Below are positions 1 through 64,000 of a stretch of 64,000 nucleotides of DNA, one piece after another. The notes beneath the pieces were generated by a model. That model was not told where the DNA came from and searched no databases. It was given only the letters and a program-made list of their open reading frames with translations. The DNA is taken from positions 13,826 to 77,825 of the IMG/VR virus record IMGVR_UViG_3300034062_003747. One strand, given 5' to 3'. Positions within the stretch are counted from its first letter, which is position 1. Every line of letters begins with the position of its first letter. The stretch is from a virus. The position numbers and the translations under genes were made by a program.

Positions 1-272
1 ACGATATAATCATCACCATATATCTCATATACCTTACGAAGTTTAGAAACATCGACTTGTAATTTTTTAAGTAATCCTTGTATTCTCTTACCCTTAGAAT
101 CACACACCCAACAATGCCATTGTTGTGTATCTAAATTCACTTGGAGTTTCTTTTTATGATGATGACAGAATGGACAATAATGAGCCTGTTCATTTCCCTT
201 TAAGGCCGACCCCGGTCCTAAGACATCATCTAAAATACTAACGATTGTTAATTTATCTGTGTTTGATACCAT
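1..272 (-). CDS. DNA primase, N-terminal zinc-binding domain (runs off window edge)
   Basis: Manual translation from ATG at 272: MVSNTDKLTIVSILDDVLG...HYCPFCHHHKKKLQVNLDTQQWHCWVCDSKGK, a CHC2-type zinc ribbon typical of DnaG-like primases. Confidence 0.75.
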   Translation of the reverse strand, partial: MVSNTDKLTIVSILDDVLGPGSALKGNEQAHYCPFCHHHKKKLQVNLDTQQWHCWVCDSKGKRIQGLLKKLQVDVSKLRKVYEIYGDDYI

Positions 273-295
273 ATATTATAACGCTACTAATATAG

Positions 296-327
296 TAAAG
301 ATACGAAATAAATCTGATATTTCCAAA
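296..327 (-). promoter_or_regulatory. Bacteroidota-type sigma promoter (early/middle)
   Basis: Minus strand TTTGG...CGTATCTTTA, 32-bp unit matching seven other copies; resembles the -33 TTTG / -7 TAnnTTTG consensus. Confidence 0.7.
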
Positions 328-362
328 TTTATGTACGTTTATTATATTTGCATTAAGTCTAA

Positions 363-394
363 CAAAGATACGACAAATTTATGAGATTTCCAAA
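363..394 (-). promoter_or_regulatory. Bacteroidota-type sigma promoter (tandem copy upstream of primase)
   Basis: Minus strand TTTGG...CGTATCTTTG, same 32-bp spacing. Confidence 0.7.
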
Positions 395-783
395 TCTCTT
401 TTGAAGAATTTTCCCATTAAGTTCTCATTTAGAGATTTTTCATCTGCTAATACGTTGTTTGCAAATTGTTCTTGTAATTCGTAATATGTGAGGGCTTTCT
501 TTGATTGACAAAATCGTAGGATTTCTTTGGTAATGGGTTCATTTGTCCATGTTTTAACAACATCATTTGATGAACAATAATCTTGCCATTTCATTTCTTT
601 GACAACTTTACGATTTCGTTTATACCCCTTTAATGGGGCTAGAGTTCTATGTGAGTATAAACTTTTTTTACCAATATAATATTGGCCGGTTATATTGTGG
701 GTTATTTTATAAATAAAACCAATTGTACCTTCGGGCATTTCAGATATTTCTGATATAACTTTTTCTTTATATATCCAATTCAT
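379..783 (-). CDS. GIY-YIG superfamily nuclease-like protein
   Basis: GFIYKIT...YYIGKK motif, 134 aa. Confidence 0.6.
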   Translation of the reverse strand: MNWIYKEKVISEISEMPEGTIGFIYKITHNITGQYYIGKKSLYSHRTLAPLKGYKRNRKVVKEMKWQDYCSSNDVVKTWTNEPITKEILRFCQSKKALTYYELQEQFANNVLADEKSLNENLMGKFFKRDLEIS

Positions 784-1339
784 AATTAAAATTTTGAAAA
801 TCGTCTTTATATTTAGTTCTAACCCAATCTTTTATCCAATCTTCCCTATACAAAGATTTATAATATTTGTGTTGATTTAAAGTTGGGTGTCTTTCGTATA
901 TAGAGTTTTTATTCAGATGTGGTATTCTAGGAGTAGGGTGTCCTAATTTTTGGAATAGGAAATTTACATCGTTTGAGTAATTTTCATACCTGCCTATAAA
1001 ACTAATGTTTCGTTTTTCAGTTTTATTATTATTTACAAAAAATGTTTGAGGGAAATATAAGAAGTTGTATTCAAAAATAGATTTAATAAAATTACCAAAG
1101 GTTTTATTACACCCCATTCTCAATTCATGATGATACCACGATGCTAATCTTGTAAAAGGATTTCTAACAAATGTAAAAATAAAATAATCTTCAATATCTC
1201 CAAATGCGGATAAATCGTTATGTGTAGTTACAAACTCCGTTCCTTTAATTGTTGAGAGAATTTCACTAAGGGAGTTACCACCAGTTTTAGGTATATGAAG
1301 AAACGCCCACTTTTCGGAATGGTTTATTAATAACGCCAA
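767..1339 (-). CDS. Sulfotransferase family protein
   Basis: 5'-PSB loop HIPKTGGNS and 3'-PB motif FVRNPFTRLASWY, plus FIGRYEN. Confidence 0.8.
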   Translation of the reverse strand: MALLINHSEKWAFLHIPKTGGNSLSEILSTIKGTEFVTTHNDLSAFGDIEDYFIFTFVRNPFTRLASWYHHELRMGCNKTFGNFIKSIFEYNFLYFPQTFFVNNNKTEKRNISFIGRYENYSNDVNFLFQKLGHPTPRIPHLNKNSIYERHPTLNQHKYYKSLYREDWIKDWVRTKYKDDFQNFNYELDI

Positions 1340-1349
1340 ACGGATTTAT

Positions 1350-1532
1350 TTAAGGTTTAACGGTAGTAGAATACTTTGTATCTTTTAACTTACCACCTCT
1401 AGATTTAGCAAGTTTTGCTTCATCTACATTTGCTTTGAAAGATTTATCTTCAGAAAGAGGTGTCTTATCTTTAGATTTATCTGCCAATTTAGCAAAATCA
1501 GAATTTTTATATAAGTCTAATATACTAGCCAT
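1350..1532 (-). CDS. Small basic hypothetical protein
   Basis: 60-aa ORF tightly packed in the late operon. Confidence 0.55.
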   Translation of the reverse strand: MASILDLYKNSDFAKLADKSKDKTPLSEDKSFKANVDEAKLAKSRGGKLKDTKYSTTVKP

Positions 1533-1537
1533 ATTGA

Positions 1538-1744
1538 TTAATCCTCGTTATTTCTTTTTACAAATCTAACATTATCACCATGTTGGTTGGTTAAATCTGT
1601 ACGAACTTCTTCTTCTGCTGGATACCAGAAGTAAGCAAACTCTGGTGTATTTTCTTGATTTACAAACAATTGGTCTGCAGTTTCTTGAGAAATATTTTCT
1701 TCAATTATAGAATTATCTATCTTAATAATATTAAATGTTGCCAT
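1538..1744 (-). CDS. Hypothetical protein
   Basis: 68-aa ORF downstream of the late motif at 1772-1780. Confidence 0.55.
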   Translation of the reverse strand: MATFNIIKIDNSIIEENISQETADQLFVNQENTPEFAYFWYPAEEEVRTDLTNQHGDNVRFVKRNNED

Positions 1745-1771
1745 AGTATGTTTTTGGTTTTTTATTACTTA

Positions 1772-1780
1772 TATAAATAT
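1772..1780 (-). promoter_or_regulatory. Putative late promoter ATATTTATA
   Basis: Intergenic tataaatat on + strand; recurs upstream of about ten minus-strand genes. Confidence 0.6.
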
Positions 1781-1793
1781 AACATTTTTATTT

Positions 1794-2924
1794 TTAAGTA
1801 TCAAATCGAACTAAAAAGTTAAGATTGTAATCTGGTAAGTTTTTTATTGGTTTTGGTAATTTAGCAACAACTAATAGATTATCATCATCATCGTATAATC
1901 CAATTGTAGTAATGTAGGTAGTTAAATAAGAACCATTCGGGTCAATTGAACCACTTGTATAGTAATCCTCCCACGAACCACTAACCGAACCATACGACCC
2001 GCTAAAAAACTCTCTACGGGATATATCTGATACCTCTTTTATTCTTTTAGTTCCTGCCGGGAATGAGTTGTTCACTCCTGTTATTTCAACATCATATGAA
2101 CCACTAACTAATACGTTAACTGCAGTTGGGTTTTGTGAATAATTAAATTCTCCGCTATTAGCAGAAATTAAAACTTCGGTTTCATATATTGTTTGAGTTG
2201 AACGATAATCTAATGAATATTCATCAAAAAGAATATCATCAGTCATAACAATTAATCCATCATCATAAAATACGTTACCATGTACTTTTGTTTTTATATC
2301 AGTATTATCAAACGTTAATTTAGCCGTAAAATTAATTTTATTATTTTGAAAATCAATTGCAATTATAAAATATTCATCAGTATCTCCATTATAAATTAAA
2401 GTAGATGACCCATCATTTAAATCCATTGATACGACTTCGATATTATAAACACCGATTCCATCATTAATAGTTAAATACCCAACCCCATTATTATCTAAAT
2501 CAAGACTAACTAATGTATATGAATTACCAACTTCTCTAATAATACCATGTCCATCATCAACAAAATCTAATCCACCTGCAGTCAATACAACACTTTGTTT
2601 TTTTATCTCCTCACCAAATCGATTTCTATCAATTGGTATTATCTGAAATGTATTAGGAAGTTTTCGTTCATATGCTAACTCTGCTAAATTTTCTGATGAA
2701 CCAAATGTTGTAAATGCATTACCTTCTTGTGAATAGTATTTACTTTTTAATGAATTATATAAGGTATGAACAAAATAACCTTCACTTTTGTCTGAGTTTT
2801 CATCAAATAAACCTGTTTCATTATATACCTTTATGATAGGATATTCTCCCTCATTAGTATTCCAAAGTTTATATACATTGAAAGACCTTTTAGATATATT
2901 TGATTTGGGTATTGATTTAAACAT
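1794..2924 (-). CDS. Virion tail/baseplate protein
   Basis: C-terminal YITTIGLYDDDDNLLVVAKLPKPIK shared with 3042..4259; structural module context. Confidence 0.6.
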   Translation of the reverse strand: MFKSIPKSNISKRSFNVYKLWNTNEGEYPIIKVYNETGLFDENSDKSEGYFVHTLYNSLKSKYYSQEGNAFTTFGSSENLAELAYERKLPNTFQIIPIDRNRFGEEIKKQSVVLTAGGLDFVDDGHGIIREVGNSYTLVSLDLDNNGVGYLTINDGIGVYNIEVVSMDLNDGSSTLIYNGDTDEYFIIAIDFQNNKINFTAKLTFDNTDIKTKVHGNVFYDDGLIVMTDDILFDEYSLDYRSTQTIYETEVLISANSGEFNYSQNPTAVNVLVSGSYDVEITGVNNSFPAGTKRIKEVSDISRREFFSGSYGSVSGSWEDYYTSGSIDPNGSYLTTYITTIGLYDDDDNLLVVAKLPKPIKNLPDYNLNFLVRFDT

Positions 2925-2941
2925 AGTGAATTCCTTACCTA

Positions 2942-2950
2942 TATAAGTAT
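2942..2950 (-). promoter_or_regulatory. Putative late promoter variant ATACTTATA
   Basis: One-mismatch copy just downstream of a terminator hairpin. Confidence 0.45.
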
Positions 2951-2960
2951 TTTAATAACT

Positions 2961-2990
2961 AAAAACCCAACTTTTTAGGGTTGGGTTCTT
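2961..2990 (-). terminator. Intrinsic terminator
   Basis: AACCCAAC/GTTGGGTT stem followed by T-run on minus strand. Confidence 0.65.
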
Positions 2991-3041
2991 TAAATATGTT
3001 ATTTGGTTTTTGTTCTACGATACTCCCAAATAATTTTTTAA

Positions 3042-4259
3042 TTAGAAATCTAATTTAACCGCTATTAAAACTTCTTTATCAAACGATTTTGCAATCGGTT
3101 GTGAAGTTTTAGCAACTGCTAACATTTCGTTAGCATCGTTGTATAGACCAATTGTTGTAATATATGTTCTCGGGTCTCTTTCAAATGTTGATTCTTGAAA
3201 AGAACCATCAGATGAACCACTTGTAAATGTTGGATTATTTGTAAAATTAAATTCTCTATTTGTTGCTCTCACAAAGTAATGAGATGTAGAAACGTTTTCG
3301 GTTCTTCTTGCTTGAAAATCACCACCACCCTTTATTGCGTTGTACAATAAAAATTGATTTTTACCTTCATATGCAACACCATCATAAATTGATTTTCCAC
3401 CAACTGAACCACTATCTATTGATGTACCTATTTTTGAATGAATTGCTGTGGGATTTAATACAATAAGACCCTGGTCTGGGTAAAATAATCCAAATCCACG
3501 TCCATTACTATCATATCTACCATCAATCGTTGCTTCAGACTCTTGTCCTAAATTTAAAGAACCAGATACTACATAAAATAATCTACCTGCTTTACCAACG
3601 GTATCAGAGAATTTTTTACCACTATCATCTATAAAGGTAGTTATACCATTTGAGCCACTTAGGGATAATTCCCAGTTCCCCGCATCCATTGTTTCTTTAT
3701 ATCTAGCCCTTGCTACGTTAATAATGTAGATATCGTTTGAATTATGTAATCCTTCACCTGATGCTGAATCAAATGTGAAAAATTCATCCGTTTGGTCTAA
3801 TAAAATAGAACGATATTGTGCATATGTTGCTTTTGTTGCTAGGGTTGAATCATCATCAATGTTTAATGAAACCGAACCACTCGCATATTTGTGTCCATAT
3901 GCTACAGCAAATTGAATATCATCCGAACCAGATTTATAAACATTTAAATAATAATTTGAACTTACTGCTACAGCTTGAGTTGAAGATGTTGCATAGGCAG
4001 TTAAACTTCCCGTATCACCACTCCAAAGACCAGTTGTTACAACTTCTACCTTACCTGTAATTTGGTCGAATTCGCCAAATCTTTTGTAAATACCGGTTGT
4101 AATTGAACCACCCTGTGCAGCTAATTTATCACCACCTGTCACATATTGGTTTATAAGATTTGATAATTGCTCGGTAGTTATATTTCCATTACTAGATTGC
4201 AAATATGCTGCTAATTCTGATGTTAAATTTACTCCTGCTTGTCCTGTAATTTGTGCCAT
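3042..4259 (-). CDS. Virion tail/baseplate protein
   Basis: C-terminal YITTIGLYNDANEMLAVAKTSQPIAK; Gly/Ser/Thr-rich, beta-type composition. Confidence 0.6.
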   Translation of the reverse strand: MAQITGQAGVNLTSELAAYLQSSNGNITTEQLSNLINQYVTGGDKLAAQGGSITTGIYKRFGEFDQITGKVEVVTTGLWSGDTGSLTAYATSSTQAVAVSSNYYLNVYKSGSDDIQFAVAYGHKYASGSVSLNIDDDSTLATKATYAQYRSILLDQTDEFFTFDSASGEGLHNSNDIYIINVARARYKETMDAGNWELSLSGSNGITTFIDDSGKKFSDTVGKAGRLFYVVSGSLNLGQESEATIDGRYDSNGRGFGLFYPDQGLIVLNPTAIHSKIGTSIDSGSVGGKSIYDGVAYEGKNQFLLYNAIKGGGDFQARRTENVSTSHYFVRATNREFNFTNNPTFTSGSSDGSFQESTFERDPRTYITTIGLYNDANEMLAVAKTSQPIAKSFDKEVLIAVKLDF

Positions 4260-4276
4260 ATTATTTTATTCTCCGT

Positions 4277-4900
4277 TTAAGCTATATAAGATACGGTCAC
4301 AGGGATAGTTTGAGAACCACCTGTTTCGTTACCATATACTGTTATAGTTGTCTTAATAGTTTGTGTTGTATTTGGGTTAGGAATGAATGAGAATGTTAAT
4401 CCTCTTTCTACTGCTGCAGTTGTTGTGATTTCATCGCCTAAGAATACCGGAATTGTACCCGTTCCTGCTGCGATACCACTACCAACAATTGAACCTGCAT
4501 TTTTATTTGCTAATACAATTGTGTATCCTGCTTGTCCGTTTCCACTTGGTGATGTTGTTGGAGTTAAAGATACCTGACCACTTCTTTGGTTTACTGAAAT
4601 TGAAGGAACACCAAATTCTACTTTAGGAATTTTAGTTGTACCTTTTGGTAAAGTTACCAATTTATATTTTAGAACTTGAGTTTCATCAGGAGATGCTTCA
4701 GTTACAGGAATCGCAATGATTGCTGCATCATAATAAGCAGAACCCTTTGGGTGTGCTGGTTCATAAAGTGTGTAATCAATCTCATCATCACCTAATGCGA
4801 ATTTAGTAATGTTAAGACCTTCTCCAGATGCTAATTTTTCTCTACCTTTCTTAGTAAGAATCGCATCAACTGTGATTTCGGAATTATCTAAGTATGCCAT
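4277..4900 (-). CDS. Virion tail/baseplate protein (tail-collar-like N-terminus)
   Basis: AILTKKGREKLA...ITKFALGDD resembles the N-terminal segment of P2-type tail fibre attachment domains (DUF3751-like). Confidence 0.55.
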   Translation of the reverse strand: MAYLDNSEITVDAILTKKGREKLASGEGLNITKFALGDDEIDYTLYEPAHPKGSAYYDAAIIAIPVTEASPDETQVLKYKLVTLPKGTTKIPKVEFGVPSISVNQRSGQVSLTPTTSPSGNGQAGYTIVLANKNAGSIVGSGIAAGTGTIPVFLGDEITTTAAVERGLTFSFIPNPNTTQTIKTTITVYGNETGGSQTIPVTVSYIA

Positions 4901-4930
4901 AATTTTTGTATTTTCTTTTTTACTTTCGTA

Positions 4931-4939
4931 TATAAATAT
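4931..4939 (-). promoter_or_regulatory. Putative late promoter ATATTTATA
   Basis: Intergenic motif 30 nt upstream of the ATG at 4900. Confidence 0.6.
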
Positions 4940-4958
4940 AAGTATTTAATAATTTTCA

Positions 4959-7900
4959 TTAATCAACCACTAAAATTGGTTCTCCACTTCCTCTACCTGT
5001 ATCTGAAACTTTTAGTATATTAGGGTTAGTTGTGAACGTTTGAACCGGTGCACCACCTAAAATATTAGTTGCAGCGGTTTGTTTGGACCCATTAAAATAA
5101 CTATTTTGTAATCCGGTTGATAAATCACCAGTATTTCTATAATGGGTTGAGAAATACCCATTTAAAGGAGTTACCTCTACGATATTTCCACCGACTGCAG
5201 GAGCAGTGATTTCAAACCCATCGGAACCAGTAAATGGTAGTATAGTAACTTTTGTTCTATAAAACGGAGTCGAAACTAATTGTGTTCCCATACTTTTATC
5301 TAACGCGTTTATGTTTTCAGGTATATTTTTTAAATAACTTTCTTTTATTAAAAATACTTTATTTCTTTCTTTTATAAAATTACCCCAAACATCTATATAT
5401 GTTCTAATTACATTTCCATCCGAACCAAACAACCCAAATCCGGCAACAGATAAAGAATTTTTATCTAATCCGATTTGAATAAATTCAGTTTGGTCGTATT
5501 CACCAGTTATCGAACCTGTTATTGTAGCATCAATATGTGCAAATATTCCACCCATTGTTTTGGTTGAATCGGTTGTAATTGTTCCAAACACGTTTGTAGT
5601 ACTAAATGTATCTACTTCTCCATTATAAGAATTATTTGTTGCAACTAAATTTAAATCCTCCTGTGTTTGTATTTCAACAGAATATTGTGGGGTTGTTACA
5701 TTTAAAGCAATTGCATTAGATGTGGAAATAAATGCATTTATATTTTGGTATGATGCAAATTGGTTTGTAGTTTCATTAGTATCAATAGTAACTTCATGTT
5801 GAGCATTTACTGCGGATGGCTTGTTCCATTTAACTTTACTTCTTTCTAAAATATGTGGTTCAATTAATAAACCAGATGAAACCTTTGCCCTTGCAGGAAC
5901 TAATGATTCTAATGTTTCAAAAAGTGATTTATCAATATATCTTACTAATTGAATATATTCGTGAGTATTTAAATTATATCGTTGAAAATAATAATTTCTT
6001 AAAGTAGCTAAATCTGAATATGAATCGCTATATTCATCTGCAGGATTACCAATATAATCATCTATATTAAATTCACCCAAAGAACGTAGAATATCCATAT
6101 TCACTTCTTTCATAGGTGAGAAAAATAATCCCAATCTATCCGTATCTATTGGTGCCTGGTCATATGATTTTTTAGTTGCTCTACTTTTATAGTTTAAATC
6201 TGATTCTAAAGTTTGTGTTTCAAAACGGAATTTATTTCCTACGGTCAATCCACTTGAAGGAACTTTTGCTGTTACAGTTCTTTCATATGGAATGTAATTA
6301 TATGGATAATCCGCTATTCCATCAGCTGGGTTTGATATATCAACTAATGGGAAATTATGAACACTTGCACTAGTTGCATAATTTTGTATAATTGCAACAT
6401 TATTAATACTACCTCCTACACTTAAATCTTTTGGATATTCAAAATCTAAACGGAATAATAAATCAACCGATGATGCAGAAATATGTGAACCATCAATTGC
6501 ATCTGGTAATAGAGTATGATTATCAATACGAGATTCTGGTAATGGTGTTCTCCATAAACGGAATTCATCTAATGAACCGGTTAATCCTTCACCAACGTAT
6601 AATATAGAACCACTTTTCCAAGTAGTTGAACCAATTGGTAATGGGTCTGAAATTTTGATTACTTCATTTCGGATTCTTCCTTGAAATCCTTCTTTTAAAT
6701 ATAATTCAAATACTTCAGTAGTAGAACCAGTTCTTCTATTTAAAACAATATTTGTATATGCATCATTGTAGAATGGCATATAATCAGTAGATACTGACGA
6801 GGCTGAATTGCTGCCTGTAATTTTAAATTCTAATTTAGCAAGAGAACCAGTGCCTGGTACTAAATCTAATACCCATTTATCAGTTCTTAATAAACGTTGA
6901 GTAACACTACTTTGTAAAGTATTAATACTAAATTCAATTGCATTAGGAAAATCAGTTCCATTAGTATCAGAATAATTTTTAAACGGAATTTGTAAGAATG
7001 AACCGGTTTCAAAGTGTAAAGCACAGGTTCTATCATCAAATGTAAATGTTGTAGTCGCATCAGATGATGGGTCTTGTGGTCCACCATATTCCATTATTGT
7101 TAACATGGATGTCGGGATACCATAACAAGCCATTGCTGCACTTAATGCCCTTTTTGTACCCTTATGTTTTAATAGGTATGGTAAGTTATTTAGTATTCGT
7201 CTCCATATTTGATGTTGACGAGATTTTCCACTCATTGATGATGAAGATGAACCATCTGAATTCTTACCGAATGCATATTCCCATAGGTATTGAGATTGAA
7301 CCCCCATATCGGCGTTCCAACCCAATGATTCTAGCATATGATATATTAAATCATTACCAATACCATCTTCGTATTTGTGTTCTAATTTTTTAGATTGTGC
7401 AATTCCTTTTGTATATGACCATAGGGTATCAAAGTGTTGACCCATCATATTCAAAAATAAAACAAACTCAGCATTTTCAGCATCGTTTGTAATATGTGCC
7501 GGAATATTATTTACTAATATATTTTTGTTATTGTAATCGTATTGTTGTGCATCATCTATGATTCCATTATACCAATCGGTAACTGAAGAATCCGTAGATT
7601 GACTTACAGAATTACCTCCGGCACCGGGATATGTTAATTCATATGAACCAGATGTTGTGTAGAGATATTTTTCAAATCCATCAAATCCGGCTTTAACTTT
7701 ATTTTTACTTTCAACGTGTTTTTGTAATTCTAATGATGATGTTACCGAACCAGATATATATGATAAACTACTTGATACAAAATTTATTTTAGTATCATAA
7801 AATTCAATTAATTCTACTTTATATAAAAAGTTTTTTACTCGTTCTTCTGCTGATGAGTATTTTACAAAATTAGACCACGCATAAGTTGAACCACTTTCAT

Positions 7901-10082
7901 ACTGAATGTTTAAATTCTCTAATGAAAATTCGCTTGAACTTACATATGAGTTAATTAAATCAGTTGATGTGTTAGACCCACTTGCTAATAAATCATCTAA
8001 TATTTGATACCCAATTTCATCACCAATTGTTACATTAAAATTTGGTTTTAATGGAGTACAATCACTTTTTAATTCATCAATAATAGTAACTTGTTCTATT
8101 ATAGGAATTGATTGAATTTTAGATATCCATAATTGTTGGTTAGGTTGTATTTCACGAGGAAGAGGTTCGTATAACTTTAAAACTAAAGATTTTTGTTCTT
8201 TAGATTTAGTACGAGTTCCTGTTTCTGCATCCGTTTTATATTCAGAAAAAGTTTCAGTATCAACTCCCCACGTCGCAATTAATTTATTATCACCATCACC
8301 TAAGTGTAGATAGTGAGTTAAAAATTTAGAAATTTCTTCCTCTAATATTTTTTCGTCTAAATTAATTTCAAACGCACTTCTAATATCTGCAATTACTTTA
8401 CCTCTTCGTAATTTTAAATCTCCCTTATCAAATAAAATAGAAATTCTTTCAATCTTACCTTCGGTTAATTCATCACCTTCTTGATTAAATGGAATTAATA
8501 AAATTTCAAATTGAACCTTATCAGTATCTTCATTAAATTGATTTTGTGCTTTCTTTAAAACATCCTCTACATTTAATGTAATTAATCCTGCAGGTGATAA
8601 TTTACCAATTGCATATTGTTTATCATACTTTGAGACATACATCTCAATGTAGTTTGTATTAATTGATTGCCAACTAATATCAAACTCAACATTAAATCCT
8701 TTAAAATCCGCACCTTTAATATTCTGCGGATAATTAATATGGGTAATATCTGGTCCTGGTAGATAGTATTTGTTAACTACATTAATTGTAATCTTTGTAG
8801 TCTGACCACTACCTGCTCTATCCGAACGAGGTTGTAGATAAACTACATAGTTACCAACCCCATTATAAAAATCGTTTTTAGATAAAACAAGTGAACCATT
8901 TGGGGATAGTGTACGCTGAGTAGACCCTAATGAATAGATAATCTCCGATGCATTAACACTATTATATGGTATGTTTAAATTATTATTACCTGCTATATTA
9001 AATTCAAACGATATACCCTCAGTTCGTAATGTAGGTGCATCTGCTTGGGGTATATTATCATTTGATTTTTTAGATACTGAAATATTAACTATTGCATCAT
9101 CAATTCCTGGTTCTAATTTAAAATCTAATCTATCATACTTAACACTATTTCCTTTTGTAATTACTTCATATACAACCGAATGTGTTTGTGTAGATAATCC
9201 ATTTGAAATAAAATCAATACAGTAAGCACTATCTAAATTAGGTGAAAAATTAAATTCAGTTCTACCAGATATAACGTTTCCTGTCACACCATTTGATATA
9301 CGATATGATATTAAATCATTTTGATAAACATCACCATTTATTTGTATCCTTGCAAAAGCCTGAGGAAGTGGGTCAATTGGTACTGGAAATGTTTTTAAAT
9401 CAAATTTTAATGTCGTACTTAATACGGCATCAGTTTCAGTACTTTTTTCTAATATATTTTGTTGAATAAAATTACCACCAATTAATTTTTCAATTATCAA
9501 CTGATAATAGGTAAAATATACTACACTTTCATATACTTTTGGTCTTTCTACCCTTTTTCTAATTACTGCGTTTGGATTATTAGGGTCTTCTTCAAATGTA
9601 TAGCCAACCACATCATCAAATGGAATTTCTACAAGAGTTTGTTTTCTATTTTCTTTTTTTAGAGTATAAACCTTATAAACATCTGAAGATTCTACTCCTG
9701 ATTTTTGAAGTGTTATTTGTTTGGGAGTAAGTAATTCTTTTTGATTAAATCGTAATTCGGTAGGGGTTGATTTTACATTTTGAATTACACCATCTACCAA
9801 TACTATTCCATCTTGTGGATTAGATTGTATTCCAATTTGAATTTCTAAATTTTGTGTATTGTATACATCAGTTGGTGCATAGGTACATGAACCATCATTA
9901 TATGTAGCAGATGAATCATAATTATTGGCACGTGGGTCAGTACAACCAAATTTTGGTGAAGTTGGATTTCCACCACCTCCACTATTTGGTGCCGGTATAT
10001 TATTACTCCCACCGCCGCTAAATGAACCACCAGTATCTACATACACCGCGTTTCCGTCATTTATATTATACCCATTTGCCAT
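4959..10082 (-). CDS. Large virion structural protein (baseplate wedge-like, LamG-like segment)
   Basis: 1707 aa; LLKHKGTKRAL wedge-type motif; LTGSLDEFRLW LamG-like motif; N-terminal GCTD...DGSC repeat. Confidence 0.6.
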   Translation of the reverse strand: MANGYNINDGNAVYVDTGGSFSGGGSNNIPAPNSGGGGNPTSPKFGCTDPRANNYDSSATYNDGSCTYAPTDVYNTQNLEIQIGIQSNPQDGIVLVDGVIQNVKSTPTELRFNQKELLTPKQITLQKSGVESSDVYKVYTLKKENRKQTLVEIPFDDVVGYTFEEDPNNPNAVIRKRVERPKVYESVVYFTYYQLIIEKLIGGNFIQQNILEKSTETDAVLSTTLKFDLKTFPVPIDPLPQAFARIQINGDVYQNDLISYRISNGVTGNVISGRTEFNFSPNLDSAYCIDFISNGLSTQTHSVVYEVITKGNSVKYDRLDFKLEPGIDDAIVNISVSKKSNDNIPQADAPTLRTEGISFEFNIAGNNNLNIPYNSVNASEIIYSLGSTQRTLSPNGSLVLSKNDFYNGVGNYVVYLQPRSDRAGSGQTTKITINVVNKYYLPGPDITHINYPQNIKGADFKGFNVEFDISWQSINTNYIEMYVSKYDKQYAIGKLSPAGLITLNVEDVLKKAQNQFNEDTDKVQFEILLIPFNQEGDELTEGKIERISILFDKGDLKLRRGKVIADIRSAFEINLDEKILEEEISKFLTHYLHLGDGDNKLIATWGVDTETFSEYKTDAETGTRTKSKEQKSLVLKLYEPLPREIQPNQQLWISKIQSIPIIEQVTIIDELKSDCTPLKPNFNVTIGDEIGYQILDDLLASGSNTSTDLINSYVSSSEFSLENLNIQYESGSTYAWSNFVKYSSAEERVKNFLYKVELIEFYDTKINFVSSSLSYISGSVTSSLELQKHVESKNKVKAGFDGFEKYLYTTSGSYELTYPGAGGNSVSQSTDSSVTDWYNGIIDDAQQYDYNNKNILVNNIPAHITNDAENAEFVLFLNMMGQHFDTLWSYTKGIAQSKKLEHKYEDGIGNDLIYHMLESLGWNADMGVQSQYLWEYAFGKNSDGSSSSSMSGKSRQHQIWRRILNNLPYLLKHKGTKRALSAAMACYGIPTSMLTIMEYGGPQDPSSDATTTFTFDDRTCALHFETGSFLQIPFKNYSDTNGTDFPNAIEFSINTLQSSVTQRLLRTDKWVLDLVPGTGSLAKLEFKITGSNSASSVSTDYMPFYNDAYTNIVLNRRTGSTTEVFELYLKEGFQGRIRNEVIKISDPLPIGSTTWKSGSILYVGEGLTGSLDEFRLWRTPLPESRIDNHTLLPDAIDGSHISASSVDLLFRLDFEYPKDLSVGGSINNVAIIQNYATSASVHNFPLVDISNPADGIADYPYNYIPYERTVTAKVPSSGLTVGNKFRFETQTLESDLNYKSRATKKSYDQAPIDTDRLGLFFSPMKEVNMDILRSLGEFNIDDYIGNPADEYSDSYSDLATLRNYYFQRYNLNTHEYIQLVRYIDKSLFETLESLVPARAKVSSGLLIEPHILERSKVKWNKPSAVNAQHEVTIDTNETTNQFASYQNINAFISTSNAIALNVTTPQYSVEIQTQEDLNLVATNNSYNGEVDTFSTTNVFGTITTDSTKTMGGIFAHIDATITGSITGEYDQTEFIQIGLDKNSLSVAGFGLFGSDGNVIRTYIDVWGNFIKERNKVFLIKESYLKNIPENINALDKSMGTQLVSTPFYRTKVTILPFTGSDGFEITAPAVGGNIVEVTPLNGYFSTHYRNTGDLSTGLQNSYFNGSKQTAATNILGGAPVQTFTTNPNILKVSDTGRGSGEPILVVD
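9879..9947 (-). repeat. GCxD-x2-A-x-NY...DGSC-x-Y protein repeat (copy 3)
   Basis: GCTDPRANNYDSSATYNDGSCTY. Confidence 0.8.
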
Positions 10083-10100
10083 AGTTATCTATCCTCGTCT

Positions 10101-10109
10101 TATAAATAT
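10101..10109 (-). promoter_or_regulatory. Putative late promoter ATATTTATA
   Basis: Intergenic motif 18 nt upstream of the ATG at 10082. Confidence 0.6.
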
Positions 10110-10110
10110 G

Positions 10111-10950
10111 TTATAGATATAAAAATGGTTGTATCATTTTTTCATTCAATAAATAATCATATGTATTTTTAATATTACCACCAATTGTTTTATGCTTTTC
10201 TACTAATAATTTAATTCCGTTTATTTTTATATCATTTATAAATTTATCATTACCCTGCCAGTGAGAATATGAATTATGCCAATCTGGTCTAATTTCATCA
10301 TACTCTAATGAATAATAATCAATTAATCTTTCTAACAAATGTTCACATATTAAATGTGAAATCAATGATTTATGAGAATCCAATTCATCATTTGCTTCAA
10401 CTAATATGTTTTTATTTTCAAAATACCAATTTCTTAATTTTTCATATGATTCAATAAAATATTGAAGTAATCCATTATTTTCTTTCCAATAAATTAGATT
10501 AGTTGAAAAACTTCGTTTTGATTCTATGTTCCATTCTGGTATTAGTGATGTAAACGTATTTAAGTTATTCAAAGTATTTAATCCAATTTCAATCTCATTC
10601 GTTGCCGGTTTTTTTACTATTTCATCAAATGATAAAAATGTTTTTGAGTTTCTATTAAAAATTAATGGAGAATACAAAAACATATCACCATCAATTGTTA
10701 TATACTCATCATTTCTAGTTTTCCAAATATAAATTTTCAAATCATCAAATAAAATATATTCAATATTATCTATATTGTGTACTTCATCTACATAATTACC
10801 CAATCTATCAACGGCATCTGTTGTACCATATAATACTGTTTGATATCCTAAATCCTTAGCCATTTGTATTGAAACATAAAACATATCATACACATATTGA
10901 CCATGTGGGGTTAATGGGTTTTTATTTGCTAAACTCCATATTAATTTCAT
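10111..10950 (-). CDS. Putative GT-A-type nucleotide-sugar transferase
   Basis: LKIY...YITIDGDMFL DxD motif, late E-H/Q and YSHW segments. Confidence 0.45.
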   Translation of the reverse strand: MKLIWSLANKNPLTPHGQYVYDMFYVSIQMAKDLGYQTVLYGTTDAVDRLGNYVDEVHNIDNIEYILFDDLKIYIWKTRNDEYITIDGDMFLYSPLIFNRNSKTFLSFDEIVKKPATNEIEIGLNTLNNLNTFTSLIPEWNIESKRSFSTNLIYWKENNGLLQYFIESYEKLRNWYFENKNILVEANDELDSHKSLISHLICEHLLERLIDYYSLEYDEIRPDWHNSYSHWQGNDKFINDIKINGIKLLVEKHKTIGGNIKNTYDYLLNEKMIQPFLYL

Positions 10951-10955
10951 ATAAT

Positions 10956-12767
10956 TTACGTTGTATTAAAATTATTTGGATTATAATTTACATTATTGAT
11001 ATCACCACCTTGTGAATATCCGGCACCACCGAATGTATTTCCTCCACCACCACCCGTTGTAGGAGTGGTTGGAGTAGTCGGTGTAGTTATACCACCACAT
11101 GGACCTATAAATGTAACTCGCACGTTTGGTCCTTCGGATATAGTATTTTCAACTGCACATATTTCTACTTCTTGGCCGGGTAGTAATCCATTTATTGTAG
11201 CAGGTGCACCTGATGAATCTTTATAAAATATAGGAACAGATACTCCGTTATTATAGTTATACCCATTGTTATTATATTGGTATCCATTATATCCAGTTCC
11301 ACCATACGAATCGTATCCATTATAACCATATGGATTATAGGTATAATATGAATCATTTAAAACTCTATATAACCCCGTAGTTAATACTTCTCTAATTTTT
11401 GGTACTTCTCTTACATCACCACTAAATGATTCAATTGTTTGATATGTAATTGTCAATGAATCATATTCTCTACCAAATACGTTAGTTTGTTTATTACCAT
11501 TCGCATCAGTAAATATTATTCCACCCTCTGAAGACCAAACATAGAATGTTTTGGTTATTGTTGATGGTTTAGTTGCATCTGCATATTTACAAGAACCATC
11601 ATCCATAACTGCAAATTTATTATAATTTAAAGCAGATGAATCCATACATCCTTTAACCTTTTCTATTGGGGTTGCATCTTGTATTGGATTATATTGACAT
11701 GAACCATCTGATTCAGTTGCTAATGGATTATAGTTTTTAGCATTTTTATCAGTACACCCTCTAACCACTCCTTGTTTATTACCTATACCATTAGTCTCAT
11801 TTGCGTTAGCACTAATTATTGATTTTAAAATCTCTTTAGTTGCATCTAATGTGATTTGCTCTTCTTTTGTTAATATGTTATCTTCTTGTATATCTTGTTT
11901 AGGTAAATAAAAACTTATAATTTGAATAAGTGAACTAATTATAAATTCTTTTATTTTAACTATTGATAATTCTATTGGTTTTGGGGTAGAAAGCGGTTTA
12001 CCATAATTAAGAGAGGTTATATTAGTATCTCTATTACCAACAAAATGTTTAGTAGTTTCAATTAATTTTTCTCTAATTGTATTTATAAAATTTTCCCAAT
12101 TCTGAATTTTAAATTCGGTTTGAATTAATTTTCTATATTGTTCTCCTTCCGCAATCGTTCCCTTTTGCATTAAGAATGATTTCAGAATATTTTCTACTTT
12201 TAATGATTGTACAAATGGTTCTACAAAATAAATCGTATCATCTTTAAATTGACCATCTTTTAATAAAATATTTAATCTGATATCCAAATCTTCAATTGTA
12301 TTTTCATTAACATCTTTTAATGGTAAAACTCTAATTTCAGTTCGTGATGGTGATATTTCATGTATCCATAATTTATCCTTATCAATTGTTTCAGAACCAA
12401 CTCTTCTATTTAATAGAGTTGTTTGAGTTTTAAATATACCATTAGAATATCCAGAATCTCTTACTAATTTTTCAGTATCAATAATATATTCTCTAGCACC
12501 ATTGGTTTTTATATTAGATTTGTTTTCACTAAAAATAAAATATTTTGTAATATTTGCATCATCTAAGAAAATATATCTAACTAAATCCCCATTCTCACCT
12601 TGTGGTAACAAATTATCACTTGAATCATATAAGATAAATTCAATAGTATCGGCATCACCTAACCCAAAGTAAGATTTGGCAACTTCTTTTTCAAAAATTG
12701 CTCTATCTTTACTATCAACTTTGTAGCCTTTTTTTTCTACTATTTCTTTGAATTGATTTATTGCCAT
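10956..12767 (-). CDS. Virion structural protein with Cys repeats and low-complexity tail
   Basis: EISPSRTEIR motif, two GCxD repeats, Tyr/Asn/Gly-rich and TPT-rich C-terminus; structural context. Confidence 0.55.
   Translation of the reverse strand: MAINQFKEIVEKKGYKVDSKDRAIFEKEVAKSYFGLGDADTIEFILYDSSDNLLPQGENGDLVRYIFLDDANITKYFIFSENKSNIKTNGAREYIIDTEKLVRDSGYSNGIFKTQTTLLNRRVGSETIDKDKLWIHEISPSRTEIRVLPLKDVNENTIEDLDIRLNILLKDGQFKDDTIYFVEPFVQSLKVENILKSFLMQKGTIAEGEQYRKLIQTEFKIQNWENFINTIREKLIETTKHFVGNRDTNITSLNYGKPLSTPKPIELSIVKIKEFIISSLIQIISFYLPKQDIQEDNILTKEEQITLDATKEILKSIISANANETNGIGNKQGVVRGCTDKNAKNYNPLATESDGSCQYNPIQDATPIEKVKGCMDSSALNYNKFAVMDDGSCKYADATKPSTITKTFYVWSSEGGIIFTDANGNKQTNVFGREYDSLTITYQTIESFSGDVREVPKIREVLTTGLYRVLNDSYYTYNPYGYNGYDSYGGTGYNGYQYNNNGYNYNNGVSVPIFYKDSSGAPATINGLLPGQEVEICAVENTISEGPNVRVTFIGPCGGITTPTTPTTPTTGGGGGNTFGGAGYSQGGDINNVNYNPNNFNTT
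11583..11759 (-). repeat. Two GCxD...DGSC-x-Y protein repeats
   Basis: GCTDKNAKNYNPLATESDGSCQY (11691-11759) and GCMDSSALNYNKFAVMDDGSCKY (11583-11651). Confidence 0.8.
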
Positions 12768-13843
12768 GCTAGTATTTTTCTTTTACTCATTTGTTTATTA
12801 TAAACATAATAACAATATTGTTTACCAACCTTATGAATTATTTTTCCTATCCAATTATCATTAGGTAGGATTCCAACTTCGTATGCCATATGTTCTGTCC
12901 ACGGCTTTACCATTGTGTAAATCCATTTTGTATATTGTGGTTTTGCTTTCATAAACCCAACCACATTCTTAGCCCACATCATATATCCTAAAACTAATGA
13001 TGGGTCTTTCTTAAACATCATTTCACCATATAACTCATCCGCGTTCCAAATATGTTGAGGTAAGAATCCTTGTTTGTAAAGTTCATTACAAATAATTTTC
13101 TTTTTCTTAGTAGTTGCAGCAGTAAGTTGTTGATTAGCAGTTGCTGCTGCTGCACTTGCCTGTGATGCTTGTAGTTGAGCTGATGCTAATAGTTGTTGTG
13201 CGTTTGTAACTTGAGTTTGTAAGTTTGTAGCTCTATCATTTGCACTATCTAATTGAGTTGTTAAATTTTTTTGTAATTCATCAAAGGTTACTTTCTCAGC
13301 CTGTAATCCCCTAAGTTGTGCTTCTAATGAAACCCTCTCAATACCTTCTTTAATACCTTTTGAAAGTGCGTTTTGAAAATCTTGAATTAGTGAAACATAT
13401 TTATTATTTGTAATTTCAGATTCATTTTCAGCCGATGCTCTTAATAATCTTTCTACATCTATTTGAGTAGCCAATGCCTCGTTTGCAGTATTTAGGGTTT
13501 CAATCTCAGCCAGGGCATCACTTAATTGTTTACTTAAATCAGTATTTTTTGCTAATGATTCATTATATAATGCTTCTAATCTATCGTATGTTTTTTGAGG
13601 AACAACTTTTGGTTGTGGTTTTGCAGGTGCTGCTATTAATTCATCAACAACTACATTAACTGCCTTTTTTAATTGCTCTTCGTTATACTTTGGTCTTTCA
13701 ACATATCCAGAGGTTTCACCATCAAAATCTTCAGCAGTGGGTTTGACATAAAAAGTATGATTACCTTGCTCATCTTGAGAGGTAATCACAGCAGAACCAC
13801 TTGATATTAATTCTGAAACTCTAAATTCGTTTTGTAATGACAT
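12758..13843 (-). CDS. Coiled-coil virion protein with C-terminal IC...GYxxWA domain
   Basis: Long heptad region, then KKKKIICNELYKQG...GYMMWAKNVV. Confidence 0.5.
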   Translation of the reverse strand: MSLQNEFRVSELISSGSAVITSQDEQGNHTFYVKPTAEDFDGETSGYVERPKYNEEQLKKAVNVVVDELIAAPAKPQPKVVPQKTYDRLEALYNESLAKNTDLSKQLSDALAEIETLNTANEALATQIDVERLLRASAENESEITNNKYVSLIQDFQNALSKGIKEGIERVSLEAQLRGLQAEKVTFDELQKNLTTQLDSANDRATNLQTQVTNAQQLLASAQLQASQASAAAATANQQLTAATTKKKKIICNELYKQGFLPQHIWNADELYGEMMFKKDPSLVLGYMMWAKNVVGFMKAKPQYTKWIYTMVKPWTEHMAYEVGILPNDNWIGKIIHKVGKQYCYYVYNKQMSKRKILAWQ

Positions 13844-13846
13844 ATT

Positions 13847-14911
13847 TTATTTCTCTATTGTAAACGTTAAATCTTTATCTGAAAAATATTCTATTACACC
13901 ACTTCTATCTATTTTTATTTCAACATAATAACTTCTATTAGTTTCCCAATTTGTTAAATTTAATTTAAAATAATTTCCGTTACTATTACAACTTACTTTT
14001 GTATAATCACTAAATGGAACAATAATTTCATCAGTAATCACATCTTTAATTTGATAATAAGTTGTAGATGGTAAATATTTTATATCGTTATATGCAAAGG
14101 TATTTGAATAAGTTTTAAGTGGATATTTTTCTCTAGCAAAAACTCCAATTTCAATAATACTTCCTACTTTATATTTTGTTTTTAATTTTTTAAATGTTAC
14201 ATGAATATCATCAGAAGTCAGTTGAGTTAACGAACCGGTTACAAATGACTGGTCATTCCAACCAATTCTAACTTTTGGTTGATATATGGTATTGGTTTCT
14301 TTTGAAAAGAATTTCAATTGTCCGTAATCTTCCTCATCGTTTTCTAATACACTTGAATGTCTTAAAATCATACCCTCATTTGGTAAAGAACCCGATATCC
14401 AAGAAGTAAACATAGTTTTTACATTCATATTGATATCTGCACTTTGATAACTAAATGATTGTGATGTTGCTGAACCCGTCCACCATACTCCACCCTTACC
14501 ATTGTACGAGCCGGTTACACTACCTGTAATATATAATTCATTTGTAATCCAATCTACTCCAGTTGTTCTATGATTCCAAGTAACACCATCCGTTGAGATA
14601 TCATCAAAACGAGTACCAATTCCCATATCCCAACTTTGTGTAATTGGATTTGCATAGATTACATAATCTATTGGTATTTCATTTGCTTCACATTCTCTAA
14701 GAATTAATTCTGCAGAACTCATAGTAACTGCACCACTAGCAAGAGATGCAGAAAGAGCAGTTGTTTCAAACTTTATTAAAGTATGGGCAACATCTTTTAA
14801 ATTTCCATAGTATACTTTAGAAATTTCTAATATCTCATCTAAACCAGTGTTTTGAGTTGGTTGTTGTAAATAGATTGTTGCATCTTTTGATGCTGTTAAA
14901 AAAGTATACAT
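13847..14911 (-). CDS. Baseplate-associated protein (DNRLRE-like N-terminal domain)
   Basis: ASKDATIY...NTGLDEILE...LIKF; directly follows the wedge gene. Confidence 0.5.
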   Translation of the reverse strand: MYTFLTASKDATIYLQQPTQNTGLDEILEISKVYYGNLKDVAHTLIKFETTALSASLASGAVTMSSAELILRECEANEIPIDYVIYANPITQSWDMGIGTRFDDISTDGVTWNHRTTGVDWITNELYITGSVTGSYNGKGGVWWTGSATSQSFSYQSADINMNVKTMFTSWISGSLPNEGMILRHSSVLENDEEDYGQLKFFSKETNTIYQPKVRIGWNDQSFVTGSLTQLTSDDIHVTFKKLKTKYKVGSIIEIGVFAREKYPLKTYSNTFAYNDIKYLPSTTYYQIKDVITDEIIVPFSDYTKVSCNSNGNYFKLNLTNWETNRSYYVEIKIDRSGVIEYFSDKDLTFTIEK

Positions 14912-16929
14912 TAAACAACCCTCCCTTTAATATCTTTTGCCGGAAACTTAACTTCAAATATTGATGGGTCTAATGATGGGTACACCATTTTACCTTTTGT
15001 TGCTTCTGCAATGTTATATGAATTACTCGAATATTGGCCTAAACATTTATTTACTATTTCACATTTTGGAACTGATTGAACTCCTTCTATTCCTGCAATT
15101 AATAATTCTAATTCACTTATGTTAATTGCCATATTAAATGTCCAATCATCTATATTAAAGTAATTTGTAACTTCATCAATACATCTTACTAATACTTCCC
15201 TTTTATTATATCCACTATAAGTTCTAATTTCAAAATCAACCCCAATGTTTATAATATATCCATCCATTAAATTCACACCATCTGTCAACAAACGATATTC
15301 ATTTAAATAAGTTTTAAGATTTTCTTTTAATGCCTGATTTGTTCCAATTTGTACTAAATTCTTATTAGAATTATATCCTAAAATATATAAGTTAATTGCA
15401 AATGGATTATTCTTTTCGTTTGTATTATTTTTCTTTCCTACTAAAAATTTGTTAACCGCATCTTTAATTTCCATTTCACTCTTACCTTGTAAACTTGTTA
15501 CAATATCAGTAAATTCACTTAGAGTATCTGGATTTGCAAGGATAGATGATGGTGAGTTGTTATCCAATTCTCCATCCGGTGCACAATATGCTTTAGCAAT
15601 ACCACCATACTTTGCAGGTAGTGATAGGGCTCTTACTTGATAATCTTTACGAGTTACTGCTCTATTTTGAGAACCAAAGGTTGCCAATGCGTTTTCTCTG
15701 ATTTCATCGATAGTTTCTGCACCTCTTGCCCCATTTGCTGCTGTTTCGTTTTCAACTGCGATTGACCCTTTAGCAACTTTATATGCTGTCAATTCATCTC
15801 CACTAAGTGAAATTGTATCTTCATCAAATGAAACGTTTGTTATTCTATTTAATTCACCTTTTGGTGTATTTGCAGAAATTCCACCTCCTACTAAATACGA
15901 AACTGTAATAGTAGTATTAGCAGGTGCCTGGCCGTAACTTCTTGTTTTCAAAAAGTTTGCAGGGTCAAATGATGCACCTAAATTATCTATTGATGAATTT
16001 AATCCCAATCCCACATTTTTAAAATTTGGTATAAGAGTTTCATCAGATGAGGTAGAATTACCTCCACCAAATACAATTGTTGTAGTATTATCGGCGTTTA
16101 CTTTTGTTACAAACCTACGAGAAGTTTTTACTAATTTTAAAATGTTTGGAACTGAATCTTTGAATTGAACTAAATCTTTATCAGTTTGGTTTGATACCGG
16201 ATAATCAACAAATACCATCTCTTGTGCAAGATATGGAACTTCATACCATTTATTTCCACTACTATCTCTTACATCATATATTTGAATTATATTTGTTTCT
16301 GCCAAATCTATTTTTGAAAATTCTTGTGCAGTTCCAAATGTAATATCTATTGTCTTTAATTCTGCAGAGATTGCGTTAACGTACTTTTTAACTAAATAAA
16401 AGGTTGGTTCACCATCGGCATCTTTTCTATATATTGTAATTTCTCTCTCATCTTCAACACTAAAATCTAATAATTCAGTTGTTCTAAATAGTGTACCGGT
16501 TGTATTTGCTTCTACTACCATTCCCTCTTTGATTCTAAGGAAATACTCAGAATTAGGTCTGTTATTAGCCCCTCTACCTATATTTGGAACTAATTGATAA
16601 ACTGATAATCTTACTAATGCAGGTGATGTTACTTTTGGTTTGTATCCTAAATATTGTGCAAGTGCGATAACATTTTCTTTATCCTCTGCGTATAACATTA
16701 AGGATTCTTTTAATGTATCATCGATATAATACCCCAAAACATCTCCAATATACGATGCCATTTCGATGAACATCATACCTGGTGAGGTTTCGTTAAAATC
16801 TGAATATGTTTGTGGGAAATAAGTTTTTGCGTACTCAATTAAGTTTTGACGGAAACCGGCAAAATCTTTATTAAGATATTTTATATCTCTACCTTGATTA
16901 CTTTTTCTTGTTATACTATTTAATGCCAT
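14911..16929 (-). CDS. Baseplate wedge subunit (T4 gp6-like)
   Basis: DF...NL...YFP.TYSDFNE...A.YLGYKP; GAETIDEIR...QNRAVT.KDY. Confidence 0.85.
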   Translation of the reverse strand: MALNSITRKSNQGRDIKYLNKDFAGFRQNLIEYAKTYFPQTYSDFNETSPGMMFIEMASYIGDVLGYYIDDTLKESLMLYAEDKENVIALAQYLGYKPKVTSPALVRLSVYQLVPNIGRGANNRPNSEYFLRIKEGMVVEANTTGTLFRTTELLDFSVEDEREITIYRKDADGEPTFYLVKKYVNAISAELKTIDITFGTAQEFSKIDLAETNIIQIYDVRDSSGNKWYEVPYLAQEMVFVDYPVSNQTDKDLVQFKDSVPNILKLVKTSRRFVTKVNADNTTTIVFGGGNSTSSDETLIPNFKNVGLGLNSSIDNLGASFDPANFLKTRSYGQAPANTTITVSYLVGGGISANTPKGELNRITNVSFDEDTISLSGDELTAYKVAKGSIAVENETAANGARGAETIDEIRENALATFGSQNRAVTRKDYQVRALSLPAKYGGIAKAYCAPDGELDNNSPSSILANPDTLSEFTDIVTSLQGKSEMEIKDAVNKFLVGKKNNTNEKNNPFAINLYILGYNSNKNLVQIGTNQALKENLKTYLNEYRLLTDGVNLMDGYIINIGVDFEIRTYSGYNKREVLVRCIDEVTNYFNIDDWTFNMAINISELELLIAGIEGVQSVPKCEIVNKCLGQYSSNSYNIAEATKGKMVYPSLDPSIFEVKFPAKDIKGRVV

Positions 16930-16934
16930 TATTA

Positions 16935-17366
16935 TTATCCCCTAACTGTAAAAGTTATTTCTTGTGTTTCAATTGTATTTCCGACCGTAAACTGAATTGT
17001 CATCCGTGCTGTGTGGTTATCCTTCATAGCATCAGTCATTTCTACATCAATTTCTTCAATATTAATATATGGTAACCAATAACTGACAGTTTGGGTGATT
17101 ACATCTTGTAATCGGTCTTCAAACGTATCATCCATTGGTTCAAACAAAAGTGATTGTAATCCCGTACCAAACTCTGGTTGCATTATCCTCTCACCCTTTG
17201 CCGTTAATAGTAAATTTTTTAAATTAGCTTTTGCTTGTTCGAAAGATGTAAAGGCTTGTTCAAAATAACCAGTATTACCCTTTTTAATGGGTAAAGTTAT
17301 CCCGTATGCGTAAGAATCAAATTCTTTCGTATCCTTTACAATTTTACTACCAAGTACATAAGCCAT
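16935..17366 (-). CDS. Baseplate wedge / sheath initiator (gp25-like)
   Basis: NLKNLLLTAKGERIMQPEFGTGL..LLFEP. Confidence 0.9.
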   Translation of the reverse strand: MAYVLGSKIVKDTKEFDSYAYGITLPIKKGNTGYFEQAFTSFEQAKANLKNLLLTAKGERIMQPEFGTGLQSLLFEPMDDTFEDRLQDVITQTVSYWLPYINIEEIDVEMTDAMKDNHTARMTIQFTVGNTIETQEITFTVRG

Positions 17367-17367
17367 A

Positions 17368-17997
17368 TTATTTCTTAAACCTCTTAACTAATTCCGAATT
17401 ATCTCTATTTAAAATTCTGTCTAATCCTGCTAATCCAGTCGTAACACCTAACCCACCTTTTTTAATACCACTTCCTCCCATATCTCCATAACCCATTTTA
17501 GAAGCCATTTGACTTCTCATTGTTTCAATCCCACCTTGTGCTCCACCTCTGTACGATATTGTTTCATCTATATCAGGTTCCGCATCCATATAATTTGGAA
17601 TGTGTGAATTTGCGTAACCCTCATTTATTGGTTGTTCCATTTGGTAATTATCTAAAATAGATGAACCACCTCCCACCTGTCCCGCACTTCTTTGTGCAGC
17701 AGTAAATGGTTTAGTTTGATTTAATATTTCATTTATAGTTGAATTTCTACTCAATTGTTTTACTGGTTGAACTTGTCTTACTTCTTCTTTAATAGTAGTA
17801 GTTGTTCTATCTTTTTCTAATAATAGAGTTGCCAATTCAAACGGGTCAACTTCCTCCAAAATATCTTTTTTAGGTTTTGGAGCAGGAGTTTCGTTTAATA
17901 ATTTACTAACTTCCTCTTTAATCATTTTAGGAAGCTGTTTCTTAATTTCTTGTTCTACAACTAATTTTATCAGTTGTGCTAATTTTTTAGAATCCAT
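17368..17997 (-). CDS. Hypothetical late protein
   Basis: 209 aa with several (I/L)-x-E motifs; late motif upstream. Confidence 0.5.
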   Translation of the reverse strand: MDSKKLAQLIKLVVEQEIKKQLPKMIKEEVSKLLNETPAPKPKKDILEEVDPFELATLLLEKDRTTTTIKEEVRQVQPVKQLSRNSTINEILNQTKPFTAAQRSAGQVGGGSSILDNYQMEQPINEGYANSHIPNYMDAEPDIDETISYRGGAQGGIETMRSQMASKMGYGDMGGSGIKKGGLGVTTGLAGLDRILNRDNSELVKRFKK

Positions 17998-18020
17998 TTT
18001 TAAAATATTTGTTAACTTAG

Positions 18021-18029
18021 TATAAATAT
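18021..18029 (-). promoter_or_regulatory. Putative late promoter ATATTTATA
   Basis: Intergenic motif upstream of 17997. Confidence 0.6.
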
Positions 18030-18051
18030 ATCGTTTGAGTATTTTGCATTT

Positions 18052-19035
18052 TTATGAGTACAAATTGGGGTTTTCTTTTAATTTTTTCCAATATCCACAA
18101 AACTTTTGTTTCCTATCCTCTAATCCATTATACCCACCATTGATTCGTTTTGTAATATATTTTAATGTTCCCATTGAATCATCTACTGCTGCTTCATTTA
18201 ATTTACGCGTTCTCCAAAACCAACAAGCAGTTTCTGCAACATATTTTTTTTCAACCAATGTAGAATTTTCAACCACATCATCAGATACTCCTTTTCTAAA
18301 TTGACTATAATTTGCTCGACCTGTAAGTTGAATATAACCTCTACCTGCATATCTAAACCCATCACCCGCTTGTAAATTACCCAAATCCTTTCTACCCTCA
18401 TATCTTTGTTGAGTTGCCGATGGGCCCCATATTTCTTTTGTATAAATAAAATTACCACTCTCGTGTGCACATTGGGCTAGAAAGTGTGCCTTTTGTAAAG
18501 GAGTAGTTATACCCCACTTCCTCATAGCCTGAATAACAACTTGTGGTGGTTCTTTTAGTTTTATATTTCCGCATTCTTCAATCTTTTCAGAATTAGAAGC
18601 GTTTGATACGGCAGAATTATCTTCATTATTTTGTGGTGTATTATTACCATCATTATTTCTAACTGCAGGACTTGATTGTGGTTGACCACTTAAACCTGCT
18701 GAGGTTGATTCGTTTATACCATATCCCTTTTCAGTAGCATCATCTGCTATAACTTCTTGTTCCGGTGATAATTTTATAGCCTCTTCAACTTGTTTTTGTT
18801 CTGCTGCTTTTTCTTCAGGTGTTGCTGGTATATCATTACTACCTCCGGCCGGAACACCTTTCCCTGCAGGTGGTATTGTATAACCAACAAATGGAACTGC
18901 ACCCGGCCCAGGTGTTAATAGTGGTGGATATAACGAAGTGGTTAAATACATTCCTTGAATAGTGGGCAGATGGGTTTGAATTGATGCAATCAATTGGTCT
19001 AAAAATACTGCCGAATCATTTGTTGGTTTTGCCAT
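18052..19035 (-). CDS. Virion-associated GH19 lysozyme/chitinase-like peptidoglycan hydrolase
   Basis: AHFLAQCAHES, YEGRKDLGN..GDG.RY.GRGYIQLTGRANY, ITKRINGGYNGLEDR. Confidence 0.9.
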   Translation of the reverse strand: MAKPTNDSAVFLDQLIASIQTHLPTIQGMYLTTSLYPPLLTPGPGAVPFVGYTIPPAGKGVPAGGSNDIPATPEEKAAEQKQVEEAIKLSPEQEVIADDATEKGYGINESTSAGLSGQPQSSPAVRNNDGNNTPQNNEDNSAVSNASNSEKIEECGNIKLKEPPQVVIQAMRKWGITTPLQKAHFLAQCAHESGNFIYTKEIWGPSATQQRYEGRKDLGNLQAGDGFRYAGRGYIQLTGRANYSQFRKGVSDDVVENSTLVEKKYVAETACWFWRTRKLNEAAVDDSMGTLKYITKRINGGYNGLEDRKQKFCGYWKKLKENPNLYS

Positions 19036-19057
19036 TTCGTTTAACTATATTATAATT

Positions 19058-20305
19058 TTATTTTTTATCCACACAAGTTGGAGGAATTACAAAACCAGAA
19101 ATAGTTGATACTTTTGGAGTTTTTACAAAACATCCACATCCATTTCTATTGAAGCCACCACCGCCAGTATTTCCTTCTATTGTAGTTATTTTACCATCTT
19201 TTGATATTGCTGCTACAACTCCAATATGATGTTCCTTGCCTTCAGGTCCATACAACGCTGCAGCTCCTATTTTTGGAGTTTTACTATATGTACCATTTTT
19301 TTTACCCCATATAGCCCAATTTTTACACGATGCAGCACCAGGAGGAGTTTTTAACCCCGCAGACTTCCACCAAGCAGTTACAGCAGATGCACACCAATAA
19401 TATCCCTCACCTGTTGCTCGGACCTGTCCCTGATTATCTAAACCCGTTAGTTGAACCATTATATCAATACGACCAGGTTTACCCGGCGGGGTCTCTCCTC
19501 CCGCTTGATTTCCTCCATAGTTCAATCCTGCACCTTTATTTGCCTTCGTGCCGGTTTCTAATATACCAACATCTTTTTTGGCAAATTCAACTATCTTTAA
19601 TCCAATAGGACATGAAGTATCAACATTACCATCAATTTTAACCGGAGTTGAATTTATAGGTTCATTTGATTCTATTGAACTTGCTTGTCTTGTATCAATT
19701 TCTTTTTGTGTTTTATCAATATATTCTCTAGCACCATCACGTTGTTCTTCCGTTGCACCGGAATTATTAATTGTGTTAGATGCCCTTTTAATTTCTTCTT
19801 TTTTCACCTCAATATCTTCATCTGATAATTCATATGGGTCTTCAAATACTTTTCCAGTAGGTGCAGTAACAGCAGTATCGGTTGGTTTTATTAATACAGG
19901 TTCTAAACTTTGCATATCAGTTGGTTGCCAAGTTCCGGGATTTGTAATCATACTACTAACTGTCACAATATTTATAATTGCACCGGGAGATGGTATGATT
20001 GGAGGTGGGACTTGACTCATCGTTGCACCTGTCCAATAAGCTAGAAACGCAGGACCCATATTAGTAATAATAGGATGTTCACCTGATGGTTGTTGAAATG
20101 CGGTTGCAAGAATACCATTTAAGGTACTCTCCATTAATTCAGTATTACCCTTTGCAACTGTAATATTATTAACGGAATCAAATCCTCGTTTAACTGCCAT
20201 ATCATATTCTAATGTAAGTTTTTTTGCAAAAGCACCATAGGAATTAATTCCTGCTTGGTTTTGCATATAACTCAACATATTTTGTTTGAATATTTCTAAT
20301 GACAT
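19058..20305 (-). CDS. Virion-associated CHAP-domain amidase/peptidase
   Basis: WCASAVTAWW...HHIGVV...TIEGNT. Confidence 0.85.
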   Translation of the reverse strand: MSLEIFKQNMLSYMQNQAGINSYGAFAKKLTLEYDMAVKRGFDSVNNITVAKGNTELMESTLNGILATAFQQPSGEHPIITNMGPAFLAYWTGATMSQVPPPIIPSPGAIINIVTVSSMITNPGTWQPTDMQSLEPVLIKPTDTAVTAPTGKVFEDPYELSDEDIEVKKEEIKRASNTINNSGATEEQRDGAREYIDKTQKEIDTRQASSIESNEPINSTPVKIDGNVDTSCPIGLKIVEFAKKDVGILETGTKANKGAGLNYGGNQAGGETPPGKPGRIDIMVQLTGLDNQGQVRATGEGYYWCASAVTAWWKSAGLKTPPGAASCKNWAIWGKKNGTYSKTPKIGAAALYGPEGKEHHIGVVAAISKDGKITTIEGNTGGGGFNRNGCGCFVKTPKVSTISGFVIPPTCVDKK

Positions 20306-20306
20306 C

Positions 20307-21575
20307 TTATTCAGTAAAATTTAAAGTTGATTTGAATTTTTCCAATCTACCTTTAATATCGTTAAATGTACCTCTATTTTCAGGACCAGTTGCAGTCGGA
20401 CCAGAAGGGGTTTTAAATATTTGTGCATTAATTGCATCAATAAGTTCTCCCAATAATCCTTGTAAGGTTTCTCCCCTTACTAATGGTTCGGCATCACTTT
20501 CGGTATTAAGATATATCTGTCCTTTACCACCTAAAATGTAAGTATTGTTATCATTTGTAGTAACCCTAACATCTCCATTAAAATCTAAGTCTGCACCAGC
20601 TTTACCATTATCAATTGACATTTTACCATCTGATATAAATCCATAATTTCCTTTTGAATAGAAAATCATTTCTTTAGATTTAGCAGATATTATAATTCTT
20701 TCGGAATTTACTAATAACTGGTCATTGCCTTTTAGTTCTGATGGGTATGATTCAAAATGAGTTGGTTTAGTTTCAAAATTTGAAGAACCACCATCATCTA
20801 TAATACCCGGTTGAAAATTTAATTTATAATCACCTGATGTAATTGCAATAGTTGTTCCATCTTTATTTACATCCTCTTCAGTCAGTTCACCTTTTTTAAG
20901 TTTACTAAGTGATTCACTATTTTGTCTATTTCTTAAAATAATAGTTGGTGCAAATTTTCTATCCGTACCTTCTCCATTATTATATCCACTAAAACGAATT
21001 GATTGACCAAAACGAGATTGAATTATTTTATCACCTTCATATAATTTTAGAGGATTAACTTGTTGTTCTTTAAAATATTTACCGATTTCTGTTTTTCTAT
21101 CATCCGTACCACCTCCACCACTTGGAGTACCGGTTGTATTTGCAGTATTATATTCAGTTGAACCTCCTGCTGCAGGTGGTTGTGTTTGGGGATAGGTTTT
21201 TACATCTATATCCGTTCTAGCATTACCAATATTAATATTTCCGGTAATAGTTCTTTTATAGTGTAATCTACCAGCAATATCTATAAGTTGAACCGTCTCA
21301 CCTACTAATGGTATACCCTCCTCTACGTTAAATGGAGGATATGCTTTATTTTTTTTAGTAGATGATGTAGCATCTCCCAATGGTCTAATTGCAGCAAATC
21401 CAATATTAGATGTGTTCTTTTGTTCTACCTGACTGAAATCATATTTAAGTAATAAATCACTTGTATCATCTAATATAATATCTACAACAATACCAGTTTC
21501 ACCTGCTCCATTAGAACCTGCTACGGAGTCAGAATTGAATCCACTATTTGATATACCTAATCTACTATTAGCCAT
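20307..21575 (-). CDS. Baseplate hub/spike protein (gp5/Gp138-like)
   Basis: N-terminal OB-like P.VGETV, EGD.IIQSRFGQSIRF, C-terminal PLVRGETL...TPSGPT. Confidence 0.55.
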   Translation of the reverse strand: MANSRLGISNSGFNSDSVAGSNGAGETGIVVDIILDDTSDLLLKYDFSQVEQKNTSNIGFAAIRPLGDATSSTKKNKAYPPFNVEEGIPLVGETVQLIDIAGRLHYKRTITGNINIGNARTDIDVKTYPQTQPPAAGGSTEYNTANTTGTPSGGGGTDDRKTEIGKYFKEQQVNPLKLYEGDKIIQSRFGQSIRFSGYNNGEGTDRKFAPTIILRNRQNSESLSKLKKGELTEEDVNKDGTTIAITSGDYKLNFQPGIIDDGGSSNFETKPTHFESYPSELKGNDQLLVNSERIIISAKSKEMIFYSKGNYGFISDGKMSIDNGKAGADLDFNGDVRVTTNDNNTYILGGKGQIYLNTESDAEPLVRGETLQGLLGELIDAINAQIFKTPSGPTATGPENRGTFNDIKGRLEKFKSTLNFTE

Positions 21576-21985
21576 TACTTCTTAATTTTTTGTTTTATCT
21601 CTTCTACTTCATTTGTCAATTCATCAACCTTAGCATCTTGTTCATCTTTTACCTCTAAGACAGTTATTTCAATTTCTCTTAATAATTGTTCTTTTTCAGC
21701 ATCAGATAAAAATCCAACATCTCCTTCAGATTTTGAATTTGCACTAATTATTCTTTGTGCAATTGCTGCAAGTTTTATTAGAGAATCATCATTCCTAACC
21801 GATACATCGACTAGGTCTTTTATGATTGGCCCAATAACTGCCATATCACCAGCGTGACGAATAATATTTTTCATTTCTGCTATTAATTCAGAAATTCTTT
21901 TTCTTTTGTTTTGTTGGTTATCATAGATGTCTTTAAACAATCCACTTAAATCCTTACCAGGAAATAACTCAAAATTTATACTCAT
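21575..21985 (-). CDS. Helical hypothetical protein (start reassigned to MSINFELF)
   Basis: The ORF-track N-terminal extension overlaps a late motif (22008-22016) and a terminator, so ATG 21985 is more plausible. Confidence 0.55.
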   Translation of the reverse strand: MSINFELFPGKDLSGLFKDIYDNQQNKRKRISELIAEMKNIIRHAGDMAVIGPIIKDLVDVSVRNDDSLIKLAAIAQRIISANSKSEGDVGFLSDAEKEQLLREIEITVLEVKDEQDAKVDELTNEVEEIKQKIKK

Positions 21986-22007
21986 ATTTTTATGATTAAG
22001 TTCATTA

Positions 22008-22016
22008 TATAAATAT
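22008..22016 (-). promoter_or_regulatory. Putative late promoter ATATTTATA
   Basis: Motif directly after the terminator at 22024-22051. Confidence 0.6.
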
Positions 22017-22023
22017 AAGGAAT

Positions 22024-22051
22024 AAAAAAACCCCATTTTAGTGGGGTTTTT
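22024..22051 (-). terminator. Intrinsic terminator
   Basis: AAAAACCCCA/TGGGGTTTTTTT hairpin with T-run. Confidence 0.75.
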
Positions 22052-22056
22052 CTTAT

Positions 22057-22161
22057 TTAAGATTTCTTTTTATAATTTCCTTTTTTCTGCTGTTCTGATA
22101 CTGTCTTTTTAGCAATTTTTTTTCGGTTCTTATCTTTTACCTCTTTTTTTGTGGTTGCCAT
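22057..22161 (-). CDS. 34-aa lysine-rich peptide (not in ORF track)
   Basis: MATTKKEVKDKNRKKIAKKTVSEQQKKGNYKKKS; fills the gap between the previous stop and the terminator. Confidence 0.5.
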   Translation of the reverse strand: MATTKKEVKDKNRKKIAKKTVSEQQKKGNYKKKS

Positions 22162-22165
22162 TGCG

Positions 22166-22993
22166 TTATTCCTTTTCTAGTTTGTTTATAATAATTTTTA
22201 TTTTAGGAGTATATCCTTTAGGTAGTTTATTGATAATTCCGTTAAAAGATTTGATTTTATGGTCGTAATAGTTTACCTCTAATATGGTTTCGGTTAAGTT
22301 CATTATAGTTTGAGATGATGTCCACATTTTAGGAGTATCCTTTCTCATATTCAATACACTATCTTTTTTAAAGAATTGTTTTCTTAATGCAATACCTACT
22401 TGTTTCCAATCGGTAATTTTATCAATTATCTTTTCAGCACTTAATTTTCTCATTTTAGAACTTAAATACTTTTTACCATCAGAATAACCCGTACCAACAT
22501 AAACATGCCCGTGATTTGTTCTAACAACTGGACTCTCCGTATTTTGTAATTCTAATTGAGGTTTAAGATTTGGTATATTTTCAACACTTACCATTTGTTT
22601 AGGGGTAGAAATAAATGTATGACCGGTTAATCCTTTTTTCTTGTTTCCTTTCCAAACTATTGTTGCTTTGATTGCTTCTTTAAGAGTTTTCTTTGAGAAT
22701 ATACTTCTCATCTTTGCACCATCTGCACCATACCCTCTCATATTTTGAATTAACTTTCCTTCCGCCTCATCGTATCCAACTAAAAGGGCTGAATTAACTA
22801 CTCCTAATCCATACTCGTTCATTCCCTCACTCCAATCAGTTACCTCATCGTGTAAATAGGCAACTTCAACTCCATCAATTAATTCGTGGATTACTTCTAA
22901 TTTAGGATGATACCCTCTATCGCGATTCTTTGCTAAAATAAATTTATCATCTATTTCTTTAGAAACTATAATACATTCTTGTATGATATTCAT
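22166..22993 (-). CDS. Ntn-hydrolase (Cys nucleophile, C45/C59/C69-like)
   Basis: C-IIV...LAKNRD, EGMNEYGL, RTNH, TSSQ. Confidence 0.7.
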   Translation of the reverse strand: MNIIQECIIVSKEIDDKFILAKNRDRGYHPKLEVIHELIDGVEVAYLHDEVTDWSEGMNEYGLGVVNSALLVGYDEAEGKLIQNMRGYGADGAKMRSIFSKKTLKEAIKATIVWKGNKKKGLTGHTFISTPKQMVSVENIPNLKPQLELQNTESPVVRTNHGHVYVGTGYSDGKKYLSSKMRKLSAEKIIDKITDWKQVGIALRKQFFKKDSVLNMRKDTPKMWTSSQTIMNLTETILEVNYYDHKIKSFNGIINKLPKGYTPKIKIIINKLEKE

Positions 22994-23041
22994 TTTAGGT
23001 GTTCGTATGAGTTGGTTACAAATCTCTATAATAAATATAGT

Positions 23042-23049
23042 TATAAATA
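23042..23049 (-). promoter_or_regulatory. Putative late promoter TATTTATA
   Basis: Motif adjacent to a terminator; second near-copy at 23030-23038. Confidence 0.5.
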
Positions 23050-23071
23050 AAAAAAGGAGATAAACTCCTTT
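23049..23071 (-). terminator. Intrinsic terminator
   Basis: AAAGGAG/CTCCTTT stem plus T-run after the carbamoyltransferase. Confidence 0.65.
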
Positions 23072-23086
23072 CTTATTAATTCTATT

Positions 23087-24802
23087 CTATTTTATTTTTT
23101 TCTTAACGATATAGTTGTTAAGAACTAAGGTATCCATATCACAATCTAAAAATGTATCTATTGCATCTTTGGGGGTGTTTACAATGGTCTTATCTTTGAC
23201 GTTGAATGATGTATTCAAAACAATTGGATACCCATTATCAATTTCTAATTGGTCAAGTAATTTGTGAATTCTATAATGTTGTTTACGGCTAATAGTTTGA
23301 ATTCTAGCAGAACCATCTATATGTGTAATTGCTGGTAACTTTTTTCTATGTTCTTCTTTTACACTCACTACTTGATTCATATATGGAACAGAGTGTTTAT
23401 AATCAAAATATTTTGTAAATACTTCTAGTTTTACTATTGGTGCAAAAGGTCTAAAACCTTCTCTCTTTTTAATTACCTTATTTACTCTTGCTTTCATTTG
23501 TGGGTCTCTAGGATTTGCAAGTATAGAACGATTACCTAATGCTCTTGAACCAAATTCCATTCTACCTTCATACCAACCAATAACATTACCATTTGTAATT
23601 TCTTTCGAAATAATTTCAATTAGTTCTGAGTGGTTTTTATATTCATACCAAACATCATCTTTAAAATTTTCTAATTCTGTTAAAAATTCATCATTTGATT
23701 GATATGGTCCTAAATATGGATTTGAATTATCCACTTTAGTTGCCGTTTGGTTATGTCTGTAATAATATTCTAATGCGGCACCAATAGATGAACCGGCATC
23801 AGATGGTGCAGGTGGAATCCATAATTGTTTATATCGGGTTTCTTTAAAAATCTTTCCGTTTGCAGTTCCATTATATGCACAACCACCACTCAAACACAAA
23901 TTGTTTGTTGCTTTAATAAAAAACATTTTATTTAATAGTTTAAAAAAATATTTTTCATATTGTGATTGAATTGTTGCTGCTAAATCTTTATGTTGTTGTG
24001 TTAACTCTTCTTCTGGTAATCTATTTGGAAACCCAAATAAATTTCCTAATTTTTCGTTAAACATTGCTGAATCCGAATAGTCGTATTCAAAATATTCCAT
24101 ATTAATTTCAAACCCATCATCGTCTGTTGGTTTAATTAAATTTGAATATTGTTCAGAATATATTTCAGAATTACCATATCCTGCTAATCCCATTACCTTA
24201 TATTCACCTTCGTTTGGTTTAAATCCTAAAAAAGCAGTCATAGCAGAATATAACATTCCTAATGAATGTGGAAACTTTATACTTTGCATTTTAATAATTA
24301 AGTTTTGTTCCGCATAAGCCATAACTACTGTATCCCATTCTCCCACCCCATCGACTGATATAATTGCTGTTTTATCAAATGGTGATGTATAATATGAATA
24401 TGCTATATGTGACATATGATGGTCACCATATTCTAAGATTATAGTTGGATTCGTAATCTCATATATTTTAGATTCAATTTCTTTAGCCTGTTGTTTATTT
24501 GAATCAATAATAGTTTTTCGTTTGAAGAAATTAATTAATCCGCCTCGTTTAGTAGATTCTTCAATTCGTTGTAATTTTATTTTCGGGTTTTCATAAAATG
24601 CAACTACTGATATATCATCACCAGTAATATTATTGACATCATATAACCATTTAATTGCATTGGATGGAAATGAGGCATCATGTTTAATACCTGTAAATCT
24701 TTCTTCCTCTACCGCACCAATAACTTTTCCATCTAATATTAATGCAGCAGATGCATCGTGATAACCACATGCAATGCCTAAAATATATTTTTTATTCATC
24801 AT
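23087..24802 (-). CDS. Carbamoyltransferase (NodU/CmcH family)
   Basis: HDASAAL, EEERF, HHMSH, DGVGE, EYKVMGLA, GGCAYNG, EFGSRALGNRS, KKREGFRPFAP, LNTSFN. Confidence 0.92.
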   Translation of the reverse strand: MMNKKYILGIACGYHDASAALILDGKVIGAVEEERFTGIKHDASFPSNAIKWLYDVNNITGDDISVVAFYENPKIKLQRIEESTKRGGLINFFKRKTIIDSNKQQAKEIESKIYEITNPTIILEYGDHHMSHIAYSYYTSPFDKTAIISVDGVGEWDTVVMAYAEQNLIIKMQSIKFPHSLGMLYSAMTAFLGFKPNEGEYKVMGLAGYGNSEIYSEQYSNLIKPTDDDGFEINMEYFEYDYSDSAMFNEKLGNLFGFPNRLPEEELTQQHKDLAATIQSQYEKYFFKLLNKMFFIKATNNLCLSGGCAYNGTANGKIFKETRYKQLWIPPAPSDAGSSIGAALEYYYRHNQTATKVDNSNPYLGPYQSNDEFLTELENFKDDVWYEYKNHSELIEIISKEITNGNVIGWYEGRMEFGSRALGNRSILANPRDPQMKARVNKVIKKREGFRPFAPIVKLEVFTKYFDYKHSVPYMNQVVSVKEEHRKKLPAITHIDGSARIQTISRKQHYRIHKLLDQLEIDNGYPIVLNTSFNVKDKTIVNTPKDAIDTFLDCDMDTLVLNNYIVKKKIK

Positions 24803-25553
24803 CTATATCATCTTCAGTTAAATCAATATTTGACATATCAACCCAAAATGGTTCTTTTTTAATTGTAAAATCTCCTGTTTCTAAATAATCGTTTAACATT
24901 TTTTTCTGATGTTGTTTCATCACATTTACAACTTTTGTAATATAGTGAGTTTTACAATCAGTCATTTCTCGTATGAGTAGGTATAAATGCTTTTTATTAA
25001 AATTTTCTATAAATTCACTTCTACGAAATAACTCTAATACTGCATCAGCAATTTGTATATCTCTTTTTTTATTAAAAATAGTAGTAAGATGTTTATCCCA
25101 ATACATTAACATTAGGTCTTTAAATTCTCTAAATTCACTACCCTCTTCTACTTCATAAAAATCATTGGATGGATTCCAACTTTCTGGCATATCAGATATT
25201 AAAGCGTTTTGTTTCCAACGTTTATAATTACCATTATTTTTTAAGATTAAATGATTCTTTGCAATAATAGTGAAATAGGAGAATGCACGACCTTTACCTT
25301 CTTGAAACATGTGCATTTTTTCTACTAATGTTGAAACTACTTCGGTTTGAATATCTTTTTTAGATACATCAAAATAAGAAAATTTAAAAGTGTTTAAAAC
25401 ATTTTCTGCTAATTTTTCAAAAGGTGCTTTAATTCTTTCTTCGTAAATTTTACTTCTTTCAACTGGATTTTTTGATTTGTTATATTCGATTATTGCTTCT
25501 TGCGCAGGTGCACCGAAATATATTTTTGATTTTGGTTTTCTTTGTTTTGCCAT
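24792..25553 (-). CDS. Late sigma factor (T4 gp55-like)
   Basis: F.EGKGRAFSYFTIIAKN resembles the sigma region-2 motif NPFAYFTQI of gp55; acidic C-terminus. Confidence 0.6.
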   Translation of the reverse strand: MAKQRKPKSKIYFGAPAQEAIIEYNKSKNPVERSKIYEERIKAPFEKLAENVLNTFKFSYFDVSKKDIQTEVVSTLVEKMHMFQEGKGRAFSYFTIIAKNHLILKNNGNYKRWKQNALISDMPESWNPSNDFYEVEEGSEFREFKDLMLMYWDKHLTTIFNKKRDIQIADAVLELFRRSEFIENFNKKHLYLLIREMTDCKTHYITKVVNVMKQHQKKMLNDYLETGDFTIKKEPFWVDMSNIDLTEDDIDDE

Positions 25554-25560
25554 TTGGTAA

Positions 25561-25824
25561 TTATAATATTTCGTTTAGATTTTCAACAATAGTTTTTAAT
25601 TCGGTAAAGGTAGCACCAACTTCATCATCGGATTCAAATGAACCACGAGAATCTATATTCCTTAAATTTTCTAATGCGTTAGATACTTTAACTTTAACTT
25701 CTAATGTAGTTTCAATAATGGTGTCTTCCAATTCTTCAGTTTGTTTCAGTAAATTGAATATACTGATAATAAATGTTATATTTAACACTATTGAAATCAA
25801 TAAAATGATGTAAATGTATGTCAT
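25561..25824 (-). CDS. Small membrane-anchored protein
   Basis: N-terminal hydrophobic helix followed by coiled coil. Confidence 0.55.
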   Translation of the reverse strand: MTYIYIILLISIVLNITFIISIFNLLKQTEELEDTIIETTLEVKVKVSNALENLRNIDSRGSFESDDEVGATFTELKTIVENLNEIL

Positions 25825-25833
25825 AGTTTGTTT

Positions 25834-26088
25834 TTATGCTTCACCCATTGGTCCGTAATAGATTCCTAACTTAGAATCATCATCGGATGTTTGAGTATTT
25901 GCTTTTTTTATATTATTTTCTAATTGTTTTATTTTTAATTGAACTCTTTCATACCATTCTTTTTCTGATAGTATACCTTTATCTATTAAAAGATTTACAA
26001 GGGCATCAATTACAATACTATGATTTAAAGTATGTTGTTCTATCTGTTGAAGAATCAATTTCTTCTGCTCCTTTTTGGTTAATTTCAT
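25834..26088 (-). CDS. Hypothetical protein
   Basis: 84-aa ORF in operon. Confidence 0.5.
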   Translation of the reverse strand: MKLTKKEQKKLILQQIEQHTLNHSIVIDALVNLLIDKGILSEKEWYERVQLKIKQLENNIKKANTQTSDDDSKLGIYYGPMGEA

Positions 26089-26308
26089 TTATTAAATCTT
26101 TTATAGTAAAATTATTAGTTTCATCTAAATTACCAAATGCTTTTTTAATCGATTCTTCATGATAACCCAATGCAGATGCTAATCTTGCACATATAGTTTT
26201 AAATTCAAAAATATTCAATTCATCTGGTATTGTAAATTCTATTTCGGATGCTTCTCTTGCATGTTCAATGTAATCATCATCGGTGTACTTAAATATTAGT
26301 TTGGCCAT
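26018..26308 (-). CDS. Hypothetical protein
   Basis: 96-aa ORF overlapping the next gene. Confidence 0.5.
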   Translation of the reverse strand: MAKLIFKYTDDDYIEHAREASEIEFTIPDELNIFEFKTICARLASALGYHEESIKKAFGNLDETNNFTIKDLINEINQKGAEEIDSSTDRTTYFKS

Positions 26309-26318
26309 TTTATTGTTT

Positions 26319-27272
26319 TTAGTTTCTATTTATTTTTTTTGTAATATCTCTTGTATATTTGTTGTCGTGGAAAAAACTATCAAATAACGATTCGTTTTTT
26401 ATATATCCATCCGTACACATTAAATCAAACATATAATCAGCGTTTGCTTTAGATACGATTTCAGTTGAATTAAACATATCTAATATAAATTTTTTAATTC
26501 CATTTATTATTTCATTTTTTTTATCAAAATGAGTTTGATTCTCACCCGGTTGTTCATTTATGAATTCACCATTTATAATATCAATATAAGTGCCAACTTT
26601 ATCAGTTAATACTGATTCTAAAAATATTATATTATCTTTTAATTTATGGGTTTCAAAATCATAAAAACCTTTTACATCATCTAATAGGGGGTTTCCTTTA
26701 TAAGTAATGTATCTACCTTTAAATTTTAATCCATATGTTTTTTCTATATTATATTGAGTAGTTCCTTGATAACCAGTATCAACCATCAATAGGTTTTGAG
26801 AATTTCCTATAACCTCTAATATATATTTTTTATACTCATCTCGTGTTCTTTTAGCTTTTTGTATTATTTCTGTTAAATACAAATCTAAATTTGGTAAATT
26901 TACATTACTATCTACCATTGTATCATTTTCAATAGGTGGAGTTATACCAAATCTATCTTTTAACAAATTAGATAATTTTCCATTATATCTATGCAAATCA
27001 AATGTCCTAAATACATCGGCCGTGTTAAAAATTGAAACTATTGTTGATAATGTACGCGATGTTTTAAAATATACTGAGGGTGGTAGTTCATATTTCTCTC
27101 TAAATAATTCGTATATTTCTTGTAAAAATAATCCTTCTCTTGAATTAAAAAGGATTTTATCACTATTACCAATTTCACTTTTTAACCAATCAAAATAATT
27201 GAATAGTAATGGGCCAAAATAATTATAACCTAATTTTTCTAATGATTTTGTATGATTGTCTATTTCTGTCAT
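26319..27272 (-). CDS. HAD-associated / PRT-like domain protein of polysaccharide-locus type
   Basis: LGY..FGPLL, FNSREG, SR, MVDTGYQGTTQ. Confidence 0.5.
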   Translation of the reverse strand: MTEIDNHTKSLEKLGYNYFGPLLFNYFDWLKSEIGNSDKILFNSREGLFLQEIYELFREKYELPPSVYFKTSRTLSTIVSIFNTADVFRTFDLHRYNGKLSNLLKDRFGITPPIENDTMVDSNVNLPNLDLYLTEIIQKAKRTRDEYKKYILEVIGNSQNLLMVDTGYQGTTQYNIEKTYGLKFKGRYITYKGNPLLDDVKGFYDFETHKLKDNIIFLESVLTDKVGTYIDIINGEFINEQPGENQTHFDKKNEIINGIKKFILDMFNSTEIVSKANADYMFDLMCTDGYIKNESLFDSFFHDNKYTRDITKKINRN

Positions 27273-27709
27273 TATATTACAAAAACTTTAAAAGAGGTTA
27301 TTCCTAATTCAACCCAAACATCTATTACTCGTTGGTCATCATCATACGCACAAAATACATTTTCTTTTATTTTGGTTTCATATATTTTTCTTTTAAAAAC
27401 AGGTGCCTTTAAAAAGTTATCTTCCCAACTTCTCATATACAAATTATCGTATGGTATGTTATATTTTTCTAACCACTCTTTTGTAACCTTCCTTGTTGAT
27501 TCTGGTCTACCGGTTAATACAATAACTTCAAACCCATTTTCTTTATAATTCTTTGCCAATTCAATCATTGGTAGATTTGGTTTGTCTTTTATAAGGTTTT
27601 CGGATGAATGTACAATATCCCAGTCGAGTTTCCCATTTTCTTTTTCCGCTAATTTAAATCTATCATTAGCTATTGACAATGTATTATCTATATCAATTAT
27701 TATTTTCAT
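27272..27709 (-). CDS. HAD phosphatase (T4 PNKP 3'-phosphatase-like)
   Basis: DIDNTL, LTGR, LYMR, FK, YDDD..VIDVW. Confidence 0.8.
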   Translation of the reverse strand: MKIIIDIDNTLSIANDRFKLAEKENGKLDWDIVHSSENLIKDKPNLPMIELAKNYKENGFEVIVLTGRPESTRKVTKEWLEKYNIPYDNLYMRSWEDNFLKAPVFKRKIYETKIKENVFCAYDDDQRVIDVWVELGITSFKVFVI

Positions 27710-28905
27710 AATTCTCTTATACCTTGTTTTTCATAACTTACTGGCACTTTAATTCCCGTGTTACATCCATTACAATTATCACAAAATGTAATATATCCTA
27801 AATCCGTATAACCTAAATCAAATTTAATTAATTCTTCATTTGATATGTTATTTAAAGTAACAAAATCATTATCACTTAAAGGAAATAAGTTTGTTCTAAC
27901 TGCTGAGGTATTAAGATGACAATAATAAAACTTACCATCATTTAATCCTCTAAATGGTGCTGTGCAACTATCAAAGTGTTTAATTAACTTATCTATTTCT
28001 AAATTCTTTTTAACTCTTAAATCTCCAAAATCATACCACTCTATTTCATTTCTAACATAATGTTTAATCCCATAGTTTTTATATTCCTCAATGGTACGCA
28101 TAACTTTATTTTTAAGTTTAGGTAATTTATCCGAATAATCACTTATACTTAAAATAACATCACTATCTTTTAATAATTGAAGAATACTTTCTTTTGGAGT
28201 AACTGTGCCATTAGTAGTGATTATAAGTTTATCTAATTTATCTATATGGTTTAATAAGATATGTTGGATTATATTTTCAATATCTGGGTGTAGGAAGGGT
28301 TCCCCACCAACTAAATGAAACACACTTACAAAATCTACAACTTTAAAATATGAATCTATATCGGTTATAATAGTTGATAAATTTCTATGATTTGGGTTAT
28401 CATAATGTGGTATAAACATATTACAATGCGAACACGCTAAATTACACCTTTCAGTTACTAATACATCCGTTTGAAATATATGAACTAAATTCTTATACAT
28501 CAATGGCCAAATTCCTGCTATATGTTTGTATGTAGTATGGGTTACATTACATTCATCCAAATACTTTATATAACGTTGTCTATATTCATCCGTTGTAATA
28601 ATAACTTTCTCATTACCATTAAACTCATCTATATGAATTAATTTTATATTCTTTCTATCACTCTTATATTGCTTGGATTCGCGATAATAAGAACTAATTT
28701 CATTCAAATTATTTATAATCGTACTACTTTTTACATCGTGGTCAACAATATATTTTATTTTTAATCTACCACTTCCAAGCAAAAAATCCATACTCCTAAT
28801 AAATTGGACACATTCTTTACTTGCACCAAATAAAACATATTCAGTTTCAATATCCCAATTAGATATAAATTGTTTAAAATTATGTAATTCTGGATTATAA
28901 ATCAT
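27706..28905 (-). CDS. Radical SAM protein
   Basis: CNLACSHC, VGGEPFLH, TTNGT, C-terminal Cys cluster. Confidence 0.85.
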   Translation of the reverse strand: MIYNPELHNFKQFISNWDIETEYVLFGASKECVQFIRSMDFLLGSGRLKIKYIVDHDVKSSTIINNLNEISSYYRESKQYKSDRKNIKLIHIDEFNGNEKVIITTDEYRQRYIKYLDECNVTHTTYKHIAGIWPLMYKNLVHIFQTDVLVTERCNLACSHCNMFIPHYDNPNHRNLSTIITDIDSYFKVVDFVSVFHLVGGEPFLHPDIENIIQHILLNHIDKLDKLIITTNGTVTPKESILQLLKDSDVILSISDYSDKLPKLKNKVMRTIEEYKNYGIKHYVRNEIEWYDFGDLRVKKNLEIDKLIKHFDSCTAPFRGLNDGKFYYCHLNTSAVRTNLFPLSDNDFVTLNNISNEELIKFDLGYTDLGYITFCDNCNGCNTGIKVPVSYEKQGIREL

Positions 28906-28912
28906 AATTTAC

Positions 28913-29530
28913 TTATAGGATTTTTCCTCCTTGTTCAATTAAACTTTGTGCTTTTTTATATTTCACAAATTCAGTAGTACCATCTTTTAATTGAACCATT
29001 ACCATTTCATTTCTACCATAAGTTTTTGGTGCAGTATAAGTTGTTGAATATCTGCGATTTGGATTTGTAATTAGAATTCCATTTAAGTGGTCTATTTCAT
29101 GTTGTGCAACAACACATTCCATCAATCCTAAATCATTAAAAAATTCTTCAGAATCTTTCCAATCACCCAACTCATTATCGGGTGAAAATACAACCGTCCC
29201 TAAGTTATCACATTCGACCGTAATCTTCTTTGCACGGATTGTTTTAACCGGACTCTTCATTGTTTTATCAATTGATAAACATTGTTCTACATATGCAACT
29301 GAATCCTGTGAGTATTCTACAATCTTTGGATTGATTAATACTAATGGGTCTTTTACATTAATTATACATGCTCTCACATCTAATCCTAATTGATTAGCAG
29401 ATAAACCAATACCACCAAATTTAACTAACCCACTCGCTAATATTGTAGAAATAGATTCTATATCAGCAGGTGTGAATTTTGTTTCACTAATTGGTTTTGA
29501 TAATTTTAATTTGTCTTTTATTATGTTCAT
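28913..29530 (-). CDS. def: Peptide deformylase
   Basis: GIGLSANQLG, EQCLS, QHEIDHLNG. Confidence 0.88.
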   Translation of the reverse strand: MNIIKDKLKLSKPISETKFTPADIESISTILASGLVKFGGIGLSANQLGLDVRACIINVKDPLVLINPKIVEYSQDSVAYVEQCLSIDKTMKSPVKTIRAKKITVECDNLGTVVFSPDNELGDWKDSEEFFNDLGLMECVVAQHEIDHLNGILITNPNRRYSTTYTAPKTYGRNEMVMVQLKDGTTEFVKYKKAQSLIEQGGKIL

Positions 29531-29535
29531 TTTAA

Positions 29536-29751
29536 TTATTTTCTTAATGGATTATATGGATTTATATAATTTGGTTTAAAGTATTCATCAGTATATTCTA
29601 ACTCATCTGGAAATATAGATAATTGTTTACCATATTCATTTTTAGGTTCTACTAATTTGTTTGCTAACTTTCTAACTTTCTCACCCAATTCATAATTGTT
29701 TGGTGTTTCGTTTATTAATGAAAGTGGAATTTCAATTGTTAATTTATTCAT
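29536..29751 (-). CDS. Hypothetical protein
   Basis: 71-aa ORF, first gene after the promoter at 29778-29809. Confidence 0.55.
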   Translation of the reverse strand: MNKLTIEIPLSLINETPNNYELGEKVRKLANKLVEPKNEYGKQLSIFPDELEYTDEYFKPNYINPYNPLRK

Positions 29752-29777
29752 ACTATTTATTTTAAAATATTATCTTA

Positions 29778-29809
29778 CAAAGATACAACATTTTTTTGAT
29801 AAAACCAAA
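29778..29809 (-). promoter_or_regulatory. Bacteroidota-type sigma promoter
   Basis: TTTGG...TGTATCTTTG, 32-bp unit. Confidence 0.72.
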
Positions 29810-29818
29810 TGTTTTTCA

Positions 29819-30064
29819 TTATTTGAATTTAGATAATGTTTTTTCGTTACTTTTTGTCTTTGCTTTCTTTGCCTCTTTGGTTTGAGTTTGTATTAATTTC
29901 ATTCGTTGTGTCCAAGCGGGTTTGTATTTATATTCAACTGATATTGGGCCGTTAGGGAATTTAGTTTTATCGTATTTCCAAACAGATATACATTCATCAT
30001 CTTCAAATGTGTGTTCGAATTTTAATGGTTTATCTTTTACGGATGGTTCTGGTTTCTTTGCCAT
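29819..30064 (-). CDS. Hypothetical protein
   Basis: 81-aa basic ORF. Confidence 0.55.
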   Translation of the reverse strand: MAKKPEPSVKDKPLKFEHTFEDDECISVWKYDKTKFPNGPISVEYKYKPAWTQRMKLIQTQTKEAKKAKTKSNEKTLSKFK

Positions 30065-30073
30065 ATAGTAAAT

Positions 30074-31249
30074 TTAAAATGAAAAAAATTGATTTACCTT
30101 TTCGGTATCTACTCTACATCCCAATCGAAGTTCCCCAATTGGTTTTAGTAAATCTGAATATCCTTCGATGGTATCTCCATCATATTCGTGACAATATGAT
30201 GCTCTTACTTTTATTGTTTTATATACATCCGAATGTTCATTGTTATCATGTCTAACCTTACCATTGAATAACGTAGGTTTCCAATTATCAGTATGATTAT
30301 TTCTATAAATTCCTAATGCAGGATTAATAGTTTTGGTATAGAATTTACCACCAATACTTTTTAATATACCCCCACAAAATTCTGATATCTTACTTCCAAT
30401 TCCCATACCTTGATAATCTGGGTGTACTACGATTCTACTTTCTCTAAACACTTTAAACCCACCATTCTTTCCTAAGTGTCTACCTATAACGTTTATTGCA
30501 ATGGGTTTATTGTTCCATTCAAACAAAAGAAATATATAAGTGCGATTTACACTTTCAGTTAGATAATGATGTTTTTTGAAGAAGTCAAAAGTTTCAGGTT
30601 CGACCCTACTAACTTGTAAAGAGATTTCGGGTCTTCCGAGCCGAAGATAGTCAGGCCTTTCGAGCCCGCCTCCTTTTAATGGGGTATAAATCCAATCCGG
30701 CATAACCCATTCCATAATATCAAAATGACAAGATGCAAGTATAACCTTTTTCTTTTCTCTACGAATATACTTTTGTAATGCCAAACTCATTGCCTTAGCA
30801 ACATCTCTATCCACTACTGATGTGTACTCATCTACTAAAATAGTTTCACCTTCTTTTGATGATGCAACTAAATAGGCAAGATATGCACGATATTGTTCTC
30901 CATTACTTAATAAACGAAATGGTCTTAACCAAGTTGGAACTGATGATAATCCAATTGATGTTAGGACTCTACTTGCTTCATCTGGTTCTAACCAATCAAA
31001 ATTTGAAATAAGGGGTTTATCTACATCAAACTCAATAGTTTTAATACCACCTAATTCTTTTAAGATTGTGGATTTACCACTACCACTTCCGCCATATATC
31101 ACACCTACATTCCACTCAAATGAATTAAGACCATCAATATCCATTGGAATGGTTACACTGGTCTCTTCTCTATTTTGAATATCAAACGCATCATACACAT
31201 ATTCGGTGTACTTATCATTTTGTATTTTTGATGTAAGTGTAATGTTCAT
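30074..31249 (-). CDS. ABC-type ATPase fused to GNAT acetyltransferase
   Basis: Walker A GGSGSGKST, signature LSNGEQ, Walker B ILVDE, H-loop SCH; GNAT motif A VVHPDYQGMGIG. Confidence 0.8.
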   Translation of the reverse strand: MNITLTSKIQNDKYTEYVYDAFDIQNREETSVTIPMDIDGLNSFEWNVGVIYGGSGSGKSTILKELGGIKTIEFDVDKPLISNFDWLEPDEASRVLTSIGLSSVPTWLRPFRLLSNGEQYRAYLAYLVASSKEGETILVDEYTSVVDRDVAKAMSLALQKYIRREKKKVILASCHFDIMEWVMPDWIYTPLKGGGLERPDYLRLGRPEISLQVSRVEPETFDFFKKHHYLTESVNRTYIFLLFEWNNKPIAINVIGRHLGKNGGFKVFRESRIVVHPDYQGMGIGSKISEFCGGILKSIGGKFYTKTINPALGIYRNNHTDNWKPTLFNGKVRHDNNEHSDVYKTIKVRASYCHEYDGDTIEGYSDLLKPIGELRLGCRVDTEKVNQFFSF

Positions 31250-31250
31250 A

Positions 31251-31523
31251 TTAATGTTTTATTTTATTATCTTCATCTAACATTTTATGTGACCTTAACA
31301 TAATACTACCTTTGATTGTTCCTTTTAAATTATCTTCATCAATTACTCTATCCACACCAACGTATGATGTAGTTTTTACTTTAATCATTTCAGCTAATGC
31401 TGCCTTTGCAATCATATCCGTTCTACTTCGTTTACCCCTTGTTGTATCAGTACCCAATAATGGTGCATCAAAGTCTACATCTATTTCTAAATTAATTTTG
31501 TATTTAAATGTCATATTAAGCAA
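31251..31523 (-). CDS. Hypothetical protein
   Basis: ORF in operon. Confidence 0.5.
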   Translation of the reverse strand: MLNMTFKYKINLEIDVDFDAPLLGTDTTRGKRSRTDMIAKAALAEMIKVKTTSYVGVDRVIDEDNLKGTIKGSIMLRSHKMLDEDNKIKH

Positions 31524-31788
31524 TTGCTTTTACTTTTGTAAAATTAAAACTTCTCCAGCCGGTTTTTTCTATATCCCAAACTGTAATTAAATCTGATTCA
31601 ACTACGTTTCCGTTTTCATCTAACTTAACAACCTTATCAGTTTTAGGATGAAACTCTTGTGGGATTTTACTAATTAGCTTTGTACATAACATTGTTCTAT
31701 CAGTACCATCTGCTTTTGTAAAAGTTACTGATACCACTTCCGTTTGTAATTTTTCTACTAATTCGTGTTTTGTAATAATTAATTCCAT
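31516..31788 (-). CDS. WYL_2 / SH3-like beta-barrel protein
   Basis: VTFTKADGTDRTMLCT...VWDIEKTGWRSF. Confidence 0.7.
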   Translation of the reverse strand: MELIITKHELVEKLQTEVVSVTFTKADGTDRTMLCTKLISKIPQEFHPKTDKVVKLDENGNVVESDLITVWDIEKTGWRSFNFTKVKAIA

Positions 31789-32201
31789 TTTTCGTTTATT
31801 TTTATTGTTTTTAAATCGTTTCGTTGTTTAAATTCTCTTTCGGTTTCTCTATCATAGCGTTCTTTAAATTGTGAAATTCTAACAAACTCTTCGTATGCTT
31901 CTCTATGATAATGTTTAATGTGCTCGATTCCTAATTCATATCTGAATATGATTTCTTCATATCTTAATTCTTTATAATCAAACCCATCTCCTTGAACTTT
32001 TATTTCAAGTTGTAATGAATCAATTGTACGTTGTAACGAATCTATTGTATGAGTTTGAATCTGATAGTTTTCTCTACTCATTACAACAACCGGTTTATCT
32101 TTGTTATTCATACTAAATCCTATTGATACTATTGCCACTGCTATAATTCCAACTATTAGTATTGTACCTAATGTAATTTTTAATTTATCGCCAATATCCA
32201 T
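31779..32201 (-). CDS. Membrane-anchored hypothetical protein
   Basis: N-terminal TM helix, coiled coil. Confidence 0.55.
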   Translation of the reverse strand: MDIGDKLKITLGTILIVGIIAVAIVSIGFSMNNKDKPVVVMSRENYQIQTHTIDSLQRTIDSLQLEIKVQGDGFDYKELRYEEIIFRYELGIEHIKHYHREAYEEFVRISQFKERYDRETEREFKQRNDLKTIKINEKWN

Positions 32202-32202
32202 A

Positions 32203-32487
32203 TTAATTAATGTTTATAAACTGTGAACGTTTATACTCTTTTTTCAGTTGGTAATCGTATTTCCAATTTTTAATAATTTCTTCTGCTTGAGATTTATTTT
32301 GAAATGGATAATCACCCGATACCCATACTTTAAATGGTAGTATACCCATGCTTGTTCTGAACCACACTTTTTGTTGTGGTTGATACATTCGGATTCCGTT
32401 GACAACAAAAGTTTCGATTCGATACTTTGGTTTTGCTTCTAACGTTATTACTCCCAATAACATTAGTACTATTAATAGTTTTTTCAT
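32203..32487 (-). CDS. Secreted hypothetical protein
   Basis: MKKLLIVLMLLGVITLEA signal peptide. Confidence 0.55.
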   Translation of the reverse strand: MKKLLIVLMLLGVITLEAKPKYRIETFVVNGIRMYQPQQKVWFRTSMGILPFKVWVSGDYPFQNKSQAEEIIKNWKYDYQLKKEYKRSQFININ

Positions 32488-32495
32488 ATCAAAAG

Positions 32496-32527
32496 CTAAG
32501 ATACGAAAAAAATCTTAGAATACCAAA
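32496..32527 (-). promoter_or_regulatory. Bacteroidota-type sigma promoter
   Basis: TTTGG...CGTATCTTAG, 32-bp unit. Confidence 0.7.
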
Positions 32528-33913
32528 TTATTTCCTAAGATTTTCTAAACGAAGAATTTCATCTTTAATTTTCTGATTATATGGATTCCATTTTATGTTA
32601 TCCAATAACCATTTACGATAGTAGGGTGGAATCGATGCTACTGGTTTGTTTGCATACTTACCAAACGTCATATAAATCTTTTGTATCTCCCCCTCTTCGT
32701 TTCGTTGTTCAGATAAATTAATACCACCCTCTAAATGGATTCCAATTTCATGCATTGGGATACCGGTAAGTTTCTTTTTATTTTCACCATACAATTCCCA
32801 TATACCATCCTCATCTTCTTTATAGTAAAGAGATTCTACTTTACCGAACTTATCAACTGCTCCAACAAAATCTACAACTAAACAATTTTGTTTATTATCG
32901 TGAATACGAGTTCCTCTCCCCACAAACTGATACCACCACGAAATTGATGCAGTAGGTCGACCTGTGATTAAACAATCTAATTCTGGATAATCAAATCCAA
33001 CTGTCAATACGTTGACTTGAACAATAACTCTAATTTTTTGATTACGAAATTCTTCGATGATTCGGTTACGTTCTCCAGTTGGGGTTTCTCCATGTACTAC
33101 TGCGGCAGATGGAATCTTTCCTGCTAATTGTGTTGCTTGAATAATGGTTGGTACTGCAATTAATATTGATTTTCTATCTTGTAGTTCTCTAACTTTCTTT
33201 ACAATTTTATCTTGTAGGTTTTGATTCTCATATGCACGTGCAATGGAATCATTTGTATATTCAGCACCAGATGAATTATATACTAATGCTCCGGTATCAA
33301 AATCATATGATTGATATTCTAATGGAGTCCAAAATCCCATCTTCACAATTTCTTCAATTTGAGAAACGTGAATAATATGTTTAAAAAATGTTCCATGTTT
33401 AGAACGATTAGTTAACATTACCAATTTAGAATATGGACCAGTCTCACTCATATTAGTTTGTAGTTTAAGTGGAGTTGCGGTTAACCCCAATACATGAGTT
33501 GCCTTCATACCATCTATAAACTTTCTTAGTTGTCCGTTCTTATCTCTTGGGTATCTATCACACTCATCTATTATAACTTTGGTAATTCCTAACTCTCTGA
33601 ATTTCCACGCAATGTTTATGATAGAACCGATTGTTGCATAGGTAATATCACCAATCTCTTTCTCACCCATTGATGCAGAATAGATTGATGCCTTACCACC
33701 TAAGTTAATAAGTTTATTGTAGTTTTGTTCTAATAATTCTTTTGAAGGTTGGATTACCAATACCTTTTCATTGATACCCTTTGCGATATAGGCAATAACA
33801 ATCGACTTACCGAATGCAGTAGGTGCAACGATAATCGATGGTGCCATTTTTGGTGTGTTAAAAAACTCAATACCAATAGCAACTGGTTCTAATTGATAAT
33901 CTCTTAATTTCAT
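32528..33913 (-). CDS. SF2 helicase (RadD/UvsW-like)
   Basis: LRDYQ, APTAFGKS, IIDECD, GLTATP, LTVGFD, QFVGRGTR; C-terminal MTFGKY...YRKW domain. Confidence 0.85.
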   Translation of the reverse strand: MKLRDYQLEPVAIGIEFFNTPKMAPSIIVAPTAFGKSIVIAYIAKGINEKVLVIQPSKELLEQNYNKLINLGGKASIYSASMGEKEIGDITYATIGSIINIAWKFRELGITKVIIDECDRYPRDKNGQLRKFIDGMKATHVLGLTATPLKLQTNMSETGPYSKLVMLTNRSKHGTFFKHIIHVSQIEEIVKMGFWTPLEYQSYDFDTGALVYNSSGAEYTNDSIARAYENQNLQDKIVKKVRELQDRKSILIAVPTIIQATQLAGKIPSAAVVHGETPTGERNRIIEEFRNQKIRVIVQVNVLTVGFDYPELDCLITGRPTASISWWYQFVGRGTRIHDNKQNCLVVDFVGAVDKFGKVESLYYKEDEDGIWELYGENKKKLTGIPMHEIGIHLEGGINLSEQRNEEGEIQKIYMTFGKYANKPVASIPPYYRKWLLDNIKWNPYNQKIKDEILRLENLRK

Positions 33914-34033
33914 TTAAAAAAGAAATTCAATTAAAATTATACTCAATAGTGTAAAGATTCCTCCAATTATTGCTATTGATGTAAAATTTTCTGAATCTTC
34001 AACCTGTTGTTTTGTTTTTCCTTGATTTTCCAT
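33914..34033 (-). CDS. 39-aa single-TM protein (not in ORF track)
   Basis: MENQGKTKQQVEDSENFTSIAIIGGIFTLLSIILIEFLF; exactly fills the gap. Confidence 0.5.
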   Translation of the reverse strand: MENQGKTKQQVEDSENFTSIAIIGGIFTLLSIILIEFLF

Positions 34034-34034
34034 A

Positions 34035-34928
34035 TTATTTTATAAAAGGTAATATTGCTAATTCTTTTGCTTTTGCTTCAACCATAATATCTACATTGTT
34101 ACCATATGTGTTAGGTAATGAATTGATATAAAGGGAATGGGCTTGTAGTTTTTCTTTTGGATTATTTTCGTGTAATGCTTTTGATTCTGAATAGTGTACA
34201 ACGGGAGTAATTCCTTCGGGCCAAGTTGTGATTGCTAATTTAAGTGCTTGTTCTTCGGATAAATCACCGGTACAAAATTGGTGGTGGTGGTAATCGAATA
34301 CAATAGGAATACCAATTGCATTATGGACATACATAAGGTCTTTAACTGAATACATAGATGCCTTATCATCATTCTCTATTGTTAACCGCTTACGAACCGA
34401 TGGAGAGAGTCTTTGGAAGTTAGTGATGAATCTATCCAATGCGGATTTTTTATCTCCATAAACACCATTACAATGAATATTAATCTTATTGTAAGGAGTT
34501 TTAGATAATCCCATCATGTCGAATATCTTACCATGCAATTCTAAATCAGCAAGTGTTTTTAATACAACCGATTCGTTAGGTGAAACTAATACATTGAATG
34601 GACCAGGGTGGGAAGTAATACGAATATTATGAAACTTAGCAAAATCACCAGCCTTTTTAAGTTCTGATTTGATTTCCTTATAATCTTTGAGTTGAGTAAT
34701 ATCGATATGGTCACCCCACGGGATAAGAGTAGATGATAAACGAAACAATTTAATTCCGTTCATTCTATTCCATTCTAAAATCTTAATGATATCTTTGGAG
34801 TTAAGTAGGGCTAGTTCGGAAACGTAATCCATGCCTTTGGCTTGGAATGTCCGGTTAACCATACTTCGGTTAGTAGTAACTTTTTTACCCATACTCATAT
34901 TAATACAAGCATATCCTAAATTCATCAT
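34035..34928 (-). CDS. uvsE: UV-damage endonuclease
   Basis: LGYACIN, FRLSS, HPGPF, IENDDK, FDYHHH, HYSES, MVEAKAKE. Confidence 0.92.
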   Translation of the reverse strand: MMNLGYACINMSMGKKVTTNRSMVNRTFQAKGMDYVSELALLNSKDIIKILEWNRMNGIKLFRLSSTLIPWGDHIDITQLKDYKEIKSELKKAGDFAKFHNIRITSHPGPFNVLVSPNESVVLKTLADLELHGKIFDMMGLSKTPYNKINIHCNGVYGDKKSALDRFITNFQRLSPSVRKRLTIENDDKASMYSVKDLMYVHNAIGIPIVFDYHHHQFCTGDLSEEQALKLAITTWPEGITPVVHYSESKALHENNPKEKLQAHSLYINSLPNTYGNNVDIMVEAKAKELAILPFIK

Positions 34929-34950
34929 TCTAATACAATTTGTTGTTATA

Positions 34951-34982
34951 CAAATATACGAAATATATCTGATAATACCAAA
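34951..34982 (-). promoter_or_regulatory. Bacteroidota-type sigma promoter
   Basis: TTTGG...CGTATATTTG, 32-bp unit. Confidence 0.72.
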
Positions 34983-35381
34983 TTATTTATCATATAATTT
35001 ATTTATTATATGTGTTGAACTAAAGCCTTCCATTTGAGGGAAATAGATAATTTCACCCACATACTCACTTCCTATAATTCTTTTACCCCTATATTCTTCA
35101 CCGATAACCATAATGGCCGGCATCATAGTTTTAATAAGTATTTCTAACTCTTCATCTGAATTAAATGATACTACCCTATCCACATATTTAATAGCATCTA
35201 ATAGGGCAATTCTACTTACTAAATTATTTATGGGTCTTTGTTCGCCTTTTAATTCCTTAACTCTTCTGTCACCATCAACCCCAACAATTAGGAAATCACC
35301 TAAATCGGCCGCCCTCTTTAATAATTGAATATGACCTAAGTGGACGATATCAAATGTACCATTTACCCAAACTTTTATCAT
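34983..35381 (-). CDS. Cytidylyltransferase family (RfaE domain II / HldC-like)
   Basis: NGTFDIVHLGH, KG..RPIN, GFSST.II. Confidence 0.85.
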   Translation of the reverse strand: MIKVWVNGTFDIVHLGHIQLLKRAADLGDFLIVGVDGDRRVKELKGEQRPINNLVSRIALLDAIKYVDRVVSFNSDEELEILIKTMMPAIMVIGEEYRGKRIIGSEYVGEIIYFPQMEGFSSTHIINKLYDK

Positions 35382-35752
35382 AATAAATCATTTGGTGTTT
35401 TTCTATAAATTCTATATGAATCCGAATCAAAGTGTTCCGTACTTACCTCGTACACAACTCCCTTTTCTTGCAAGGAAGTAAGTTGGTGTGGTGTTCCCTT
35501 TTCAATATAAACTGAATCGCCGGGGTTTAGAATTTCTTTTTTTATTATACCAATCTTAGTATCAATCCATCTGAACTCAAATTGTCCATCTTGTATATAC
35601 CACGTTTCGTTTTTAAGCATATGATAATGCATTGAAAACTTGTCACCTTTTTCTGCGAAAACTAAAAGTTTACCACAATATTGTGCATCGTTATGAACCC
35701 ATAGTTCATATCCCCACGACTTTTGTACTTTTGTTGGTCTTGTTATTATCAT
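35378..35752 (-). CDS. Cupin protein (sugar isomerase-like)
   Basis: KSWGYE, SMHYH..KNETW, PHQL, EVST; start at MIITRP overlaps the upstream stop. Confidence 0.75.
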   Translation of the reverse strand: MIITRPTKVQKSWGYELWVHNDAQYCGKLLVFAEKGDKFSMHYHMLKNETWYIQDGQFEFRWIDTKIGIIKKEILNPGDSVYIEKGTPHQLTSLQEKGVVYEVSTEHFDSDSYRIYRKTPNDLL

Positions 35753-36072
35753 ACTGCAAAACTTTCTCCACATCCACATGTACGGGATGCGTTTGGGTTT
35801 ATAAATTCAAATCCTTTACCATTTAATCCGTCTGAGAAATTTAATTCTGTTCCGTAAAGATATAATAGGGATTTGTTGTCTACTAAAATTTTTACTCCTT
35901 TATCTTCTGCTAGATTATCTCTTGCCTGTTGGTCAGTATCAAATGAAAGGTCATATGACAATCCACTACATCCACCACCTTTAATGGAAACTCTAACGAA
36001 GGGAGTTTTAAATCCACTTTCTTCAATGAGTGAACTTAGTTTTTTAGCTGCCGTTTCTGATACTGTTACCAT
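35749..36072 (-). CDS. iscA: A-type Fe-S carrier (IscA/SufA/ErpA family)
   Basis: GGGCSGLSY and NPNASRTCGCGESF. Confidence 0.93.
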   Translation of the reverse strand: MVTVSETAAKKLSSLIEESGFKTPFVRVSIKGGGCSGLSYDLSFDTDQQARDNLAEDKGVKILVDNKSLLYLYGTELNFSDGLNGKGFEFINPNASRTCGCGESFAV

Positions 36073-36074
36073 TG

Positions 36075-37277
36075 TTAATAAGTTTTGCTTGAAAAATCGG
36101 TTGGATATTGAGATGGTTTTATGTATCTAATCCAATAGTTAACCGCGTTCTGGTCGTTTATCCATTTTGTTTTATCTGCCCAATCAAACCCTTCCGATGC
36201 GTAATAGGGTTTATAATCTCTGATTATTTGAGCCCTATTTGGGTGTGCAGTTACTTCATCTATTAATCCATCACCATCCGTATCGTATCCATCAATAGAA
36301 CCATCCCTATCGTAATCAATTGGTCTGACTGTATAATCGGGTTGGAGGTTTAATAACTCTTCATCTGGATTATCTACTAATGGGTTATCAAATGGTGGTT
36401 CGTATAATCCCGCTTGTTGATTATCTTCCACCATACCACCTAAGATATCGTCTTTAGTAGAATTTTTTCCACTATCTTTATATATTTGATAATTTTTTTC
36501 CACTAACGGGTCATTCTCACCATACATATTTTTCTTACCAATCAATCCATTAAATGCAATGATAAGGGCAACTGCAAGTGGGTCAAACACAAATACAATA
36601 ATAAATATAAAAAACTTAACAACGGAGTTAAGGGGTACATTGAACGCCTCTGCTACAAAACGAAACCCACCAACTTCTTTTTCTAATTCGATATTATTAT
36701 TTTTAATAACATTTATAGAATCTAACGCTGCATTATTTTTTATAGTTAATTCATCAATTCGTTTTGATATGGAACTAATTTCTCTATCTGCAGATTTAAT
36801 CATCTGAGATACTCTTGATGTAGATTTATCCTTATCAATTTGTTTAGATAAGTTACTCTCTTGAGAATTACGAATATTTTGTTGGTTAGTTAATTGAGTA
36901 GAGTAACGGGTTATCTCCCCATCGTTCTTAGTGATTTGAGTTTGATACACTGCAATATCTCTATCTACCTTTTGTAATCCTAAATTTTGTTGTTGGAAAG
37001 CATTAGAAAGGTATCCAAAAATACCGGCAGAGGTAATCAACATAAGAATACCTACGGCACTTGTTAGATACCACTTATTAAACCCACCAATATCATCCCA
37101 CTTTTGTTTTAGATAAGTGGCTGCAACTAATTTAGCAAATTCTAATGAACCTGCCATTACCATTACTGAAAGTGAAGCACCGGCAAATAGAACACCCAAT
37201 CCCGTTACTGAAAAGTACGCAGCACATCCAGCAACGATTACTGCTGATAATCCGACCAAATACTTTAACCAATTCAT
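36075..37277 (-). CDS. Multi-pass membrane protein with coiled coil and DxDxDG loops
   Basis: Three N-terminal TMs, coiled coil, VFDPLAVAL TM, DYDRDGSIDGYDTDGDGLID. Confidence 0.6.
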   Translation of the reverse strand: MNWLKYLVGLSAVIVAGCAAYFSVTGLGVLFAGASLSVMVMAGSLEFAKLVAATYLKQKWDDIGGFNKWYLTSAVGILMLITSAGIFGYLSNAFQQQNLGLQKVDRDIAVYQTQITKNDGEITRYSTQLTNQQNIRNSQESNLSKQIDKDKSTSRVSQMIKSADREISSISKRIDELTIKNNAALDSINVIKNNNIELEKEVGGFRFVAEAFNVPLNSVVKFFIFIIVFVFDPLAVALIIAFNGLIGKKNMYGENDPLVEKNYQIYKDSGKNSTKDDILGGMVEDNQQAGLYEPPFDNPLVDNPDEELLNLQPDYTVRPIDYDRDGSIDGYDTDGDGLIDEVTAHPNRAQIIRDYKPYYASEGFDWADKTKWINDQNAVNYWIRYIKPSQYPTDFSSKTY

Positions 37278-37278
37278 T

Positions 37279-37458
37279 TTACGATAAATCTACGAGGTTT
37301 GTTGTTAGTTCTACTAATTTTTCAATTTCATTTGATAACTTAACGGCTTCTGCTTGATTAGCAGGGCGTTCACCTTTTAACATTTCTGCGATAACTTTAG
37401 CTCTTTTAGTAATTGCTTCTAAATTTTCTTGAGCTCTCATTTTGTATTCTTGTTTCAT
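37279..37458 (-). CDS. 59-aa helical hypothetical protein (not in ORF track)
   Basis: MKQEYKMRAQENLEAITKRAK...VDLS; downstream of the late motif at 37481. Confidence 0.55.
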   Translation of the reverse strand: MKQEYKMRAQENLEAITKRAKVIAEMLKGERPANQAEAVKLSNEIEKLVELTTNLVDLS

Positions 37459-37480
37459 AATTTGTATTTAAATGTACACC

Positions 37481-37489
37481 TATAAATAT
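37481..37489 (-). promoter_or_regulatory. Putative late promoter ATATTTATA
   Basis: Intergenic motif 22 nt upstream of ATG 37458. Confidence 0.6.
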
Positions 37490-37533
37490 GTCCGATATAA
37501 AAAAGAGGTAATTTTATATATTTATATATTTAA

Positions 37534-38373
37534 TTAAATTAATTTAGGAACTTGTTTCCAACTAGGGTATGGTAAATTATATGTTGGGAAGTTTAATCTT
37601 AAATACTCATATACATTACATGCATAATCGTAGTTAGTTTTTGGACCAGGATGTACCCCATCTACTCCCTTATCTATTTGTGGTGAAAAATAATTACCAT
37701 CAAACCTATTATTATTATATTCTTTTGGTATCCCATACCATGTAGGTGGAAACGTGGGTATCTCAAACCAACCATTCCATAACCAATTACATCCCTTTGA
37801 CTCTAAAAAATATTTGATTAATTGATGATTTTTATACCAATTAATTAAATCCTCATTATCATTTTGCAATTCAGTTAAATATTTTTGTATTTTTTTACCA
37901 TCTTCAGTTTCTTCCATATATTCTTGTGCCGATGTTGGCATATATGGTTCTACCCCATTATCCTTAGTATATATCTCTCGTCTTAGAGGTGAGGTATACA
38001 TAATTAAAACTAAATCAGGTTTAAGTATTTCATAAAAGGTTATTAGTGCTCTACTTATATAATCATTACTTCCACCAACCCATCCTAAATTAAAATCAAC
38101 CCCATTAGGAATAAGTTTTGAAATTTGATGTGACCAAGTTTCATCATCATTTACTCCCACTCCTTCGGTATTTGAACACCCTATCGACATTATCTTAAAT
38201 CCTTTTTTATGAATTGAATCTCCTCTAAACCCCAATTCATTGTAAGTATATGTACATAATCCAGTACTATCACCACCGGTAGTATTGAATGATTTATTTA
38301 TTCTTTCTTTAAATGAGTTTTTATAAGATAAGGTTTCAAATCCATCTGATGTCCAATATTCTAATGGTTTCAT
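37534..38373 (-). CDS. SGNH/GDSL-like protein
   Basis: YNELGFRG, GCSNTEG, NLG..GGSND, DGVHPG; ends PKLI. Confidence 0.7.
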   Translation of the reverse strand: MKPLEYWTSDGFETLSYKNSFKERINKSFNTTGGDSTGLCTYTYNELGFRGDSIHKKGFKIMSIGCSNTEGVGVNDDETWSHQISKLIPNGVDFNLGWVGGSNDYISRALITFYEILKPDLVLIMYTSPLRREIYTKDNGVEPYMPTSAQEYMEETEDGKKIQKYLTELQNDNEDLINWYKNHQLIKYFLESKGCNWLWNGWFEIPTFPPTWYGIPKEYNNNRFDGNYFSPQIDKGVDGVHPGPKTNYDYACNVYEYLRLNFPTYNLPYPSWKQVPKLI

Positions 38374-39146
38374 ATTGAGTTATTTAAAACAATAAAATCA
38401 TAAAGGGTATTTGCAATTAATTTATATCCATCACCATTTGGGTGTTGAGCCACTTCAATTGGATTTGGTATTTTCTTCTCCCAAATATCTTTATCTTTAA
38501 AATTTTTTATTAACCACGACTCTAAAGATTCAATTCCAAACCCCCAATAATTTGTGGTGTCAATGAGGTGAGTAGTATCGTCATTTTTATTTAAATTCTG
38601 AACCATCAAATCAAACCCATCACACATAATGTATTTTATATTATATTCATTTAACATGTGTTGTAAATAAATTATATAATTTTGATTTATAATATTATAA
38701 TAATTTTGTGTAAATAAATTGCCTAAAAAGAATTTTTTATACTCAGTCAAAAAATTATTAAACTTTTCATCCCCATATGTGTATGATTCTATAAATTTAT
38801 TAGGTAGTTTAGATAGTTCTAATTGACCCCAACTTATCCATTCTCCTTTTGGTAGAAAGGGAACATAATCTCTTAAAGATGAACTCCACATGATAACGAC
38901 AAAATCATCTTTTTTAATTTTATTATTTCTTAAATCATTTATAACCTCATTAAAAATAATATTATTTGCTTTACCGCTCCATCCATTGTTTACAGCCTCT
39001 AACCCCATCTTATTTGCAAGGTGAGTAACCCAACTATTTTTATTTCTAAATAATTGTAATTGATTTCTATCCTTATAAGATTGTTCGGTGGGCCAATCAA
39101 TTCCTACCCCCTCTGTCCAACTATCTCCGTATGCGTATAATTTCAT
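38370..39146 (-). CDS. SGNH/GDSL-like protein
   Basis: YGDSWTEG, N.G.SG..N, QHPNGDGY. Confidence 0.72.
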   Translation of the reverse strand: MKLYAYGDSWTEGVGIDWPTEQSYKDRNQLQLFRNKNSWVTHLANKMGLEAVNNGWSGKANNIIFNEVINDLRNNKIKKDDFVVIMWSSSLRDYVPFLPKGEWISWGQLELSKLPNKFIESYTYGDEKFNNFLTEYKKFFLGNLFTQNYYNIINQNYIIYLQHMLNEYNIKYIMCDGFDLMVQNLNKNDDTTHLIDTTNYWGFGIESLESWLIKNFKDKDIWEKKIPNPIEVAQHPNGDGYKLIANTLYDFIVLNNSI

Positions 39147-39823
39147 ATTATATTTTTTAGTTTACCGTTTAAATTATCTAAGGGCGAATATAACACATGA
39201 GGTTTCCAACATTTAATATAATTATAAAAATTTTTAAAATTATCTAATGGTGGATATAATACAGCCGGATTCCAGTTATCAATTTGATTTATAAAATAAT
39301 TTTCTGCAGAATATCTATTTTCTAATGTTCCCCATCCATTTTTAACATATTGCGGTATTCTATTAATTGATTTAATGGTAGTCCACCAAAAATTACCACC
39401 ATAAAAATTATTAGGACACCAATGTTTAATAATCTCAGGATATTTGATTATATAATTATCAATTCTCATCAACACTCCAGATGTGTCAAACCCCATATTT
39501 AACAACTTAATATGTTCTTTATAATTATCTATCAATGATGCCTCCATATATTTTCTCCACTCAATTTCATATAACTTAGTTGGTTTCGATGCTCCCTTAG
39601 TGTGAATATATAAAATATAATCGGTATTATCAAACTCCTTTACTTCTTCTAACATTTTTAAAAAAGTGTGACATTCGTTTTCGTTAATATTGACAATATT
39701 GGGGTGATATGTGAATTCATCGGTAATCTGATTAAACACTCTTTCCTTTTGTTCCTCAGCTATTTTTAAACCAATGTTATCTGATGTATTACCTGACCAT
39801 ATGTGATGATATATCCGTATCAT
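39143..39823 (-). CDS. Putative glycosyltransferase-like protein
   Basis: LYIHTKG...WR.YM...GNFWW...R..AE; ends KNII. Confidence 0.45.
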   Translation of the reverse strand: MIRIYHHIWSGNTSDNIGLKIAEEQKERVFNQITDEFTYHPNIVNINENECHTFLKMLEEVKEFDNTDYILYIHTKGASKPTKLYEIEWRKYMEASLIDNYKEHIKLLNMGFDTSGVLMRIDNYIIKYPEIIKHWCPNNFYGGNFWWTTIKSINRIPQYVKNGWGTLENRYSAENYFINQIDNWNPAVLYPPLDNFKNFYNYIKCWKPHVLYSPLDNLNGKLKNII

Positions 39824-39881
39824 ATTAATACTTTTTTATTTGTTCTTCTTGTAATTTCTTTTGTTTCATATATTACGATAG

Positions 39882-40505
39882 TTATTTCCAAATAGAAAAT
39901 TGGTTTTGAATCTTATACCAAAATAATTCATCAGTTTTTAATAAAGTATTAATTTCAATCCATTGTTGGGGATATGTTTTGATTAAATACTGTATTAGTT
40001 CAGATTTGGATAACCATATTGGATAGTTTGAAAAATTATACTTTACTTCATCAAAAATAGGTAATTTTTCAATACCCATTTCTTTGGTTAAGAAATCGTT
40101 TAAATCATCCAACATTACAATAGTAGGTGGTGTAGGTAAAGAGACTCCAAACAAATATAGATATTTAAACAATTGATGATGCCAATGTAATTGGGAGTTA
40201 ATATCTATAATAAATTTATTTAACAGTTTCTTTTCTTCTAAAAATTTATTCTCCTTACTCAAACCCCCCAATAAAGATTGACTTTTTCTATTCCAACACC
40301 ACTCTATAAACTCCGTATGTAATGCGGATATTAGCAAATCCATTGGAGTTCTTAAAACTACCCATTTAATATTTGAAGTTAGTGGAATTTTTATTATATC
40401 AAACAAATCAATATATTCTCTATCAATGTTATACACCTCATATAAAAAACGTGAACCACATTTTGGAGGAGTTAGAATTTGCTTGTTGAAGACGTATAAT
40501 TTCAT
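39882..40505 (-). CDS. Sulfotransferase-like protein
   Basis: PPKCGSRFL P-loop-like PSB motif and VLRTP...ISAL. Confidence 0.5.
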   Translation of the reverse strand: MKLYVFNKQILTPPKCGSRFLYEVYNIDREYIDLFDIIKIPLTSNIKWVVLRTPMDLLISALHTEFIEWCWNRKSQSLLGGLSKENKFLEEKKLLNKFIIDINSQLHWHHQLFKYLYLFGVSLPTPPTIVMLDDLNDFLTKEMGIEKLPIFDEVKYNFSNYPIWLSKSELIQYLIKTYPQQWIEINTLLKTDELFWYKIQNQFSIWK

Positions 40506-40511
40506 TTTACA

Positions 40512-41249
40512 TCATATTAATTTGTTGGTTTTTTCATTCAAAATTCTATTACGAATTTCTTTTGCGATAAATTTATGTCCGGCATCATTTTCGTGTGCAT
40601 ATAAATCTTTAGATAATCCATTTTTTATAATAAATTCAAAAAGACCTGTAAATAATAAATCATCAATATTACTAAATTTAATAAACTTACTTAAATCAAT
40701 TTTTTTAAATATATTTAATTTTTTAACAGATTTATCTAATTTAATATAGTTAAAAAAAAGATAATCAATATTATTTTTAATAAAATATTCCTGTAATATA
40801 AACATATAGTGTAAGGTTTCCTCACTTGCCCACGGTTCAGATTTTACTTTGTTATTATTATACATAAATGTATTAAGTTCACTATCCTTTATATATAAAT
40901 AATCTTTTGAATTATTTAAATAATATTCTTCACCCGTTTCAGTTAGGGTTCTTCTTCTATTCGGCCAAGTCCATTCTATAATAACTAAATCAGGTTTTTG
41001 ATTTTGGGAAATTAAATGTTCTATTTCTTCTAAAGTGGTGTGTAATATCCTATCATTTCCTCCACCATAAAAAGCACTATTAAATAATATATTATCTTCA
41101 TTATTTGTATTTTTATAAGAAATTATGTTTTGTATTAAAATTTCTTTAAAATTATCCACAATTGAATACATGAGTATTTTAGGCCAATTTAAACTGAATT
41201 CAGCCCAATCACCCGCAGAATATGAACATCCGTTTACATATAATTTCAT
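40512..41249 (-). CDS. SGNH/GDSL-like protein
   Basis: NGCSYS, GGGNDRI, IIEWT..R, AHENDAGH; ends NKLI. Confidence 0.68.
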   Translation of the reverse strand: MKLYVNGCSYSAGDWAEFSLNWPKILMYSIVDNFKEILIQNIISYKNTNNEDNILFNSAFYGGGNDRILHTTLEEIEHLISQNQKPDLVIIEWTWPNRRRTLTETGEEYYLNNSKDYLYIKDSELNTFMYNNNKVKSEPWASEETLHYMFILQEYFIKNNIDYLFFNYIKLDKSVKKLNIFKKIDLSKFIKFSNIDDLLFTGLFEFIIKNGLSKDLYAHENDAGHKFIAKEIRNRILNEKTNKLI

Positions 41250-41250
41250 T

Positions 41251-42507
41251 TTACATTATATTTTGTTTAATTGTGTTATTTTTTTTCAAATCATTATTTA
41301 AAATCAAATCCAATAATGAATTTTCATTGTTCATTCTAAACATAAATTTAGTATGTACCACATCAGACCATTCTTTACATAATATATAATTTTCATCAAA
41401 GTTTTCCATAAATTCTTTTACGAATTTTGAAAATAATTTACCATCAACTTTATAATTTTTAGATTCTTTATAAAACGGATGTGGTGGAACATCAAATATT
41501 TTTTCAACCATTTCAATTGGGTATTCGTGTGTTGATATAAATGGTATCCCAGCTAATAATAATCCAATTGTTTTCTCCGAAAGGTACTGTGATGTAAATT
41601 TTTGTGTACTCCATGACCAACTCTCACATAGTATTTGCATTTTGGCTTTTGTTAAAACTCTAAAGAATATATCACCACATCCTTTTAAATTTTCAATATA
41701 ACTTATATCATCAAAATCAGTATTACCAAGTATTGAATTATTTTTAATATCATTTGAAACCAATGACCCATTTTTTTTATAATATTTATTATGATTTAAC
41801 GCATCACATGTTTTTAAATAAATTTTATTGTTATTTAAATTTTTTAATTCATTTAAAATACTAACTCTGTTTGATTTATGATTTCTTACACTATACATTA
41901 AATCATAATCAAAATTTAATTTATCATAGACCTGTTTAAATTCATACCACCATCTAATATTTAAATTTTTGTTCCATTGAAAAATAGAATTTGTAAGTGC
42001 AAAGTGAACGTTTTGATATTTGGATTTTACATGATTATTTAGAAAAAAATTATCAGTTATAATATAATGTTGATTTAATTGTTCTAATAGTGATTCTATT
42101 TCATTTGCTTTTTCATCAAACGCAATTTCTTCATATTTTTGAAATATTTTTTCCGTTCTGAAATAAGTGATTAACCACTTTTGGTTCTTTGGACAATCTT
42201 TTAATAGGTTTATAAATATTTTTAATATTTGTTGATTTTCCCTATCCATATAACTTCTATCTGGTAAGATTGGGCCTATTTTTGAATCTGTACTTGAATT
42301 AAAATATGCACTGAAATAATCTAATATATGATATCCATCCTCTTCAAAACTAATTTCTTCTTTAAAGATAAATTCAATATCAGTATTTTTGTATTTACAA
42401 AACACACTACCTGTATTGTTTTCAATAAAATATTTTCTATCGGTTGTATTATTTCCTAAAGTATATAATAACGATTTATCAAACTGATGATGTATATATA
42501 TTTTCAT
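41251..42507 (-). CDS. Putative GT-B glycosyltransferase-like protein (SEKT motif), paralog of 49184..50446
   Basis: QILCES...YLSEKT.GLL.GIPFI; ends QNIM. Confidence 0.45.
   Translation of the reverse strand: MKIYIHHQFDKSLLYTLGNNTTDRKYFIENNTGSVFCKYKNTDIEFIFKEEISFEEDGYHILDYFSAYFNSSTDSKIGPILPDRSYMDRENQQILKIFINLLKDCPKNQKWLITYFRTEKIFQKYEEIAFDEKANEIESLLEQLNQHYIITDNFFLNNHVKSKYQNVHFALTNSIFQWNKNLNIRWWYEFKQVYDKLNFDYDLMYSVRNHKSNRVSILNELKNLNNNKIYLKTCDALNHNKYYKKNGSLVSNDIKNNSILGNTDFDDISYIENLKGCGDIFFRVLTKAKMQILCESWSWSTQKFTSQYLSEKTIGLLLAGIPFISTHEYPIEMVEKIFDVPPHPFYKESKNYKVDGKLFSKFVKEFMENFDENYILCKEWSDVVHTKFMFRMNNENSLLDLILNNDLKKNNTIKQNIM
41366..41426. repeat. Direct repeat, 59/61 identical to 49296-49356
   Basis: gaccattctttacataa..tataattttcatcaaagttttccataaattcttttacgaatt in both paralogs. 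Confidence 0.85.
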
Positions 42508-42516
42508 AACTTTAGT

Positions 42517-42987
42517 TTATAAAAGTGTTATGCATTTTGCACCAAATGAATATACAAGTTTAATCGCCGCTATATTCCATTCAAATATTTCCATTCTAAT
42601 TTCTCTAAATTTTTTAAAAATAATTTTAGTTGTATTGCTATAAAACCAGTTCGAAGATTCATTTGGTCTTTCTATTACATTTGTAATGTATAAATTATAA
42701 GTAAAGCAACTGTCATTATTTATTTTTTTAAACCACCTATAACCAACCGGTTGTTCTTTATAATAAAATATAAACACATAATGACCATCATTAATTCTAG
42801 TATACACGTCAGTTATATTAAACATTCCGTCCCATTTATATTCTATATTAAAATAGTCAATCAATGTTTTCATTGAGTTTATATTTTTTTCTAACGTATC
42901 TAAATCCTCCACCAAAACATAACTTAAATCTTCATGTTCGGTTGTATATTCTATAAAAGTTTCTTTTGTTAGTTTAAAGGTTTTCAT
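42517..42987 (-). CDS. GNAT-like acetyltransferase
   Basis: PVGYRW, YNLYI, WNIAAIKL..SFG; ends ITLL. Confidence 0.55.
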   Translation of the reverse strand: MKTFKLTKETFIEYTTEHEDLSYVLVEDLDTLEKNINSMKTLIDYFNIEYKWDGMFNITDVYTRINDGHYVFIFYYKEQPVGYRWFKKINNDSCFTYNLYITNVIERPNESSNWFYSNTTKIIFKKFREIRMEIFEWNIAAIKLVYSFGAKCITLL

Positions 42988-43586
42988 AATATTGTTTGGT
43001 ATTTTTTATTAACAAATAAAATATTTAAATCTTTCCAATTTATTTTTTTATTAATCTCCTCTTTATTAATTACTATAAAGTTATTTTTTTCTAAATATTC
43101 AATAAGATAGGTGTGCCTATTTTCAGTATTATATAAATTTTCATTTCTACTCCCTTCAACTTGTCCTCTTTTTATTAAAGATATTTTTTCATTTAGGGAT
43201 TTAAGAATATCCAAATCACTACCTTGAGCATCACAATGAAAGTAATCAATTGAATCTATATTATTTTCATCTATAAATGTATCTAATCTTATAACTTCTA
43301 CATCCACTTCCATTTCATATTCGGTGATTTTATTTTCAATACTATAATTGGATAGTTCATTTATTGAAGATGACATTTTATTTTTTCCAATATAAAATTT
43401 TGAAATTCCATTTATCATTCCCACCGCTTTATTTATTATTTTAATATTTTTTTTATTAAAAAATCTTAATTTTAATTTTTCCGCGTGATAGTTGTCCGGT
43501 TCAAAACAATAAACAAACGAATCATCTTTGAGATATTTTTCAGTATCTTCACCATCAAATCCACCTATTTCTATAATTGTTTTCAT
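42984..43586 (-). CDS. FkbM-family methyltransferase
   Basis: IEIGGFDG, FEP, RLDTF, HCDAQGSD; ends QTIL. Confidence 0.85.
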   Translation of the reverse strand: MKTIIEIGGFDGEDTEKYLKDDSFVYCFEPDNYHAEKLKLRFFNKKNIKIINKAVGMINGISKFYIGKNKMSSSINELSNYSIENKITEYEMEVDVEVIRLDTFIDENNIDSIDYFHCDAQGSDLDILKSLNEKISLIKRGQVEGSRNENLYNTENRHTYLIEYLEKNNFIVINKEEINKKINWKDLNILFVNKKYQTIL

Positions 43587-43587
43587 T

Positions 43588-44181
43588 TTAAATTAGTTTA
43601 GTAATGACATTATTTGAAGGATAAATAAAAATACAACCTCTTTTTTTAACTCCATTCATATATGATTCTTTACTAACATATTTTTCGTAACTATTTTTTC
43701 CATAAATCAACTCAACGTTAGATTTAATATGTTTCCAATTCAATTCTATGTTATTTCCGTTTTCATCAATATAACGTTCATAATCCCAATTCTCGTGGCC
43801 ACAATCAAAATCATGTATAATAATAATTGGTTTATAATTAAAATTTGAAATTATTTTCAATTCATCATTTATCGGCCAAGTACCCCAATGAGCATCTAAA
43901 AATATAAAAAATTTATCATGCCCTATTTCTATAAAAAATTTCTCTAAACATTCGGGTGAATTTCCTTTTAATATTTTAATATTCGGATTATTATTAAATC
44001 TATAATATAAAGGGAAATATTTACTATCTAATTCACAGCTATAAACTTTATCAAAAATGTGTTGTAAAATATCGACAGATTCTCCTTTGTTTGTACCCGT
44101 TTCTATTATAATGTTATAATCAAATTTTTGTTTTAATTTCATTATATCAATTATTAACATGCTATCTTGCTTAAACCCCAT
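43588..44181 (-). CDS. Class I SAM-dependent methyltransferase-like
   Basis: IIETGTNKG, SCEL, GNSP, FLDAH, IIIHD; ends TKLI. Confidence 0.72.
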   Translation of the reverse strand: MGFKQDSMLIIDIMKLKQKFDYNIIIETGTNKGESVDILQHIFDKVYSCELDSKYFPLYYRFNNNPNIKILKGNSPECLEKFFIEIGHDKFFIFLDAHWGTWPINDELKIISNFNYKPIIIIHDFDCGHENWDYERYIDENGNNIELNWKHIKSNVELIYGKNSYEKYVSKESYMNGVKKRGCIFIYPSNNVITKLI

Positions 44182-44217
44182 AGTAATATATTTTTTTATT
44201 TTCTATTAAGATGTTTA

Positions 44218-44973
44218 TCATAATAATCTTAAAGGTTTTTTTTTATACTTTGTTAGATTATAATTTATTGTTTCATACTCAACATCTTCAATTGTAATTT
44301 GAATTTTTGATTTACAATTTTGATTTAGATTATCGGTTTTTTTTAAAATAACATTTGCTAACATGGGTTGGACTCCGATTGAATAATGAACATCTTCATT
44401 GTTATGAAAATTATTTTTAATTAACCAATTAGCAAACCCATCTTCAAATTTAATATTTGTTCCATAATTTAATAGTGTATCCGTATAAGATGACTCCTCA
44501 ATGAAAATATAAAATATAGATATTTTTTTAGATATTAAATATTCAAATAACGGATTTATTAATTTAAATAATCTAAAATTATAATCTAATGAATTTTTTA
44601 AATAATAATCTACTAAAGATAAAACTCCTTCGTTTTCTTCTAACACTCTACTATATTTTTTTTTGTTAATAATTTCATTATCATATAGTTCATTAAATAA
44701 TACATTAGTAGATTCAATTGTATTAGTTACTTTATTTAAAAAACAACCTCTGGAAAGAAAAGAAAAATTAATGAGTATTATATCCCCCTCCCTATAATTT
44801 TGTAATTGTTCTAATATTTTTCTAAAAATAATTTCGTTTGATGCTCCTCCAACTGTGAATGCGGGAATATATTTATACTCTATACTATCCGCAATATGAT
44901 GACAAAAATGTTTATTATCACCATAATAATTTACTGTTCCATAACTATCACCAAAATGAAATAATTTTTTCAT
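44218..44973 (-). CDS. SGNH/GDSL-like protein
   Basis: FGDSYG, GASNE, DVHY; ends LRLL. Confidence 0.65.
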   Translation of the reverse strand: MKKLFHFGDSYGTVNYYGDNKHFCHHIADSIEYKYIPAFTVGGASNEIIFRKILEQLQNYREGDIILINFSFLSRGCFLNKVTNTIESTNVLFNELYDNEIINKKKYSRVLEENEGVLSLVDYYLKNSLDYNFRLFKLINPLFEYLISKKISIFYIFIEESSYTDTLLNYGTNIKFEDGFANWLIKNNFHNNEDVHYSIGVQPMLANVILKKTDNLNQNCKSKIQITIEDVEYETINYNLTKYKKKPLRLL

Positions 44974-44974
44974 A

Positions 44975-46138
44975 TTAAAAATTTGTGAATATTTGTATAT
45001 TTTGATAATCCGTTTTCAATTTTTTTAATTTATTAACTTCGTCTAAAAACATTACATGCTCAGGATGTTCTGAGTTTCTTACATTTTTTATTTTAAATTG
45101 TCCTTCTGTAAATGTTCCCCAGTTATTAATATGGATAAAGTTTACTTCCGTTTTCATACCATTTAGTTTTTGTAAGTAATCTGCCAATTCCACAAACCCA
45201 ATCATTTCCGTATAATTATTATTTTGAACTACGAATGTTAATCTTACAAAATCTAAATTTGGTATTTTAGTGAATATAAATTGTAAGTTTTTATAAAGAA
45301 TATCCCAATTACCACCTAATCTTATTTGTTCATAAGTTTCCTTTGTACATGCGTCTATACTAATTTCTGCCGTTATTCTTGGTATTGAATGTAGATTTTC
45401 TAATCTATCCCATATTTTTTCTGTCCATCCGTTTCCGTTTGTGTGTAAATGTAAATTTTTTGTATTTGGGTATTTTTCCATTGTAATGGATTTTAAAAGA
45501 TTACGCCAAAACTCACTCCCAAATCCATCGCCACTTGCGGTAATGTATAATTCGTGAGCATCATTCATTGCAAATTCTAAAATTTTATCCTGTATGGTTT
45601 CTGATTTTTCTCTTTCTTTGCCCGTAGTATTAATAAAATCGGTTCTACATGATGGGCATTTAAGGTTACAACTTCTATCATGTGAAAAAATAACACACTC
45701 GGGCCCCCATGGTAAATCTGATATTTTTTCTTCAATAATTTTTTTAAACTTCTCTTCTCCGTCTGGGTTAATGGTTTTATTGTTCCAAAGTTTATGAAAT
45801 GTTTTTTCGTCAAAAATTGGGAAATACCCATTATCATAAACACTTTCATCTATTTCTTCATTATTCCATTTTTGTAAAAATCCACATTCTTTTTCATCAC
45901 AATATTTCATACTACCATCGTGCATAGAATCTCTCAATTTGATTGCAACCTCACTATTCCAAATATTATTCCAATTATCTGTCAATGCATTACCAGCAGG
46001 TCCACACTTAACCCAAGCGTTTACCCATCGTTTTTCTTCCTCACTCCAAGCACCGGAACAACATTGCCAAACTAAACCATTTGACTGAAATTCGGCATTT
46101 CTGAATGGTGCTACACAAAATCCTTTTTTATTACTCAT
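44975..46138 (-). CDS. Radical SAM protein with N-terminal Twitch/SPASM-like domain
   Basis: N-terminal FCVAPF...QCC...C..C; core SCNLKCPSC, HTNG, SIDA, YEQIR.GG. Confidence 0.85.
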   Translation of the reverse strand: MSNKKGFCVAPFRNAEFQSNGLVWQCCSGAWSEEEKRWVNAWVKCGPAGNALTDNWNNIWNSEVAIKLRDSMHDGSMKYCDEKECGFLQKWNNEEIDESVYDNGYFPIFDEKTFHKLWNNKTINPDGEEKFKKIIEEKISDLPWGPECVIFSHDRSCNLKCPSCRTDFINTTGKEREKSETIQDKILEFAMNDAHELYITASGDGFGSEFWRNLLKSITMEKYPNTKNLHLHTNGNGWTEKIWDRLENLHSIPRITAEISIDACTKETYEQIRLGGNWDILYKNLQFIFTKIPNLDFVRLTFVVQNNNYTEMIGFVELADYLQKLNGMKTEVNFIHINNWGTFTEGQFKIKNVRNSEHPEHVMFLDEVNKLKKLKTDYQNIQIFTNF

Positions 46139-47361
46139 ATTAACGTTGTATTTTTTTTAGGAAAATTTCCATTATTGATTAATATGTAACTTTCAATTGG
46201 AAAATTTAATCTTGTTGATTTAGGTACATTTAACACTTTTTTTAATTGGGAATTATTTTTAATACATACTAAATTTTTATTTGATATTATCTTTTCTAAT
46301 TCATTTGGTAATTTTTTTTCTTTATATGTTTTCCAAAAAGTAGTATTGTTTTTTGAACAATTATAATGATGTCTAATTATAATCATATTTTGTCTTTGTA
46401 TATTATTTATACTTTCATTAAATTCATTTTCACTTAAAGTATTATTTAAATATTTTTTAAAAGTTTTTAATTGTACCACAATTGTCATAATTGAGGTTGC
46501 TTCCAATGGTTCTAAAAAACCAGAACTTAACCCTACAATTAAACAATTATTTATTAATGTTTTTTCATAAGTTCCTGGTTCAAAAGTAATTGTTTTATTA
46601 ATTTGTATATCATTTCCAAATTTGTTTATTATTTCCGTTTTTGCAATATCTTCTGAAATAAGTTTTTTGTCAAAAATATATCCACACCCCCATCTATTTT
46701 GTAATGGTATTTGCCAAACCCACCCATAATCCATTGCAATTGCATTTGTTCTTGTATTAACCGTAACATCATTCCTTTTTAAGAAAAAAGGTATTGCTGT
46801 ATTAACTATTAATTCATCAGCATAAGTTTTCCACTTTAATTTAAATAGTTTTGGGGTTAACCTATGAAATCCACTACAATCAAATACAAAATCCGTATCA
46901 TAATTGATATTATTTTCTAATTTAATACTATTAATATCACCTTTTTCATTTTGTTCAATATTTTTTATTTTCCCATCTATGTGTTCTACTCCTCTGATTA
47001 TCGCAATTTCTTTTAAATAATCTGCTAATAATCTTGCATCAAAATGATATGCATATACACTTTTATCTTCTTCCATTAAATCACCAAATCCATGAACATA
47101 TGAATAATCTATATCTGACCAGTTGTGGAAATGAATACCTATTTTTTTTGTTCCATTTACTTTTTTTAATAAATCGCTTTCATCAATTTCTAATTCCGAT
47201 AGGAAATTTACCAAATTTGGAGTACTCCCTTCACCGGCACCTAGTATACCAATTTCCGAACTTTCTATTAGTTTTACGTTTGAATTTTTGTAATATTTTT
47301 TTGCAAAAATTGCAGTTAACCATCCGGCTGTTCCTCCACCAATTATTATAATATTGTTCAT
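46135..47361 (-). CDS. Flavin-dependent halogenase (tryptophan halogenase family)
   Basis: GGGTAGW, GAGEGSTP, Lys in GTKKIGI, DCSGF, WVWQIP, GFLEPLEATSI; ends TTLI. Confidence 0.88.
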   Translation of the reverse strand: MNNIIIIGGGTAGWLTAIFAKKYYKNSNVKLIESSEIGILGAGEGSTPNLVNFLSELEIDESDLLKKVNGTKKIGIHFHNWSDIDYSYVHGFGDLMEEDKSVYAYHFDARLLADYLKEIAIIRGVEHIDGKIKNIEQNEKGDINSIKLENNINYDTDFVFDCSGFHRLTPKLFKLKWKTYADELIVNTAIPFFLKRNDVTVNTRTNAIAMDYGWVWQIPLQNRWGCGYIFDKKLISEDIAKTEIINKFGNDIQINKTITFEPGTYEKTLINNCLIVGLSSGFLEPLEATSIMTIVVQLKTFKKYLNNTLSENEFNESINNIQRQNMIIIRHHYNCSKNNTTFWKTYKEKKLPNELEKIISNKNLVCIKNNSQLKKVLNVPKSTRLNFPIESYILINNGNFPKKNTTLI

Positions 47362-47840
47362 ATCAACGTTGTTTTTTTAATTAAATCCTCATAGTTAACA
47401 AATAACAAAGCACTTTTTCTAATTCCTTTTGTTATTTTACTTATTTCATGTAATCTATCTGATTTAAAAAAATAAGGAATTCCTGGTGTTTTGTCAACAA
47501 TAGAATCGGGATTATATAAAATATATTCCCCTCCATCGTAATCATCATTTATATGAAATCCCACAACATACGCCCTATTTTTATAACCCCTTTCAACTGA
47601 ATCAATATGTTTACCAAAATAATCACCCACATTATATTTATGGAGTGTTAAATTATAATCGTAAGATTTTAGTTTTTCACCACTTTCAATTTCAAACCAA
47701 TTTAATAGTTTAGTGGTTATATTCATTTCATTATTTGTAAGAACCGCAAATTCGTAACTTCGGTTTTTTAATTTTCTAAAATCCGTATTATTCCAAAAAG
47801 ATTTTAAAAAATCTAATTCAATATCACTATATAACTTCAT
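47358..47840 (-). CDS. 2OG-Fe(II) oxygenase (prolyl-hydroxylase-like)
   Basis: KY..GD.F..HID, DYDGGE, HEI..ITKGIRKS; ends TTLI. Confidence 0.85.
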   Translation of the reverse strand: MKLYSDIELDFLKSFWNNTDFRKLKNRSYEFAVLTNNEMNITTKLLNWFEIESGEKLKSYDYNLTLHKYNVGDYFGKHIDSVERGYKNRAYVVGFHINDDYDGGEYILYNPDSIVDKTPGIPYFFKSDRLHEISKITKGIRKSALLFVNYEDLIKKTTLI

Positions 47841-47842
47841 TT

Positions 47843-48451
47843 TTAATATATATTTTTTTTAGAACCATAATCCTTAGTATAATCTAATATTGTAAATCCT
47901 CCTGCATAAACGATTCGTTCTATATCCGAACTACGATTTAATTCAGGTTTGTGTAATAAATTTGCTGGAAATAAAATTAAATCTCCTACTTGTGGTAAAT
48001 ACGATACTTCTATACCTTCATTTGTTCTAAATAATATTTTTCCTTCTTGCTCGTTTAAATTATCAGGCATTTGTGCATAATAAACAAATGACCAATCTAT
48101 ATCCGTTTTTAAAGTATCGCTAAAAGTATGTGTATGAAATCTTGTCCAGTTGTTATTTTTATTAGAGACATATATCCATTCGGTACTAAAATATAAATTT
48201 ATATCATTTGTATTATAATTTAAAAATTTAAAAATTTTTTTATATATTTTAGTATTTAAATTTTTAATTGCTTTTGTTTTTAAAATTATATATGATTGAA
48301 TACCATGTTCTTTAACAGATTCGACTGATGTTTTTTTATTTACTTTCATATTAAATTTTAAATCTTTTATTAATTCAAAATTATTAATAGTTGGTAAATT
48401 TGTAATATAAAAAGAAACCACATCAGTTATTTTTATTTCTTTAAATTTCAT
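47843..48451 (-). CDS. 2OG-Fe(II) oxygenase-like
   Basis: HTH, WSFVYY, GDLILFPANLLH, ERIV; ends KNIY. Confidence 0.75.
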   Translation of the reverse strand: MKFKEIKITDVVSFYITNLPTINNFELIKDLKFNMKVNKKTSVESVKEHGIQSYIILKTKAIKNLNTKIYKKIFKFLNYNTNDINLYFSTEWIYVSNKNNNWTRFHTHTFSDTLKTDIDWSFVYYAQMPDNLNEQEGKILFRTNEGIEVSYLPQVGDLILFPANLLHKPELNRSSDIERIVYAGGFTILDYTKDYGSKKNIY

Positions 48452-49183
48452 TTATATTAAATTTATTTTATGTTTTTTTTCTTGTTTTAATAAAAACTCA
48501 TTTAATTCTTCTGCTATTTTTGCATGGCCAGAAATAGAAAGGTGCGATGATTCTGTATTTAAAAATTTATATTTTGTTGACCACTTTAAAATAGAATATT
48601 CGTTTTCCAAATTAAAAAAATTTCTTTTTTTTAATTCTTCTAACTGATTATCATTGTTTATTTCTGGCCAATACATTAATAAAATTTTATTATTTTTTTT
48701 CTCCGCATGTGAAACCAACGTATCAATTTGATATAATAAATAATTAAAAGTTTCTTTTTCATTATAATGATGTTCAATATAAGATGAATACATTTTTAAC
48801 ATTTCATCAATCGTATCATTTTTGTTTATATTTTTATCGTACATTTCCGAAATTAATGGATTTTTAAAATCAACTTCAAAATTTACAAAATTTGATTTTT
48901 CATTATATGTAGGTATAACATTAAATGCGTTGGGTTGGTAATTTACCCATTTTTGAAAATATGAACTATATAAACCAAGTCTATGTAACCAAGTAATTTG
49001 TAATATTATAAACGAATTTTCTATATTGTGTTTTGTTATATAATCATATATTTTATAAATAATATGATTATTACTTAATCCCGGATGTGATAAATTACTA
49101 ACATCGTATCCCATCTCTTTTAATATAGCACCATATGACTTAGTACCACATGAATATGAACAACCGGAAATTAAAACTTTCAT
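48452..49183 (-). CDS. SGNH/GDSL-like protein
   Basis: SGCSYS, NLS.PG.SN, QIT...R, SHLS..GH; ends INLI. Confidence 0.68.
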   Translation of the reverse strand: MKVLISGCSYSCGTKSYGAILKEMGYDVSNLSHPGLSNNHIIYKIYDYITKHNIENSFIILQITWLHRLGLYSSYFQKWVNYQPNAFNVIPTYNEKSNFVNFEVDFKNPLISEMYDKNINKNDTIDEMLKMYSSYIEHHYNEKETFNYLLYQIDTLVSHAEKKNNKILLMYWPEINNDNQLEELKKRNFFNLENEYSILKWSTKYKFLNTESSHLSISGHAKIAEELNEFLLKQEKKHKINLI

Positions 49184-50446
49184 TTAAATTAGTTTTGATG
49201 TGGTGGTGGTGGAATATTTAAAGTCGTTAATCATCAAATCTAATAAAGAGTTTTCATTATAAAATTTATCCATAAAAGCTATATGACATATATCTGACCA
49301 TTCTTTACATAAAGTATAATTTTCATCAAAGTTTTCCATAAATTCTTTTACGAATTCTGCAATCTTAACCGCATCTCCTTTTATTTTTTTACTTTCATTA
49401 TAAAATGGGTGAGGTGGTATATCTAAAATTTTATTTAAAACTTCTAATGGGTAACTATGTGTTGATATAAATGGTATACCTGATAATACAAACCCTATGG
49501 TTTTTTCTGAAAGGTAATGTGATGCAAAATCTGAATCTGCCCACGACCAACTTTCATCTAATATTTGCATTTTTGAAATATTTAATACTCTATAAAATAA
49601 ATCTAAACCAAGTCTATTTTTATGTATTAAATGTAAATTATCAAAATCGTTATCACCTTCCATAGAATTTAGGTATATATCCGTTACTTTATTTTCATGT
49701 GTTAAATTTAGTTCACTATTTTTACGAGCATCTGACCTTTGTAAAAAAATCCTATTATTATTAAGTTTTTTTAATTCATTTAATAAAAGTATTCTATTGT
49801 ATTTATATGACCTAATTGAAAAACACAAATCATAATCAAAATTTAATTTATCATATATTTTTTTAAATTCATAATACCATCTTATTTCTGCATGAAAATT
49901 CCAATACCACATTGAATTTGAAAAAGTATAATAAAAATTAGAGTATTTTAATCTTATTTCATCTTTTATAAAAACTTCTTCTAATACTATTTTATGATTT
50001 TTTAATTTTAAAAAAGAATTTTCTATATCGTATAATAAATCCATATTTTTCTTATAAAATACATTTTCATATTTAAATAAAGTCTTTTCACCATTGAAAA
50101 ACATTATTATCCAATTCGTTTTACCTTCTAATAAATTACATAAATTATCAACGGGATTATTGACTATATTATCTATTGAGACATCTTTTTTATATAACGC
50201 TTGTGTAATGTTTTCAAATTTTATATCTTTAGTATTTTGTGATATTATTGTATTTAAATCTAATAAATGATATCCATCAGTTTCATCAGACATTTCTATT
50301 TTAAAAATAAATTCGATTTCCGTACCTTTATATTTACATTTTACACTACCCGCTTGGTTTGTAATATTAAATTCTTTATCTGTTGTATTATGGGCAAGTT
50401 TATAAAAGGTATCTTCTGAGTAATAATGGTGGATATATATTTTCAT
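49184..50446 (-). CDS. Putative GT-B glycosyltransferase-like protein (SEKT motif), paralog of 41251..42507
   Basis: MKIYIHH start, QILDES...YLSEKT...GIPFISTH; ends SKLI. Confidence 0.45.
   Translation of the reverse strand: MKIYIHHYYSEDTFYKLAHNTTDKEFNITNQAGSVKCKYKGTEIEFIFKIEMSDETDGYHLLDLNTIISQNTKDIKFENITQALYKKDVSIDNIVNNPVDNLCNLLEGKTNWIIMFFNGEKTLFKYENVFYKKNMDLLYDIENSFLKLKNHKIVLEEVFIKDEIRLKYSNFYYTFSNSMWYWNFHAEIRWYYEFKKIYDKLNFDYDLCFSIRSYKYNRILLLNELKKLNNNRIFLQRSDARKNSELNLTHENKVTDIYLNSMEGDNDFDNLHLIHKNRLGLDLFYRVLNISKMQILDESWSWADSDFASHYLSEKTIGFVLSGIPFISTHSYPLEVLNKILDIPPHPFYNESKKIKGDAVKIAEFVKEFMENFDENYTLCKEWSDICHIAFMDKFYNENSLLDLMINDFKYSTTTTSKLI
49296..49356. repeat. Direct repeat, 59/61 identical to 41366-41426
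   Basis: Direct comparison of the two segments. Confidence 0.85.
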
Positions 50447-51061
50447 TTATAGAATTTTTTTAGTTCCATTAATTCTATACTTTTTGTCAATATTCATATG
50501 TTTTCCCATAACTATTTCATCGTATGTTATATTAAAATATTTACAAAACTTCATCATATTTTCGTTTTGGTTTTCAATATATAAATCTTCATAATAGAAT
50601 ATTGGAATAGTATATGTTTCAGAAATATAAGTAAACGTGTTTTTTTCGTTTTCTAATAAACTTTTATATTTGTTTATCGAATTAGTATCTATCTGTTGGT
50701 AAACATATTTTGAATTCCAATTATCAGATTTTCTTGCATTGGCTAAACTTTCAGTTTGAGAATCAATATCTCTTCGTATTAGAATACCAATAATATCAAA
50801 TTTTGATTTTAAAAGTGTAATTAGTTCATCGGTGTTTAGATGTTGTAATTCAATAGGAAAGGAATCATTTCCGATTTTATTTTCTACAAAAATATTTGGA
50901 TTAGATATTATTTTTTTAAACTGATATTCTATACCAGTATCTCTGATTGCAGTAGTATTAAACGGTTCTCTATATACTATGGTATCTAAATTAGATTCTC
51001 TTACATAACGGGTTAAGTTTAAACTACCTGTTCTACCCTGTGATAATAATAACCTTTTCAT
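50447..51061 (-). CDS. Sulfotransferase-like (Stf0-type) protein
   Basis: SQGRTGS, EPFN, LIRRD...Q.ES, YYEDL; ends KKIL. Confidence 0.65.
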   Translation of the reverse strand: MKRLLLSQGRTGSLNLTRYVRESNLDTIVYREPFNTTAIRDTGIEYQFKKIISNPNIFVENKIGNDSFPIELQHLNTDELITLLKSKFDIIGILIRRDIDSQTESLANARKSDNWNSKYVYQQIDTNSINKYKSLLENEKNTFTYISETYTIPIFYYEDLYIENQNENMMKFCKYFNITYDEIVMGKHMNIDKKYRINGTKKIL

Positions 51062-51633
51062 TATATTAATTTTTTATCTACATTAAATTGTCTTAATTTA
51101 TTTTTTGTATTTAAAATATCATAATCCAATTTGATTTCTTTATTTTTTAACCCATCACCATAATATATAGATTCATATGTATCCAATGGTATATTAAATT
51201 TTTCGGATAATTTTCTTAAATATGTATTCTCTATGGTAAGTTGATTCATTATTGGATTGACATCCACATCTAAATTGTATACATATTTTACATCAAATTT
51301 ATTTCCGTTATGTAGATTAATAAATGATTCGGCATGTTCTTTTACATTTTCTCTACTTAATAAAATGGTAGTATCGAATTTTGGAATTAATTCGGAGTAA
51401 AAATCATAACACTTTTCAAAATAAGATATTGGAAGACTTTCGAACTTTGGTGATGTATTATCTATTTGGTGTAATATTGTTTTTACAACAACATTTTCTT
51501 TATTGTATTTTTTTCGTTCTAATCCCCAAGATGCATATGGTTCAAATATTATTTTTAAATTATAACTATTTGCTATTGATTTTTGCAAAGATGTCGAACC
51601 ACATCTAGCACTAGATATAATTAAAAAATTCAT
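51061..51633 (-). CDS. Sulfotransferase-like (Stf0-type) protein
   Basis: SSARCGSTSL, FEPY, VVK, LSREN...ES, TYESIY; ends KKLI. Confidence 0.65.
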   Translation of the reverse strand: MNFLIISSARCGSTSLQKSIANSYNLKIIFEPYASWGLERKKYNKENVVVKTILHQIDNTSPKFESLPISYFEKCYDFYSELIPKFDTTILLSRENVKEHAESFINLHNGNKFDVKYVYNLDVDVNPIMNQLTIENTYLRKLSEKFNIPLDTYESIYYGDGLKNKEIKLDYDILNTKNKLRQFNVDKKLI

Positions 51634-51653
51634 AACCTTTTTTTTAAATAATA

Positions 51654-51797
51654 CTAACTATGTTTCGCTTTCAAAAATTGTACAAATTTTGCTAAAATTG
51701 TTTGTACATTTGCTTTCTGTGTTGTATTGGTTAAAACAATAGTTCTATTATGTACTGCGGTTGCTGGTGTTGATTTATATTTTGCTGGAGTTTCCAT
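51654..51797 (-). CDS. 47-aa peptide (not in ORF track)
   Basis: METPAKYKSTPATAVHNRTIVLTNTTQKANVQTILAKFVQFLKAKHS; fills the gap, ATG 7 nt after the upstream stop. Confidence 0.6.
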   Translation of the reverse strand: METPAKYKSTPATAVHNRTIVLTNTTQKANVQTILAKFVQFLKAKHS

Positions 51798-51804
51798 AGT
51801 TATA

Positions 51805-53631
51805 TTATTTATTGTGTACTAAAATATTATTAGCGTAAAAATTATGATGATTAGAAACACTTAATAAGTTATAAACCGTATGAGTTTCTTCTAATATTTC
51901 AACTGATACTATTTTTTTATCTTCCAATAAATCAGTTTTACAAATATCATTAGATTGTAATTCATTAGCCTTAACCCATCCTTTTTCTTTTACAAAAAAT
52001 GGATGCTCGGTTGTAGTAATAATAGTTTTTTCACCATCAAAAGTTAATTTGATTACGGATGAAACTTCGTGTTTTTTCAAATCACCAACTACTCCTGTTT
52101 CGTTAAATCCTGTTTCTTCATTATAGGTAAGAACATTTTCACCAACTATAACATCTTCAATATTTTTTAAAGAATTATCACTAAGTGTAATTTGAGTTCC
52201 TGCTGGAAAGCACCAGTTGTGGGTAATAATAAATGAAGTGTTTATAATATTATCAGTTCCTGCTATTAAATATGTATCGACATCTTCAACGTCAATTTCA
52301 ACTATTTTATGAGTATCCTCATTTAAAACGTAAAGATTATTTTCATCTATTGTTACATTATTTCCTGCGTTATCTACTAACAAATCCGTTGCTGGGTCAA
52401 TCTTTAATGCCTTTTTAAATACTATTGAGTTGGTATCTGTTTGATATACTAAAAATGTATTTGATACTGAGGCGTAAATTGTGTCACCCCCTATTTTTAA
52501 CTCATTTATAATATTGTTTTCAATACTTGCAGAAAATATGTTTTCAACAAAAGATGAAGTAGTATATGAACCAGTAGGAAGTGTACTTCCCTCATTTTCC
52601 CAACTAAATACTTCATCAACGTTATCACGCATTGGTGAACCACTTATAAAGTATGATTTAACCCTGTCACCAACAATCAAATTTTGCATTTGAGTTAATG
52701 AATCATCTTCCATTACTATTTCATGTGTACCTAATAAACCACCCTTTGTTCTTTGAGGTTGTTTTGTAAAATTGGTAGCAAATTCATAATAATGTTTTGG
52801 AGACAATAAGTTATTGATAATGGTGTTATCAATTTCTGTCGATAGATTGGTTGGTAAATCAAATATTGATTCAATTTGGTAATCTAATAATGGAATAATA
52901 TCTAAGTTTGCTCCGTAAATAATATTAAAGCTTCTTATTGATGTAATTTTATTATTTGAACTTACACTACTTGGATTGAAGTGATATTGTTGAATCATAT
53001 CTCCCTCTGCAGCTTGATTTACAATAAATTCATTAATTCTTACATCAGCTGATAATTCAGATTTTCCAACTTTATAAAATGCTCCTTGTTGTTTTTGTTC
53101 TATTTTTTTCTTTACCACAAAATCAGGAATACTATTATTGTCGTTTATAGTTCCGTCTAATGTATTGTAAGTCCCATCAATTAAAGATGAGTGGTAAAAA
53201 TTACATACTGAACCGGTTTCATCATTATCAGCAAATAATTTTAAAAGCTCTAACTTACCCTTTGCATATTCAGAATCTACAACTGCAGTTTCATCATATG
53301 CTAATCTTAATATAAATTTACTTTCACTATCTTCTGGAGTTGTTGGGAATATACTAGTTAATTCTGTTATAGTTTTAGTAAAGGTAGTAATATATGGAGC
53401 ACTTTCACTTAAAGATTGTGATAAGTGATTTACAAAATTACTATGTAATTCATCCTTATATACAACCGATACCTCAGTTATATTATTACTATTTAATATA
53501 CCAAAAAAGTTTGTAAAATCAATCAATGGTAGTGCGTTATTTAAAAACGCTGTATCTGTGTTAATTTCTAATAATCTTTCATTTCCATTATTATCAATAA
53601 CAAAATCGGATGAGAATAGTATTCCTTTCAT
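51805..53631 (-). CDS. Circularly permuted ATP-grasp-like ligase fused to two tandem Hint domains
   Basis: N-terminal SDFVID..G..RLLEINTDT, later FVVKK and MIQQY; Hint1 about aa 298-472 ending ITHN; W473; Hint2 CFPAGT...TTEHPF...VYNL...FYANNILVHN-K. Confidence 0.7.
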   Translation of the reverse strand: MKGILFSSDFVIDNNGNERLLEINTDTAFLNNALPLIDFTNFFGILNSNNITEVSVVYKDELHSNFVNHLSQSLSESAPYITTFTKTITELTSIFPTTPEDSESKFILRLAYDETAVVDSEYAKGKLELLKLFADNDETGSVCNFYHSSLIDGTYNTLDGTINDNNSIPDFVVKKKIEQKQQGAFYKVGKSELSADVRINEFIVNQAAEGDMIQQYHFNPSSVSSNNKITSIRSFNIIYGANLDIIPLLDYQIESIFDLPTNLSTEIDNTIINNLLSPKHYYEFATNFTKQPQRTKGGLLGTHEIVMEDDSLTQMQNLIVGDRVKSYFISGSPMRDNVDEVFSWENEGSTLPTGSYTTSSFVENIFSASIENNIINELKIGGDTIYASVSNTFLVYQTDTNSIVFKKALKIDPATDLLVDNAGNNVTIDENNLYVLNEDTHKIVEIDVEDVDTYLIAGTDNIINTSFIITHNWCFPAGTQITLSDNSLKNIEDVIVGENVLTYNEETGFNETGVVGDLKKHEVSSVIKLTFDGEKTIITTTEHPFFVKEKGWVKANELQSNDICKTDLLEDKKIVSVEILEETHTVYNLLSVSNHHNFYANNILVHNK

Positions 53632-53656
53632 AATTCTTTAATTTGTTTTCTTTGTG

Positions 53657-53665
53657 TATAAATAT
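53657..53665 (-). promoter_or_regulatory. Putative late promoter ATATTTATA heading the tailoring operon
   Basis: Motif 25 nt upstream of ATG 53631, directly after a terminator. Confidence 0.6.
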
Positions 53666-53674
53666 AGAAATAAT

Positions 53675-53706
53675 AAAAAAAAGGGTCACCAAAGATGATG
53701 ACCCTT
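53675..53706 (-). terminator. Intrinsic terminator after hsp20
   Basis: AAGGGTCA/TGACCCTT stem plus T-run. Confidence 0.75.
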
Positions 53707-53728
53707 AATTAATTTTTTATTAATTTAA

Positions 53729-54109
53729 CTACCCAATTTTAATTTGAACTTTTTTTGGTTTTGCTTCATCCCTTTTATCAATCGTAATGATTAATAAACC
53801 ATTATCAAATTTGGCTTCTGATTTAGTTCCATCATAATCCTTACCAAGTGTAAAAGTTAAATCAATATCTTTAACCAATGAAGAACTACCTTCTTCTTTT
53901 TTTGATTTAATTAGGAGTTGAGTTTCGGTAACTTCTAATTTAATGTTCTTTGGGTTGTGACCTAATAGGTTTAGAGTTAATTCATATTTACCATCTTCTA
54001 ATACTTTACCATTATACCCATTAAAAGATGGATAGGTTGATGTCGTTTTCCAAGTTGGTAATTCGGATTCAAATAAATCCAATAAGTTTGTAATGTTTGC
54101 TGTGTACAT
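53729..54109 (-). CDS. Small heat-shock protein (Hsp20/alpha-crystallin)
   Basis: AKFDNGLLIITI and C-terminal V-x-I motif (KKVQIK). Confidence 0.82.
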   Translation of the reverse strand: MYTANITNLLDLFESELPTWKTTSTYPSFNGYNGKVLEDGKYELTLNLLGHNPKNIKLEVTETQLLIKSKKEEGSSSLVKDIDLTFTLGKDYDGTKSEAKFDNGLLIITIDKRDEAKPKKVQIKIG

Positions 54110-54147
54110 AATTTTTTTTATTTTAGTTAAACAATATCTCTAATACT

Positions 54148-54218
54148 ACAATTGGTATACCAAAGGAGGTTTAATGACATATTGTCAGTATTTTAAAATA
54201 CTTTTTGACAACTTGTCA
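54148..54218 (-). promoter_or_regulatory. Two TGACA-N3-TGTCA palindromes plus sigma54-like -24/-12 element upstream of hsp20
   Basis: TGACATATTGTCA 54175-54187, TGACAACTTGTCA 54206-54218; TGGTATACCAATTGT 54162-54148. Confidence 0.55.
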
Positions 54219-54219
54219 G

Positions 54220-54879
54220 TTAGAAAGGTTTTGAATCTTCCCATTGTTTGTTCTCCTGTCTACAACTCATATGGTCAGCCCAATGTAGAATGTATGGTAG
54301 GTCGGTTTTTAACCTCATCTCGGGGCGGAAACTAATAAAGTAAGGTTTAGTACCTTCGTTGTATAATCCGTCTGCTAACATAATCCCAATCATCTCCTTT
54401 TCGGAATAGGTGATGCCATATTGGTTAAGTAACCACAATGCCCTATGTGTTACATCCATATAATGATTCTCTCCATTAATCTTAAACATAGCCCCTTGAT
54501 TCTTTTTGTGCCAATCAGAACCCTCCTCTACATAATGAGGTTGACCCTTTACTCCTAACTTACCCAAATCATGATGGAAGGCTGCGAAGAATAATTCTTC
54601 ATCAGTAAAATCTACTTTCAATCCACCCTCCTCATAAATCTTTTTCATCTTATATGCATTTCGGGCAACGTTCATCACGTGGTCTAAATATCCACCAACG
54701 TATGCAGAGTGATAATGTTCTTTACTACTTGCAGGGGCAAGAACTAATTCAGTTCCCAATTCCTCCTGTGAATACATGAACTTTAATTTTTCTAAGCGGT
54801 CTCCCTTAAATACTTTACTCAATGCCTCAATGAATCTATCATAATTCTTTTGTAGGTCTTCTGCTGAATAGTTTTTCAT
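54220..54879 (-). CDS. HD-domain hydrolase (YhaM-like)
   Basis: APAS..YHSAY.GG..DH, HHDLGK, LHWAD. Confidence 0.8.
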   Translation of the reverse strand: MKNYSAEDLQKNYDRFIEALSKVFKGDRLEKLKFMYSQEELGTELVLAPASSKEHYHSAYVGGYLDHVMNVARNAYKMKKIYEEGGLKVDFTDEELFFAAFHHDLGKLGVKGQPHYVEEGSDWHKKNQGAMFKINGENHYMDVTHRALWLLNQYGITYSEKEMIGIMLADGLYNEGTKPYFISFRPEMRLKTDLPYILHWADHMSCRQENKQWEDSKPF

Positions 54880-54889
54880 AATTTATATT

Positions 54890-55237
54890 TTAATCTTCAA
54901 TTTCTTGTCCTGTCAATGCCCTATATAGAATTTCTAATTGTTCTTCACTCTCACAATAGCCTAATCCAACTGAATCTCCAATCTCAACTACATAACTTCC
55001 TTTTGGTAATTCCATATGTTTCCATTCATCGTTTATAGATGATATTAAACAAGGTGCATCTGCAGATGGATTATCCTTCGGTAGTGGTAATACATAATAG
55101 TACATTCCACTTGGAGCAGATTCTTCATCCTCTTCCTCTCCTGCAATCTCATCTATCTTTTCCCAACCCTGTCTTTCAAATGTTTCTTCAGTTATAGGTG
55201 TTTCTGGAAATTCTATTGGGGTTTGTTCTATACTCAT
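54890..55237 (-). CDS. Acidic hypothetical protein
   Basis: 115-aa ORF in operon. Confidence 0.55.
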   Translation of the reverse strand: MSIEQTPIEFPETPITEETFERQGWEKIDEIAGEEEDEESAPSGMYYYVLPLPKDNPSADAPCLISSINDEWKHMELPKGSYVVEIGDSVGLGYCESEEQLEILYRALTGQEIED

Positions 55238-55803
55238 TCTAAAACTATATTAATTTGTTTAGTAATTTTTGCTTCAATCATTGTACATTTTAAACGTAAG
55301 GTATCACCTCTCATTTTATTAACCGGTGCAATCATTGTGTTTATCTCGCCATTCGTTCCACTATATGATGCAGGATTACAAGTAGGTATTAGTACATCTC
55401 TCCAATTCGTAAGTGGTGGTAAGTTTATATACATTAGTTGACCTGTAAATTCGTTGATGTAGGTTTTAGTAATCTTTGCTACAACATCATCTTTCCATAA
55501 CCACCAATATAAATTACTTTCCCATTCAACTTTAATTGGTTCTTTGGTATTTTTAAGAGTACCCGTAACCCTATGTGTTGTCTGGTTTGTATTTGGATTC
55601 AATTGTAAATGATAATACCCATTCCTATCTTGTGGTAATCTACCATCTAATGTAAAATCATTCGGATTATAAGTAACCTTTGTTGGTGTGGTATTTGTTT
55701 TTGTTTGAACCTCCGGCCCCCATTGTGAAATAGGAGTGGGTATATCATCTTTACTGCAAGCAGTAAATAGTAAAGAACTTAATACTAACCATTTGATTCT
55801 CAT
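55234..55803 (-). CDS. Lipoprotein (start reassigned to MRIKW)
   Basis: MRIKWLVLSSLLFTA-C-SKDD lipobox; ATG overlaps the upstream TGA. Confidence 0.7.
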   Translation of the reverse strand: MRIKWLVLSSLLFTACSKDDIPTPISQWGPEVQTKTNTTPTKVTYNPNDFTLDGRLPQDRNGYYHLQLNPNTNQTTHRVTGTLKNTKEPIKVEWESNLYWWLWKDDVVAKITKTYINEFTGQLMYINLPPLTNWRDVLIPTCNPASYSGTNGEINTMIAPVNKMRGDTLRLKCTMIEAKITKQINIVLE

Positions 55804-56285
55804 AACAATCGTTTTAAAATACTTTCCCAATTTGGGTATTCATTCCAAGTCTCTGTTTCATATGCCCAACCAAATTTAAGTAACTCACCTTTGAACTCTC
55901 CGGCTCCGTTCTTAATTCTGTCATCAATTAGGTAATCACCTACCAATAAGTCTTTTCGGTGAGTAATCATCATTTTCTTATGGAAAAGGTTTCCGAAATA
56001 ATTCTCAATCCAATATCGTTTGTCAGTTGAAGCATCGGGGTTTCCCCACGGGGCTGCAGTTGCGATAAATATTTCATACTTTCCACTCTCAACCAATTTC
56101 TTAACGGCTTCGATTGCTCCTTCGTATGGAGGTGGGTTTCGGAATATACCAGGAATATGGTCAGGACATTTTTTGTATTTATCAATTAAGTGTGGGTGGA
56201 GTTCAAACCACTTATCAAACTCGGCTTTTAAATCTACTAAAACGCCATCCATGTCAATATAAAGTATCTTTTTATTTTCAGTCAT
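55800..56285 (-). CDS. 5'(3')-deoxyribonucleotidase (NT5C-type HAD)
   Basis: DMDGVLVD, P.EGAIEA, K..W...F, GDYLIDD. Confidence 0.85.
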   Translation of the reverse strand: MTENKKILYIDMDGVLVDLKAEFDKWFELHPHLIDKYKKCPDHIPGIFRNPPPYEGAIEAVKKLVESGKYEIFIATAAPWGNPDASTDKRYWIENYFGNLFHKKMMITHRKDLLVGDYLIDDRIKNGAGEFKGELLKFGWAYETETWNEYPNWESILKRLL

Positions 56286-56323
56286 AATGTTAATTGTTGT
56301 TATTATCTCTCTTTCTTATACAA

Positions 56324-56355
56324 TAAAGATACGAAAAATAATTGAATTTTCCAAA
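56324..56355 (-). promoter_or_regulatory. Bacteroidota-type sigma promoter
   Basis: TTTGG...CGTATCTTTA, 32-bp unit. Confidence 0.72.
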
Positions 56356-56427
56356 TTTTAGGTAGTTTATTTTTAAGTATATTGGGTAATCAATTGGTAA
56401 TCAATGAATTAGCTAACTGATTGATTA

Positions 56428-57681
56428 TTAACGAAATACATATTTTACCCATTTATCATTTATTTTTTTATATCCGTTGGTTTTACTATCGTGGTAATTT
56501 TCAGCAATAATATCCATAACACCATCTTTATCTAAATCATCAAATTTAAAATTACTCCACCCATATTTATCCATAGTCCCTTCAACAAAATTACCATCTA
56601 GTGGATTGTCAAAGTAGGTATTATTTAAAATATAGTTTTCATTTGTATAGATATAAACAAGAAATTTTGATACACCAATTTCATTATTTCTTAATTGAAT
56701 AATATCTAACTTACCATCTGAGTTCATATCAAAAAATTCTAAATCCATTATTCCCTTATATTCTTTGTCTTGTTCAAAGTTATAAACTTTGGAATTTGTA
56801 AATGAACCCCCATTGTTATAAATAATTGTTGTATGTGCTTTTGGTTCGTAATCATTATCCATCGTACCCAATACAATATCATTTAGTCCATCATTATTCA
56901 TATCTAAAATTTCATAAGCGAGAACCGCTTTTGTATATTTATCAATTGAAAATTGGGTATTGGTAAAATTTCCCTTACCATCTCCATACCAAATATATGT
57001 TGCTGCTATTACATCAACAAACCCATCACCATTTAAATCACCTGCGGCACCATTGTGAAACCATAATCTCTTACTATTATCAATTGTAATCATATCATAT
57101 GTACCCTTTGTGTTTGCAATCAAAACATTAAAGTTACCAGTATAATTACCTACAATAGTTTCATCTACACCAAACGCAATATAATCCGCTTTACCATCAT
57201 TGTTAACATCTGTTTTTACAATCTTATGTGAGTTGACACCTCTAGTAGATTGAGTAATATATGTCGTATCCGAATTATAATGTTTATTATCTTTTGCGTT
57301 TATAAACCATCTTAGATGGTGATTGAAACTTACTAATATATCTTGATATCCATCGTTATTTATATCACCATACGCCTGGCCGTTACCAACATCCCCCTTT
57401 TCGCCATTATTTAAATCTGGCATATAATCAAAATATTTTTTAGAATCAAACCAAGTGAATGCTATACCTGATTGTTGATTAAAATATGATTCTTTATATA
57501 ATTTATAAACTACTGGTTTTGGTGGTTCTACTACAACAACTATCGTATCTTTTTTTATTGGTAGTTGTGGTGGTATTGGAATTGGTATATCCTCTTTACT
57601 ACAACTAGCTAAAATTAGGAGGGGTAGTAGTAAAATAGGTAAGTAGTGCTTCAGATTTTTCTTTTTCAAATTGTTTTTCAT
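56428..57681 (-). CDS. FG-GAP/VCBS-repeat beta-propeller lipoprotein
   Basis: LILAS-C-SKED lipobox; six DxNxDGxxD-type loops. Confidence 0.8.
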   Translation of the reverse strand: MKNNLKKKNLKHYLPILLLPLLILASCSKEDIPIPIPPQLPIKKDTIVVVVEPPKPVVYKLYKESYFNQQSGIAFTWFDSKKYFDYMPDLNNGEKGDVGNGQAYGDINNDGYQDILVSFNHHLRWFINAKDNKHYNSDTTYITQSTRGVNSHKIVKTDVNNDGKADYIAFGVDETIVGNYTGNFNVLIANTKGTYDMITIDNSKRLWFHNGAAGDLNGDGFVDVIAATYIWYGDGKGNFTNTQFSIDKYTKAVLAYEILDMNNDGLNDIVLGTMDNDYEPKAHTTIIYNNGGSFTNSKVYNFEQDKEYKGIMDLEFFDMNSDGKLDIIQLRNNEIGVSKFLVYIYTNENYILNNTYFDNPLDGNFVEGTMDKYGWSNFKFDDLDKDGVMDIIAENYHDSKTNGYKKINDKWVKYVFR

Positions 57682-58039
57682 TTATTTTAAGGTTTAATTT
57701 TTTAGCAATTTCCATTCCGCGATTCCATGCATCTAATTCATTTAAGAACTGACCCATCATAAATTCTTTTGGGTGGTCAGTATCATCAATATTTTTATAT
57801 GAGTTACATCCAACATTAGTTGCAGGTTGTAGGACGTGACCACACTCGTGTAATAGGGCATATAACCCATTATTATTTAAATCATAATTATGGTGTATCG
57901 ATATACGACGTGTAAAATGTCCCATAAACAAAGTGGAATCACTTAATATAACATCAACTCCCTTTGTATCAGAAATCCAATCAACTACTTTTTGAAATTG
58001 AATTGGAAACTTACGATTTTTAAATTTATATTTACCCAT
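57605..58039 (-). CDS. Small zincin-like (HExxH) protein
   Basis: LLHECGH...NELDAW. Confidence 0.65.
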   Translation of the reverse strand: MGKYKFKNRKFPIQFQKVVDWISDTKGVDVILSDSTLFMGHFTRRISIHHNYDLNNNGLYALLHECGHVLQPATNVGCNSYKNIDDTDHPKEFMMGQFLNELDAWNRGMEIAKKLNLKINEKQFEKEKSEALLTYFTTTPPNFS

Positions 58040-58047
58040 AGTATATT

Positions 58048-58425
58048 TTAATATTTAACTCCGTGTCTTTCTTCAAACTTGTCTTTAACCATTTGTGCAG
58101 ATTTGGTATAACCTTTATCATCTAACATTTGGTATGCTAATCTATCTGCCTCAATCTCTTCTTCTGCCGAATTATTCTTTGTTAATCCGTGCCCTAACAC
58201 AAAGTGTGCAACTTCATGTGCCTCAATCCATTTTAGAATATGTTTATTTAATTTTTGTTCACCATCAATTAACATCAATTTTTCAGATATGTTAGCGGGT
58301 ATCATAAACCCAAATCCATATGATTCAAATAATGGTTTAACAACTGAATAACGGAAATCATTATTGTCAATTATATTAACAATAATATCATTATCGAATT
58401 CACTTCTAAATTGTTTCGTTTTCAT
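58048..58425 (-). CDS. Small zincin-like (ImmA/IrrE-type HExxH) protein
   Basis: AHEVAHFVLGH...EIEAD; start reassigned to MKTKQF. Confidence 0.65.
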   Translation of the reverse strand: MKTKQFRSEFDNDIIVNIIDNNDFRYSVVKPLFESYGFGFMIPANISEKLMLIDGEQKLNKHILKWIEAHEVAHFVLGHGLTKNNSAEEEIEADRLAYQMLDDKGYTKSAQMVKDKFEERHGVKY

Positions 58426-58783
58426 AAAATAAGTTATATTCGGTTTCCTTTGTATACGCAATAATTTCATATGGGTGAGTATAATAATCACATCCCATAT
58501 TATAGTATCGAGTCATCCAAGTAGGAGATTGTAAATAGTGTTGATATTCGTGAATAAGAGTACGGATTAACTCTTCAGTAGATTTAATATTTTTCCAATA
58601 TACAATCAATTCATTTTCATCAGAACAATACTCACCGATTAAATTCGGTTCGTCTGCATCTGAGTATGGGGAATCCTCAATTGATAAGTACGGAAATGAT
58701 TCTTGATATTTAGAATATCCATAGTGTTTACATATCTTATCATAGTAAACATTAACTATATTTGTAATATCTTTCTTAGTCAT
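58406..58783 (-). CDS. Small zincin-like (HExxH) protein
   Basis: TLIHEYQHYLQ...PYEIIA. Confidence 0.65.
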   Translation of the reverse strand: MTKKDITNIVNVYYDKICKHYGYSKYQESFPYLSIEDSPYSDADEPNLIGEYCSDENELIVYWKNIKSTEELIRTLIHEYQHYLQSPTWMTRYYNMGCDYYTHPYEIIAYTKETEYNLFYENETI

Positions 58784-58789
58784 ATAAAG

Positions 58790-58821
58790 CTAATATACGA
58801 ACAATTATTGGTATTACCAAA
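58790..58821 (-). promoter_or_regulatory. Bacteroidota-type sigma promoter
   Basis: TTTGG...CGTATATTAG, 32-bp unit. Confidence 0.7.
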
Positions 58822-58862
58822 TATTTTTTGATGTTTTTTCGAACCAATTGATAACCAATTAG

Positions 58863-59585
58863 TTAGCGAGTAGGGTTACTTTTTTCCTTAAATTCTTCGT
58901 ATGCATCTAATAGGGCATCTACGACTGGGTGGCGGTGATTTGTAAGTAGAGTCTGAGAATCCATATCCTTAATTTTCTTTGCTGCGGTTACTAAGAATTT
59001 GAATCCACTATCTCCTCTATACTTTAAATCCACTTGTTGTGAATCGCCACACACTACCATCTTGCTCCTCAATCCCAAACGAGATGTAATCATTTCCATT
59101 TGGTCATTAGTGCAGTTTTGTGCTTCATCTACTATAATGAATGCATCTAAGAAAGTTCTACCTCTCATAAACGCAAGGGGTACGATTTCCACTTCACCAC
59201 TTTCTAATATTTTATCAATCTTTTCTTTATTGTATAATTGATAAAAATTGGAATAGATTGGTTGCATCCACGGCTCCATCTTTTCTCTAAGGTCACCGGG
59301 TAAGAACCCAATTTCTTCTTTACTGACTGTCGGGCGAGTAATGATTATTTTAGTTACGGATTTTTTGAAAAGTAAATCCAATGCTACCTGACATGCTAAA
59401 AGAGTTTTACCACTTCCAGCTTTACCACTTAAAATGGTAATAGCATTATTTAGGATTTTATCTTTAGCTTCTTTTTGTTCTTCGTTAAGAGTTAATTGAA
59501 ATTTTATTGGACTCTTAGGTCTTTGTTTTAGGTCTTTGATATTTTCTGTAATCTCTTTATGTTTTGATGATAAATTATCTGCCAT
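58863..59585 (-). CDS. phoH: PhoH-like ATPase
   Basis: GKAGSGKT, TRP, GFLPGD, FMRGRTF, DEAQN, GD..Q.D. Confidence 0.93.
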   Translation of the reverse strand: MADNLSSKHKEITENIKDLKQRPKSPIKFQLTLNEEQKEAKDKILNNAITILSGKAGSGKTLLACQVALDLLFKKSVTKIIITRPTVSKEEIGFLPGDLREKMEPWMQPIYSNFYQLYNKEKIDKILESGEVEIVPLAFMRGRTFLDAFIIVDEAQNCTNDQMEMITSRLGLRSKMVVCGDSQQVDLKYRGDSGFKFLVTAAKKIKDMDSQTLLTNHRHPVVDALLDAYEEFKEKSNPTR

Positions 59586-59604
59586 AAGTTTTTTGTTATA
59601 AAAG

Positions 59605-59964
59605 TTAAATTAATTTTCGTACTTCTTTTTTTTTCTGAATCGGATTTCTGAAATTTAAGATGTCTTGTTTATATTTGACTATCTTTGCACACATTTCATA
59701 CTCTTCCTTTTCTTGAAACCAATCTTTACAATGGTCTAATGCTTCAATAAAATCAGTCTTAGGTACAATTGAAATTGCACTAGCATTTGGATGAACTAAT
59801 ATAGCAACCTCATTTAATCCCCTTCGTGCTGCCTTATGAATGTTTTGAGAAACTTGATTCATTACTTCAAACCCACGTTTTTCTAAAAAACGGGCAACCC
59901 TTACGTTATTATGTGGGTCTAAATATTTTCGCCAATCAATTGTTGTAAATGCTCGTTGTTTCAT
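59605..59964 (-). CDS. Hypothetical protein with UVR-like motif
   Basis: EKEEYEMCAKI; ends RKLI. Confidence 0.5.
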   Translation of the reverse strand: MKQRAFTTIDWRKYLDPHNNVRVARFLEKRGFEVMNQVSQNIHKAARRGLNEVAILVHPNASAISIVPKTDFIEALDHCKDWFQEKEEYEMCAKIVKYKQDILNFRNPIQKKKEVRKLI

Positions 59965-59984
59965 TTTTAATTGGTTTTTTTATG

Positions 59985-60896
59985 TTATCGGTTATAATAA
60001 TTTGTATTTGAAAAATAACCATTACTATAACTATCATTATAGTACCCATTTCCGTTATAATCTATTGGGTAATATACACCCCCACCTCCTCCACCACCAC
60101 CATTTGATGTATAAGTTGGTGCATATTCCGAACTATTTTGTTGGCCGGTTTGGGGAGTATCTAATGTTGGGGTTATTGTTGGAGTATTATTTGAAGGGGT
60201 TGTTGTTTTTACTTCTCTTGGTTTAAGTGTATCTGCGGTGATTGCCATTGCAAACTCTTTATCCTCAAAGGTTTGTTTTAGGTAATCACTCCATTCAATT
60301 CCAAATGTACCTTTTGGGTTATGAGTAGTTGTATATGTACCAATACCATCAATTGGATATATTGGGTCTGCAATTATTTTACCATACTCAGTATTTCTAA
60401 ATTCATCGGTAAAGACTACTAACCATTGAATATGTAATACCATTTCTTCAATAGTAGAAATTGTTTTTGTAACTTTTGTTTCTGAATAAAGTTCTCCTAT
60501 TGATAATTTATTTATTCTATGGTGATTTTTTAATTCGCCATAATCTATTGGTATTATTGGAACTGTAAATTTATTAAAATATGGATTACCATCTTCTTGT
60601 GCTTTTAATAATAATTTTTTAAAAGGAGCAGATGTCCATTCTTCCATAAATCCGGCCTCTTTATCATAAAATTGAATAATGAATTTAAAATCAATATATG
60701 GATATATAATAGGGTCTAATACATTTATTTTATTAATTGGATATGTTTTAAAATCAATATATGAATTTGATTTATCTTTTCCATACTTACGCACAAATCC
60801 TTCCTCCTTTGAATAAAATGTTTTTATATTATTCAAATCGCTAGTTGTTTGTGCCGGATAAGTGTTTCGTAAATTTTCTAATCGAGTATAATCCAT
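59985..60896 (-). CDS. Hypothetical late protein with Thr/Pro, poly-Gly and Tyr/Asn tail
   Basis: C-terminal GGGGGGGVYYPIDYNGNGYYNDSYSNGYFSNTNYYNR. Confidence 0.55.
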   Translation of the reverse strand: MDYTRLENLRNTYPAQTTSDLNNIKTFYSKEEGFVRKYGKDKSNSYIDFKTYPINKINVLDPIIYPYIDFKFIIQFYDKEAGFMEEWTSAPFKKLLLKAQEDGNPYFNKFTVPIIPIDYGELKNHHRINKLSIGELYSETKVTKTISTIEEMVLHIQWLVVFTDEFRNTEYGKIIADPIYPIDGIGTYTTTHNPKGTFGIEWSDYLKQTFEDKEFAMAITADTLKPREVKTTTPSNNTPTITPTLDTPQTGQQNSSEYAPTYTSNGGGGGGGGVYYPIDYNGNGYYNDSYSNGYFSNTNYYNR

Positions 60897-60899
60897 ATC

Positions 60900-60908
60900 T
60901 ATAAATAT
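60900..60908 (-). promoter_or_regulatory. Putative late promoter ATATTTATA
   Basis: Motif only 3 nt upstream of ATG 60896. Confidence 0.45.
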
Positions 60909-60924
60909 GGATAACTGAAAAATA

Positions 60925-61134
60925 TTATTGTGGAGGGTCTTCTACTATTTCTGCCTCTTCGATTGTTCTGCAGAAAATATAGGTAGCATTTTTTGTTCTA
61001 AACGCAGAATCACAATTTAACCATTCCTTTATTGGGGCAACATCAGGTACTCGCTCGGTTGGGTACTCTGCTACAACTTGATATAGATTATCATTTATTT
61101 TTTGTATGGGAAATGGTATTCCTGAGTTACGCAT
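60925..61134 (-). CDS. Hypothetical protein
   Basis: 69-aa ORF. Confidence 0.55.
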   Translation of the reverse strand: MRNSGIPFPIQKINDNLYQVVAEYPTERVPDVAPIKEWLNCDSAFRTKNATYIFCRTIEEAEIVEDPPQ

Positions 61135-61313
61135 TATTTATTGTATTCTTTGAATCCAACGATAACAACCATTACCAACATCAATGCACCAAATATTTCT
61201 AATAGAGATGATTGATTAGTTGGGTGGAGGTGACCATCGTATACATATACTGCTAGGGTTATCAATAGTATAGTAAGGATTCCTTTTAAGTAATTTGAAA
61301 ATGATTCGTTCAT
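61134..61313 (-). CDS. 59-aa two-TM membrane protein (not in ORF track)
   Basis: MNESFSNYLKGILTILLITLAVYVY...IFGALMLVMVVIVGFKEYNK; TAATG overlap with the next gene. Confidence 0.55.
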   Translation of the reverse strand: MNESFSNYLKGILTILLITLAVYVYDGHLHPTNQSSLLEIFGALMLVMVVIVGFKEYNK

Positions 61314-61324
61314 AATTTATAATT

Positions 61325-62443
61325 TTAATGTGAATCTTCTACATTATGTTTTTCTGCAAAGATTAAATAATCTGGATTAATAACTTTTGCAATCTTTTGT
61401 CTTTCACCTGTTTGGTGTTTGATTACAATTCCCTCTTCTGGTACTTTTGTATTTGCAATAAAGTTATTGAATGTGTATTTATCTTGAACTTCTTGTGACC
61501 AATTTCCATAGTGTAATATTTCTACATAGGGTAGTTCTAATGTAATGTTATACATATTACTTGCGTGTTCGGTACACAAATACTCACCATTCTCCTTTAC
61601 ATCAAATCCTACGAACTTAATCTCCTTTAGTCCATAATCATATCCCTTTTGAATTCCCGCCCCGTAAATCTCACCATATAAGGTAATACCATCTCCAACA
61701 TCCAAACCACCTTCATCAATATCCTTTACATACTCCCACAATTTATTTTTGATATCATATTTCTTTTCAATATCATACCAAACATTTGTATCATAGAATC
61801 CTTGAGAATCTGAGCCCTTCTCTACATTATGTGAACCTACTACGAATTCATATTCAATCCATTTGTTACCAAAGAATTTTTTGATTCTATCTAATATTGA
61901 TAATTTATTCTTTTTAACAATACCATAACGAGCATTTGTTCCGTGAATCTTACGAGTAATTTCCACCATGTCATCTTCAGTAAACATTCCCGGTACATTT
62001 TTTAAGTTAGGAAACTTATAGTAGACATGAAAGTGTGGGTTATCTTGATAACGAATCTTCCTACCACTTGCCAATTGTACCATCTTAACAGGTGGTTCGT
62101 ATTTGTAAATACCTAAATAATCCATCATATCATCACCTTCACTAACGATTAGGGGTAATGCATATTGGATAATTAAAGACTCACTATAAACTCCTCTTAA
62201 TTTAACAGTTCTAACCCTACCACCATTACGAAGGTAATTAGTTACTCCTAATTTTTCAGATAACTCAAATGGAATAACTGCATCGGTTGTAGCACATATT
62301 ACCAACTCACCAACACTATGAGCATCTTTTTTTACTATACAATTCCAACCACCAACTACTGCTAATTCAATATTATCAGCTCCTTCGATTGGTTTGATTT
62401 CATTTATTGTTGCAACGTAGCAAACTGAATTATTATTTTCCAT
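61325..62443 (-). CDS. RNA ligase, DRB0094/Rnl5 family
   Basis: N-terminal OB domain (IEGADNIE...VKLRGVYS), motif I KIHGTN, YGEIYG, FDV, EGIVIK, AKVIN. Confidence 0.88.
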   Translation of the reverse strand: MENNNSVCYVATINEIKPIEGADNIELAVVGGWNCIVKKDAHSVGELVICATTDAVIPFELSEKLGVTNYLRNGGRVRTVKLRGVYSESLIIQYALPLIVSEGDDMMDYLGIYKYEPPVKMVQLASGRKIRYQDNPHFHVYYKFPNLKNVPGMFTEDDMVEITRKIHGTNARYGIVKKNKLSILDRIKKFFGNKWIEYEFVVGSHNVEKGSDSQGFYDTNVWYDIEKKYDIKNKLWEYVKDIDEGGLDVGDGITLYGEIYGAGIQKGYDYGLKEIKFVGFDVKENGEYLCTEHASNMYNITLELPYVEILHYGNWSQEVQDKYTFNNFIANTKVPEEGIVIKHQTGERQKIAKVINPDYLIFAEKHNVEDSH

Positions 62444-62447
62444 CTTC

Positions 62448-62864
62448 TTATAATTTTACTTCAAATCTATTTTTCATTTGTTCTAACTTTTCAGTAGGAA
62501 CTCCATGCTGATTTACTCCACCATGCCTATTCTCTACAATAATAGTAAATACCATATAACCATACTTTTCAGCTAACTTAAAATATTCTTCCATCTCCCA
62601 TTCTTGAGTAAATGTATTTGATACTACAATCTCTGGATAATATTGTGGATTGACTTCGTTATCTTTCATACGAATTTCGACTTGTTCTTTACACCACTTA
62701 TGTGCATCTTTTATTTTAGAACCATCAAAATTATAGTTTCCTTCTTTATCATAAAAGAATTTATCTGCTTCACAAATTGCGTAATCATTCCAAATGAATC
62801 CGGCTAATGTTGATTTACCACTTCCTGGTAATCCCCTTACTAATGTTAATACTTTTGGTATCAT
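62448..62864 (-). CDS. P-loop polynucleotide kinase-like (AAA_33)
   Basis: RGLPGSGKST, EAD.FF, AH.WC, VSNTF, N.HGVP. Confidence 0.8.
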   Translation of the reverse strand: MIPKVLTLVRGLPGSGKSTLAGFIWNDYAICEADKFFYDKEGNYNFDGSKIKDAHKWCKEQVEIRMKDNEVNPQYYPEIVVSNTFTQEWEMEEYFKLAEKYGYMVFTIIVENRHGGVNQHGVPTEKLEQMKNRFEVKL

Positions 62865-62869
62865 ATATT

Positions 62870-63523
62870 TTATTTATAATTTTCTACAATCTCGTGATGG
62901 TCTTTACTGAATAAACTTTTAACAGGTCTATCTCTCATAATAGATAATATCTCACTCATATCAATTGGATATAAGTTATTACCTTCACATCCCACATCCA
63001 TCATCTTACCTTCTTGTAATCTCATTGATGGGTCAAAGTGAACATGCCCATGCAAATGAATCGCTCCTCTAGCCATATTATCCCAACTTGCTATTGGAAA
63101 GTGCATTAAGGCAAAACGTGCTTCATCTTGTAACGGAGTTCCCACATTCCACTTTACAATCAAATCCAAATATTTGTTTACCGAACTGAAAAGGGATTGA
63201 ACCCCTTCTTTGTTATTTCCAATGTGATGGTCGTGATTGCCTAATATTAAGTGAATATTCTTACATATGATTTGGTCTCTGAACTTTTGTATTTGTTCAA
63301 ACCCACCAAAACTCCAATCACCTAAATGGAAAAGGATATCATCTTGTCCGACCAATTCGTTGATATTACCAACAAGGTGGGCGTTCATATGTTCCAATGA
63401 TTTAAACTCCCTTATTGTTACGGGGTCTGACCATTGGGTGGTAGATGAGCATATATTAGCATGGTTATAGTGGGTATCACTTGTGAACCATAACCTTTGT
63501 CCTTTGTTTAGATTTAATTTCAT
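62870..63523 (-). CDS. Calcineurin-like metallophosphoesterase
   Basis: SDTH, LGD, GNHD, HFP, HGHVH, DVG. Confidence 0.88.
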   Translation of the reverse strand: MKLNLNKGQRLWFTSDTHYNHANICSSTTQWSDPVTIREFKSLEHMNAHLVGNINELVGQDDILFHLGDWSFGGFEQIQKFRDQIICKNIHLILGNHDHHIGNNKEGVQSLFSSVNKYLDLIVKWNVGTPLQDEARFALMHFPIASWDNMARGAIHLHGHVHFDPSMRLQEGKMMDVGCEGNNLYPIDMSEILSIMRDRPVKSLFSKDHHEIVENYK

Positions 63524-63539
63524 AACCTTTTCTTATAAC

Positions 63540-63571
63540 CAAATATACAAAAAAAATCCCATATTACCAAA
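63540..63571 (-). promoter_or_regulatory. Bacteroidota-type sigma promoter
   Basis: TTTGG...TGTATATTTG, 32-bp unit, overlapping a hairpin 3' of the tRNA. Confidence 0.68.
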
Positions 63572-63589
63572 TAAAATATGAGATTTTTA

Positions 63590-63666
63590 TGGTGGACCAG
63601 ATAGGAATCGAACCTATTACCTACTGATTATGAGTCAGTTGCTCTAACCGAATGAGCTACAAGTCC
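63590..63666 (-). tRNA. tRNA with CAU anticodon, probably Ile2 (lysidine type)
   Basis: GGACTTG acceptor, AGCTCA..GGTTAGAGC D arm, ACTGA-CTCATAA-TCAGT, GGTTCGATTCC, encoded CCA; overall layout resembles bacterial tRNA-Ile2. Confidence 0.88.
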
Positions 63667-63681
63667 CTATCCTTTACGGAT

Positions 63682-63716
63682 AAAAAATAAGCAGGTGTGG
63701 AATCACCTACTTATTT
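63682..63716 (-). terminator. Long hairpin with T-run (terminator-like) between the two tRNA elements
   Basis: AAATAAGTAGGTG/CACCTGCTTATTT followed by T-run. Confidence 0.55.
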
Positions 63717-63770
63717 AGTGAATGAGAAACATATGAATCTCTTGAGGCTATATCACCAAAGCCCATAAGG

Positions 63771-63890
63771 TGCCGGAGGAGGGATTGATTACCCACACGA
63801 TGTCCACTTAGGATACATCACCTTTCTAGAATTACGGTACGTCTAATAGTTTTTATTCGAAACTCAAACTATTCTTTCCGCCACTCCGGC
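63771..63890 (-). ncRNA. tRNA-Leu-like RNA with D-loop hairpin insertion and non-canonical anticodon and T loops
   Basis: Perfect acceptor stem GCCGGAG/CTCCGGC, A discriminator, TGGCGGAA...AGACG, long variable arm; inserted AATAGTTT/AAACTATT hairpin. Confidence 0.6.
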
Positions 63891-64000
63891 ATATTTCTTT
63901 AATCTTCTTTAACCAACTCCATTGCTTCAGCCAATTTTAATTTCTCAGCTTCTAATTTGTTTTTTTCATTTTCCCAAAACTTTTGTTTTTCTTCTTGGGA

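Follow-up and report, generated by a model that had tools for sequence, protein, structure and literature searches.

Virus-restricted islands of putative tailoring enzymes with a shared C-terminal tail and a predicted ATP-grasp-Hint head gene

Tandem arrays of dioxygenase and halogenase genes are known from cyanomyoviruses, for example Syn9 gp41-gp52 (Iyer et al. 2010, PMC2938197). The locus studied here, from a freshwater T4-like phage, resembles them: both occur in aquatic T4-like phages, both contain runs of unrelated 2OG oxygenases and tryptophan-halogenase-type enzymes, and distant homologues of the present halogenase and of one 2OG oxygenase (g8) are found in the cyanomyovirus arrays. 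Those arrays, however, lack the ATP-grasp-Hint gene, the small YK peptide and the C-terminal tail (Syn9 0/17) described below, and the cargo here is broader, including putative sulfo-, glycosyl-, methyl- and acyl-transfer enzymes and a radical SAM protein. Docking-tag systems (dockerin-cohesin pairs, encapsulin cargo loading, microcompartment encapsulation peptides) are alike in logic only, in that a terminal signal leads to one scaffold. The tail here differs from such tags in consisting of four residues with a free carboxylate, its presumed reader is an ATP-grasp-Hint protein, and the islands contain no shell or cohesin homologue.

Layout and start of the operon

ORF calling in the window (the whole 64-kb stretch of DNA analysed) yields 20 co-oriented, almost gap-free minus-strand ORFs from 53631 to 37534, with neighbours overlapping by up to 4 nt or lying up to 58 nt apart (Table 1). 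GC content is 0.22-0.28 inside this block versus 0.30-0.34 outside. The nearly gap-free, AT-rich unit described in a sequence-only reading is thus recovered, each of the 20 ORFs lying exactly where that reading had placed it, and the genes form one transcription-unit-like block. The same reading had the unit begin at a terminator plus late motif. A hairpin and a promoter-like motif, ATATTTATA, do precede the head gene, but the coding-strand reading of ATATTTATA is the reverse complement of T4's TATAAATA, which rules it out as the T4 late promoter itself. Because the motif is only the reverse complement of the T4 late motif, we infer late expression rather than observe it. Copies of ATATTTATA also lie 4-49 nt upstream of at least six other genes in the window, virion genes among them, and 8/15 coding-strand copies are intergenic.

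Table 1. Features of the operon and its start, in window coordinates
Feature	Position	Strand	Remarks
Terminator-like hairpin + T-run	53681..53706	-	closes upstream Hsp20-like gene; 11-bp stem, 5 GC pairs
Promoter-like motif ATATTTATA	53657..53665	-	intergenic; 26 nt before head gene ATG
g1 aa 1-297, predicted circularly permuted ATP-grasp ligase domain (GspS / eukaryotic glutathione-synthetase type)	52741..53631	-	from fold
g1 aa 298-472, putative first Hint/BIL-like domain	52216..52740	-	Gly replaces Cys1; terminal His-Asn invariant
g1 aa 473-608, Trp linker, active-type Hint domain, final Lys	51805..52215	-	Cys1, T-x-x-H, terminal His-Asn
g2, 47-aa YK peptide	51654..51797	-	directly follows head gene
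g3, sulfotransferase-like P-loop protein	51061..51633	-	tail KKLI; N-terminal RxGS[TS] conserved in family
g4, g3 paralogue	50447..51061	-	tail KKIL; same family cluster as g3; family Pfam matches
g5, GT-B-fold glycosyltransferase-like (predicted)	49184..50446	-	tail SKLI on disordered end
g6, SGNH-like	48452..49183	-	tail INLI; block I GCSYS read in sequence
g7, 2OG-Fe(II) oxygenase	47843..48451	-	Pfam 2OG-FeII_Oxy_5 2.9e-5; phrog_81 7e-14
g8, 2OG-Fe(II) oxygenase (P4H-type family)	47358..47840	-	tail TTLI; Pfam 2OG-FeII_Oxy_3 above curated cutoff
g9, flavin-dependent halogenase	46135..47361	-	tail TTLI; Trp_halogenase 1.5e-91
g10, radical SAM, N-terminal SPASM-like Cys-rich region	44975..46138	-	no tail; Pfam Radical_SAM + SPASM
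g11, SGNH-like	44218..44973	-	tail LRLL; clusters with g19; block I GDSYG
g12, class-I methyltransferase-like (weak)	43588..44181	-	tail TKLI; ETGTNKG motif
g13, FkbM-type methyltransferase	42984..43586	-	tail QTIL; Methyltransf_21 1.2e-10
g14, GNAT-like	42517..42987	-	tail ITLL; via family members
g15, g5 paralogue (GT-B-like)	41251..42507	-	tail QNIM; 47% identical to g5
g16, DUF6071 / SGNH-like	40512..41249	-	tail NKLI; Pfam DUF6071 6.5e-6; clusters with g20
g17, distant sulfotransferase-like P-loop protein	39882..40505	-	no tail; own cluster
g18, DUF8361-like viral protein	39143..39823	-	tail KNII; Atlas feature score 0.98 to viral DUF8361 clusters
g19, GDSL/SGNH hydrolase-like	38370..39146	-	Lipase_GDSL 2.5e-5
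g20, SGNH-like, conserved last gene of many islands	37534..38373	-	tail PKLI; weak PDB GDSL matches

Head gene, adjoining peptide and related loci

Pfam places the N-terminal domain of g1 in no ATP-grasp family. Its AF2 model (pLDDT 90) gives indirect support for a permuted ATP-grasp: Foldseek returned E 3e-6, and each of the top 26 VIA rows (Z 7.4-10.6) belongs to GS, YgiC, YjfC, GspS or trypanothione synthetase. Matches to GS, YgiC, YjfC and GspS span residues 1-291, the whole 290-residue domain, and are the best structural matches (Z 8.8-10.6), whereas TTL and RimK, which are unpermuted C-terminal ligases, align only from about residue 50 (Z ~6). As in the GspS/GS type, the metal-binding E-x-N strand is N-terminal and the conserved Lys and Arg are present; E22-x-N24, K174, K187, R109 and R233 are invariant in the family. 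Unlike that type, the g1 domain has no sequence-level membership, is ~100-300 residues shorter and is always Hint-fused; its family occurs in viruses only, and the domain was found in no cultured phage. GS and GspS are known to phosphorylate a peptide at its C-terminal alpha-carboxylate.

The second Hint domain (aa 474-607) matches Pfam PT-HINT (4e-13, above cutoff) and Intein_splicing (3e-11). Profile comparison indirectly supports the first domain of the pair as a Hint domain too, since its profile matches that of the second (96%, E 5e-9, hhalign) and its PDB profile matches include the BIL domain 2lwy (9e-5). With BIL and pretoxin-HINT domains g1 shares the Hint fold, Cys1, T-x-x-H and the terminal His-Asn. 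It differs from them in ending in a single Lys or short tail, with no toxin or extein after Hint, and in that the first copy lacks the nucleophile and the copy number among relatives runs from 1 to 3; the linker before the second Hint also differs among relatives. The fold match (Z ~10) and the Hint Pfam and profile matches agree with the earlier assignment of g1 as a permuted ATP-grasp plus two Hint domains.

In every usable locus a 43-53 aa ORF comes directly after the head gene. All copies of this YK peptide have Tyr7, Lys8 is conserved in 90% or more, and conservation extends over the whole length with no split into leader and variable core; the C-terminus varies, and conserved acidic residues for graspetide-type links are absent. 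Across loci, no relation was found between peptide sequence and cargo content. With a peptide conserved throughout and a varying cargo, a role as adaptor is a better fit than one as the substrate of all the enzymes.

About 79 uncultured viral loci show the order head gene, peptide, variable enzyme array. In a neighbourhood comparison of head-gene homologues that had been set in advance, essentially every usable viral locus had the head gene upstream of an enzyme array and in the same orientation, and this linkage holds in closer lake relatives too. No gene other than head and peptide is invariant. Radical SAM, for example, is missing from one third of loci, and the cargo of relatives includes protein-directed types, namely SET domains, an Asp/Asn beta-hydroxylase and PCMT. 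Islands of this kind form a widespread, virus-restricted family to which the block belongs, and their arrangement of head, peptide and swappable tailed cargo, present in many uncultured phages, was not described before.

Cargo enzymes and their common tail

Most of the enzyme classes proposed in the sequence-only reading were recovered. Direct Pfam matches identify the halogenase, the radical SAM protein and the two 2OG oxygenases, and the g8 family is the commonest cargo family. Hallmark motifs are intact in the halogenase, radical SAM, 2OG and SGNH members examined, including GGGTAG (GxGxxG) and WVWQIP (WxWxIP) in g9 and CNLKCPSC (CxxxCxxC) at g10 residues 157-164. For the two SEKT glycosyltransferase-like proteins, g5 and g15, a GT-B fold is supported indirectly by the g5 AF2 model (pLDDT 87; residues 413-420 below 50), whose top Foldseek matches are all GT-B enzymes, WaaG, OtsA, TarM and SdgB among them (E 8e-5). 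The sulfotransferase and GNAT assignments likewise receive indirect support, from relatives: members of the g3/g4 family match Stf0, Sulfotransfer_4 and Sulfotransfer_3, an APS kinase adjoins the island in two loci (L085 and L087), and 8 sequences among 16 scanned members of the g14 family matched Acetyltransf_1 (best 8.6e-7), the window copy itself having no Pfam match. Of the two methyltransferases, g13 is of FkbM type, while g12 is only weakly methyltransferase-like (RrnaAD E 0.04 for g12 and its L085 homologue). Among the SGNH calls, g19 and g16 have GDSL and DUF6071 matches, and g6 is recognized by motif, with no significant match in Pfam. The GxS, G, N and H blocks are invariant in the g20 family, and g20 homologues, 52-63% identical, close arrays in 19 loci. 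Alignment of g17 with the g3/g4 family gives 13-18% identity; five of the seven members of its cluster carry the tail.

The strongest clue to how the enzyme set works together is this tail, K-x-[LI]-[IL], in which unrelated cargo families end. It is present in 14/18 cargo ORFs of the window versus 6/54 other ORFs (Fisher 2.6e-7), the frequency predicted from composition being 5% (64-kb window). In the related loci, which were selected through the head gene, the counts are 270/482 versus 120/599 (p 8e-35). By family, the tail is found in 100/118 2OG, 35/39 g3/g4, 29/39 SGNH and 39/55 radical SAM proteins, and in 0-1 members of flanking untagged families (Hsp20, HD phosphohydrolase and PhoH among them). 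Donor-supply proteins of relatives also carry it, namely APS kinase (4e-16) and GMD/epimerase. Its synonymous codons match gene-body usage and the stop codons vary, which points to selection at the protein level. The tail co-varies with the hub gene and is lacking from the handful of head-less arrays compared (Syn9 0/17, HTVC008M 1/28, P-SSM5 1/13, S-H38 0/11); cyanophage g8 homologues have it in 0/4 cases.

How the enzymes may work together

Our best reading, held with slightly less than even confidence, is a hub-and-tail system for protein or peptide decoration, with a presumed substrate and tail reader. The hub would be the permuted ATP-grasp with a nucleophile-less Hint and one to three active Hint domains, and the second part is the 43-53 aa peptide with its Tyr-Lys pair, encoded just downstream. 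The third part is swappable cargo, mostly ending in a flexible K-x-[LI]-[IL]-COOH tail and ranging over putative 2OG hydroxylases, radical SAM and halogenase proteins, methyltransferases of SET and other types, sulfotransferases together with a supply of PAPS, GT-B glycosyltransferases, GNAT and SGNH. The tail may be a docking signal read by the hub, which appears to come from an enzyme family acting on the C-terminal carboxylate of peptides. Docking would collect unrelated enzymes, along with the helpers that make their donors, around a single work-piece. The likeliest work-piece is the YK peptide or a protein that the hub holds or ligates through ATP-grasp and/or Hint thioester chemistry; it would then be hydroxylated, halogenated, methylated, sulfated, glycosylated and acylated. 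Given the promoter-like motif common to operon and virion genes, the product is probably on the particle or acts late in infection. A complex prediction for head, peptide and g8 weakly supports their association, with ipSAE 0.41 (runs 0.30, 0.41, 0.51) and a best control of 0.00, including the control with only the head replaced; at least 50% of contacts agree between runs and partner pLDDT is at least 79, and the prediction gives no interface. The ipSAE mark is reached by 58/80 solved complexes and 2/110 mismatched pairs, but values of 0.60 or below account for only 7 of the 80 and for both mismatches.

The enzymes might instead hydroxylate, glycosylate, sulfate, methylate and acylate late structural proteins (fibres, collagen-like, polyproline) without any hub, the head and peptide being two more players, for instance a virion protein that cleaves itself and a small structural one, and the tail having some other purpose. 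We regard this as rather unlikely. It agrees with the motif shared with virion genes, with the P4H-type 2OG enzymes, GT-B fold and APS kinase, and with the hydroxylation and then sulfation of tail-collar and collagen-like proteins proposed from bacterial operons in which these enzyme classes occur together with PAPS synthetase and acetyltransferase (Iyer et al. 2010, PMC2938197); yet it leaves unexplained that the tail tracks the head gene and that head and peptide alone are invariant, and the island contains no structural gene. Less probable again is a RiPP-like pathway, in which the 47-aa peptide would be a heavily modified precursor (proteusin-like, or a scaffold with a small molecule built on its C-terminus), ligated or extended by the ATP-grasp, with product release by a Hint or SGNH step. 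RiPP and scaffold-peptide pathways (proteusins, PQQ, PEARL-type amino-acid-derived products) also set a ribosomal peptide beside a ligase, here a small ORF that always adjoins a member of a family acting on peptide C-termini, judging from fold match and established enzymology. The SPASM-like radical SAM, halogenase, 2OG, methyltransferase and GNAT proteins are classic peptide tailoring enzymes, and relatives add SET and beta-hydroxylase. However, the islands differ from such pathways in having no leader/core split, protease or transporter and no detected RRE, recognition here seems to run via enzyme tails rather than a peptide leader, and the variable peptide C-terminus, the missing graspetide-type acidic residues and the third of loci without radical SAM also speak against it.

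Remodelling of host LPS, capsule or S-layer glycans, for superinfection exclusion or to block re-adsorption of progeny, is improbable. LPS-type genes in glycosyltransferase-rich hypervariable regions of pelagimyophages have been read in this way (PMC7029224), and the islands include or adjoin genes for GT-B, FkbM, SGNH, sulfotransferase-like, nucleotide-sugar epimerase and carbamoyltransferase proteins. SET, halogenase, P4H-type and Asp/Asn hydroxylases and SPASM-type radical SAM point instead to peptide substrates, no flippase, polymerase or signal peptide was seen, a late-type motif would be unexpected for an exclusion function, and hub, peptide and tail would have no explanation. Even more improbable is that the tail loads the enzymes into the particle for injection, so that they rewire the next host. 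Encapsulin cargo and T4 internal proteins are loaded via a common short terminal signal on unrelated proteins, and the motif is of the type preceding virion genes, but 18 enzymes, donor-making ones such as APS kinase included, would be heavy cargo, T4-type signals are N-terminal and cleaved by the prohead protease, and the ATP-grasp-Hint gene would have no role. A cassette for hypermodification of phage DNA is very improbable indeed. Known base-hypermodification pathways do contain 2OG oxygenases, radical SAM, P-loop enzymes, glycosyltransferases and methyltransferases; however, halogenase, SET, SGNH and sulfotransferase content fits poorly and, as the sequence-only reading had noted for nucleotide-pathway genes, Pfam scans of the window's operon found no nucleotide-pathway, DNA-binding or base-flipping families.

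Some observations run against the hub-and-tail reading: g10 and g17 have no tail in the window, and a set with GT-B, FkbM, SGNH, sulfotransferase and a carbamoyltransferase nearby would be just as well suited to tailoring glycans. Tailed ORFs outside the island include a PNK/HAD-like protein, a peptide deformylase and a cupin.

A conserved head gene and peptide with variable, tailed enzyme cargo

The operon consists of 20 ORFs (g1 to g20 in order of transcription), neighbours overlapping by at most 4 nt or lying at most 58 nt apart, and its GC content is 0.22–0.28 as against 0.30–0.34 in the surroundings. Its first gene, g1 (the head gene), encodes an ATP-grasp domain and two Hint domains, g2 encodes a 47-aa product (the YK peptide), and g3 to g20 constitute the cargo. 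The source record is an uncultured virus of 77.8 kb, about 44% complete, and the window carries T4-type genes (baseplate wedge, UvsW-like helicase, RNA ligase and Hsp20). Across 80 viral and 7 closer metagenome loci, picked through the head gene, that gene precedes variable arrays in the same orientation, and at the loci examined an ORF of 43–53 aa always follows immediately 3′ of it. The sequence-only reading had proposed a conserved head gene and peptide with variable enzyme cargo; since the head gene is co-oriented and upstream, the peptide always adjoins it and the arrays differ, this proposal is borne out. The invariant pair is the ATP-grasp–Hint protein and the YK peptide, and the enzyme set is variable and bears a common C-terminal tail (below). 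Families that these arrays share with the cargo of the window are 2OG oxygenases (50 loci), the g3/g4 family (31), radical SAM proteins (29), SGNH proteins (24) and the g20 family (14). Arrays elsewhere also include SET, HAD, GT25, GMD/epimerase, Asp/Asn hydroxylase and PCMT families, none of them in the window, while the neighbours of the island recur as in the window (Hsp20, HD phosphohydrolase, phrog_8420 endonuclease and PhoH).

Head-protein homologues number more than 400 at cluster level in metagenomes, and a set of 1.84 billion proteins includes 335 representatives; the listed homologues that are not fragments have an ATP-grasp domain beginning at residue 1 or close to it and sufficient length for one to three Hint copies. 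None was found in 50,697 cultured phage records, a megablast search of the operon against cultured phages gave no match, and HMMER detected no cellular relatives of the N-domain of the fusion. DNA nearly identical to much of the operon is present in lake-water metagenomes (20 listed runs from 20 studies, with 62–98% of sampled words), including at least 18 lake-water studies with 62% or more of the words after exclusion of two possible source samples, which makes this a common phage of fresh water. Because marine and freshwater viromes contain abundant relatives, the product may be relevant to phage–host ecology. The only relative of the head gene in 185,579 prokaryote genomes is on a contig binned with a Cyanobium MAG, which may point to picocyanobacteria as hosts for some of the head family or may be a binning artefact; at 2.8 kb, the contig is too short for a prophage call or a host name.

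Intergenic copies of the motif ATATTTATA, which precedes the head gene on the coding strand, recur 4–49 nt before the start codons of several other genes, virion genes among them. The sequence-only reading had taken the operon's copy for a T4-type late motif. The recurring motif is instead the reverse complement of the T4 late box TATAAATA, not the box proper, and a T4 late promoter was ruled out because TATAAATA on the coding strand is not enriched before genes; late expression is thus inferred only from the genes that the motif accompanies. The placement of ATATTTATA suggests a putative lineage-specific promoter. In four lake metatranscriptome assemblies, the head gene and several cargo genes are represented by fragments of 150–480 nt with 90–99% identity, in RNA-library contigs that allow for DNA carry-over, are silent on strand, ends and co-transcription, and give no meaning to the parts left uncovered.

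Coordinates of features in the window and in two related loci
Position	Strand	Feature	Detail
53631-37534	−	Operon, g1–g20	20 ORFs
53706-53681		Strong terminator-like hairpin	Upstream of head gene
53657-53664		ATATTTATA copy	26 nt before head-gene ATG
37481-37488		ATATTTATA copy	Next copy, just beyond g20
4931-4938		ATATTTATA copy
10101-10108		ATATTTATA copy
18021-18028		ATATTTATA copy
23042-23049		ATATTTATA copy
60900-60907		ATATTTATA copy
44000-53700		Near-identical DNA in lake-water metagenomes
44975-46138	−	g10	Radical SAM
23087-24802		NodU/Nol-like carbamoyltransferase	phrog_1601, 2e-116
27706-28905		Second radical SAM gene	Outside operon
27272-27709		PNK/HAD-like protein	Hydrophobic-pair end
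28913-29530		Peptide deformylase	Hydrophobic-pair end
35378-35779		Cysteine-dioxygenase-like cupin	Hydrophobic-pair end
55800-56285		HAD nucleotidase-like protein	Hydrophobic-pair end
L087:265-1067		Tailed APS kinase with 124-aa protein	APS kinase 4e-16
L085:7635-8437		Tailed APS kinase with 124-aa protein	APS kinase 4e-16

Domains of the head protein and the YK peptide

The N-domain of the head protein (aa 1–297) has a confident predicted fold (pLDDT 90), and its best 26 structural matches (VIA) are all glutathione synthetase, YgiC, YjfC, glutathionylspermidine synthetase or trypanothione synthetase, with Z from 10.6 (rmsd 5.1, 222 aligned residues) to 7.4 over model residues 1–291; Foldseek matched the same permuted ATP-grasp family at E 3e-6. 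In this permuted type (GspS and eukaryotic GS), the C-terminal metal-binding strand is relocated to the N-terminus, and alignments to the family begin at residue 1, whereas the unpermuted TTL and RimK, the next-best structural matches, align only from about residue 50 (Z 5.6–6.4). The permuted ATP-grasp call of the sequence-only reading thus holds for the predicted model at the level of fold, though it is invisible to sequence profiles: neither the N-domain against Pfam nor a 41-sequence profile against PDB chains gave any match at E up to 10. Conserved residues in the predicted domain include E22, N24, R109, K174, K187 and R233. Catalysis by glutathione synthetase and GspS proceeds by phosphorylation of a peptide's C-terminal alpha-carboxylate, which is then transferred to an amine, and TTL and RimK likewise act on protein C-termini.

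Both Hint domains named in the sequence-only reading were recovered, the C-terminal one by Pfam and the other by profile comparison. The second copy (aa 474–607) scores 50.2 bits against PT-HINT (cutoff 27.7), and its C1, T67, H70, H133 and N134, corresponding to Cys1, the T-x-x-H motif and the terminal His-Asn, are invariant in 29 sequences. The first copy (aa 298–472) aligns to the second with a probability of 96% (hhalign, E 5e-9) and matches 6y75 and 6tmm (1.4e-7) and the BIL domain 2lwy (8.7e-5) among PDB profiles. It begins with an invariant Gly298 and so is without an N-terminal Cys/Ser nucleophile, and its terminal His-Asn is invariant. Hint domains form a thioester at the residue preceding Cys1 and cleave after the terminal Asn. 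In polymorphic toxins, PT-HINT modules are accompanied by a C-terminal toxin and by an immunity gene and cassettes, whereas the head protein ends one residue past His-Asn and the genes downstream of it encode enzymes that share C-terminal, not N-terminal, ends.

Head proteins vary in their Hint regions. Among the variants (L008, L011, L018, P0034, P0110 and P0115), some end in P-K-L or P-K-I past the last His-Asn rather than in His-Asn-Lys, forms of 460–500 aa have the nucleophile-less Hint as their sole Hint domain, and some others carry an additional C-terminal Hint-like piece ending in ...FKRQAVFQ. The linker between the Hint domains is Trp only in the window's subclade and is AP, SP, longer or missing elsewhere, and for this reason the single Trp was rejected as a feed for the halogenase.

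In the YK peptide, a Tyr (Tyr7) is invariant, the adjacent Lys/Arg is near-invariant and a C-terminal helix is conserved. Its residues showed no relation to whether SET, sulfotransferase or P4H enzymes occur in the cargo.

Cargo enzymes and their shared C-terminal tail

Several cargo families named in the sequence-only reading have direct support, namely the 2OG oxygenases g7 and g8 and the FkbM methyltransferase g13 (Pfam/PHROG), the flavin halogenase g9 (Trp_halogenase, 1.5e-91) and, by Pfam, g19 (Lipase_GDSL, 2.5e-5) and g16 (DUF6071). The halogenase carries GGGTAG at residue 8 and WVWQIP at residue 214, corresponding to GxGxxG and WxWxIP, and its closest relative is that of Pelagibacter phage HTVC008M. 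Radical SAM g10 has CNLKCPSC at residues 157–164 (CxxxCxxC) and scores 26.2 bits, below the 29.5 cutoff. SGNH hydrolases are characterised by blocks I, II, III and V (Ser, Gly, Asn and His). Such blocks are kept in the SGNH-like g16 and g20, the family of the latter having invariant GxS, G, N(D) and H and PDB matches only at E 0.04–1.5, and block I makes g6 and g11 SGNH candidates. The other methyltransferase call, g12, is no more than weakly methyltransferase-like, and g18 is a DUF8361-like viral protein.

The sulfotransferase and GNAT calls draw their support from family members of the window's copies. Among 42 aligned sequences of the g3/g4/g17 type, in which the RxGS[TS] P-loop motif is conserved, up to 8 match sulfotransferase profiles (3 Stf0, best 1.9e-5; 3 Sulfotransfer_4, 7e-5; 2 Sulfotransfer_3), but g3, g4 and g17 themselves match nothing in Pfam; PDB matches to NodH and a sulfotransferase have E about 1, and tblastn of g3 against cultured phages found nothing. 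Likewise, 8 of 16 scanned members of the g14 family match Acetyltransf_1 (best 8.6e-7), but not the window copy. The glycosyltransferase-like call for g5 and g15 stands as a modelled two-Rossmann GT-B fold, the top Foldseek matches all being GT-B enzymes (E 8e-5 to 2e-3, TM 0.35–0.43), but not as a sequence family: none was found, a PDB profile search gave nothing useful, and a lead to GT10 in Atlas scored only 0.88.

These otherwise unrelated enzymes share an ending. In the window, 14/18 cargo ORFs end in [LIMV][LIM], mostly as K-x-L-I, compared with 6/54 other ORFs (P = 2.6e-7) and with 5% expected from composition. Across loci, the tail is present in 270/482 ORFs downstream of the head gene and in 120/599 others (P = 8e-35), with a consensus of K at −4, K/N/S/T at −3, L/I at −2 and I/L at −1. 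It tracks enzyme family, not position (2OG 100/118, g3/g4 35/39, SGNH 29/39, radical SAM 39/55), and flanking families such as Hsp20, HD phosphohydrolase and PhoH have 0–1 tailed members. The tail co-varies with the head gene: among the few comparators, phages with homologous enzymes and no head gene, it is found in 0/17 ORFs of the Syn9 halogenase/dioxygenase array, 1/28 in HTVC008M, 1/13 in P-SSM5, 0/11 in S-H38 and 0/4 head-less cyanophage homologues of g8. Synonymous codons at the tail mirror those of gene bodies (Leu codons at −2 identically) and stop codons vary, indicating that selection acts at the peptide level rather than on a junction in the DNA. An origin as a by-product of AT-rich stop–start junctions or as a recombination site was rejected on these grounds, and also because these loci contain untailed families too, P-SSM5 lacks the tail despite being AT-rich, and the last gene, g20, is tailed ahead of a 75-nt gap. 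Donor-making enzymes (APS kinase, sugar-nucleotide enzymes) are tailed as well, so the tail looks like a co-localisation signal and not a device of one enzyme class. In the model of g5 the tail is disordered.

One of the few untailed cargo genes is g10, whose copy in the window's subclade ends in TNF; its SPASM-like Cys-rich match (4e-5) covers residues 8–85, N-terminal to the core, the reverse of the usual order.

Competing readings and enzymes outside the operon

The favoured reading of these patterns, to which we give slightly less than an even chance, is that tailed enzymes dock on the head protein. The head protein would read the free-carboxylate tail and serve as a hub, the YK peptide would be an adaptor or a work-piece, and the cargo enzymes would decorate a peptide or protein, possibly with an attached glycan and sulfate. 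A predicted three-chain complex of head protein, peptide and g8 lends this weak support: ipSAE was 0.41, as against 0.00 in three controls (one of which exchanged the head protein but retained the peptide), with no interface given, on a mark reached by 58/80 solved complexes and 2/110 mismatches, of which 7/80 and both mismatches lie at or below 0.60. The runs shared at least 50% of contacts, with partner pLDDT of at least 79. A covalent variant is improbable in our estimate. Here the ATP-grasp domain would activate the C-terminal Ile/Leu carboxylate of tailed enzymes for transfer to the neighbouring Hint Cys as a thioester and then for coupling to the YK peptide (at Lys or Tyr) or to the virion, a phage route resembling ubiquitin E1 in which the one to three Hints would be single-use acyl carriers.

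Rival readings place the enzymes in other settings. A RiPP-like pathway acting on the YK peptide would have candidate maturases in the window's operon (radical SAM/SPASM, halogenase, 2OG oxygenases and methyltransferases); none of these is universal across loci, and conservation extends over the entire peptide, with no split into conserved leader and variable core or the reverse. Virion decoration could proceed without any hub, and Iyer et al. 2010 (PMC2938197), who described “unprecedented” tandem dioxygenase/halogenase arrays in cyanophages, proposed for bacteria that tail-collar and collagen-like proteins are hydroxylated and then sulfated. Remodelling of the host envelope has its counterpart in the glycosyltransferase-rich hypervariable regions of pelagimyophages, which have been read as host-surface modifiers (PMC7029224). 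Given these earlier arrays and regions, the cargo is of a known, unexplained kind; in the searchable literature, no description of the ATP-grasp–Hint fusion, of the YK peptide or of the shared tail came up. The tail could alternatively be a packaging signal, or the enzymes could modify DNA.

The oxygenase/halogenase runs in T4-like phages of aquatic habitats have been puzzling ever since 2010. A large subset of such arrays can now be linked to an invariant core of two genes and to a tail of four residues common to unrelated enzymes, so that what looked like a collection of auxiliary genes becomes a system whose parts can be tested. Should the tail dock enzymes on an ATP-grasp–Hint hub, multi-enzyme modification machinery would be seen to assemble in a new and very compact way, Hint domains and the glutathione-synthetase fold would each have gained a new use, and the tail would offer a portable tag for bringing enzymes together.

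Further enzymes lie near the operon and its relatives. Beyond the carbamoyltransferase and second radical SAM genes of the window, a carbamoyltransferase homologue in one related locus (L003) is separated from the head gene, which lies downstream of it, by about 1.3 kb containing two small ORFs. Four enzymes outside the island end in hydrophobic pairs (see table), and because the 6/54 frequency in non-cargo ORFs is close to chance their tail status is that of candidates only. In two related loci, a tailed APS kinase and a 124-aa protein bearing a nucleotidyltransferase motif of HxGH type, both absent from the window, lie just upstream of the head gene and may form a minimal PAPS-supply route.

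Follow-up and report, generated by a model that had tools for sequence, protein, structure and literature searches.

The window analysed here is a 64,000-nucleotide stretch of DNA from an uncultured aquatic phage that carries, on its minus strand, a cassette of genes beginning with a protein (fam4; 51805..53631) composed of a GspS-like ATP-grasp domain, a Hint domain, a Trp and a second Hint domain. This protein ends in VHNK and the 47-aa protein behind it (51654..51797) in KAKHS, and neither carries the C-terminal tag found on most of the genes that follow. The operon proper opens with two fam6 paralogues, one of 190 aa without a Pfam hit (51061..51633; tail KKLI; 50 of 53 family members tagged) and one of 204 aa (50447..51061; tail KKIL), followed by a 420-aa protein with a GT-B glycosyltransferase-like fold (fam1; 49184..50446; tail SKLI), whose last eight residues are predicted to be disordered, and a 243-aa protein (48452..49183; tail INLI). 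Two 2OG-Fe(II) oxygenases come next: a 202-aa protein (fam7; 47843..48451) that ends untagged in KNIY although 33 of its 41 relatives are tagged, and a 160-aa protein (fam0; 47358..47840; tail TTLI) from the family that is the minimal tagged partner of fam4. A 408-aa flavin (Trp) halogenase (fam21; 46135..47361; tail TTLI), tagged in 118 of its 120 closest relatives, precedes a 387-aa radical SAM/SPASM protein (fam52; 44975..46138) that is a cassette member ending untagged in TNF, and a 251-aa protein (44218..44973; tail LRLL) separated by a 36-nt gap from the next gene, which encodes 197 aa (43588..44181; tail TKLI). The remaining genes encode a 200-aa FkbM-type methyltransferase (fam39; 42984..43586; tail QTIL), a 156-aa protein with only 2 of 25 relatives tagged (fam16; 42517..42987; tail ITLL), a 418-aa paralogue of the GT-B-like protein (fam1; 41251..42507; tail QNIM), a 245-aa DUF6071-like protein (fam51; 40512..41249; tail NKLI), a 207-aa protein ending untagged in SIWK where most relatives are tagged (fam31; 39882..40505), a 226-aa protein (39143..39823; tail KNII), a 258-aa GDSL/SGNH hydrolase ending untagged in NNSI with 66 of 72 relatives tagged (fam2; 38370..39146), and, as the last gene of the operon, a 279-aa protein (fam25; 37534..38373; tail PKLI), of whose relatives 8 of 13 end in LPK without LI.

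All 14 tagged C-termini listed in the initial annotation were found at their genes, eight of them ending exactly in LI, and KNIY (47843) was a near miss as described there; the other untagged genes are 44975 (TNF), 39882 (IWK) and 38370 (NSI). A C-terminus of the form [KRTN]-[LI]-[LIM] is present on 14 of the 18 operon proteins (37534-51633, minus strand) compared with 5 of 59 proteins elsewhere in the window (Fisher p = 3e-8). Within the operon proteins, the dipeptide [LIM][LIM] has an internal frequency of 4% (binomial P = 8e-17) and the tripeptide [KRTN][LI][LIM] one of 1%. A codon-shuffle null gave on average 0.78 tagged proteins out of 18 and never more than 5 in any of 20,000 trials, against the 14 observed. 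The accompanying description of the enzymes as unrelated holds in part: the tag does span many unrelated families, but BLAST identifies two paralogue pairs (418/420 aa and 190/204 aa), and several operon genes belong to common superfamilies (SGNH/GDSL-like, 2OG oxygenase).

With ATGA or TAATG at many junctions and two paralogue pairs in the operon, the tag could in principle be a nucleotide-level by-product of translational coupling at AT-rich junctions (TTAATATGA, TAATG) or of paralogy, an explanation that we regard as highly improbable. The tag rate is the same for all junction types, with 119 of 120 genes tagged at ATGA, 130 of 131 at TAATG, 48 of 50 (96%) at gaps longer than 50 nt and 13 of 13 with no downstream gene at all. 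In the window, the gene at 37534 is itself tagged without any gene downstream, as had been pointed out, tight junctions are tagged in 2 of 16 cases outside the operon versus 10 of 13 inside, and non-tight junctions are tagged in 4 of 5; tight junctions in the Pelagibacter phage HTVC008M likewise lack the tag. Leucine codons in the tails are as varied as initially reported (TTA, TTG, CTA and CTT all occur), and their usage is unbiased between tail and internal positions (TTA.64/.63, TTG.16/.15, CTA.11/.10); the stop codons of tagged genes also vary between TAA and TGA. The sole synonymous skew, and the one codon-level point in favour of a junction effect, is an overuse of ATA for the last Ile (.71 vs.49), which arises because ATGA overlaps need ATA, and the only constant base in the last two codons is the middle T. 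Paralogy is countered by some 20 tagged families without mutual BLAST similarity. The tag thus survived both an AT-matched null and the coupling sequence, which the initial annotation had named as what would refute it, and the evidence from codons and junctions bears out its view that selection acts on the peptide rather than on the junction DNA.

The tail consists of a variable linker followed by K-x-Phi-Phi-COOH and is predicted to be disordered, and the consensus of the last four residues is approximately Lys-x-Leu-Ile, or K-x-[LI]-[IL]. Entropy profiles for eight families run from a conserved domain through a high-entropy, indel-rich linker to a low-entropy stretch comprising the last 2-4 residues; the linker before the four-residue motif is 5-20 residues long, and its variation is also visible between the long and short forms of fam5. 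The third-last residue is S or T in about 40% of tags and K or N in most others. The motif is strictly terminal, and no tag was seen with further residues after it. In the model of the window's 420-aa GT-B-like protein, residues 413-420 lie past the last helix with pLDDT < 50, and the window halogenase, which is about 100 aa shorter than PDB halogenases, aligns with them up to residue 358, short of the tail. With a conserved end, a variable disordered linker, unrelated folds and context-dependent gain and loss, the tag is a short linear motif under protein-level selection.

In order to place the operon in a wider context, we draw on 159 related viral loci, in which the tag occurs on gene runs that draw on some 20 families unrelated by BLAST, with at least 8 different folds, and that always surround the untagged fam4. 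Tagged families include 2OG oxygenases, the GT-B-like protein, SGNH hydrolases, flavin halogenases, FkbM, SET and CmcI-like methyltransferases and a zinc-ribbon-like protein. Across 79 loci the families are bimodal, with 24 at least 80% tagged and 41 less than 30% tagged. Cassette gene content differs from phage to phage, as the plug-and-play exchange proposed for the window had predicted, and in a complete 287-kb relative 14 of 15 cassette genes are tagged compared with 14 of 332 elsewhere, the fifteenth being fam4. Members of the same families that lie outside a cassette are untagged, namely fam1 in loci L060 and L061, fam2, the short fam5 paralogues and fam27 at window position 10111, as are two genes at other sites of the window's own genome, one for a 2OG oxygenase and one GT-like. 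The overlapping operons of HTVC008M (34% GC) include five 2OG oxygenases and a halogenase, all untagged, and a search for fam4 in this phage yielded no match. Some members within cassettes also lack the tag, including the radical SAM protein fam52 in the window and fam16 and fam25 in most loci; relatives of the latter end in PK where the window copy reads PKLI. The tag is real, acts at the protein level, is cassette-specific, and is gained and lost as a unit. All loci have a GC content of 25-34%, so the tag has never been seen at another base composition.

Carriers of the cassette comprise at least 393 IMG/VR contigs with fam4. Searches of isolated phages with the operon (megablast) and with the 420-aa protein (tblastn) gave no match, and fam4 matched isolated phages through its Hint part only. 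A single-sequence scan of viral contigs with the halogenase was also without a match, and an alignment had to serve as the query instead. A scan of genome contigs returned a single contig, 2.4 kb long and assigned to the bin of a Pelagibacterales MAG, which is too little to name a host.

Fam4 is present in every complete cassette, and the smallest system consists of fam4 and one tagged oxygenase. The more genes lie between a gene and fam4, the smaller the tagged fraction (from.86 to.17 and from.68 to.15 in two sets with independent anchors). Fam4 sometimes occurs without tagged neighbours; among the contigs examined, no tagged run lacked fam4 where the fam4-side edge of the cassette was on the contig, and as most contigs are fragments, the statement that the tag never occurs without fam4 rests on this local context. 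As the only untagged protein constantly beside tagged genes, fam4 is a candidate hub or reader, and this co-occurrence favours the ATP-grasp-Hint protein as candidate partner of the tag. Directly after fam4, nearly all loci have a 45-50 aa open reading frame with a K-H-[LSM] end that tolerates 0-2 extra residues.

The general architecture of fam4 is a GspS-like ATP-grasp domain, a cleavage-only Hint domain and a variable C-extein, without a tag. The model of its N-domain matched 2ioa, 7uk8 and 7uk6 (GspS/YgiC/YjfC) over more than 300 columns in Foldseek (E ~5e-5), and the domain is predicted to be an ATP-grasp fold of this type with conserved metal and ATP residues. Enzymes of the GspS/YgiC/YjfC type act on the terminal carboxylate of a peptide. 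The invariant residues E22, N24, K174 and R233 suggest that fam4 would work as a ligase and not just serve as a platform, which speaks against the docking interpretation given below. The Hint domains gave Pfam Hint hits and, in Foldseek searches with the model, matches to BIL domains and inteins; the first lacks Cys1 and keeps the terminal His-Asn. In most relatives the piece behind the Hint domain is a peptide rich in Cys, Trp and Tyr, while the window has a single Trp with a second Hint domain there, and one fam4 subtype contains an S74-like self-cleaving domain of the tail-fibre type.

The ATP-grasp domain could mean that the tagged enzymes are themselves substrates, so that the tag would act as acyl donor as well as docking handle: the ligase would activate the C-terminal Ile or Leu carboxylate of a tagged enzyme and join it covalently to an amine, be it a polyamine, an N-terminus freed by Hint or a Lys in the 47-aa protein. 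The fold match, the invariant catalytic-type residues and a tag that is strictly terminal, whereas the K-H-[LSM] end of the small protein allows extra residues, are all consistent with this. However, one enzyme molecule would be consumed per ligation, the arrangement is without precedent, and the C-extein or the small protein could just as well be what the ligase acts on, which together make it quite unlikely in our judgement. If true, it would amount to a phage-encoded, ubiquitin-independent protein-conjugation system tethering enzymes to a substrate or address.

Leu at position -2 is commoner in one fam4 subtype than in another in 8 of 8 families, and this shared shift supports a common reader, although a host-encoded reader could equally account for it. 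A further candidate, that the terminal residue varies with the fam4 subtype, was dropped, as the terminal Phe of subtype c came mostly from one family. Of the three roles offered by the initial annotation (docking on a scaffold, targeting to a compartment, a shared degron), we favour the first, with the tag as an address or docking signal for one common partner that reads it, probably the ATP-grasp-Hint protein and possibly together with the 47-aa protein, and we hold this reading as a whole at about even confidence. That the tag has a single common reader is likely; the identification of that reader with the ATP-grasp-Hint protein is more tentative, falling somewhat short of an even chance. 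Under this docking interpretation, the tagged genes would encode accessory ("tailoring") enzymes that belong to a single mobile cassette of phages, built around fam4, whose Hint domain would cut solely at its own C-terminal end. An enzyme would need only to gain the four residues to be brought to the peptide or protein substrate while this is still tethered, ahead of its release by Hint, a scheme that would be the reverse of how leader peptides normally work in peptide natural products. A complex prediction for fam4 residues 1-473 with ATP/Mg and the oxygenase at 47358-47840 scored 0.17, below the mark, and speaks neither for nor against binding.

A concerted shift at -2 would also suit a shared degron or handle for a host factor, in which a host AAA+ protease, unfoldase or chaperone recognises the tail and the enzymes are jointly short-lived or remodelled. 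In E. coli, proteins with non-polar C-termini are destabilised, and the MuA tail ending in RRKKAI is a recognition signal for ClpX; the tag likewise presents a free hydrophobic C-terminus after Lys on an exposed, disordered tail. This alternative is unlikely, as it fails to explain why the tag is limited to neighbours of fam4 and absent from same-family enzymes elsewhere and in HTVC008M, and a phage has no evident gain from destabilising precisely the cassette enzymes. The ClpX C-motif 2 of MuA and the [LIM]-[DES]-[WF]-COOH signal of cytosolic Fe-S clients resemble the tag in that a C-terminal tri- or tetrapeptide delivers unrelated proteins to one machine, but they differ in consensus, have cellular readers and have no tie to one gene cassette. 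Among other possible readers, a PDZ domain of class I would bind [ST]-x-Phi-COOH, and the Ser or Thr this calls for at the third-last residue is present in about 40% of tags; no PDZ domain was hit in the scanned cassette and flanking proteins. An HSP20 beside the cassette was rejected as the main reader: it is a backbone gene that does not always adjoin the cassette, and small heat-shock proteins bind I-x-I tails, with alternating aliphatics, whereas those of the tag are adjacent.

A layout of folded enzyme, flexible linker and short C-terminal peptide is also that of encapsulin cargo, where unrelated enzymes carry such a peptide and are encoded in a cluster with the partner recognising it. 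The tag might accordingly direct the loading of enzymes into the capsid or into some other structure that the phage builds, and the S74-like domain in one fam4 subtype would fit with this. We consider such targeting very unlikely: the cassette has no shell or structural gene, with no HK97-fold shell gene found in Pfam and PHROG scans of cassette proteins or in gene orders, the enzymes depend on cytosolic cofactors (2OG, FADH2, SAM), the cassette shifts in position relative to structural genes, and structural proteins are untagged. In addition, the phage motif is shorter than encapsulin cargo peptides and of other sequence, and its clustered partner is a ligase-Hint protein.

Shared C-terminal address tags on unrelated enzymes are otherwise known from eukaryotic organelle import. 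The peroxisomal signal PTS1, [SAC]-[KRH]-[LM]-COOH, is read by the TPR domain of Pex5 and, like the phage tag, places three to four residues, basic then aliphatic, at the free C-terminus of many unrelated enzymes, for which PTS1 has one receptor. The phage tag, K-x-[LI]-[IL], has two terminal aliphatics and belongs to a bacteriophage without Pex5 or an organelle; its last three residues, [SKTN]-[LI]-[IL], do not match the PTS1 consensus, and the SKL in the window is followed by Ile. The cohesin-dockerin pairs of the cellulosome and PIP-box or clamp motifs share the principle of interchangeable enzymes with a common C-terminal handle on one scaffold, but a dockerin is a folded Ca-binding domain of about 70 aa compared with four residues requiring a free terminus, and PIP/clamp motifs are longer, of other sequence and found on DNA enzymes. 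As in RiPP pathways, where leader/RRE contacts direct many tailoring enzymes to one precursor, the phage cassette has a halogenase, radical SAM/SPASM protein, 2OG oxygenases and methyltransferases beside a precursor-like protein. RiPP enzymes, however, carry a leader-binding domain, whereas the phage enzymes carry a tiny peptide whose receptor would be on the substrate side, and release would be via the Hint domain instead of a leader protease.

A literature search found no description of the tag or cassette, and we know of no such tag for a phage enzyme cassette and of none this short that belongs to one gene module alone. Were the tag to bring enzymes to the ATP-grasp-Hint protein, four residues would suffice, as a natural plug-and-play rule, to introduce new chemistry into a peptide- or protein-modification pathway. 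The rapid turnover of the cassette's enzyme genes would then be accounted for, and synthetic biology would gain a very small and portable handle with which to scaffold enzymes. The tag also serves as a practical marker of genes of this system in these phages, including many families of unknown function.

The C-terminal tag of the 18-gene cassette on the minus strand (37534-51633) is cassette-specific, modular and a property of the proteins themselves. The window comes from a 77.8-kb IMG/VR viral contig with an estimated completeness of 44%; every gene in the window lies on the minus strand, and a capsid-like protein is distantly related to proteins of Flavobacterium and Microcystis myophages. 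The block has a G+C content of 22-27%, compared with ~30% in its surroundings, and Pfam names within it include a Trp-type flavin halogenase, a radical SAM/SPASM protein, two 2OG-Fe(II) oxygenases, an FkbM methyltransferase and GDSL/DUF6071-like proteins. The C-termini listed for the 18 genes in the initial annotation proved exact on translation, with 14 of 18 in the form [KRTN]-[LI]-[LIM], eight LI ends and KNIY as a near miss. Aliphatic pairs are indeed as scarce elsewhere as had been claimed, with [LIM][LIM] ending 5 of the 59 ORFs outside the block (Fisher p = 3e-8). At internal positions of the block's own proteins, the tripeptide pattern occurs at a frequency of 1% and [LIM][LIM] at 4%, the latter yielding a binomial P of 8e-17, and codon shuffling confirmed enrichment over a null, with a mean of 0.78 tagged proteins per 18 and a maximum of 5 in 20,000 trials. 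The description of the enzymes as unrelated stood in part: they span several different Pfam families, but include two paralogue pairs, the only ones that BLAST finds.

The same ending is found well beyond this contig. The 420-aa protein (49184-50446), predicted by modeling to have a GT-B glycosyltransferase-like fold, has 447 metagenome homologues, and all 120 of those listed end in a hydrophobic dipeptide preceded by variable residues. Alignment of these homologues (A1) led to the retrieval of 79 viral loci, in which runs of 5-17 consecutive tagged genes are flanked by untagged genes. All-against-all clustering of these loci gave a bimodal distribution of families, 24 being at least 80% tagged and 41 less than 30% tagged; SET-domain methyltransferases, CmcI-like methyltransferases and DUF6734 are further tagged families. 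In the family-weighted logo, position -4 is K (52%), position -3 is S/K/T/N, position -2 holds L (.61) or I (.27), and position -1 holds I (.63) or L (.25).

The possibility that the tag is a by-product of junction DNA was rejected on codon variety, a comparison of junctions in the window, leucine usage and tag rates by junction type. As originally observed, the Leu codons vary (TTA, TTG, CTA and CTT); Ile is likewise encoded by both ATA and ATT, and the final two codons have nothing in common but their central T. At tight junctions in the window (-4 to +3 nt), 10/13 genes inside the block are tagged versus 2/16 outside, and at non-tight junctions inside the block the count is 4/5. In 497 distinct genes taken from the cassettes of related loci, tails use leucine codons in the same proportions as protein interiors, and the sole skew is a raised use of ATA at the last Ile, which ATGA overlaps demand. 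Of these genes, 99% are tagged at ATGA and TAATG junctions, 96% before gaps of >50 nt and 13/13 where no same-strand gene follows. Translational-coupling sequence, initially considered as a possible full explanation of the signal, does not account for a tag that persists at long gaps and on terminal genes while tight junctions outside the block mostly lack it.

In eight families the order is the same: a conserved domain, a high-entropy, indel-rich linker, and then a low-entropy stretch of the last two to four residues. In the model of the 420-aa protein (mean pLDDT 88), the last helix extends to residue 406 and pLDDT falls below 50 at residues 413-420. A zinc-ribbon-like family (CxxC...CGCP; L013 4472-4690 and 7308-7595, L016, L043 and L057; no copy in the window) occurs in a short form of 72-77 aa, which terminates directly after the domain and is untagged, and a long form of 93-108 aa, in which ~20 more residues end in K-x-L-I. 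Short untagged and long tagged paralogues coexist in one phage in L013 and in L016.

Where members of the tagged families are encoded outside the cassette, they are without the tag: the 420-aa family in L060/L061, where the terminus falls just past the domain, four GDSL genes, the short zinc-ribbon-like paralogues, a gene at 10111-10950 in the window and, in the part of its genome beyond the window, a 2OG oxygenase and a GT-like gene close to the tail fibre. In Pelagibacter phage HTVC008M (34% G+C), a halogenase and five 2OG oxygenases encoded in overlapping operons are all untagged, and a search of isolated phages with the ATP-grasp-Hint protein (fam4; window 51805-53631) found no match to HTVC008M. 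For the window's short halogenase, 118 of the 120 closest relatives listed are tagged. The window's copy of one protein (37534-38373) ends in ...PKLI versus ...LPK in eight relatives, and that of another (39882-40505) is untagged versus mostly tagged relatives; tags have therefore been both gained and lost.

Every cassette with its fam4-side edge on the contig contains an untagged fam4 homologue; loci lacking it are cut on that side by the contig end, with the exceptions of L060/L061, where the 420-aa family stands alone and untagged. In a complete 287-kb relative, 14/15 cassette genes are tagged versus 14/332 elsewhere, and the fifteenth is the genome's one copy of fam4. An alignment search found fam4 relatives on 393 viral contigs, and in the 80 best of these, whose retrieval did not rely on any tagged family, fam4 is once more flanked by tagged runs. 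The more genes that separate a gene from fam4, the less often it is tagged: the fraction drops from.86 to.17 in one set and from.68 to.15 in the other. At its smallest, the system comprises fam4 and a single tagged 2OG oxygenase, and at times fam4 has no tagged neighbours. Multi-Hint fam4 genes of L137, L141, L120 and L121 have none at all; the ligase-Hint protein can therefore occur with no accessory enzymes beside it.

In a model of fam4 residues 1-473 (pLDDT 79), the first ~300 residues match glutathionylspermidine synthetase, YgiC and YjfC, and the remainder matches bacterial intein-like domains and mini-inteins. The first Hint domain has lost Cys1 and kept His-Asn. Behind this His-Asn, the window protein and loci L003-L162 show three forms: one or two additional Hints preceded by a single Trp (as in the window), by Asp-Pro or by no residue; a 25-30-residue Cys/Trp/Tyr-rich peptide ending in P-K-[LI]; and a Cys/Trp/Tyr-rich peptide plus an 'SDxxxKxNI' domain resembling a self-cleaving S74 chaperone. 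This part of fam4 looks like a self-releasing precursor.

We infer that the tag is an address for one partner. The best candidate for this partner is fam4, because it always co-occurs with the tag, looks like a substrate carrier and belongs to a fold family, that of GspS, which handles the C-terminal carboxylates of peptides; alternatively, the ATP-grasp domain might ligate the tagged enzymes covalently. Leu at -2 is commoner with the Cys-peptide subtype of fam4 than with the S74-like subtype in 8/8 families present in both, and unrelated proteins therefore shift together. This joint shift would fit one reader with a lineage-specific preference, phage- or host-encoded alike, and the tag could also be a degron read by the host. 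Targeting to a structure is a further rival to a single-partner address. In form the tag is nearest to PTS1 and encapsulin cargo peptides, and in logic to dockerins, PIP boxes and RiPP leader recognition, while it shows the defining features of none of them. A literature search found no published description of the tag.

Directly after fam4, nearly all loci have an untagged 45-50-aa ORF (51654-51797 in the window) with a conserved amphipathic C-terminal part, ending in K-H-[LSM], sometimes plus 1-2 residues. Its N-terminal half co-varies with fam4 subtype, and it is present even beside fam4 without tagged neighbours (e.g., L120). The position of the cassette in the conserved backbone varies: in the window it is flanked by an HSP20 gene on one side and a 400-aa gene on the other (53729-55237 and 36075-37277), in L007 it lies upstream of fam12/HD/HSP20 genes, and in L011 it adjoins other genes (L033 was also compared). 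It behaves like a mobile island. The flanks (34035-36072 and 53729-56285) resemble marine myophage auxiliary genes, namely UvdE, an IscA-like Fe-S protein, HSP20, an HD-domain protein, an NT5C nucleotidase and an FG-GAP repeat protein. The sole match among 185,579 prokaryote genomes, a 2.4-kb contig (L082) binned with a Candidatus Pelagibacterales MAG, may point weakly to the host or reflect mis-binning due to AT-richness. Tag-like ends also occur outside the operon, at 59605-59964 (RKLI; 3/20 relatives tagged) and in the NT5C-like nucleotidase at 55800-56285 (KRLL; LL in 6/6 relatives). A ~380-aa protein outside the cassette has a conserved tag-like end, ...TKLL in the window's own genome, ahead of the window (L163 12026-13162), and ...TKLI in the 287-kb relative (G002 155772-156941).

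Follow-up and report, generated by a model that had tools for sequence, protein, structure and literature searches.

What does a viral protein do with two tandem Hint domains that stand behind a ligase-like body, are separated by a single tryptophan, and are each followed by a residue other than C, S or T? The question is raised by AGH, a gene in the 64,000-nucleotide stretch of IMG/VR virus record IMGVR_UViG_3300034062_003747 that we analyzed (positions 13,826 to 77,825 of the record; hereafter, the window). Its translation reads T-H-N-W-C-F at the junction of the two Hint domains and VHNK-stop at the C-terminus. The gene, its parts and its immediate surroundings are as follows.

51805..53631, minus strand: AGH, 608 aa by translation (ATP-grasp-like domain, Hint1, W473, Hint2, K608, stop)
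52762..53631, minus strand: predicted permuted ATP-grasp-like ligase domain, aa 1-290 (AlphaFold2 model, Foldseek, VIA-align)
52216..52740, minus strand: Hint1, predicted degenerate Hint fold, aa 298-472 (hhalign, family profile, AlphaFold2/Foldseek)
52213..52215, minus strand: codon of W473, a one-residue spacer from the terminal Asn of Hint1 to Cys1 of Hint2 (translation)
51811..52212, minus strand: Hint2, aa 474-607, a complete Hint resembling type-A BILs, 'T' subtype (profile matches, motifs)
51805..51810, minus strand: codon of K608, the +1 residue of Hint2, and stop codon (translation)
51654..51797, minus strand: p47, conserved 47-aa open reading frame, predicted binding partner of AGH (translation, homologues, complex prediction)
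53681..53706, minus strand: terminator-like hairpin 3' of hsp20, just upstream of the AGH start

The initial annotation had recognized a ligase at the N-terminus and two Hint folds behind it, the first without Cys1 but with His-Asn, and the second complete with Lys at +1. This anatomy is borne out by the translation, by profile comparisons and by predicted structure, the ligase in the form of a predicted ATP-grasp-like fold. Because the terminator-like hairpin separates hsp20 from the AGH start, AGH heads a transcription unit of its own.

A predicted permuted ATP-grasp-like domain

No curated sequence family in Pfam or NCBIfam matches aa 1-297, and the assignment of the N-terminal domain comes from structure prediction. 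The AlphaFold2 model of aa 1-290 (pLDDT 91) has its best Foldseek matches in YgiC, glutathionylspermidine synthetase and eukaryotic glutathione synthetase (E 5e-6). With VIA-align, 10 out of the 11 best matches are ligases of the glutathione-synthetase, GspS or Cp1B type (Z 9.7-7.4); LysX, RimK, Ddl and TTLL come next, with Z 5-6 over residues about 50-290. The model of aa 1-290 is a circularly permuted ATP-grasp-like fold, at scores that are moderate (Z <10, TM 0.4-0.5). Compared with its best structural matches, the domain is much smaller, has neither a pre-ATP-grasp nor an amidase domain, and has no sequence-profile match to the glutathionylspermidine synthetase/YgiC group.

In ATP-grasp enzymes, the metal-binding E-x-N lies in a stretch near the C-terminus. 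In AGH, an E22-x-N24 motif stands at the extreme N-terminus of the domain and is invariant in the family alignment, together with K59, R109, K124, K174, K187 and R233. When residues 8-33 were compared with PDB profiles, they aligned with the near-C-terminal stretch of D-Ala-D-Ala ligase and 2-oxoglutarate carboxylase, although not significantly (E 2-3). Such a resemblance of an N-terminal segment to a near-C-terminal one is in keeping with the permuted arrangement known from eukaryotic glutathione synthetase.

One degenerate and one complete Hint domain

No library profile matches aa 298-472. The Hint nature of this region emerged from an hhalign comparison of the family's middle domain with the family's own true Hints (probability 93%, E 3e-7, Hint columns 5-134), in which its HN pairs with the HN of the true Hints, Gly298 takes the place of Cys1 and no His aligns at block B. 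Searched against the PDB, a family profile found BIL2 (3e-5), the BIL domain 2lwy (1e-4) and the KlbA intein (1e-3). The initial annotation would have been refuted had this region not modeled as a Hint fold, but it did: the AlphaFold2 model of aa 291-473 (pLDDT 84) matched BIL2 best in Foldseek (E 5e-9), and further matches were the Clostridium thermocellum BIL 2lwy (TM 0.84 by target), the Hedgehog Hint 1at0 and many inteins. On sequence and model together, Hint1 is a predicted Hint fold. Gly298 is at least 90% conserved at position 1, so that both the position-1 nucleophile and the block-B His are missing, while H471 and N472 are invariant in 28 sequences with identity down to 20%. D452 is invariant in the family alignment as well, and its place there assigns it as the block F Asp. 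We infer that Hint1 has lost the N-terminal chemistry (Cys1, block-B His) and kept the C-terminal chemistry (D452, H471-N472).

Hint2 is recognized directly by PT-HINT (E 4e-13), Intein_splicing (3e-11), intein_Nterm and TIGR01445 (2e-5), and its best solved match, 2lwy, aligns end to end (E 2e-10). Its motif residues are C474, T540-x-x-H543, H596-N597 and H606-N607. By sequence, it has everything that marks a type-A BIL (Amitai 2003; Dassa 2004; 2lwy): Cys1, TxxH, a C-terminal His-Asn, a length of ~135 aa, no C/S/T at +1, no endonuclease domain, and a position in a hypervariable protein region. Type-A BILs form an N-terminal thioester and cleave by Asn cyclization, and ligation via the freed amine is possible (PMC4031507). 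Unlike known type-A BILs, Hint2 closes its protein, one Lys being the whole of its 'C-extein', is fused to an ATP-grasp-like enzyme behind a Hint without Cys1, and is found in phages only; moreover, relatives of AGH carry ordered arrays of up to 3 or 4 subtypes with one Arg or Lys between them.

The other classes of Hint domain fit less well. A canonical class 1 intein has C/S/T at +1 and is inserted at a conserved host site; here Lys follows Hint2 and Trp follows Hint1, and Hint2 sits in a hypervariable tail with one residue downstream, in agreement with the initial annotation that neither domain is a canonical intein. Against a Hedgehog-type Hint (Hog) speak the invariant His-Asn, the presence of only Lys after Hint2 and the lack of an adduct-recognition region. 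A PT-HINT would have a toxin domain directly C-terminal, whereas only Lys608 lies beyond Hint2.

A phage family with hypervariable tails

We identified 587 AGH homologues at E<=1e-3, and a profile of aa 1-472 matched 944 cluster representatives, 215 of them at E<=1e-30. The Atlas clusters of the family are 97-100% viral. Among 185,579 species genomes scanned (alignment A1), a single one, a Cyanobium MAG, carried the full gene, on a 2.8-kb contig that probably comes from a phage. In a tblastn search of 50,697 cultured phage records, the ATP-grasp or Hint1 region occurred in none, and the only matches, from Vibrio and Ruminococcus phages, were to the Hint domain. Viral contigs scanned with a single protein yielded no near relatives. 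As judged from these searches, the family is restricted to phages, namely large aquatic ones.

What varies within the family is the part beyond the HN of Hint1. The tail may consist of 1-10 aa, of a Cys-rich segment of 23-65 aa (three proteins with such tails had no Pfam match), of a Cys-rich segment plus a Hint, or of 1-3, rarely 4, Hints, so that the number of Hints after Hint1 ranges from 0 to 3, rarely 4. If the Hint were excised from the forms with a Cys-rich segment plus a Hint, the product would resemble the Hint-less tails. Hint subtypes behave as exchangeable cassettes and swap between near-identical bodies: with the query, relative P0010 has 93% identity in the body but only 36% in the Hint, which belongs to another subtype, and for P0009 the identities are 84% (body) and 98% (Hint). 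It would be tempting to regard tandem Hints as recent selfish duplicates; we rejected this idea because copies within one protein have a median identity of only 37%. They also follow a preferred order, and such ordered, ancient subtypes argue against purely selfish elements.

Nearly all tails end in Lys. Among 120 relatives, the C-terminus is HNK in 93 and HNK plus one residue in 26; Hint-less tails likewise end at or near Lys, and one short-tailed member ends directly in HN-K. The residue between tandem Hints is mostly Arg, also Lys. The strict Lys past the last Hint and the frequent Arg between Hints are unexplained by plain self-excision and hint at a further role. Tail removal alone also accounts poorly for the His-Asn that Hint1 retains in members with just one Lys as their tail.

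BIL-type self-processing as the preferred explanation

The explanation that we consider probable, if only just, is a BIL-type self-processing of the variable C-terminal tail behind an ATP-grasp-Hint1 body, the chemistry of which we infer entirely from conserved motifs and folds. The conserved body consists of the permuted ATP-grasp-like ligase and the degenerate Hint1 and is predicted to hold p47 (complex prediction discussed below), and Asn472 of Hint1 marks the boundary to the hypervariable, almost always Lys-ended tail. Into this tail, exchangeable type-A BIL-like cassettes (1-3, rarely 4) are inserted; here there is one, between W473 and K608. Hint2 would shift the acyl group at the W473-C474 bond from N to S and cyclize its Asn607, and would thereby cut itself out as type-A BILs do, with either plain cleavage or rejoining of W473 to K608 as the outcome. 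Asn472 of Hint1 may also cut off the tail.

A conserved partner and possible acyl transfer

A second, distinctly less probable explanation is an acyl transfer of the Hedgehog/BUBL kind, in which an outside nucleophile, rather than water or K608, attacks the Hint2 thioester at W473-C474; the initial annotation had already raised a Hedgehog-style joining to a nucleophile as its alternative. This idea draws on BIL2 of the polyubiquitin-like BUBL locus of Tetrahymena (6tmm, 6y75), the second-best solved match of Hint2 (E 6e-8) and, as noted above, the best fold match of Hint1. BIL2 makes Lys isopeptide bonds and has been described as a dispensing platform (PMC8616854), handing its N-terminal neighbor to a lysine amine without ATP. 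However, BIL2 is flanked by ubiquitin-like domains, of which AGH has none, and the lysine acceptor in the AGH system is only hypothesized (K608 or Lys8 of p47).

The most attractive candidate acceptor is Lys8 of p47. The p47 gene starts 7 nt past the AGH stop codon, and in 72 loci a homologue of it immediately follows AGH. The protein has no Pfam match; in its alignment (A6), Y7, K8 and F38 are near-invariant and the C-terminus reads K-H-[SLTM]. Prediction of the AGH-p47 complex gave an ipSAE of 0.87 against 0.21 for the best control, a mark reached by 58 out of 80 solved complexes and 2 out of 110 mismatched pairs, although this calibration is only approximate here because our own alignments were used. 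Three runs share at least 95% of contacts, with partner pLDDT of at least 89. The predicted contacts of p47 fall on the ATP-grasp domain and on Hint1: Y7-K8 pair with Hint1 strand 432-437, and p47 touches residues 300-304, adjoining the Cys1-equivalent position of Hint1. If Lys8 were the acceptor, the ATP-grasp-Hint1 body would be covalently joined to p47, or only the spacer would be placed on Lys8 if Asn472 also cyclized. Several points speak against this idea. No contact of p47 with Hint2 is reported in the predicted complex; p47 also accompanies the Hint-less AGH forms at loci L058 and L068, where there is no thioester-forming Cys1; and in some members the HN of Hint1 directly abuts Cys1, which leaves no spacer to transfer.

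Inert Hints or a twin-Hint platform

Alternatively, the Hints might be inert and serve as structural or binding modules, for example as a scaffold that leads the chain end back to the ATP-grasp domain and to which p47 docks, the working enzyme being an intact 608-aa ligase. Hint1 is clearly degenerate and offers a predicted docking surface for p47, and non-catalytic Hint-fold modules are known; the Pfam AXH family matches Hint2 (E 2e-7). However, the catalytic positions of the family's true Hints are kept in 226 out of 226 sequences (block-B Thr in 225 out of 226) between subtypes only about 37% identical, and the His-Asn of Hint1 persists across the divergence given above. Invariant catalytic residues across diverged Hints are the pattern expected for chemistry and not for packing, and we consider inert Hints improbable.

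We give a similarly low probability to the two Hints acting jointly as a delivery platform. Asn cleavage by Hint1 and the Cys1 thioester of the next Hint would free the unit between them with a free amine and an activated carboxyl: Trp here, X-Pro dipeptides in most relatives and the 23-65-aa Cys-rich peptides in others. The unit would be passed to Lys8 of p47 or cyclized (X-Pro to a diketopiperazine, a Cys-rich peptide to a head-to-tail ring) and then tailored by the neighboring oxygenases, sulfotransferases, radical-SAM enzyme and halogenase. Engineered twin-intein constructs for peptide cyclization place a C-cleaving intein first, then the target, then an N-thioester intein. The order in AGH is the same, with a Hint limited to C-cleavage, an insert and a thioester-capable Hint; however, those constructs are man-made, and the AGH insert is one residue, Cys-rich peptides occurring only in relatives. 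If true, such a platform would give phages activated acyl units of ribosomal origin without recourse to tRNA or a non-ribosomal synthetase.

Hint and BIL chemistry is known. What appears to be new is the natural combination of a C-cleavage-limited Hint with thioester-forming Hints, in ordered arrays, with an ATP-grasp ligase and a conserved mini-protein; we found no account of the AGH family in the literature on tandem Hints, on phage ATP-grasp and Hint proteins, or on cyanophage Hint domains. For protein engineering, the family could be a source of new self-processing parts, namely Hints that naturally have Lys at +1 and a module naturally limited to C-terminal cleavage.

The tryptophan spacer and the downstream cassette

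The family comprises hundreds of sequence clusters, is unstudied, and heads long-puzzling dioxygenase/sulfotransferase/halogenase cassettes; knowing what AGH releases or conjugates could explain what the downstream cassettes modify. In the window, the downstream cassette contains 2OG oxygenases, a halogenase, sulfotransferase-like genes, a radical-SAM/SPASM gene and methyltransferases. Similar content, in the form of tandem 2OG-Fe(II) dioxygenase, tryptophan-halogenase-type and sulfotransferase genes, is described for the arrays of cyanophages such as Syn9 in the available portion of Iyer et al. 2010 (PMC2938197), which makes no mention there of an ATP-grasp-Hint head gene or a 47-aa partner.

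The tryptophan-halogenase-family gene to which the initial annotation had pointed was indeed found, downstream of AGH on the same strand (46135-47361, E 1.5e-91). The role proposed with it, in which C-cleavage by Hint1 and the N-S shift of Hint2 turn W473 into a free-amine Trp thioester that feeds the halogenase and other tailoring enzymes, fared poorly, and we regard it as very improbable. The conserved residues make both half-reactions chemically plausible, and in the whole of the query's own clade the spacer is W with or without one further residue. However, a comparison of more than 200 homologues, as the initial annotation had suggested, shows that the spacer is not conserved: it may be absent, AP (commonest), SP, NP, W, Y, IPPK, LGT or a linker of 6-12 or more aa, and among 120 relatives AP occurs in 50, SP in 15, NP in 15, W in 13 and none in 8. 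None of 77 related viral loci has a halogenase homologue. L085, a near relative, keeps the W spacer, and its cassette, visible from AGH to the FkbM methyltransferase gene, has neither a halogenase nor a radical-SAM gene. The cyanophages noted above carry halogenase/dioxygenase arrays, and the cultured phage records have no ATP-grasp or Hint1 region of AGH. With the free amine of Cys474 next to it, an isolated aminoacyl thioester would, on chemical reasoning, be expected to revert or hydrolyze. Trp as a conserved cargo was rejected on the varying spacers and on L085, and W473 is most likely a chance occupant of the junction rather than a dedicated substrate of the nearby halogenase. Besides the window, a halogenase gene is present at locus L087, where it is 87% identical to that of the window and the radical-SAM gene 91%, compared with only 60% for the Hint protein; with identities so far above that of the Hint protein, the two genes behave as a separately exchanged module.

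Domain architecture of AGH

The gene considered here, AGH, comes from a 77.8-kb virus record with an estimated completeness of 44% (IMG/VR), and T4-like baseplate, helicase and endolysin genes are present in the window. Its product consists of an ATP-grasp-like domain (aa 1-290) and two Hint domains, Hint1 (aa 298-472) and Hint2 (aa 474-607), with W473 between them and a terminal Lys. The main features are:

51805-53631, minus strand: AGH ORF, 608 aa (translation)
52213-52215, minus strand: codon of W473 (translation of the junction)
51654-51797, minus strand: p47, a 47-aa ORF starting 7 nt past the AGH stop codon
44975-47361, minus strand: adjacent halogenase and radical-SAM/SPASM genes (counterpart at 7526-9909 of the related locus L087)

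[quoted passage not shown] By its profile matches, aa 474-607 is unambiguously a Hint domain (PT-HINT, E 4e-13; Intein_splicing, 3e-11; intein_Nterm, 2e-5); among solved structures, the C. thermocellum BIL domain 2lwy aligns with it end to end (E 2e-10), and BIL2 of Tetrahymena is a further match (E 6e-8). No library model matched aa 298-472. In profile-profile alignment, however, the middle domain of the family matched the family's own Hints (93% probability, E 3e-7), with His-Asn on His-Asn, Gly298 at the Cys1 position and the block-B His missing. A family profile retrieved BIL2, 2lwy and the KlbA intein in a PDB search, and an AlphaFold2 model of Hint1 (pLDDT 84) matched BIL domains, inteins and the Hedgehog Hint in Foldseek (E down to 5e-9), with a TM-score of 0.84 to 2lwy. 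The annotation had itself named failure of this region to model as a Hint fold as grounds for refutation; since three tests support the fold, the proposal is not refuted.

For aa 1-290, predicted with a pLDDT of 91, no sequence profile supports an ATP-grasp assignment. Ten of the 11 best VIA matches belong to one ligase group (eukaryotic glutathione synthetase, glutathionylspermidine synthetase, YgiC and Cp1B; Foldseek E 5e-6, VIA Z 9.7-7.4), while the classical ATP-grasp enzymes LysX/ArgX, RimK, Ddl and TTLL follow at Z 5-6 and cover only residues about 50-290. The invariant E22-x-N24 lies at the extreme N-terminus, which fits a circular permutation as in eukaryotic glutathione synthetase. 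The fold scores are moderate, and the domain is here termed ATP-grasp-like.

A family that looks phage-restricted

A word-indexed search found 587 AGH homologues, and a profile built on aa 1-472 picked up 944 cluster representatives among 1.84 billion proteins (215 at E<=1e-30). The JGI metagenome collection supplied the nearest relatives. Atlas clusters of the family are 97-100% viral, and the ATP-grasp or Hint1 region occurs in no cultured-phage record. A scan of 185,579 species genomes turned up the full gene on one contig only, CAYNGR010000277.1 (2.8 kb), which had been assigned to an uncultured Cyanobium MAG; the contig is probably phage DNA, and its binning hints at picocyanobacteria as hosts. 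The family thus looks restricted to phages. Within the body (ATP-grasp-like domain plus Hint1), H471-N472, D452, E22 and N24 do not vary, even at 20% identity. In a divergent clade of viral contigs (L072, L075-L078), the N-terminal domain is only about 20% identical but keeps an E-x-N-T start; Hint1 ends in LVHN, the spacer is IPPK, two or three Hints follow, the terminus is THNSP instead of HNK, and no downstream p47 homologue was detected.

Variable tails and spacers

While the body is conserved, the sequence after the His-Asn of Hint1, here called the tail, is hypervariable. It may comprise 1-10 aa (ending HN-K in one member), a Cys-rich stretch of 23-65 aa (C-x2-C...C-G-x-[YW]-x-C-x3-C-x2-C), such a stretch plus one Hint, or between one and three true Hints and in rare cases four. 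Nearly all variants finish with Lys, in some cases followed by 1-3 residues. Cys-rich tails directly follow Hint1 in many members, among them P0222, P0227, P0228, P0232, P0238, P0242, P0244, P0256, P0260 and a further member at L074:4655-6133, and an extra Hint separates them from the final Lys in P0226, P0229, P0231, P0236 and P0243. With about six conserved Cys and many aromatic residues and Gly, they resemble peptides that could be released or cyclised, or else modules holding zinc or disulfides.

All 226 true Hints keep Cys1, the terminal His-Asn and the block-B His, and 225 of them keep the block-B Thr as well. Across 120 relatives, the +1 residue is mostly Arg after internal Hints and always Lys after the last. 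The Hints form old subtypes (median identity within a protein, 37%) that favour certain orders, D-T and D-L-T among them; the query has the T type alone. Compared with the query, P0010 shows 93% identity in the body but 36% in its Hint, a different subtype, and P0009 shows 84% and 98%, respectively; by these comparisons, Hints are exchanged independently of the body. Unrelated phage proteins of about 990-2650 aa (viral contigs L059-L064, L071 and L073) carry, in their C-terminal part, a Hint 52-56% identical to Hint2, with ...VHNK followed by more sequence; Hints of this subtype thus circulate among several kinds of phage host protein.

Between the His-Asn of Hint1 and the next Cys1, the same 120 relatives have AP (50), SP (15), NP (15), W (13), no residue (8), Y (5) or rarer forms, and wider sampling added IPPK, LGT, PIRGVS, PFGAGRGG and longer linkers. 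W, alone or with one further residue, occurs only in the query's own clade and, on this distribution, is a lineage feature unconserved across the family. The view of W473 as a purpose-encoded residue was thus not borne out.

A predicted partner, p47

Iterated HMM searches placed a p47 homologue at the same position in 72 loci, Hint-less forms included, with Y7, K8 and F38 near-invariant and a C-terminal K-H-[SLTM]. The predicted complex with full-length AGH scored as a pass, with an ipSAE of 0.87 (best control 0.21; own alignments, calibration only rough); 58 of 80 solved complexes got to that mark, as did 2 of 110 mismatched pairs. Over three runs the contacts agreed to at least 95%, with a partner pLDDT of at least 89. 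In the model, the C-terminal helix of p47 lies against ATP-grasp residues 10-20 and 129-142, and p47 residues 6-10 pair up with strand 432-437 of Hint1 and also reach residue 279; the interface includes residues 300-304, adjoining the Cys1-equivalent position, and no contact with Hint2 was reported. The prediction supports binding of p47 to AGH, short of proof.

Possible mechanisms

Type-A BILs generate a thioester at their N-terminus and cleave through cyclisation of Asn; the flanks may be ligated via the amine so freed, with cleavage products predominating (PMC4031507). We suggest, as somewhat the likeliest reading, that Hint2 would excise itself from the tail between W473 and K608, that Hint1, left with Asn chemistry alone, may cut the tail off at N472, and that the mature product would be the ATP-grasp-Hint1 body with p47 bound. 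Self-processing does not account for the invariant Lys at the C-terminus, for Arg as the residue separating Hints, or for the conservation of subtype order. A less probable reading, at perhaps one chance in a handful, is that Lys8 of p47 or another amine attacks the thioester; BIL2 passes the neighbour on its N-terminal side to a lysine (PMC8616854). It is unlikely that the Hints are inactive and purely structural: the near-complete retention of catalytic positions in the true Hints counts against this reading, and the altered Cys1 and block-B positions of Hint1 count for it.

The separate components are of known kinds, but not their combination: a natural Hint that could cleave only at its C-terminal end, ordered BIL-type Hint arrays, an ATP-grasp-like enzyme together with a conserved mini-protein, and a place in front of phage tailoring cassettes. 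A literature search found no description of it. The system could also represent a categorically new mechanism of peptide or aminoacyl delivery, though the chance is small.

The downstream cassette

The AGH gene stands at the head of phage tailoring cassettes. The initial annotation had proposed a free-amine Trp thioester at W473 and had noted a tryptophan-halogenase-family gene in the same operon. A link between the two found no support: a halogenase homologue occurs in none of the 77 related viral loci, which carry small 2OG-Fe(II) oxygenases (57), radical-SAM/SPASM (29) and sulfotransferase-like genes (32), and L085 (65% identity, W spacer), whose whole cassette is visible to the FkbM methyltransferase, has neither a halogenase nor a radical-SAM gene. 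The free thioester itself is very improbable. In L087 (60% identity, WQ spacer), the halogenase and radical-SAM proteins are 87% and 91% identical to those of the window. The two genes form a separately exchanged module, and this similarity, next to a head gene just 60% identical, points to recent exchange between phages. Cyanophage arrays of halogenase, dioxygenase and sulfotransferase genes have been described earlier (PMC2938197).

Most of the unrelated enzymes encoded in the cassette (42984-51633, minus strand) terminate in ...[KT]-[LI]-[LI]-stop, for example KLI, TLI, NLI or KIL in translation. Two apparent paralogues, at 49184-50446 (420 aa) and 41251-42507 (418 aa), both on the minus strand, have no Pfam match; they align with one shared region in the cassettes of relatives, the first at about 65% and the second at about 47% identity. 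Elsewhere in the window, the minus-strand ORFs 55234-55830 and 56428-57681, the latter also with FG-GAP repeats, start with lipoprotein-like signal sequences ending in Cys, an unusual cargo for a T4-like phage.
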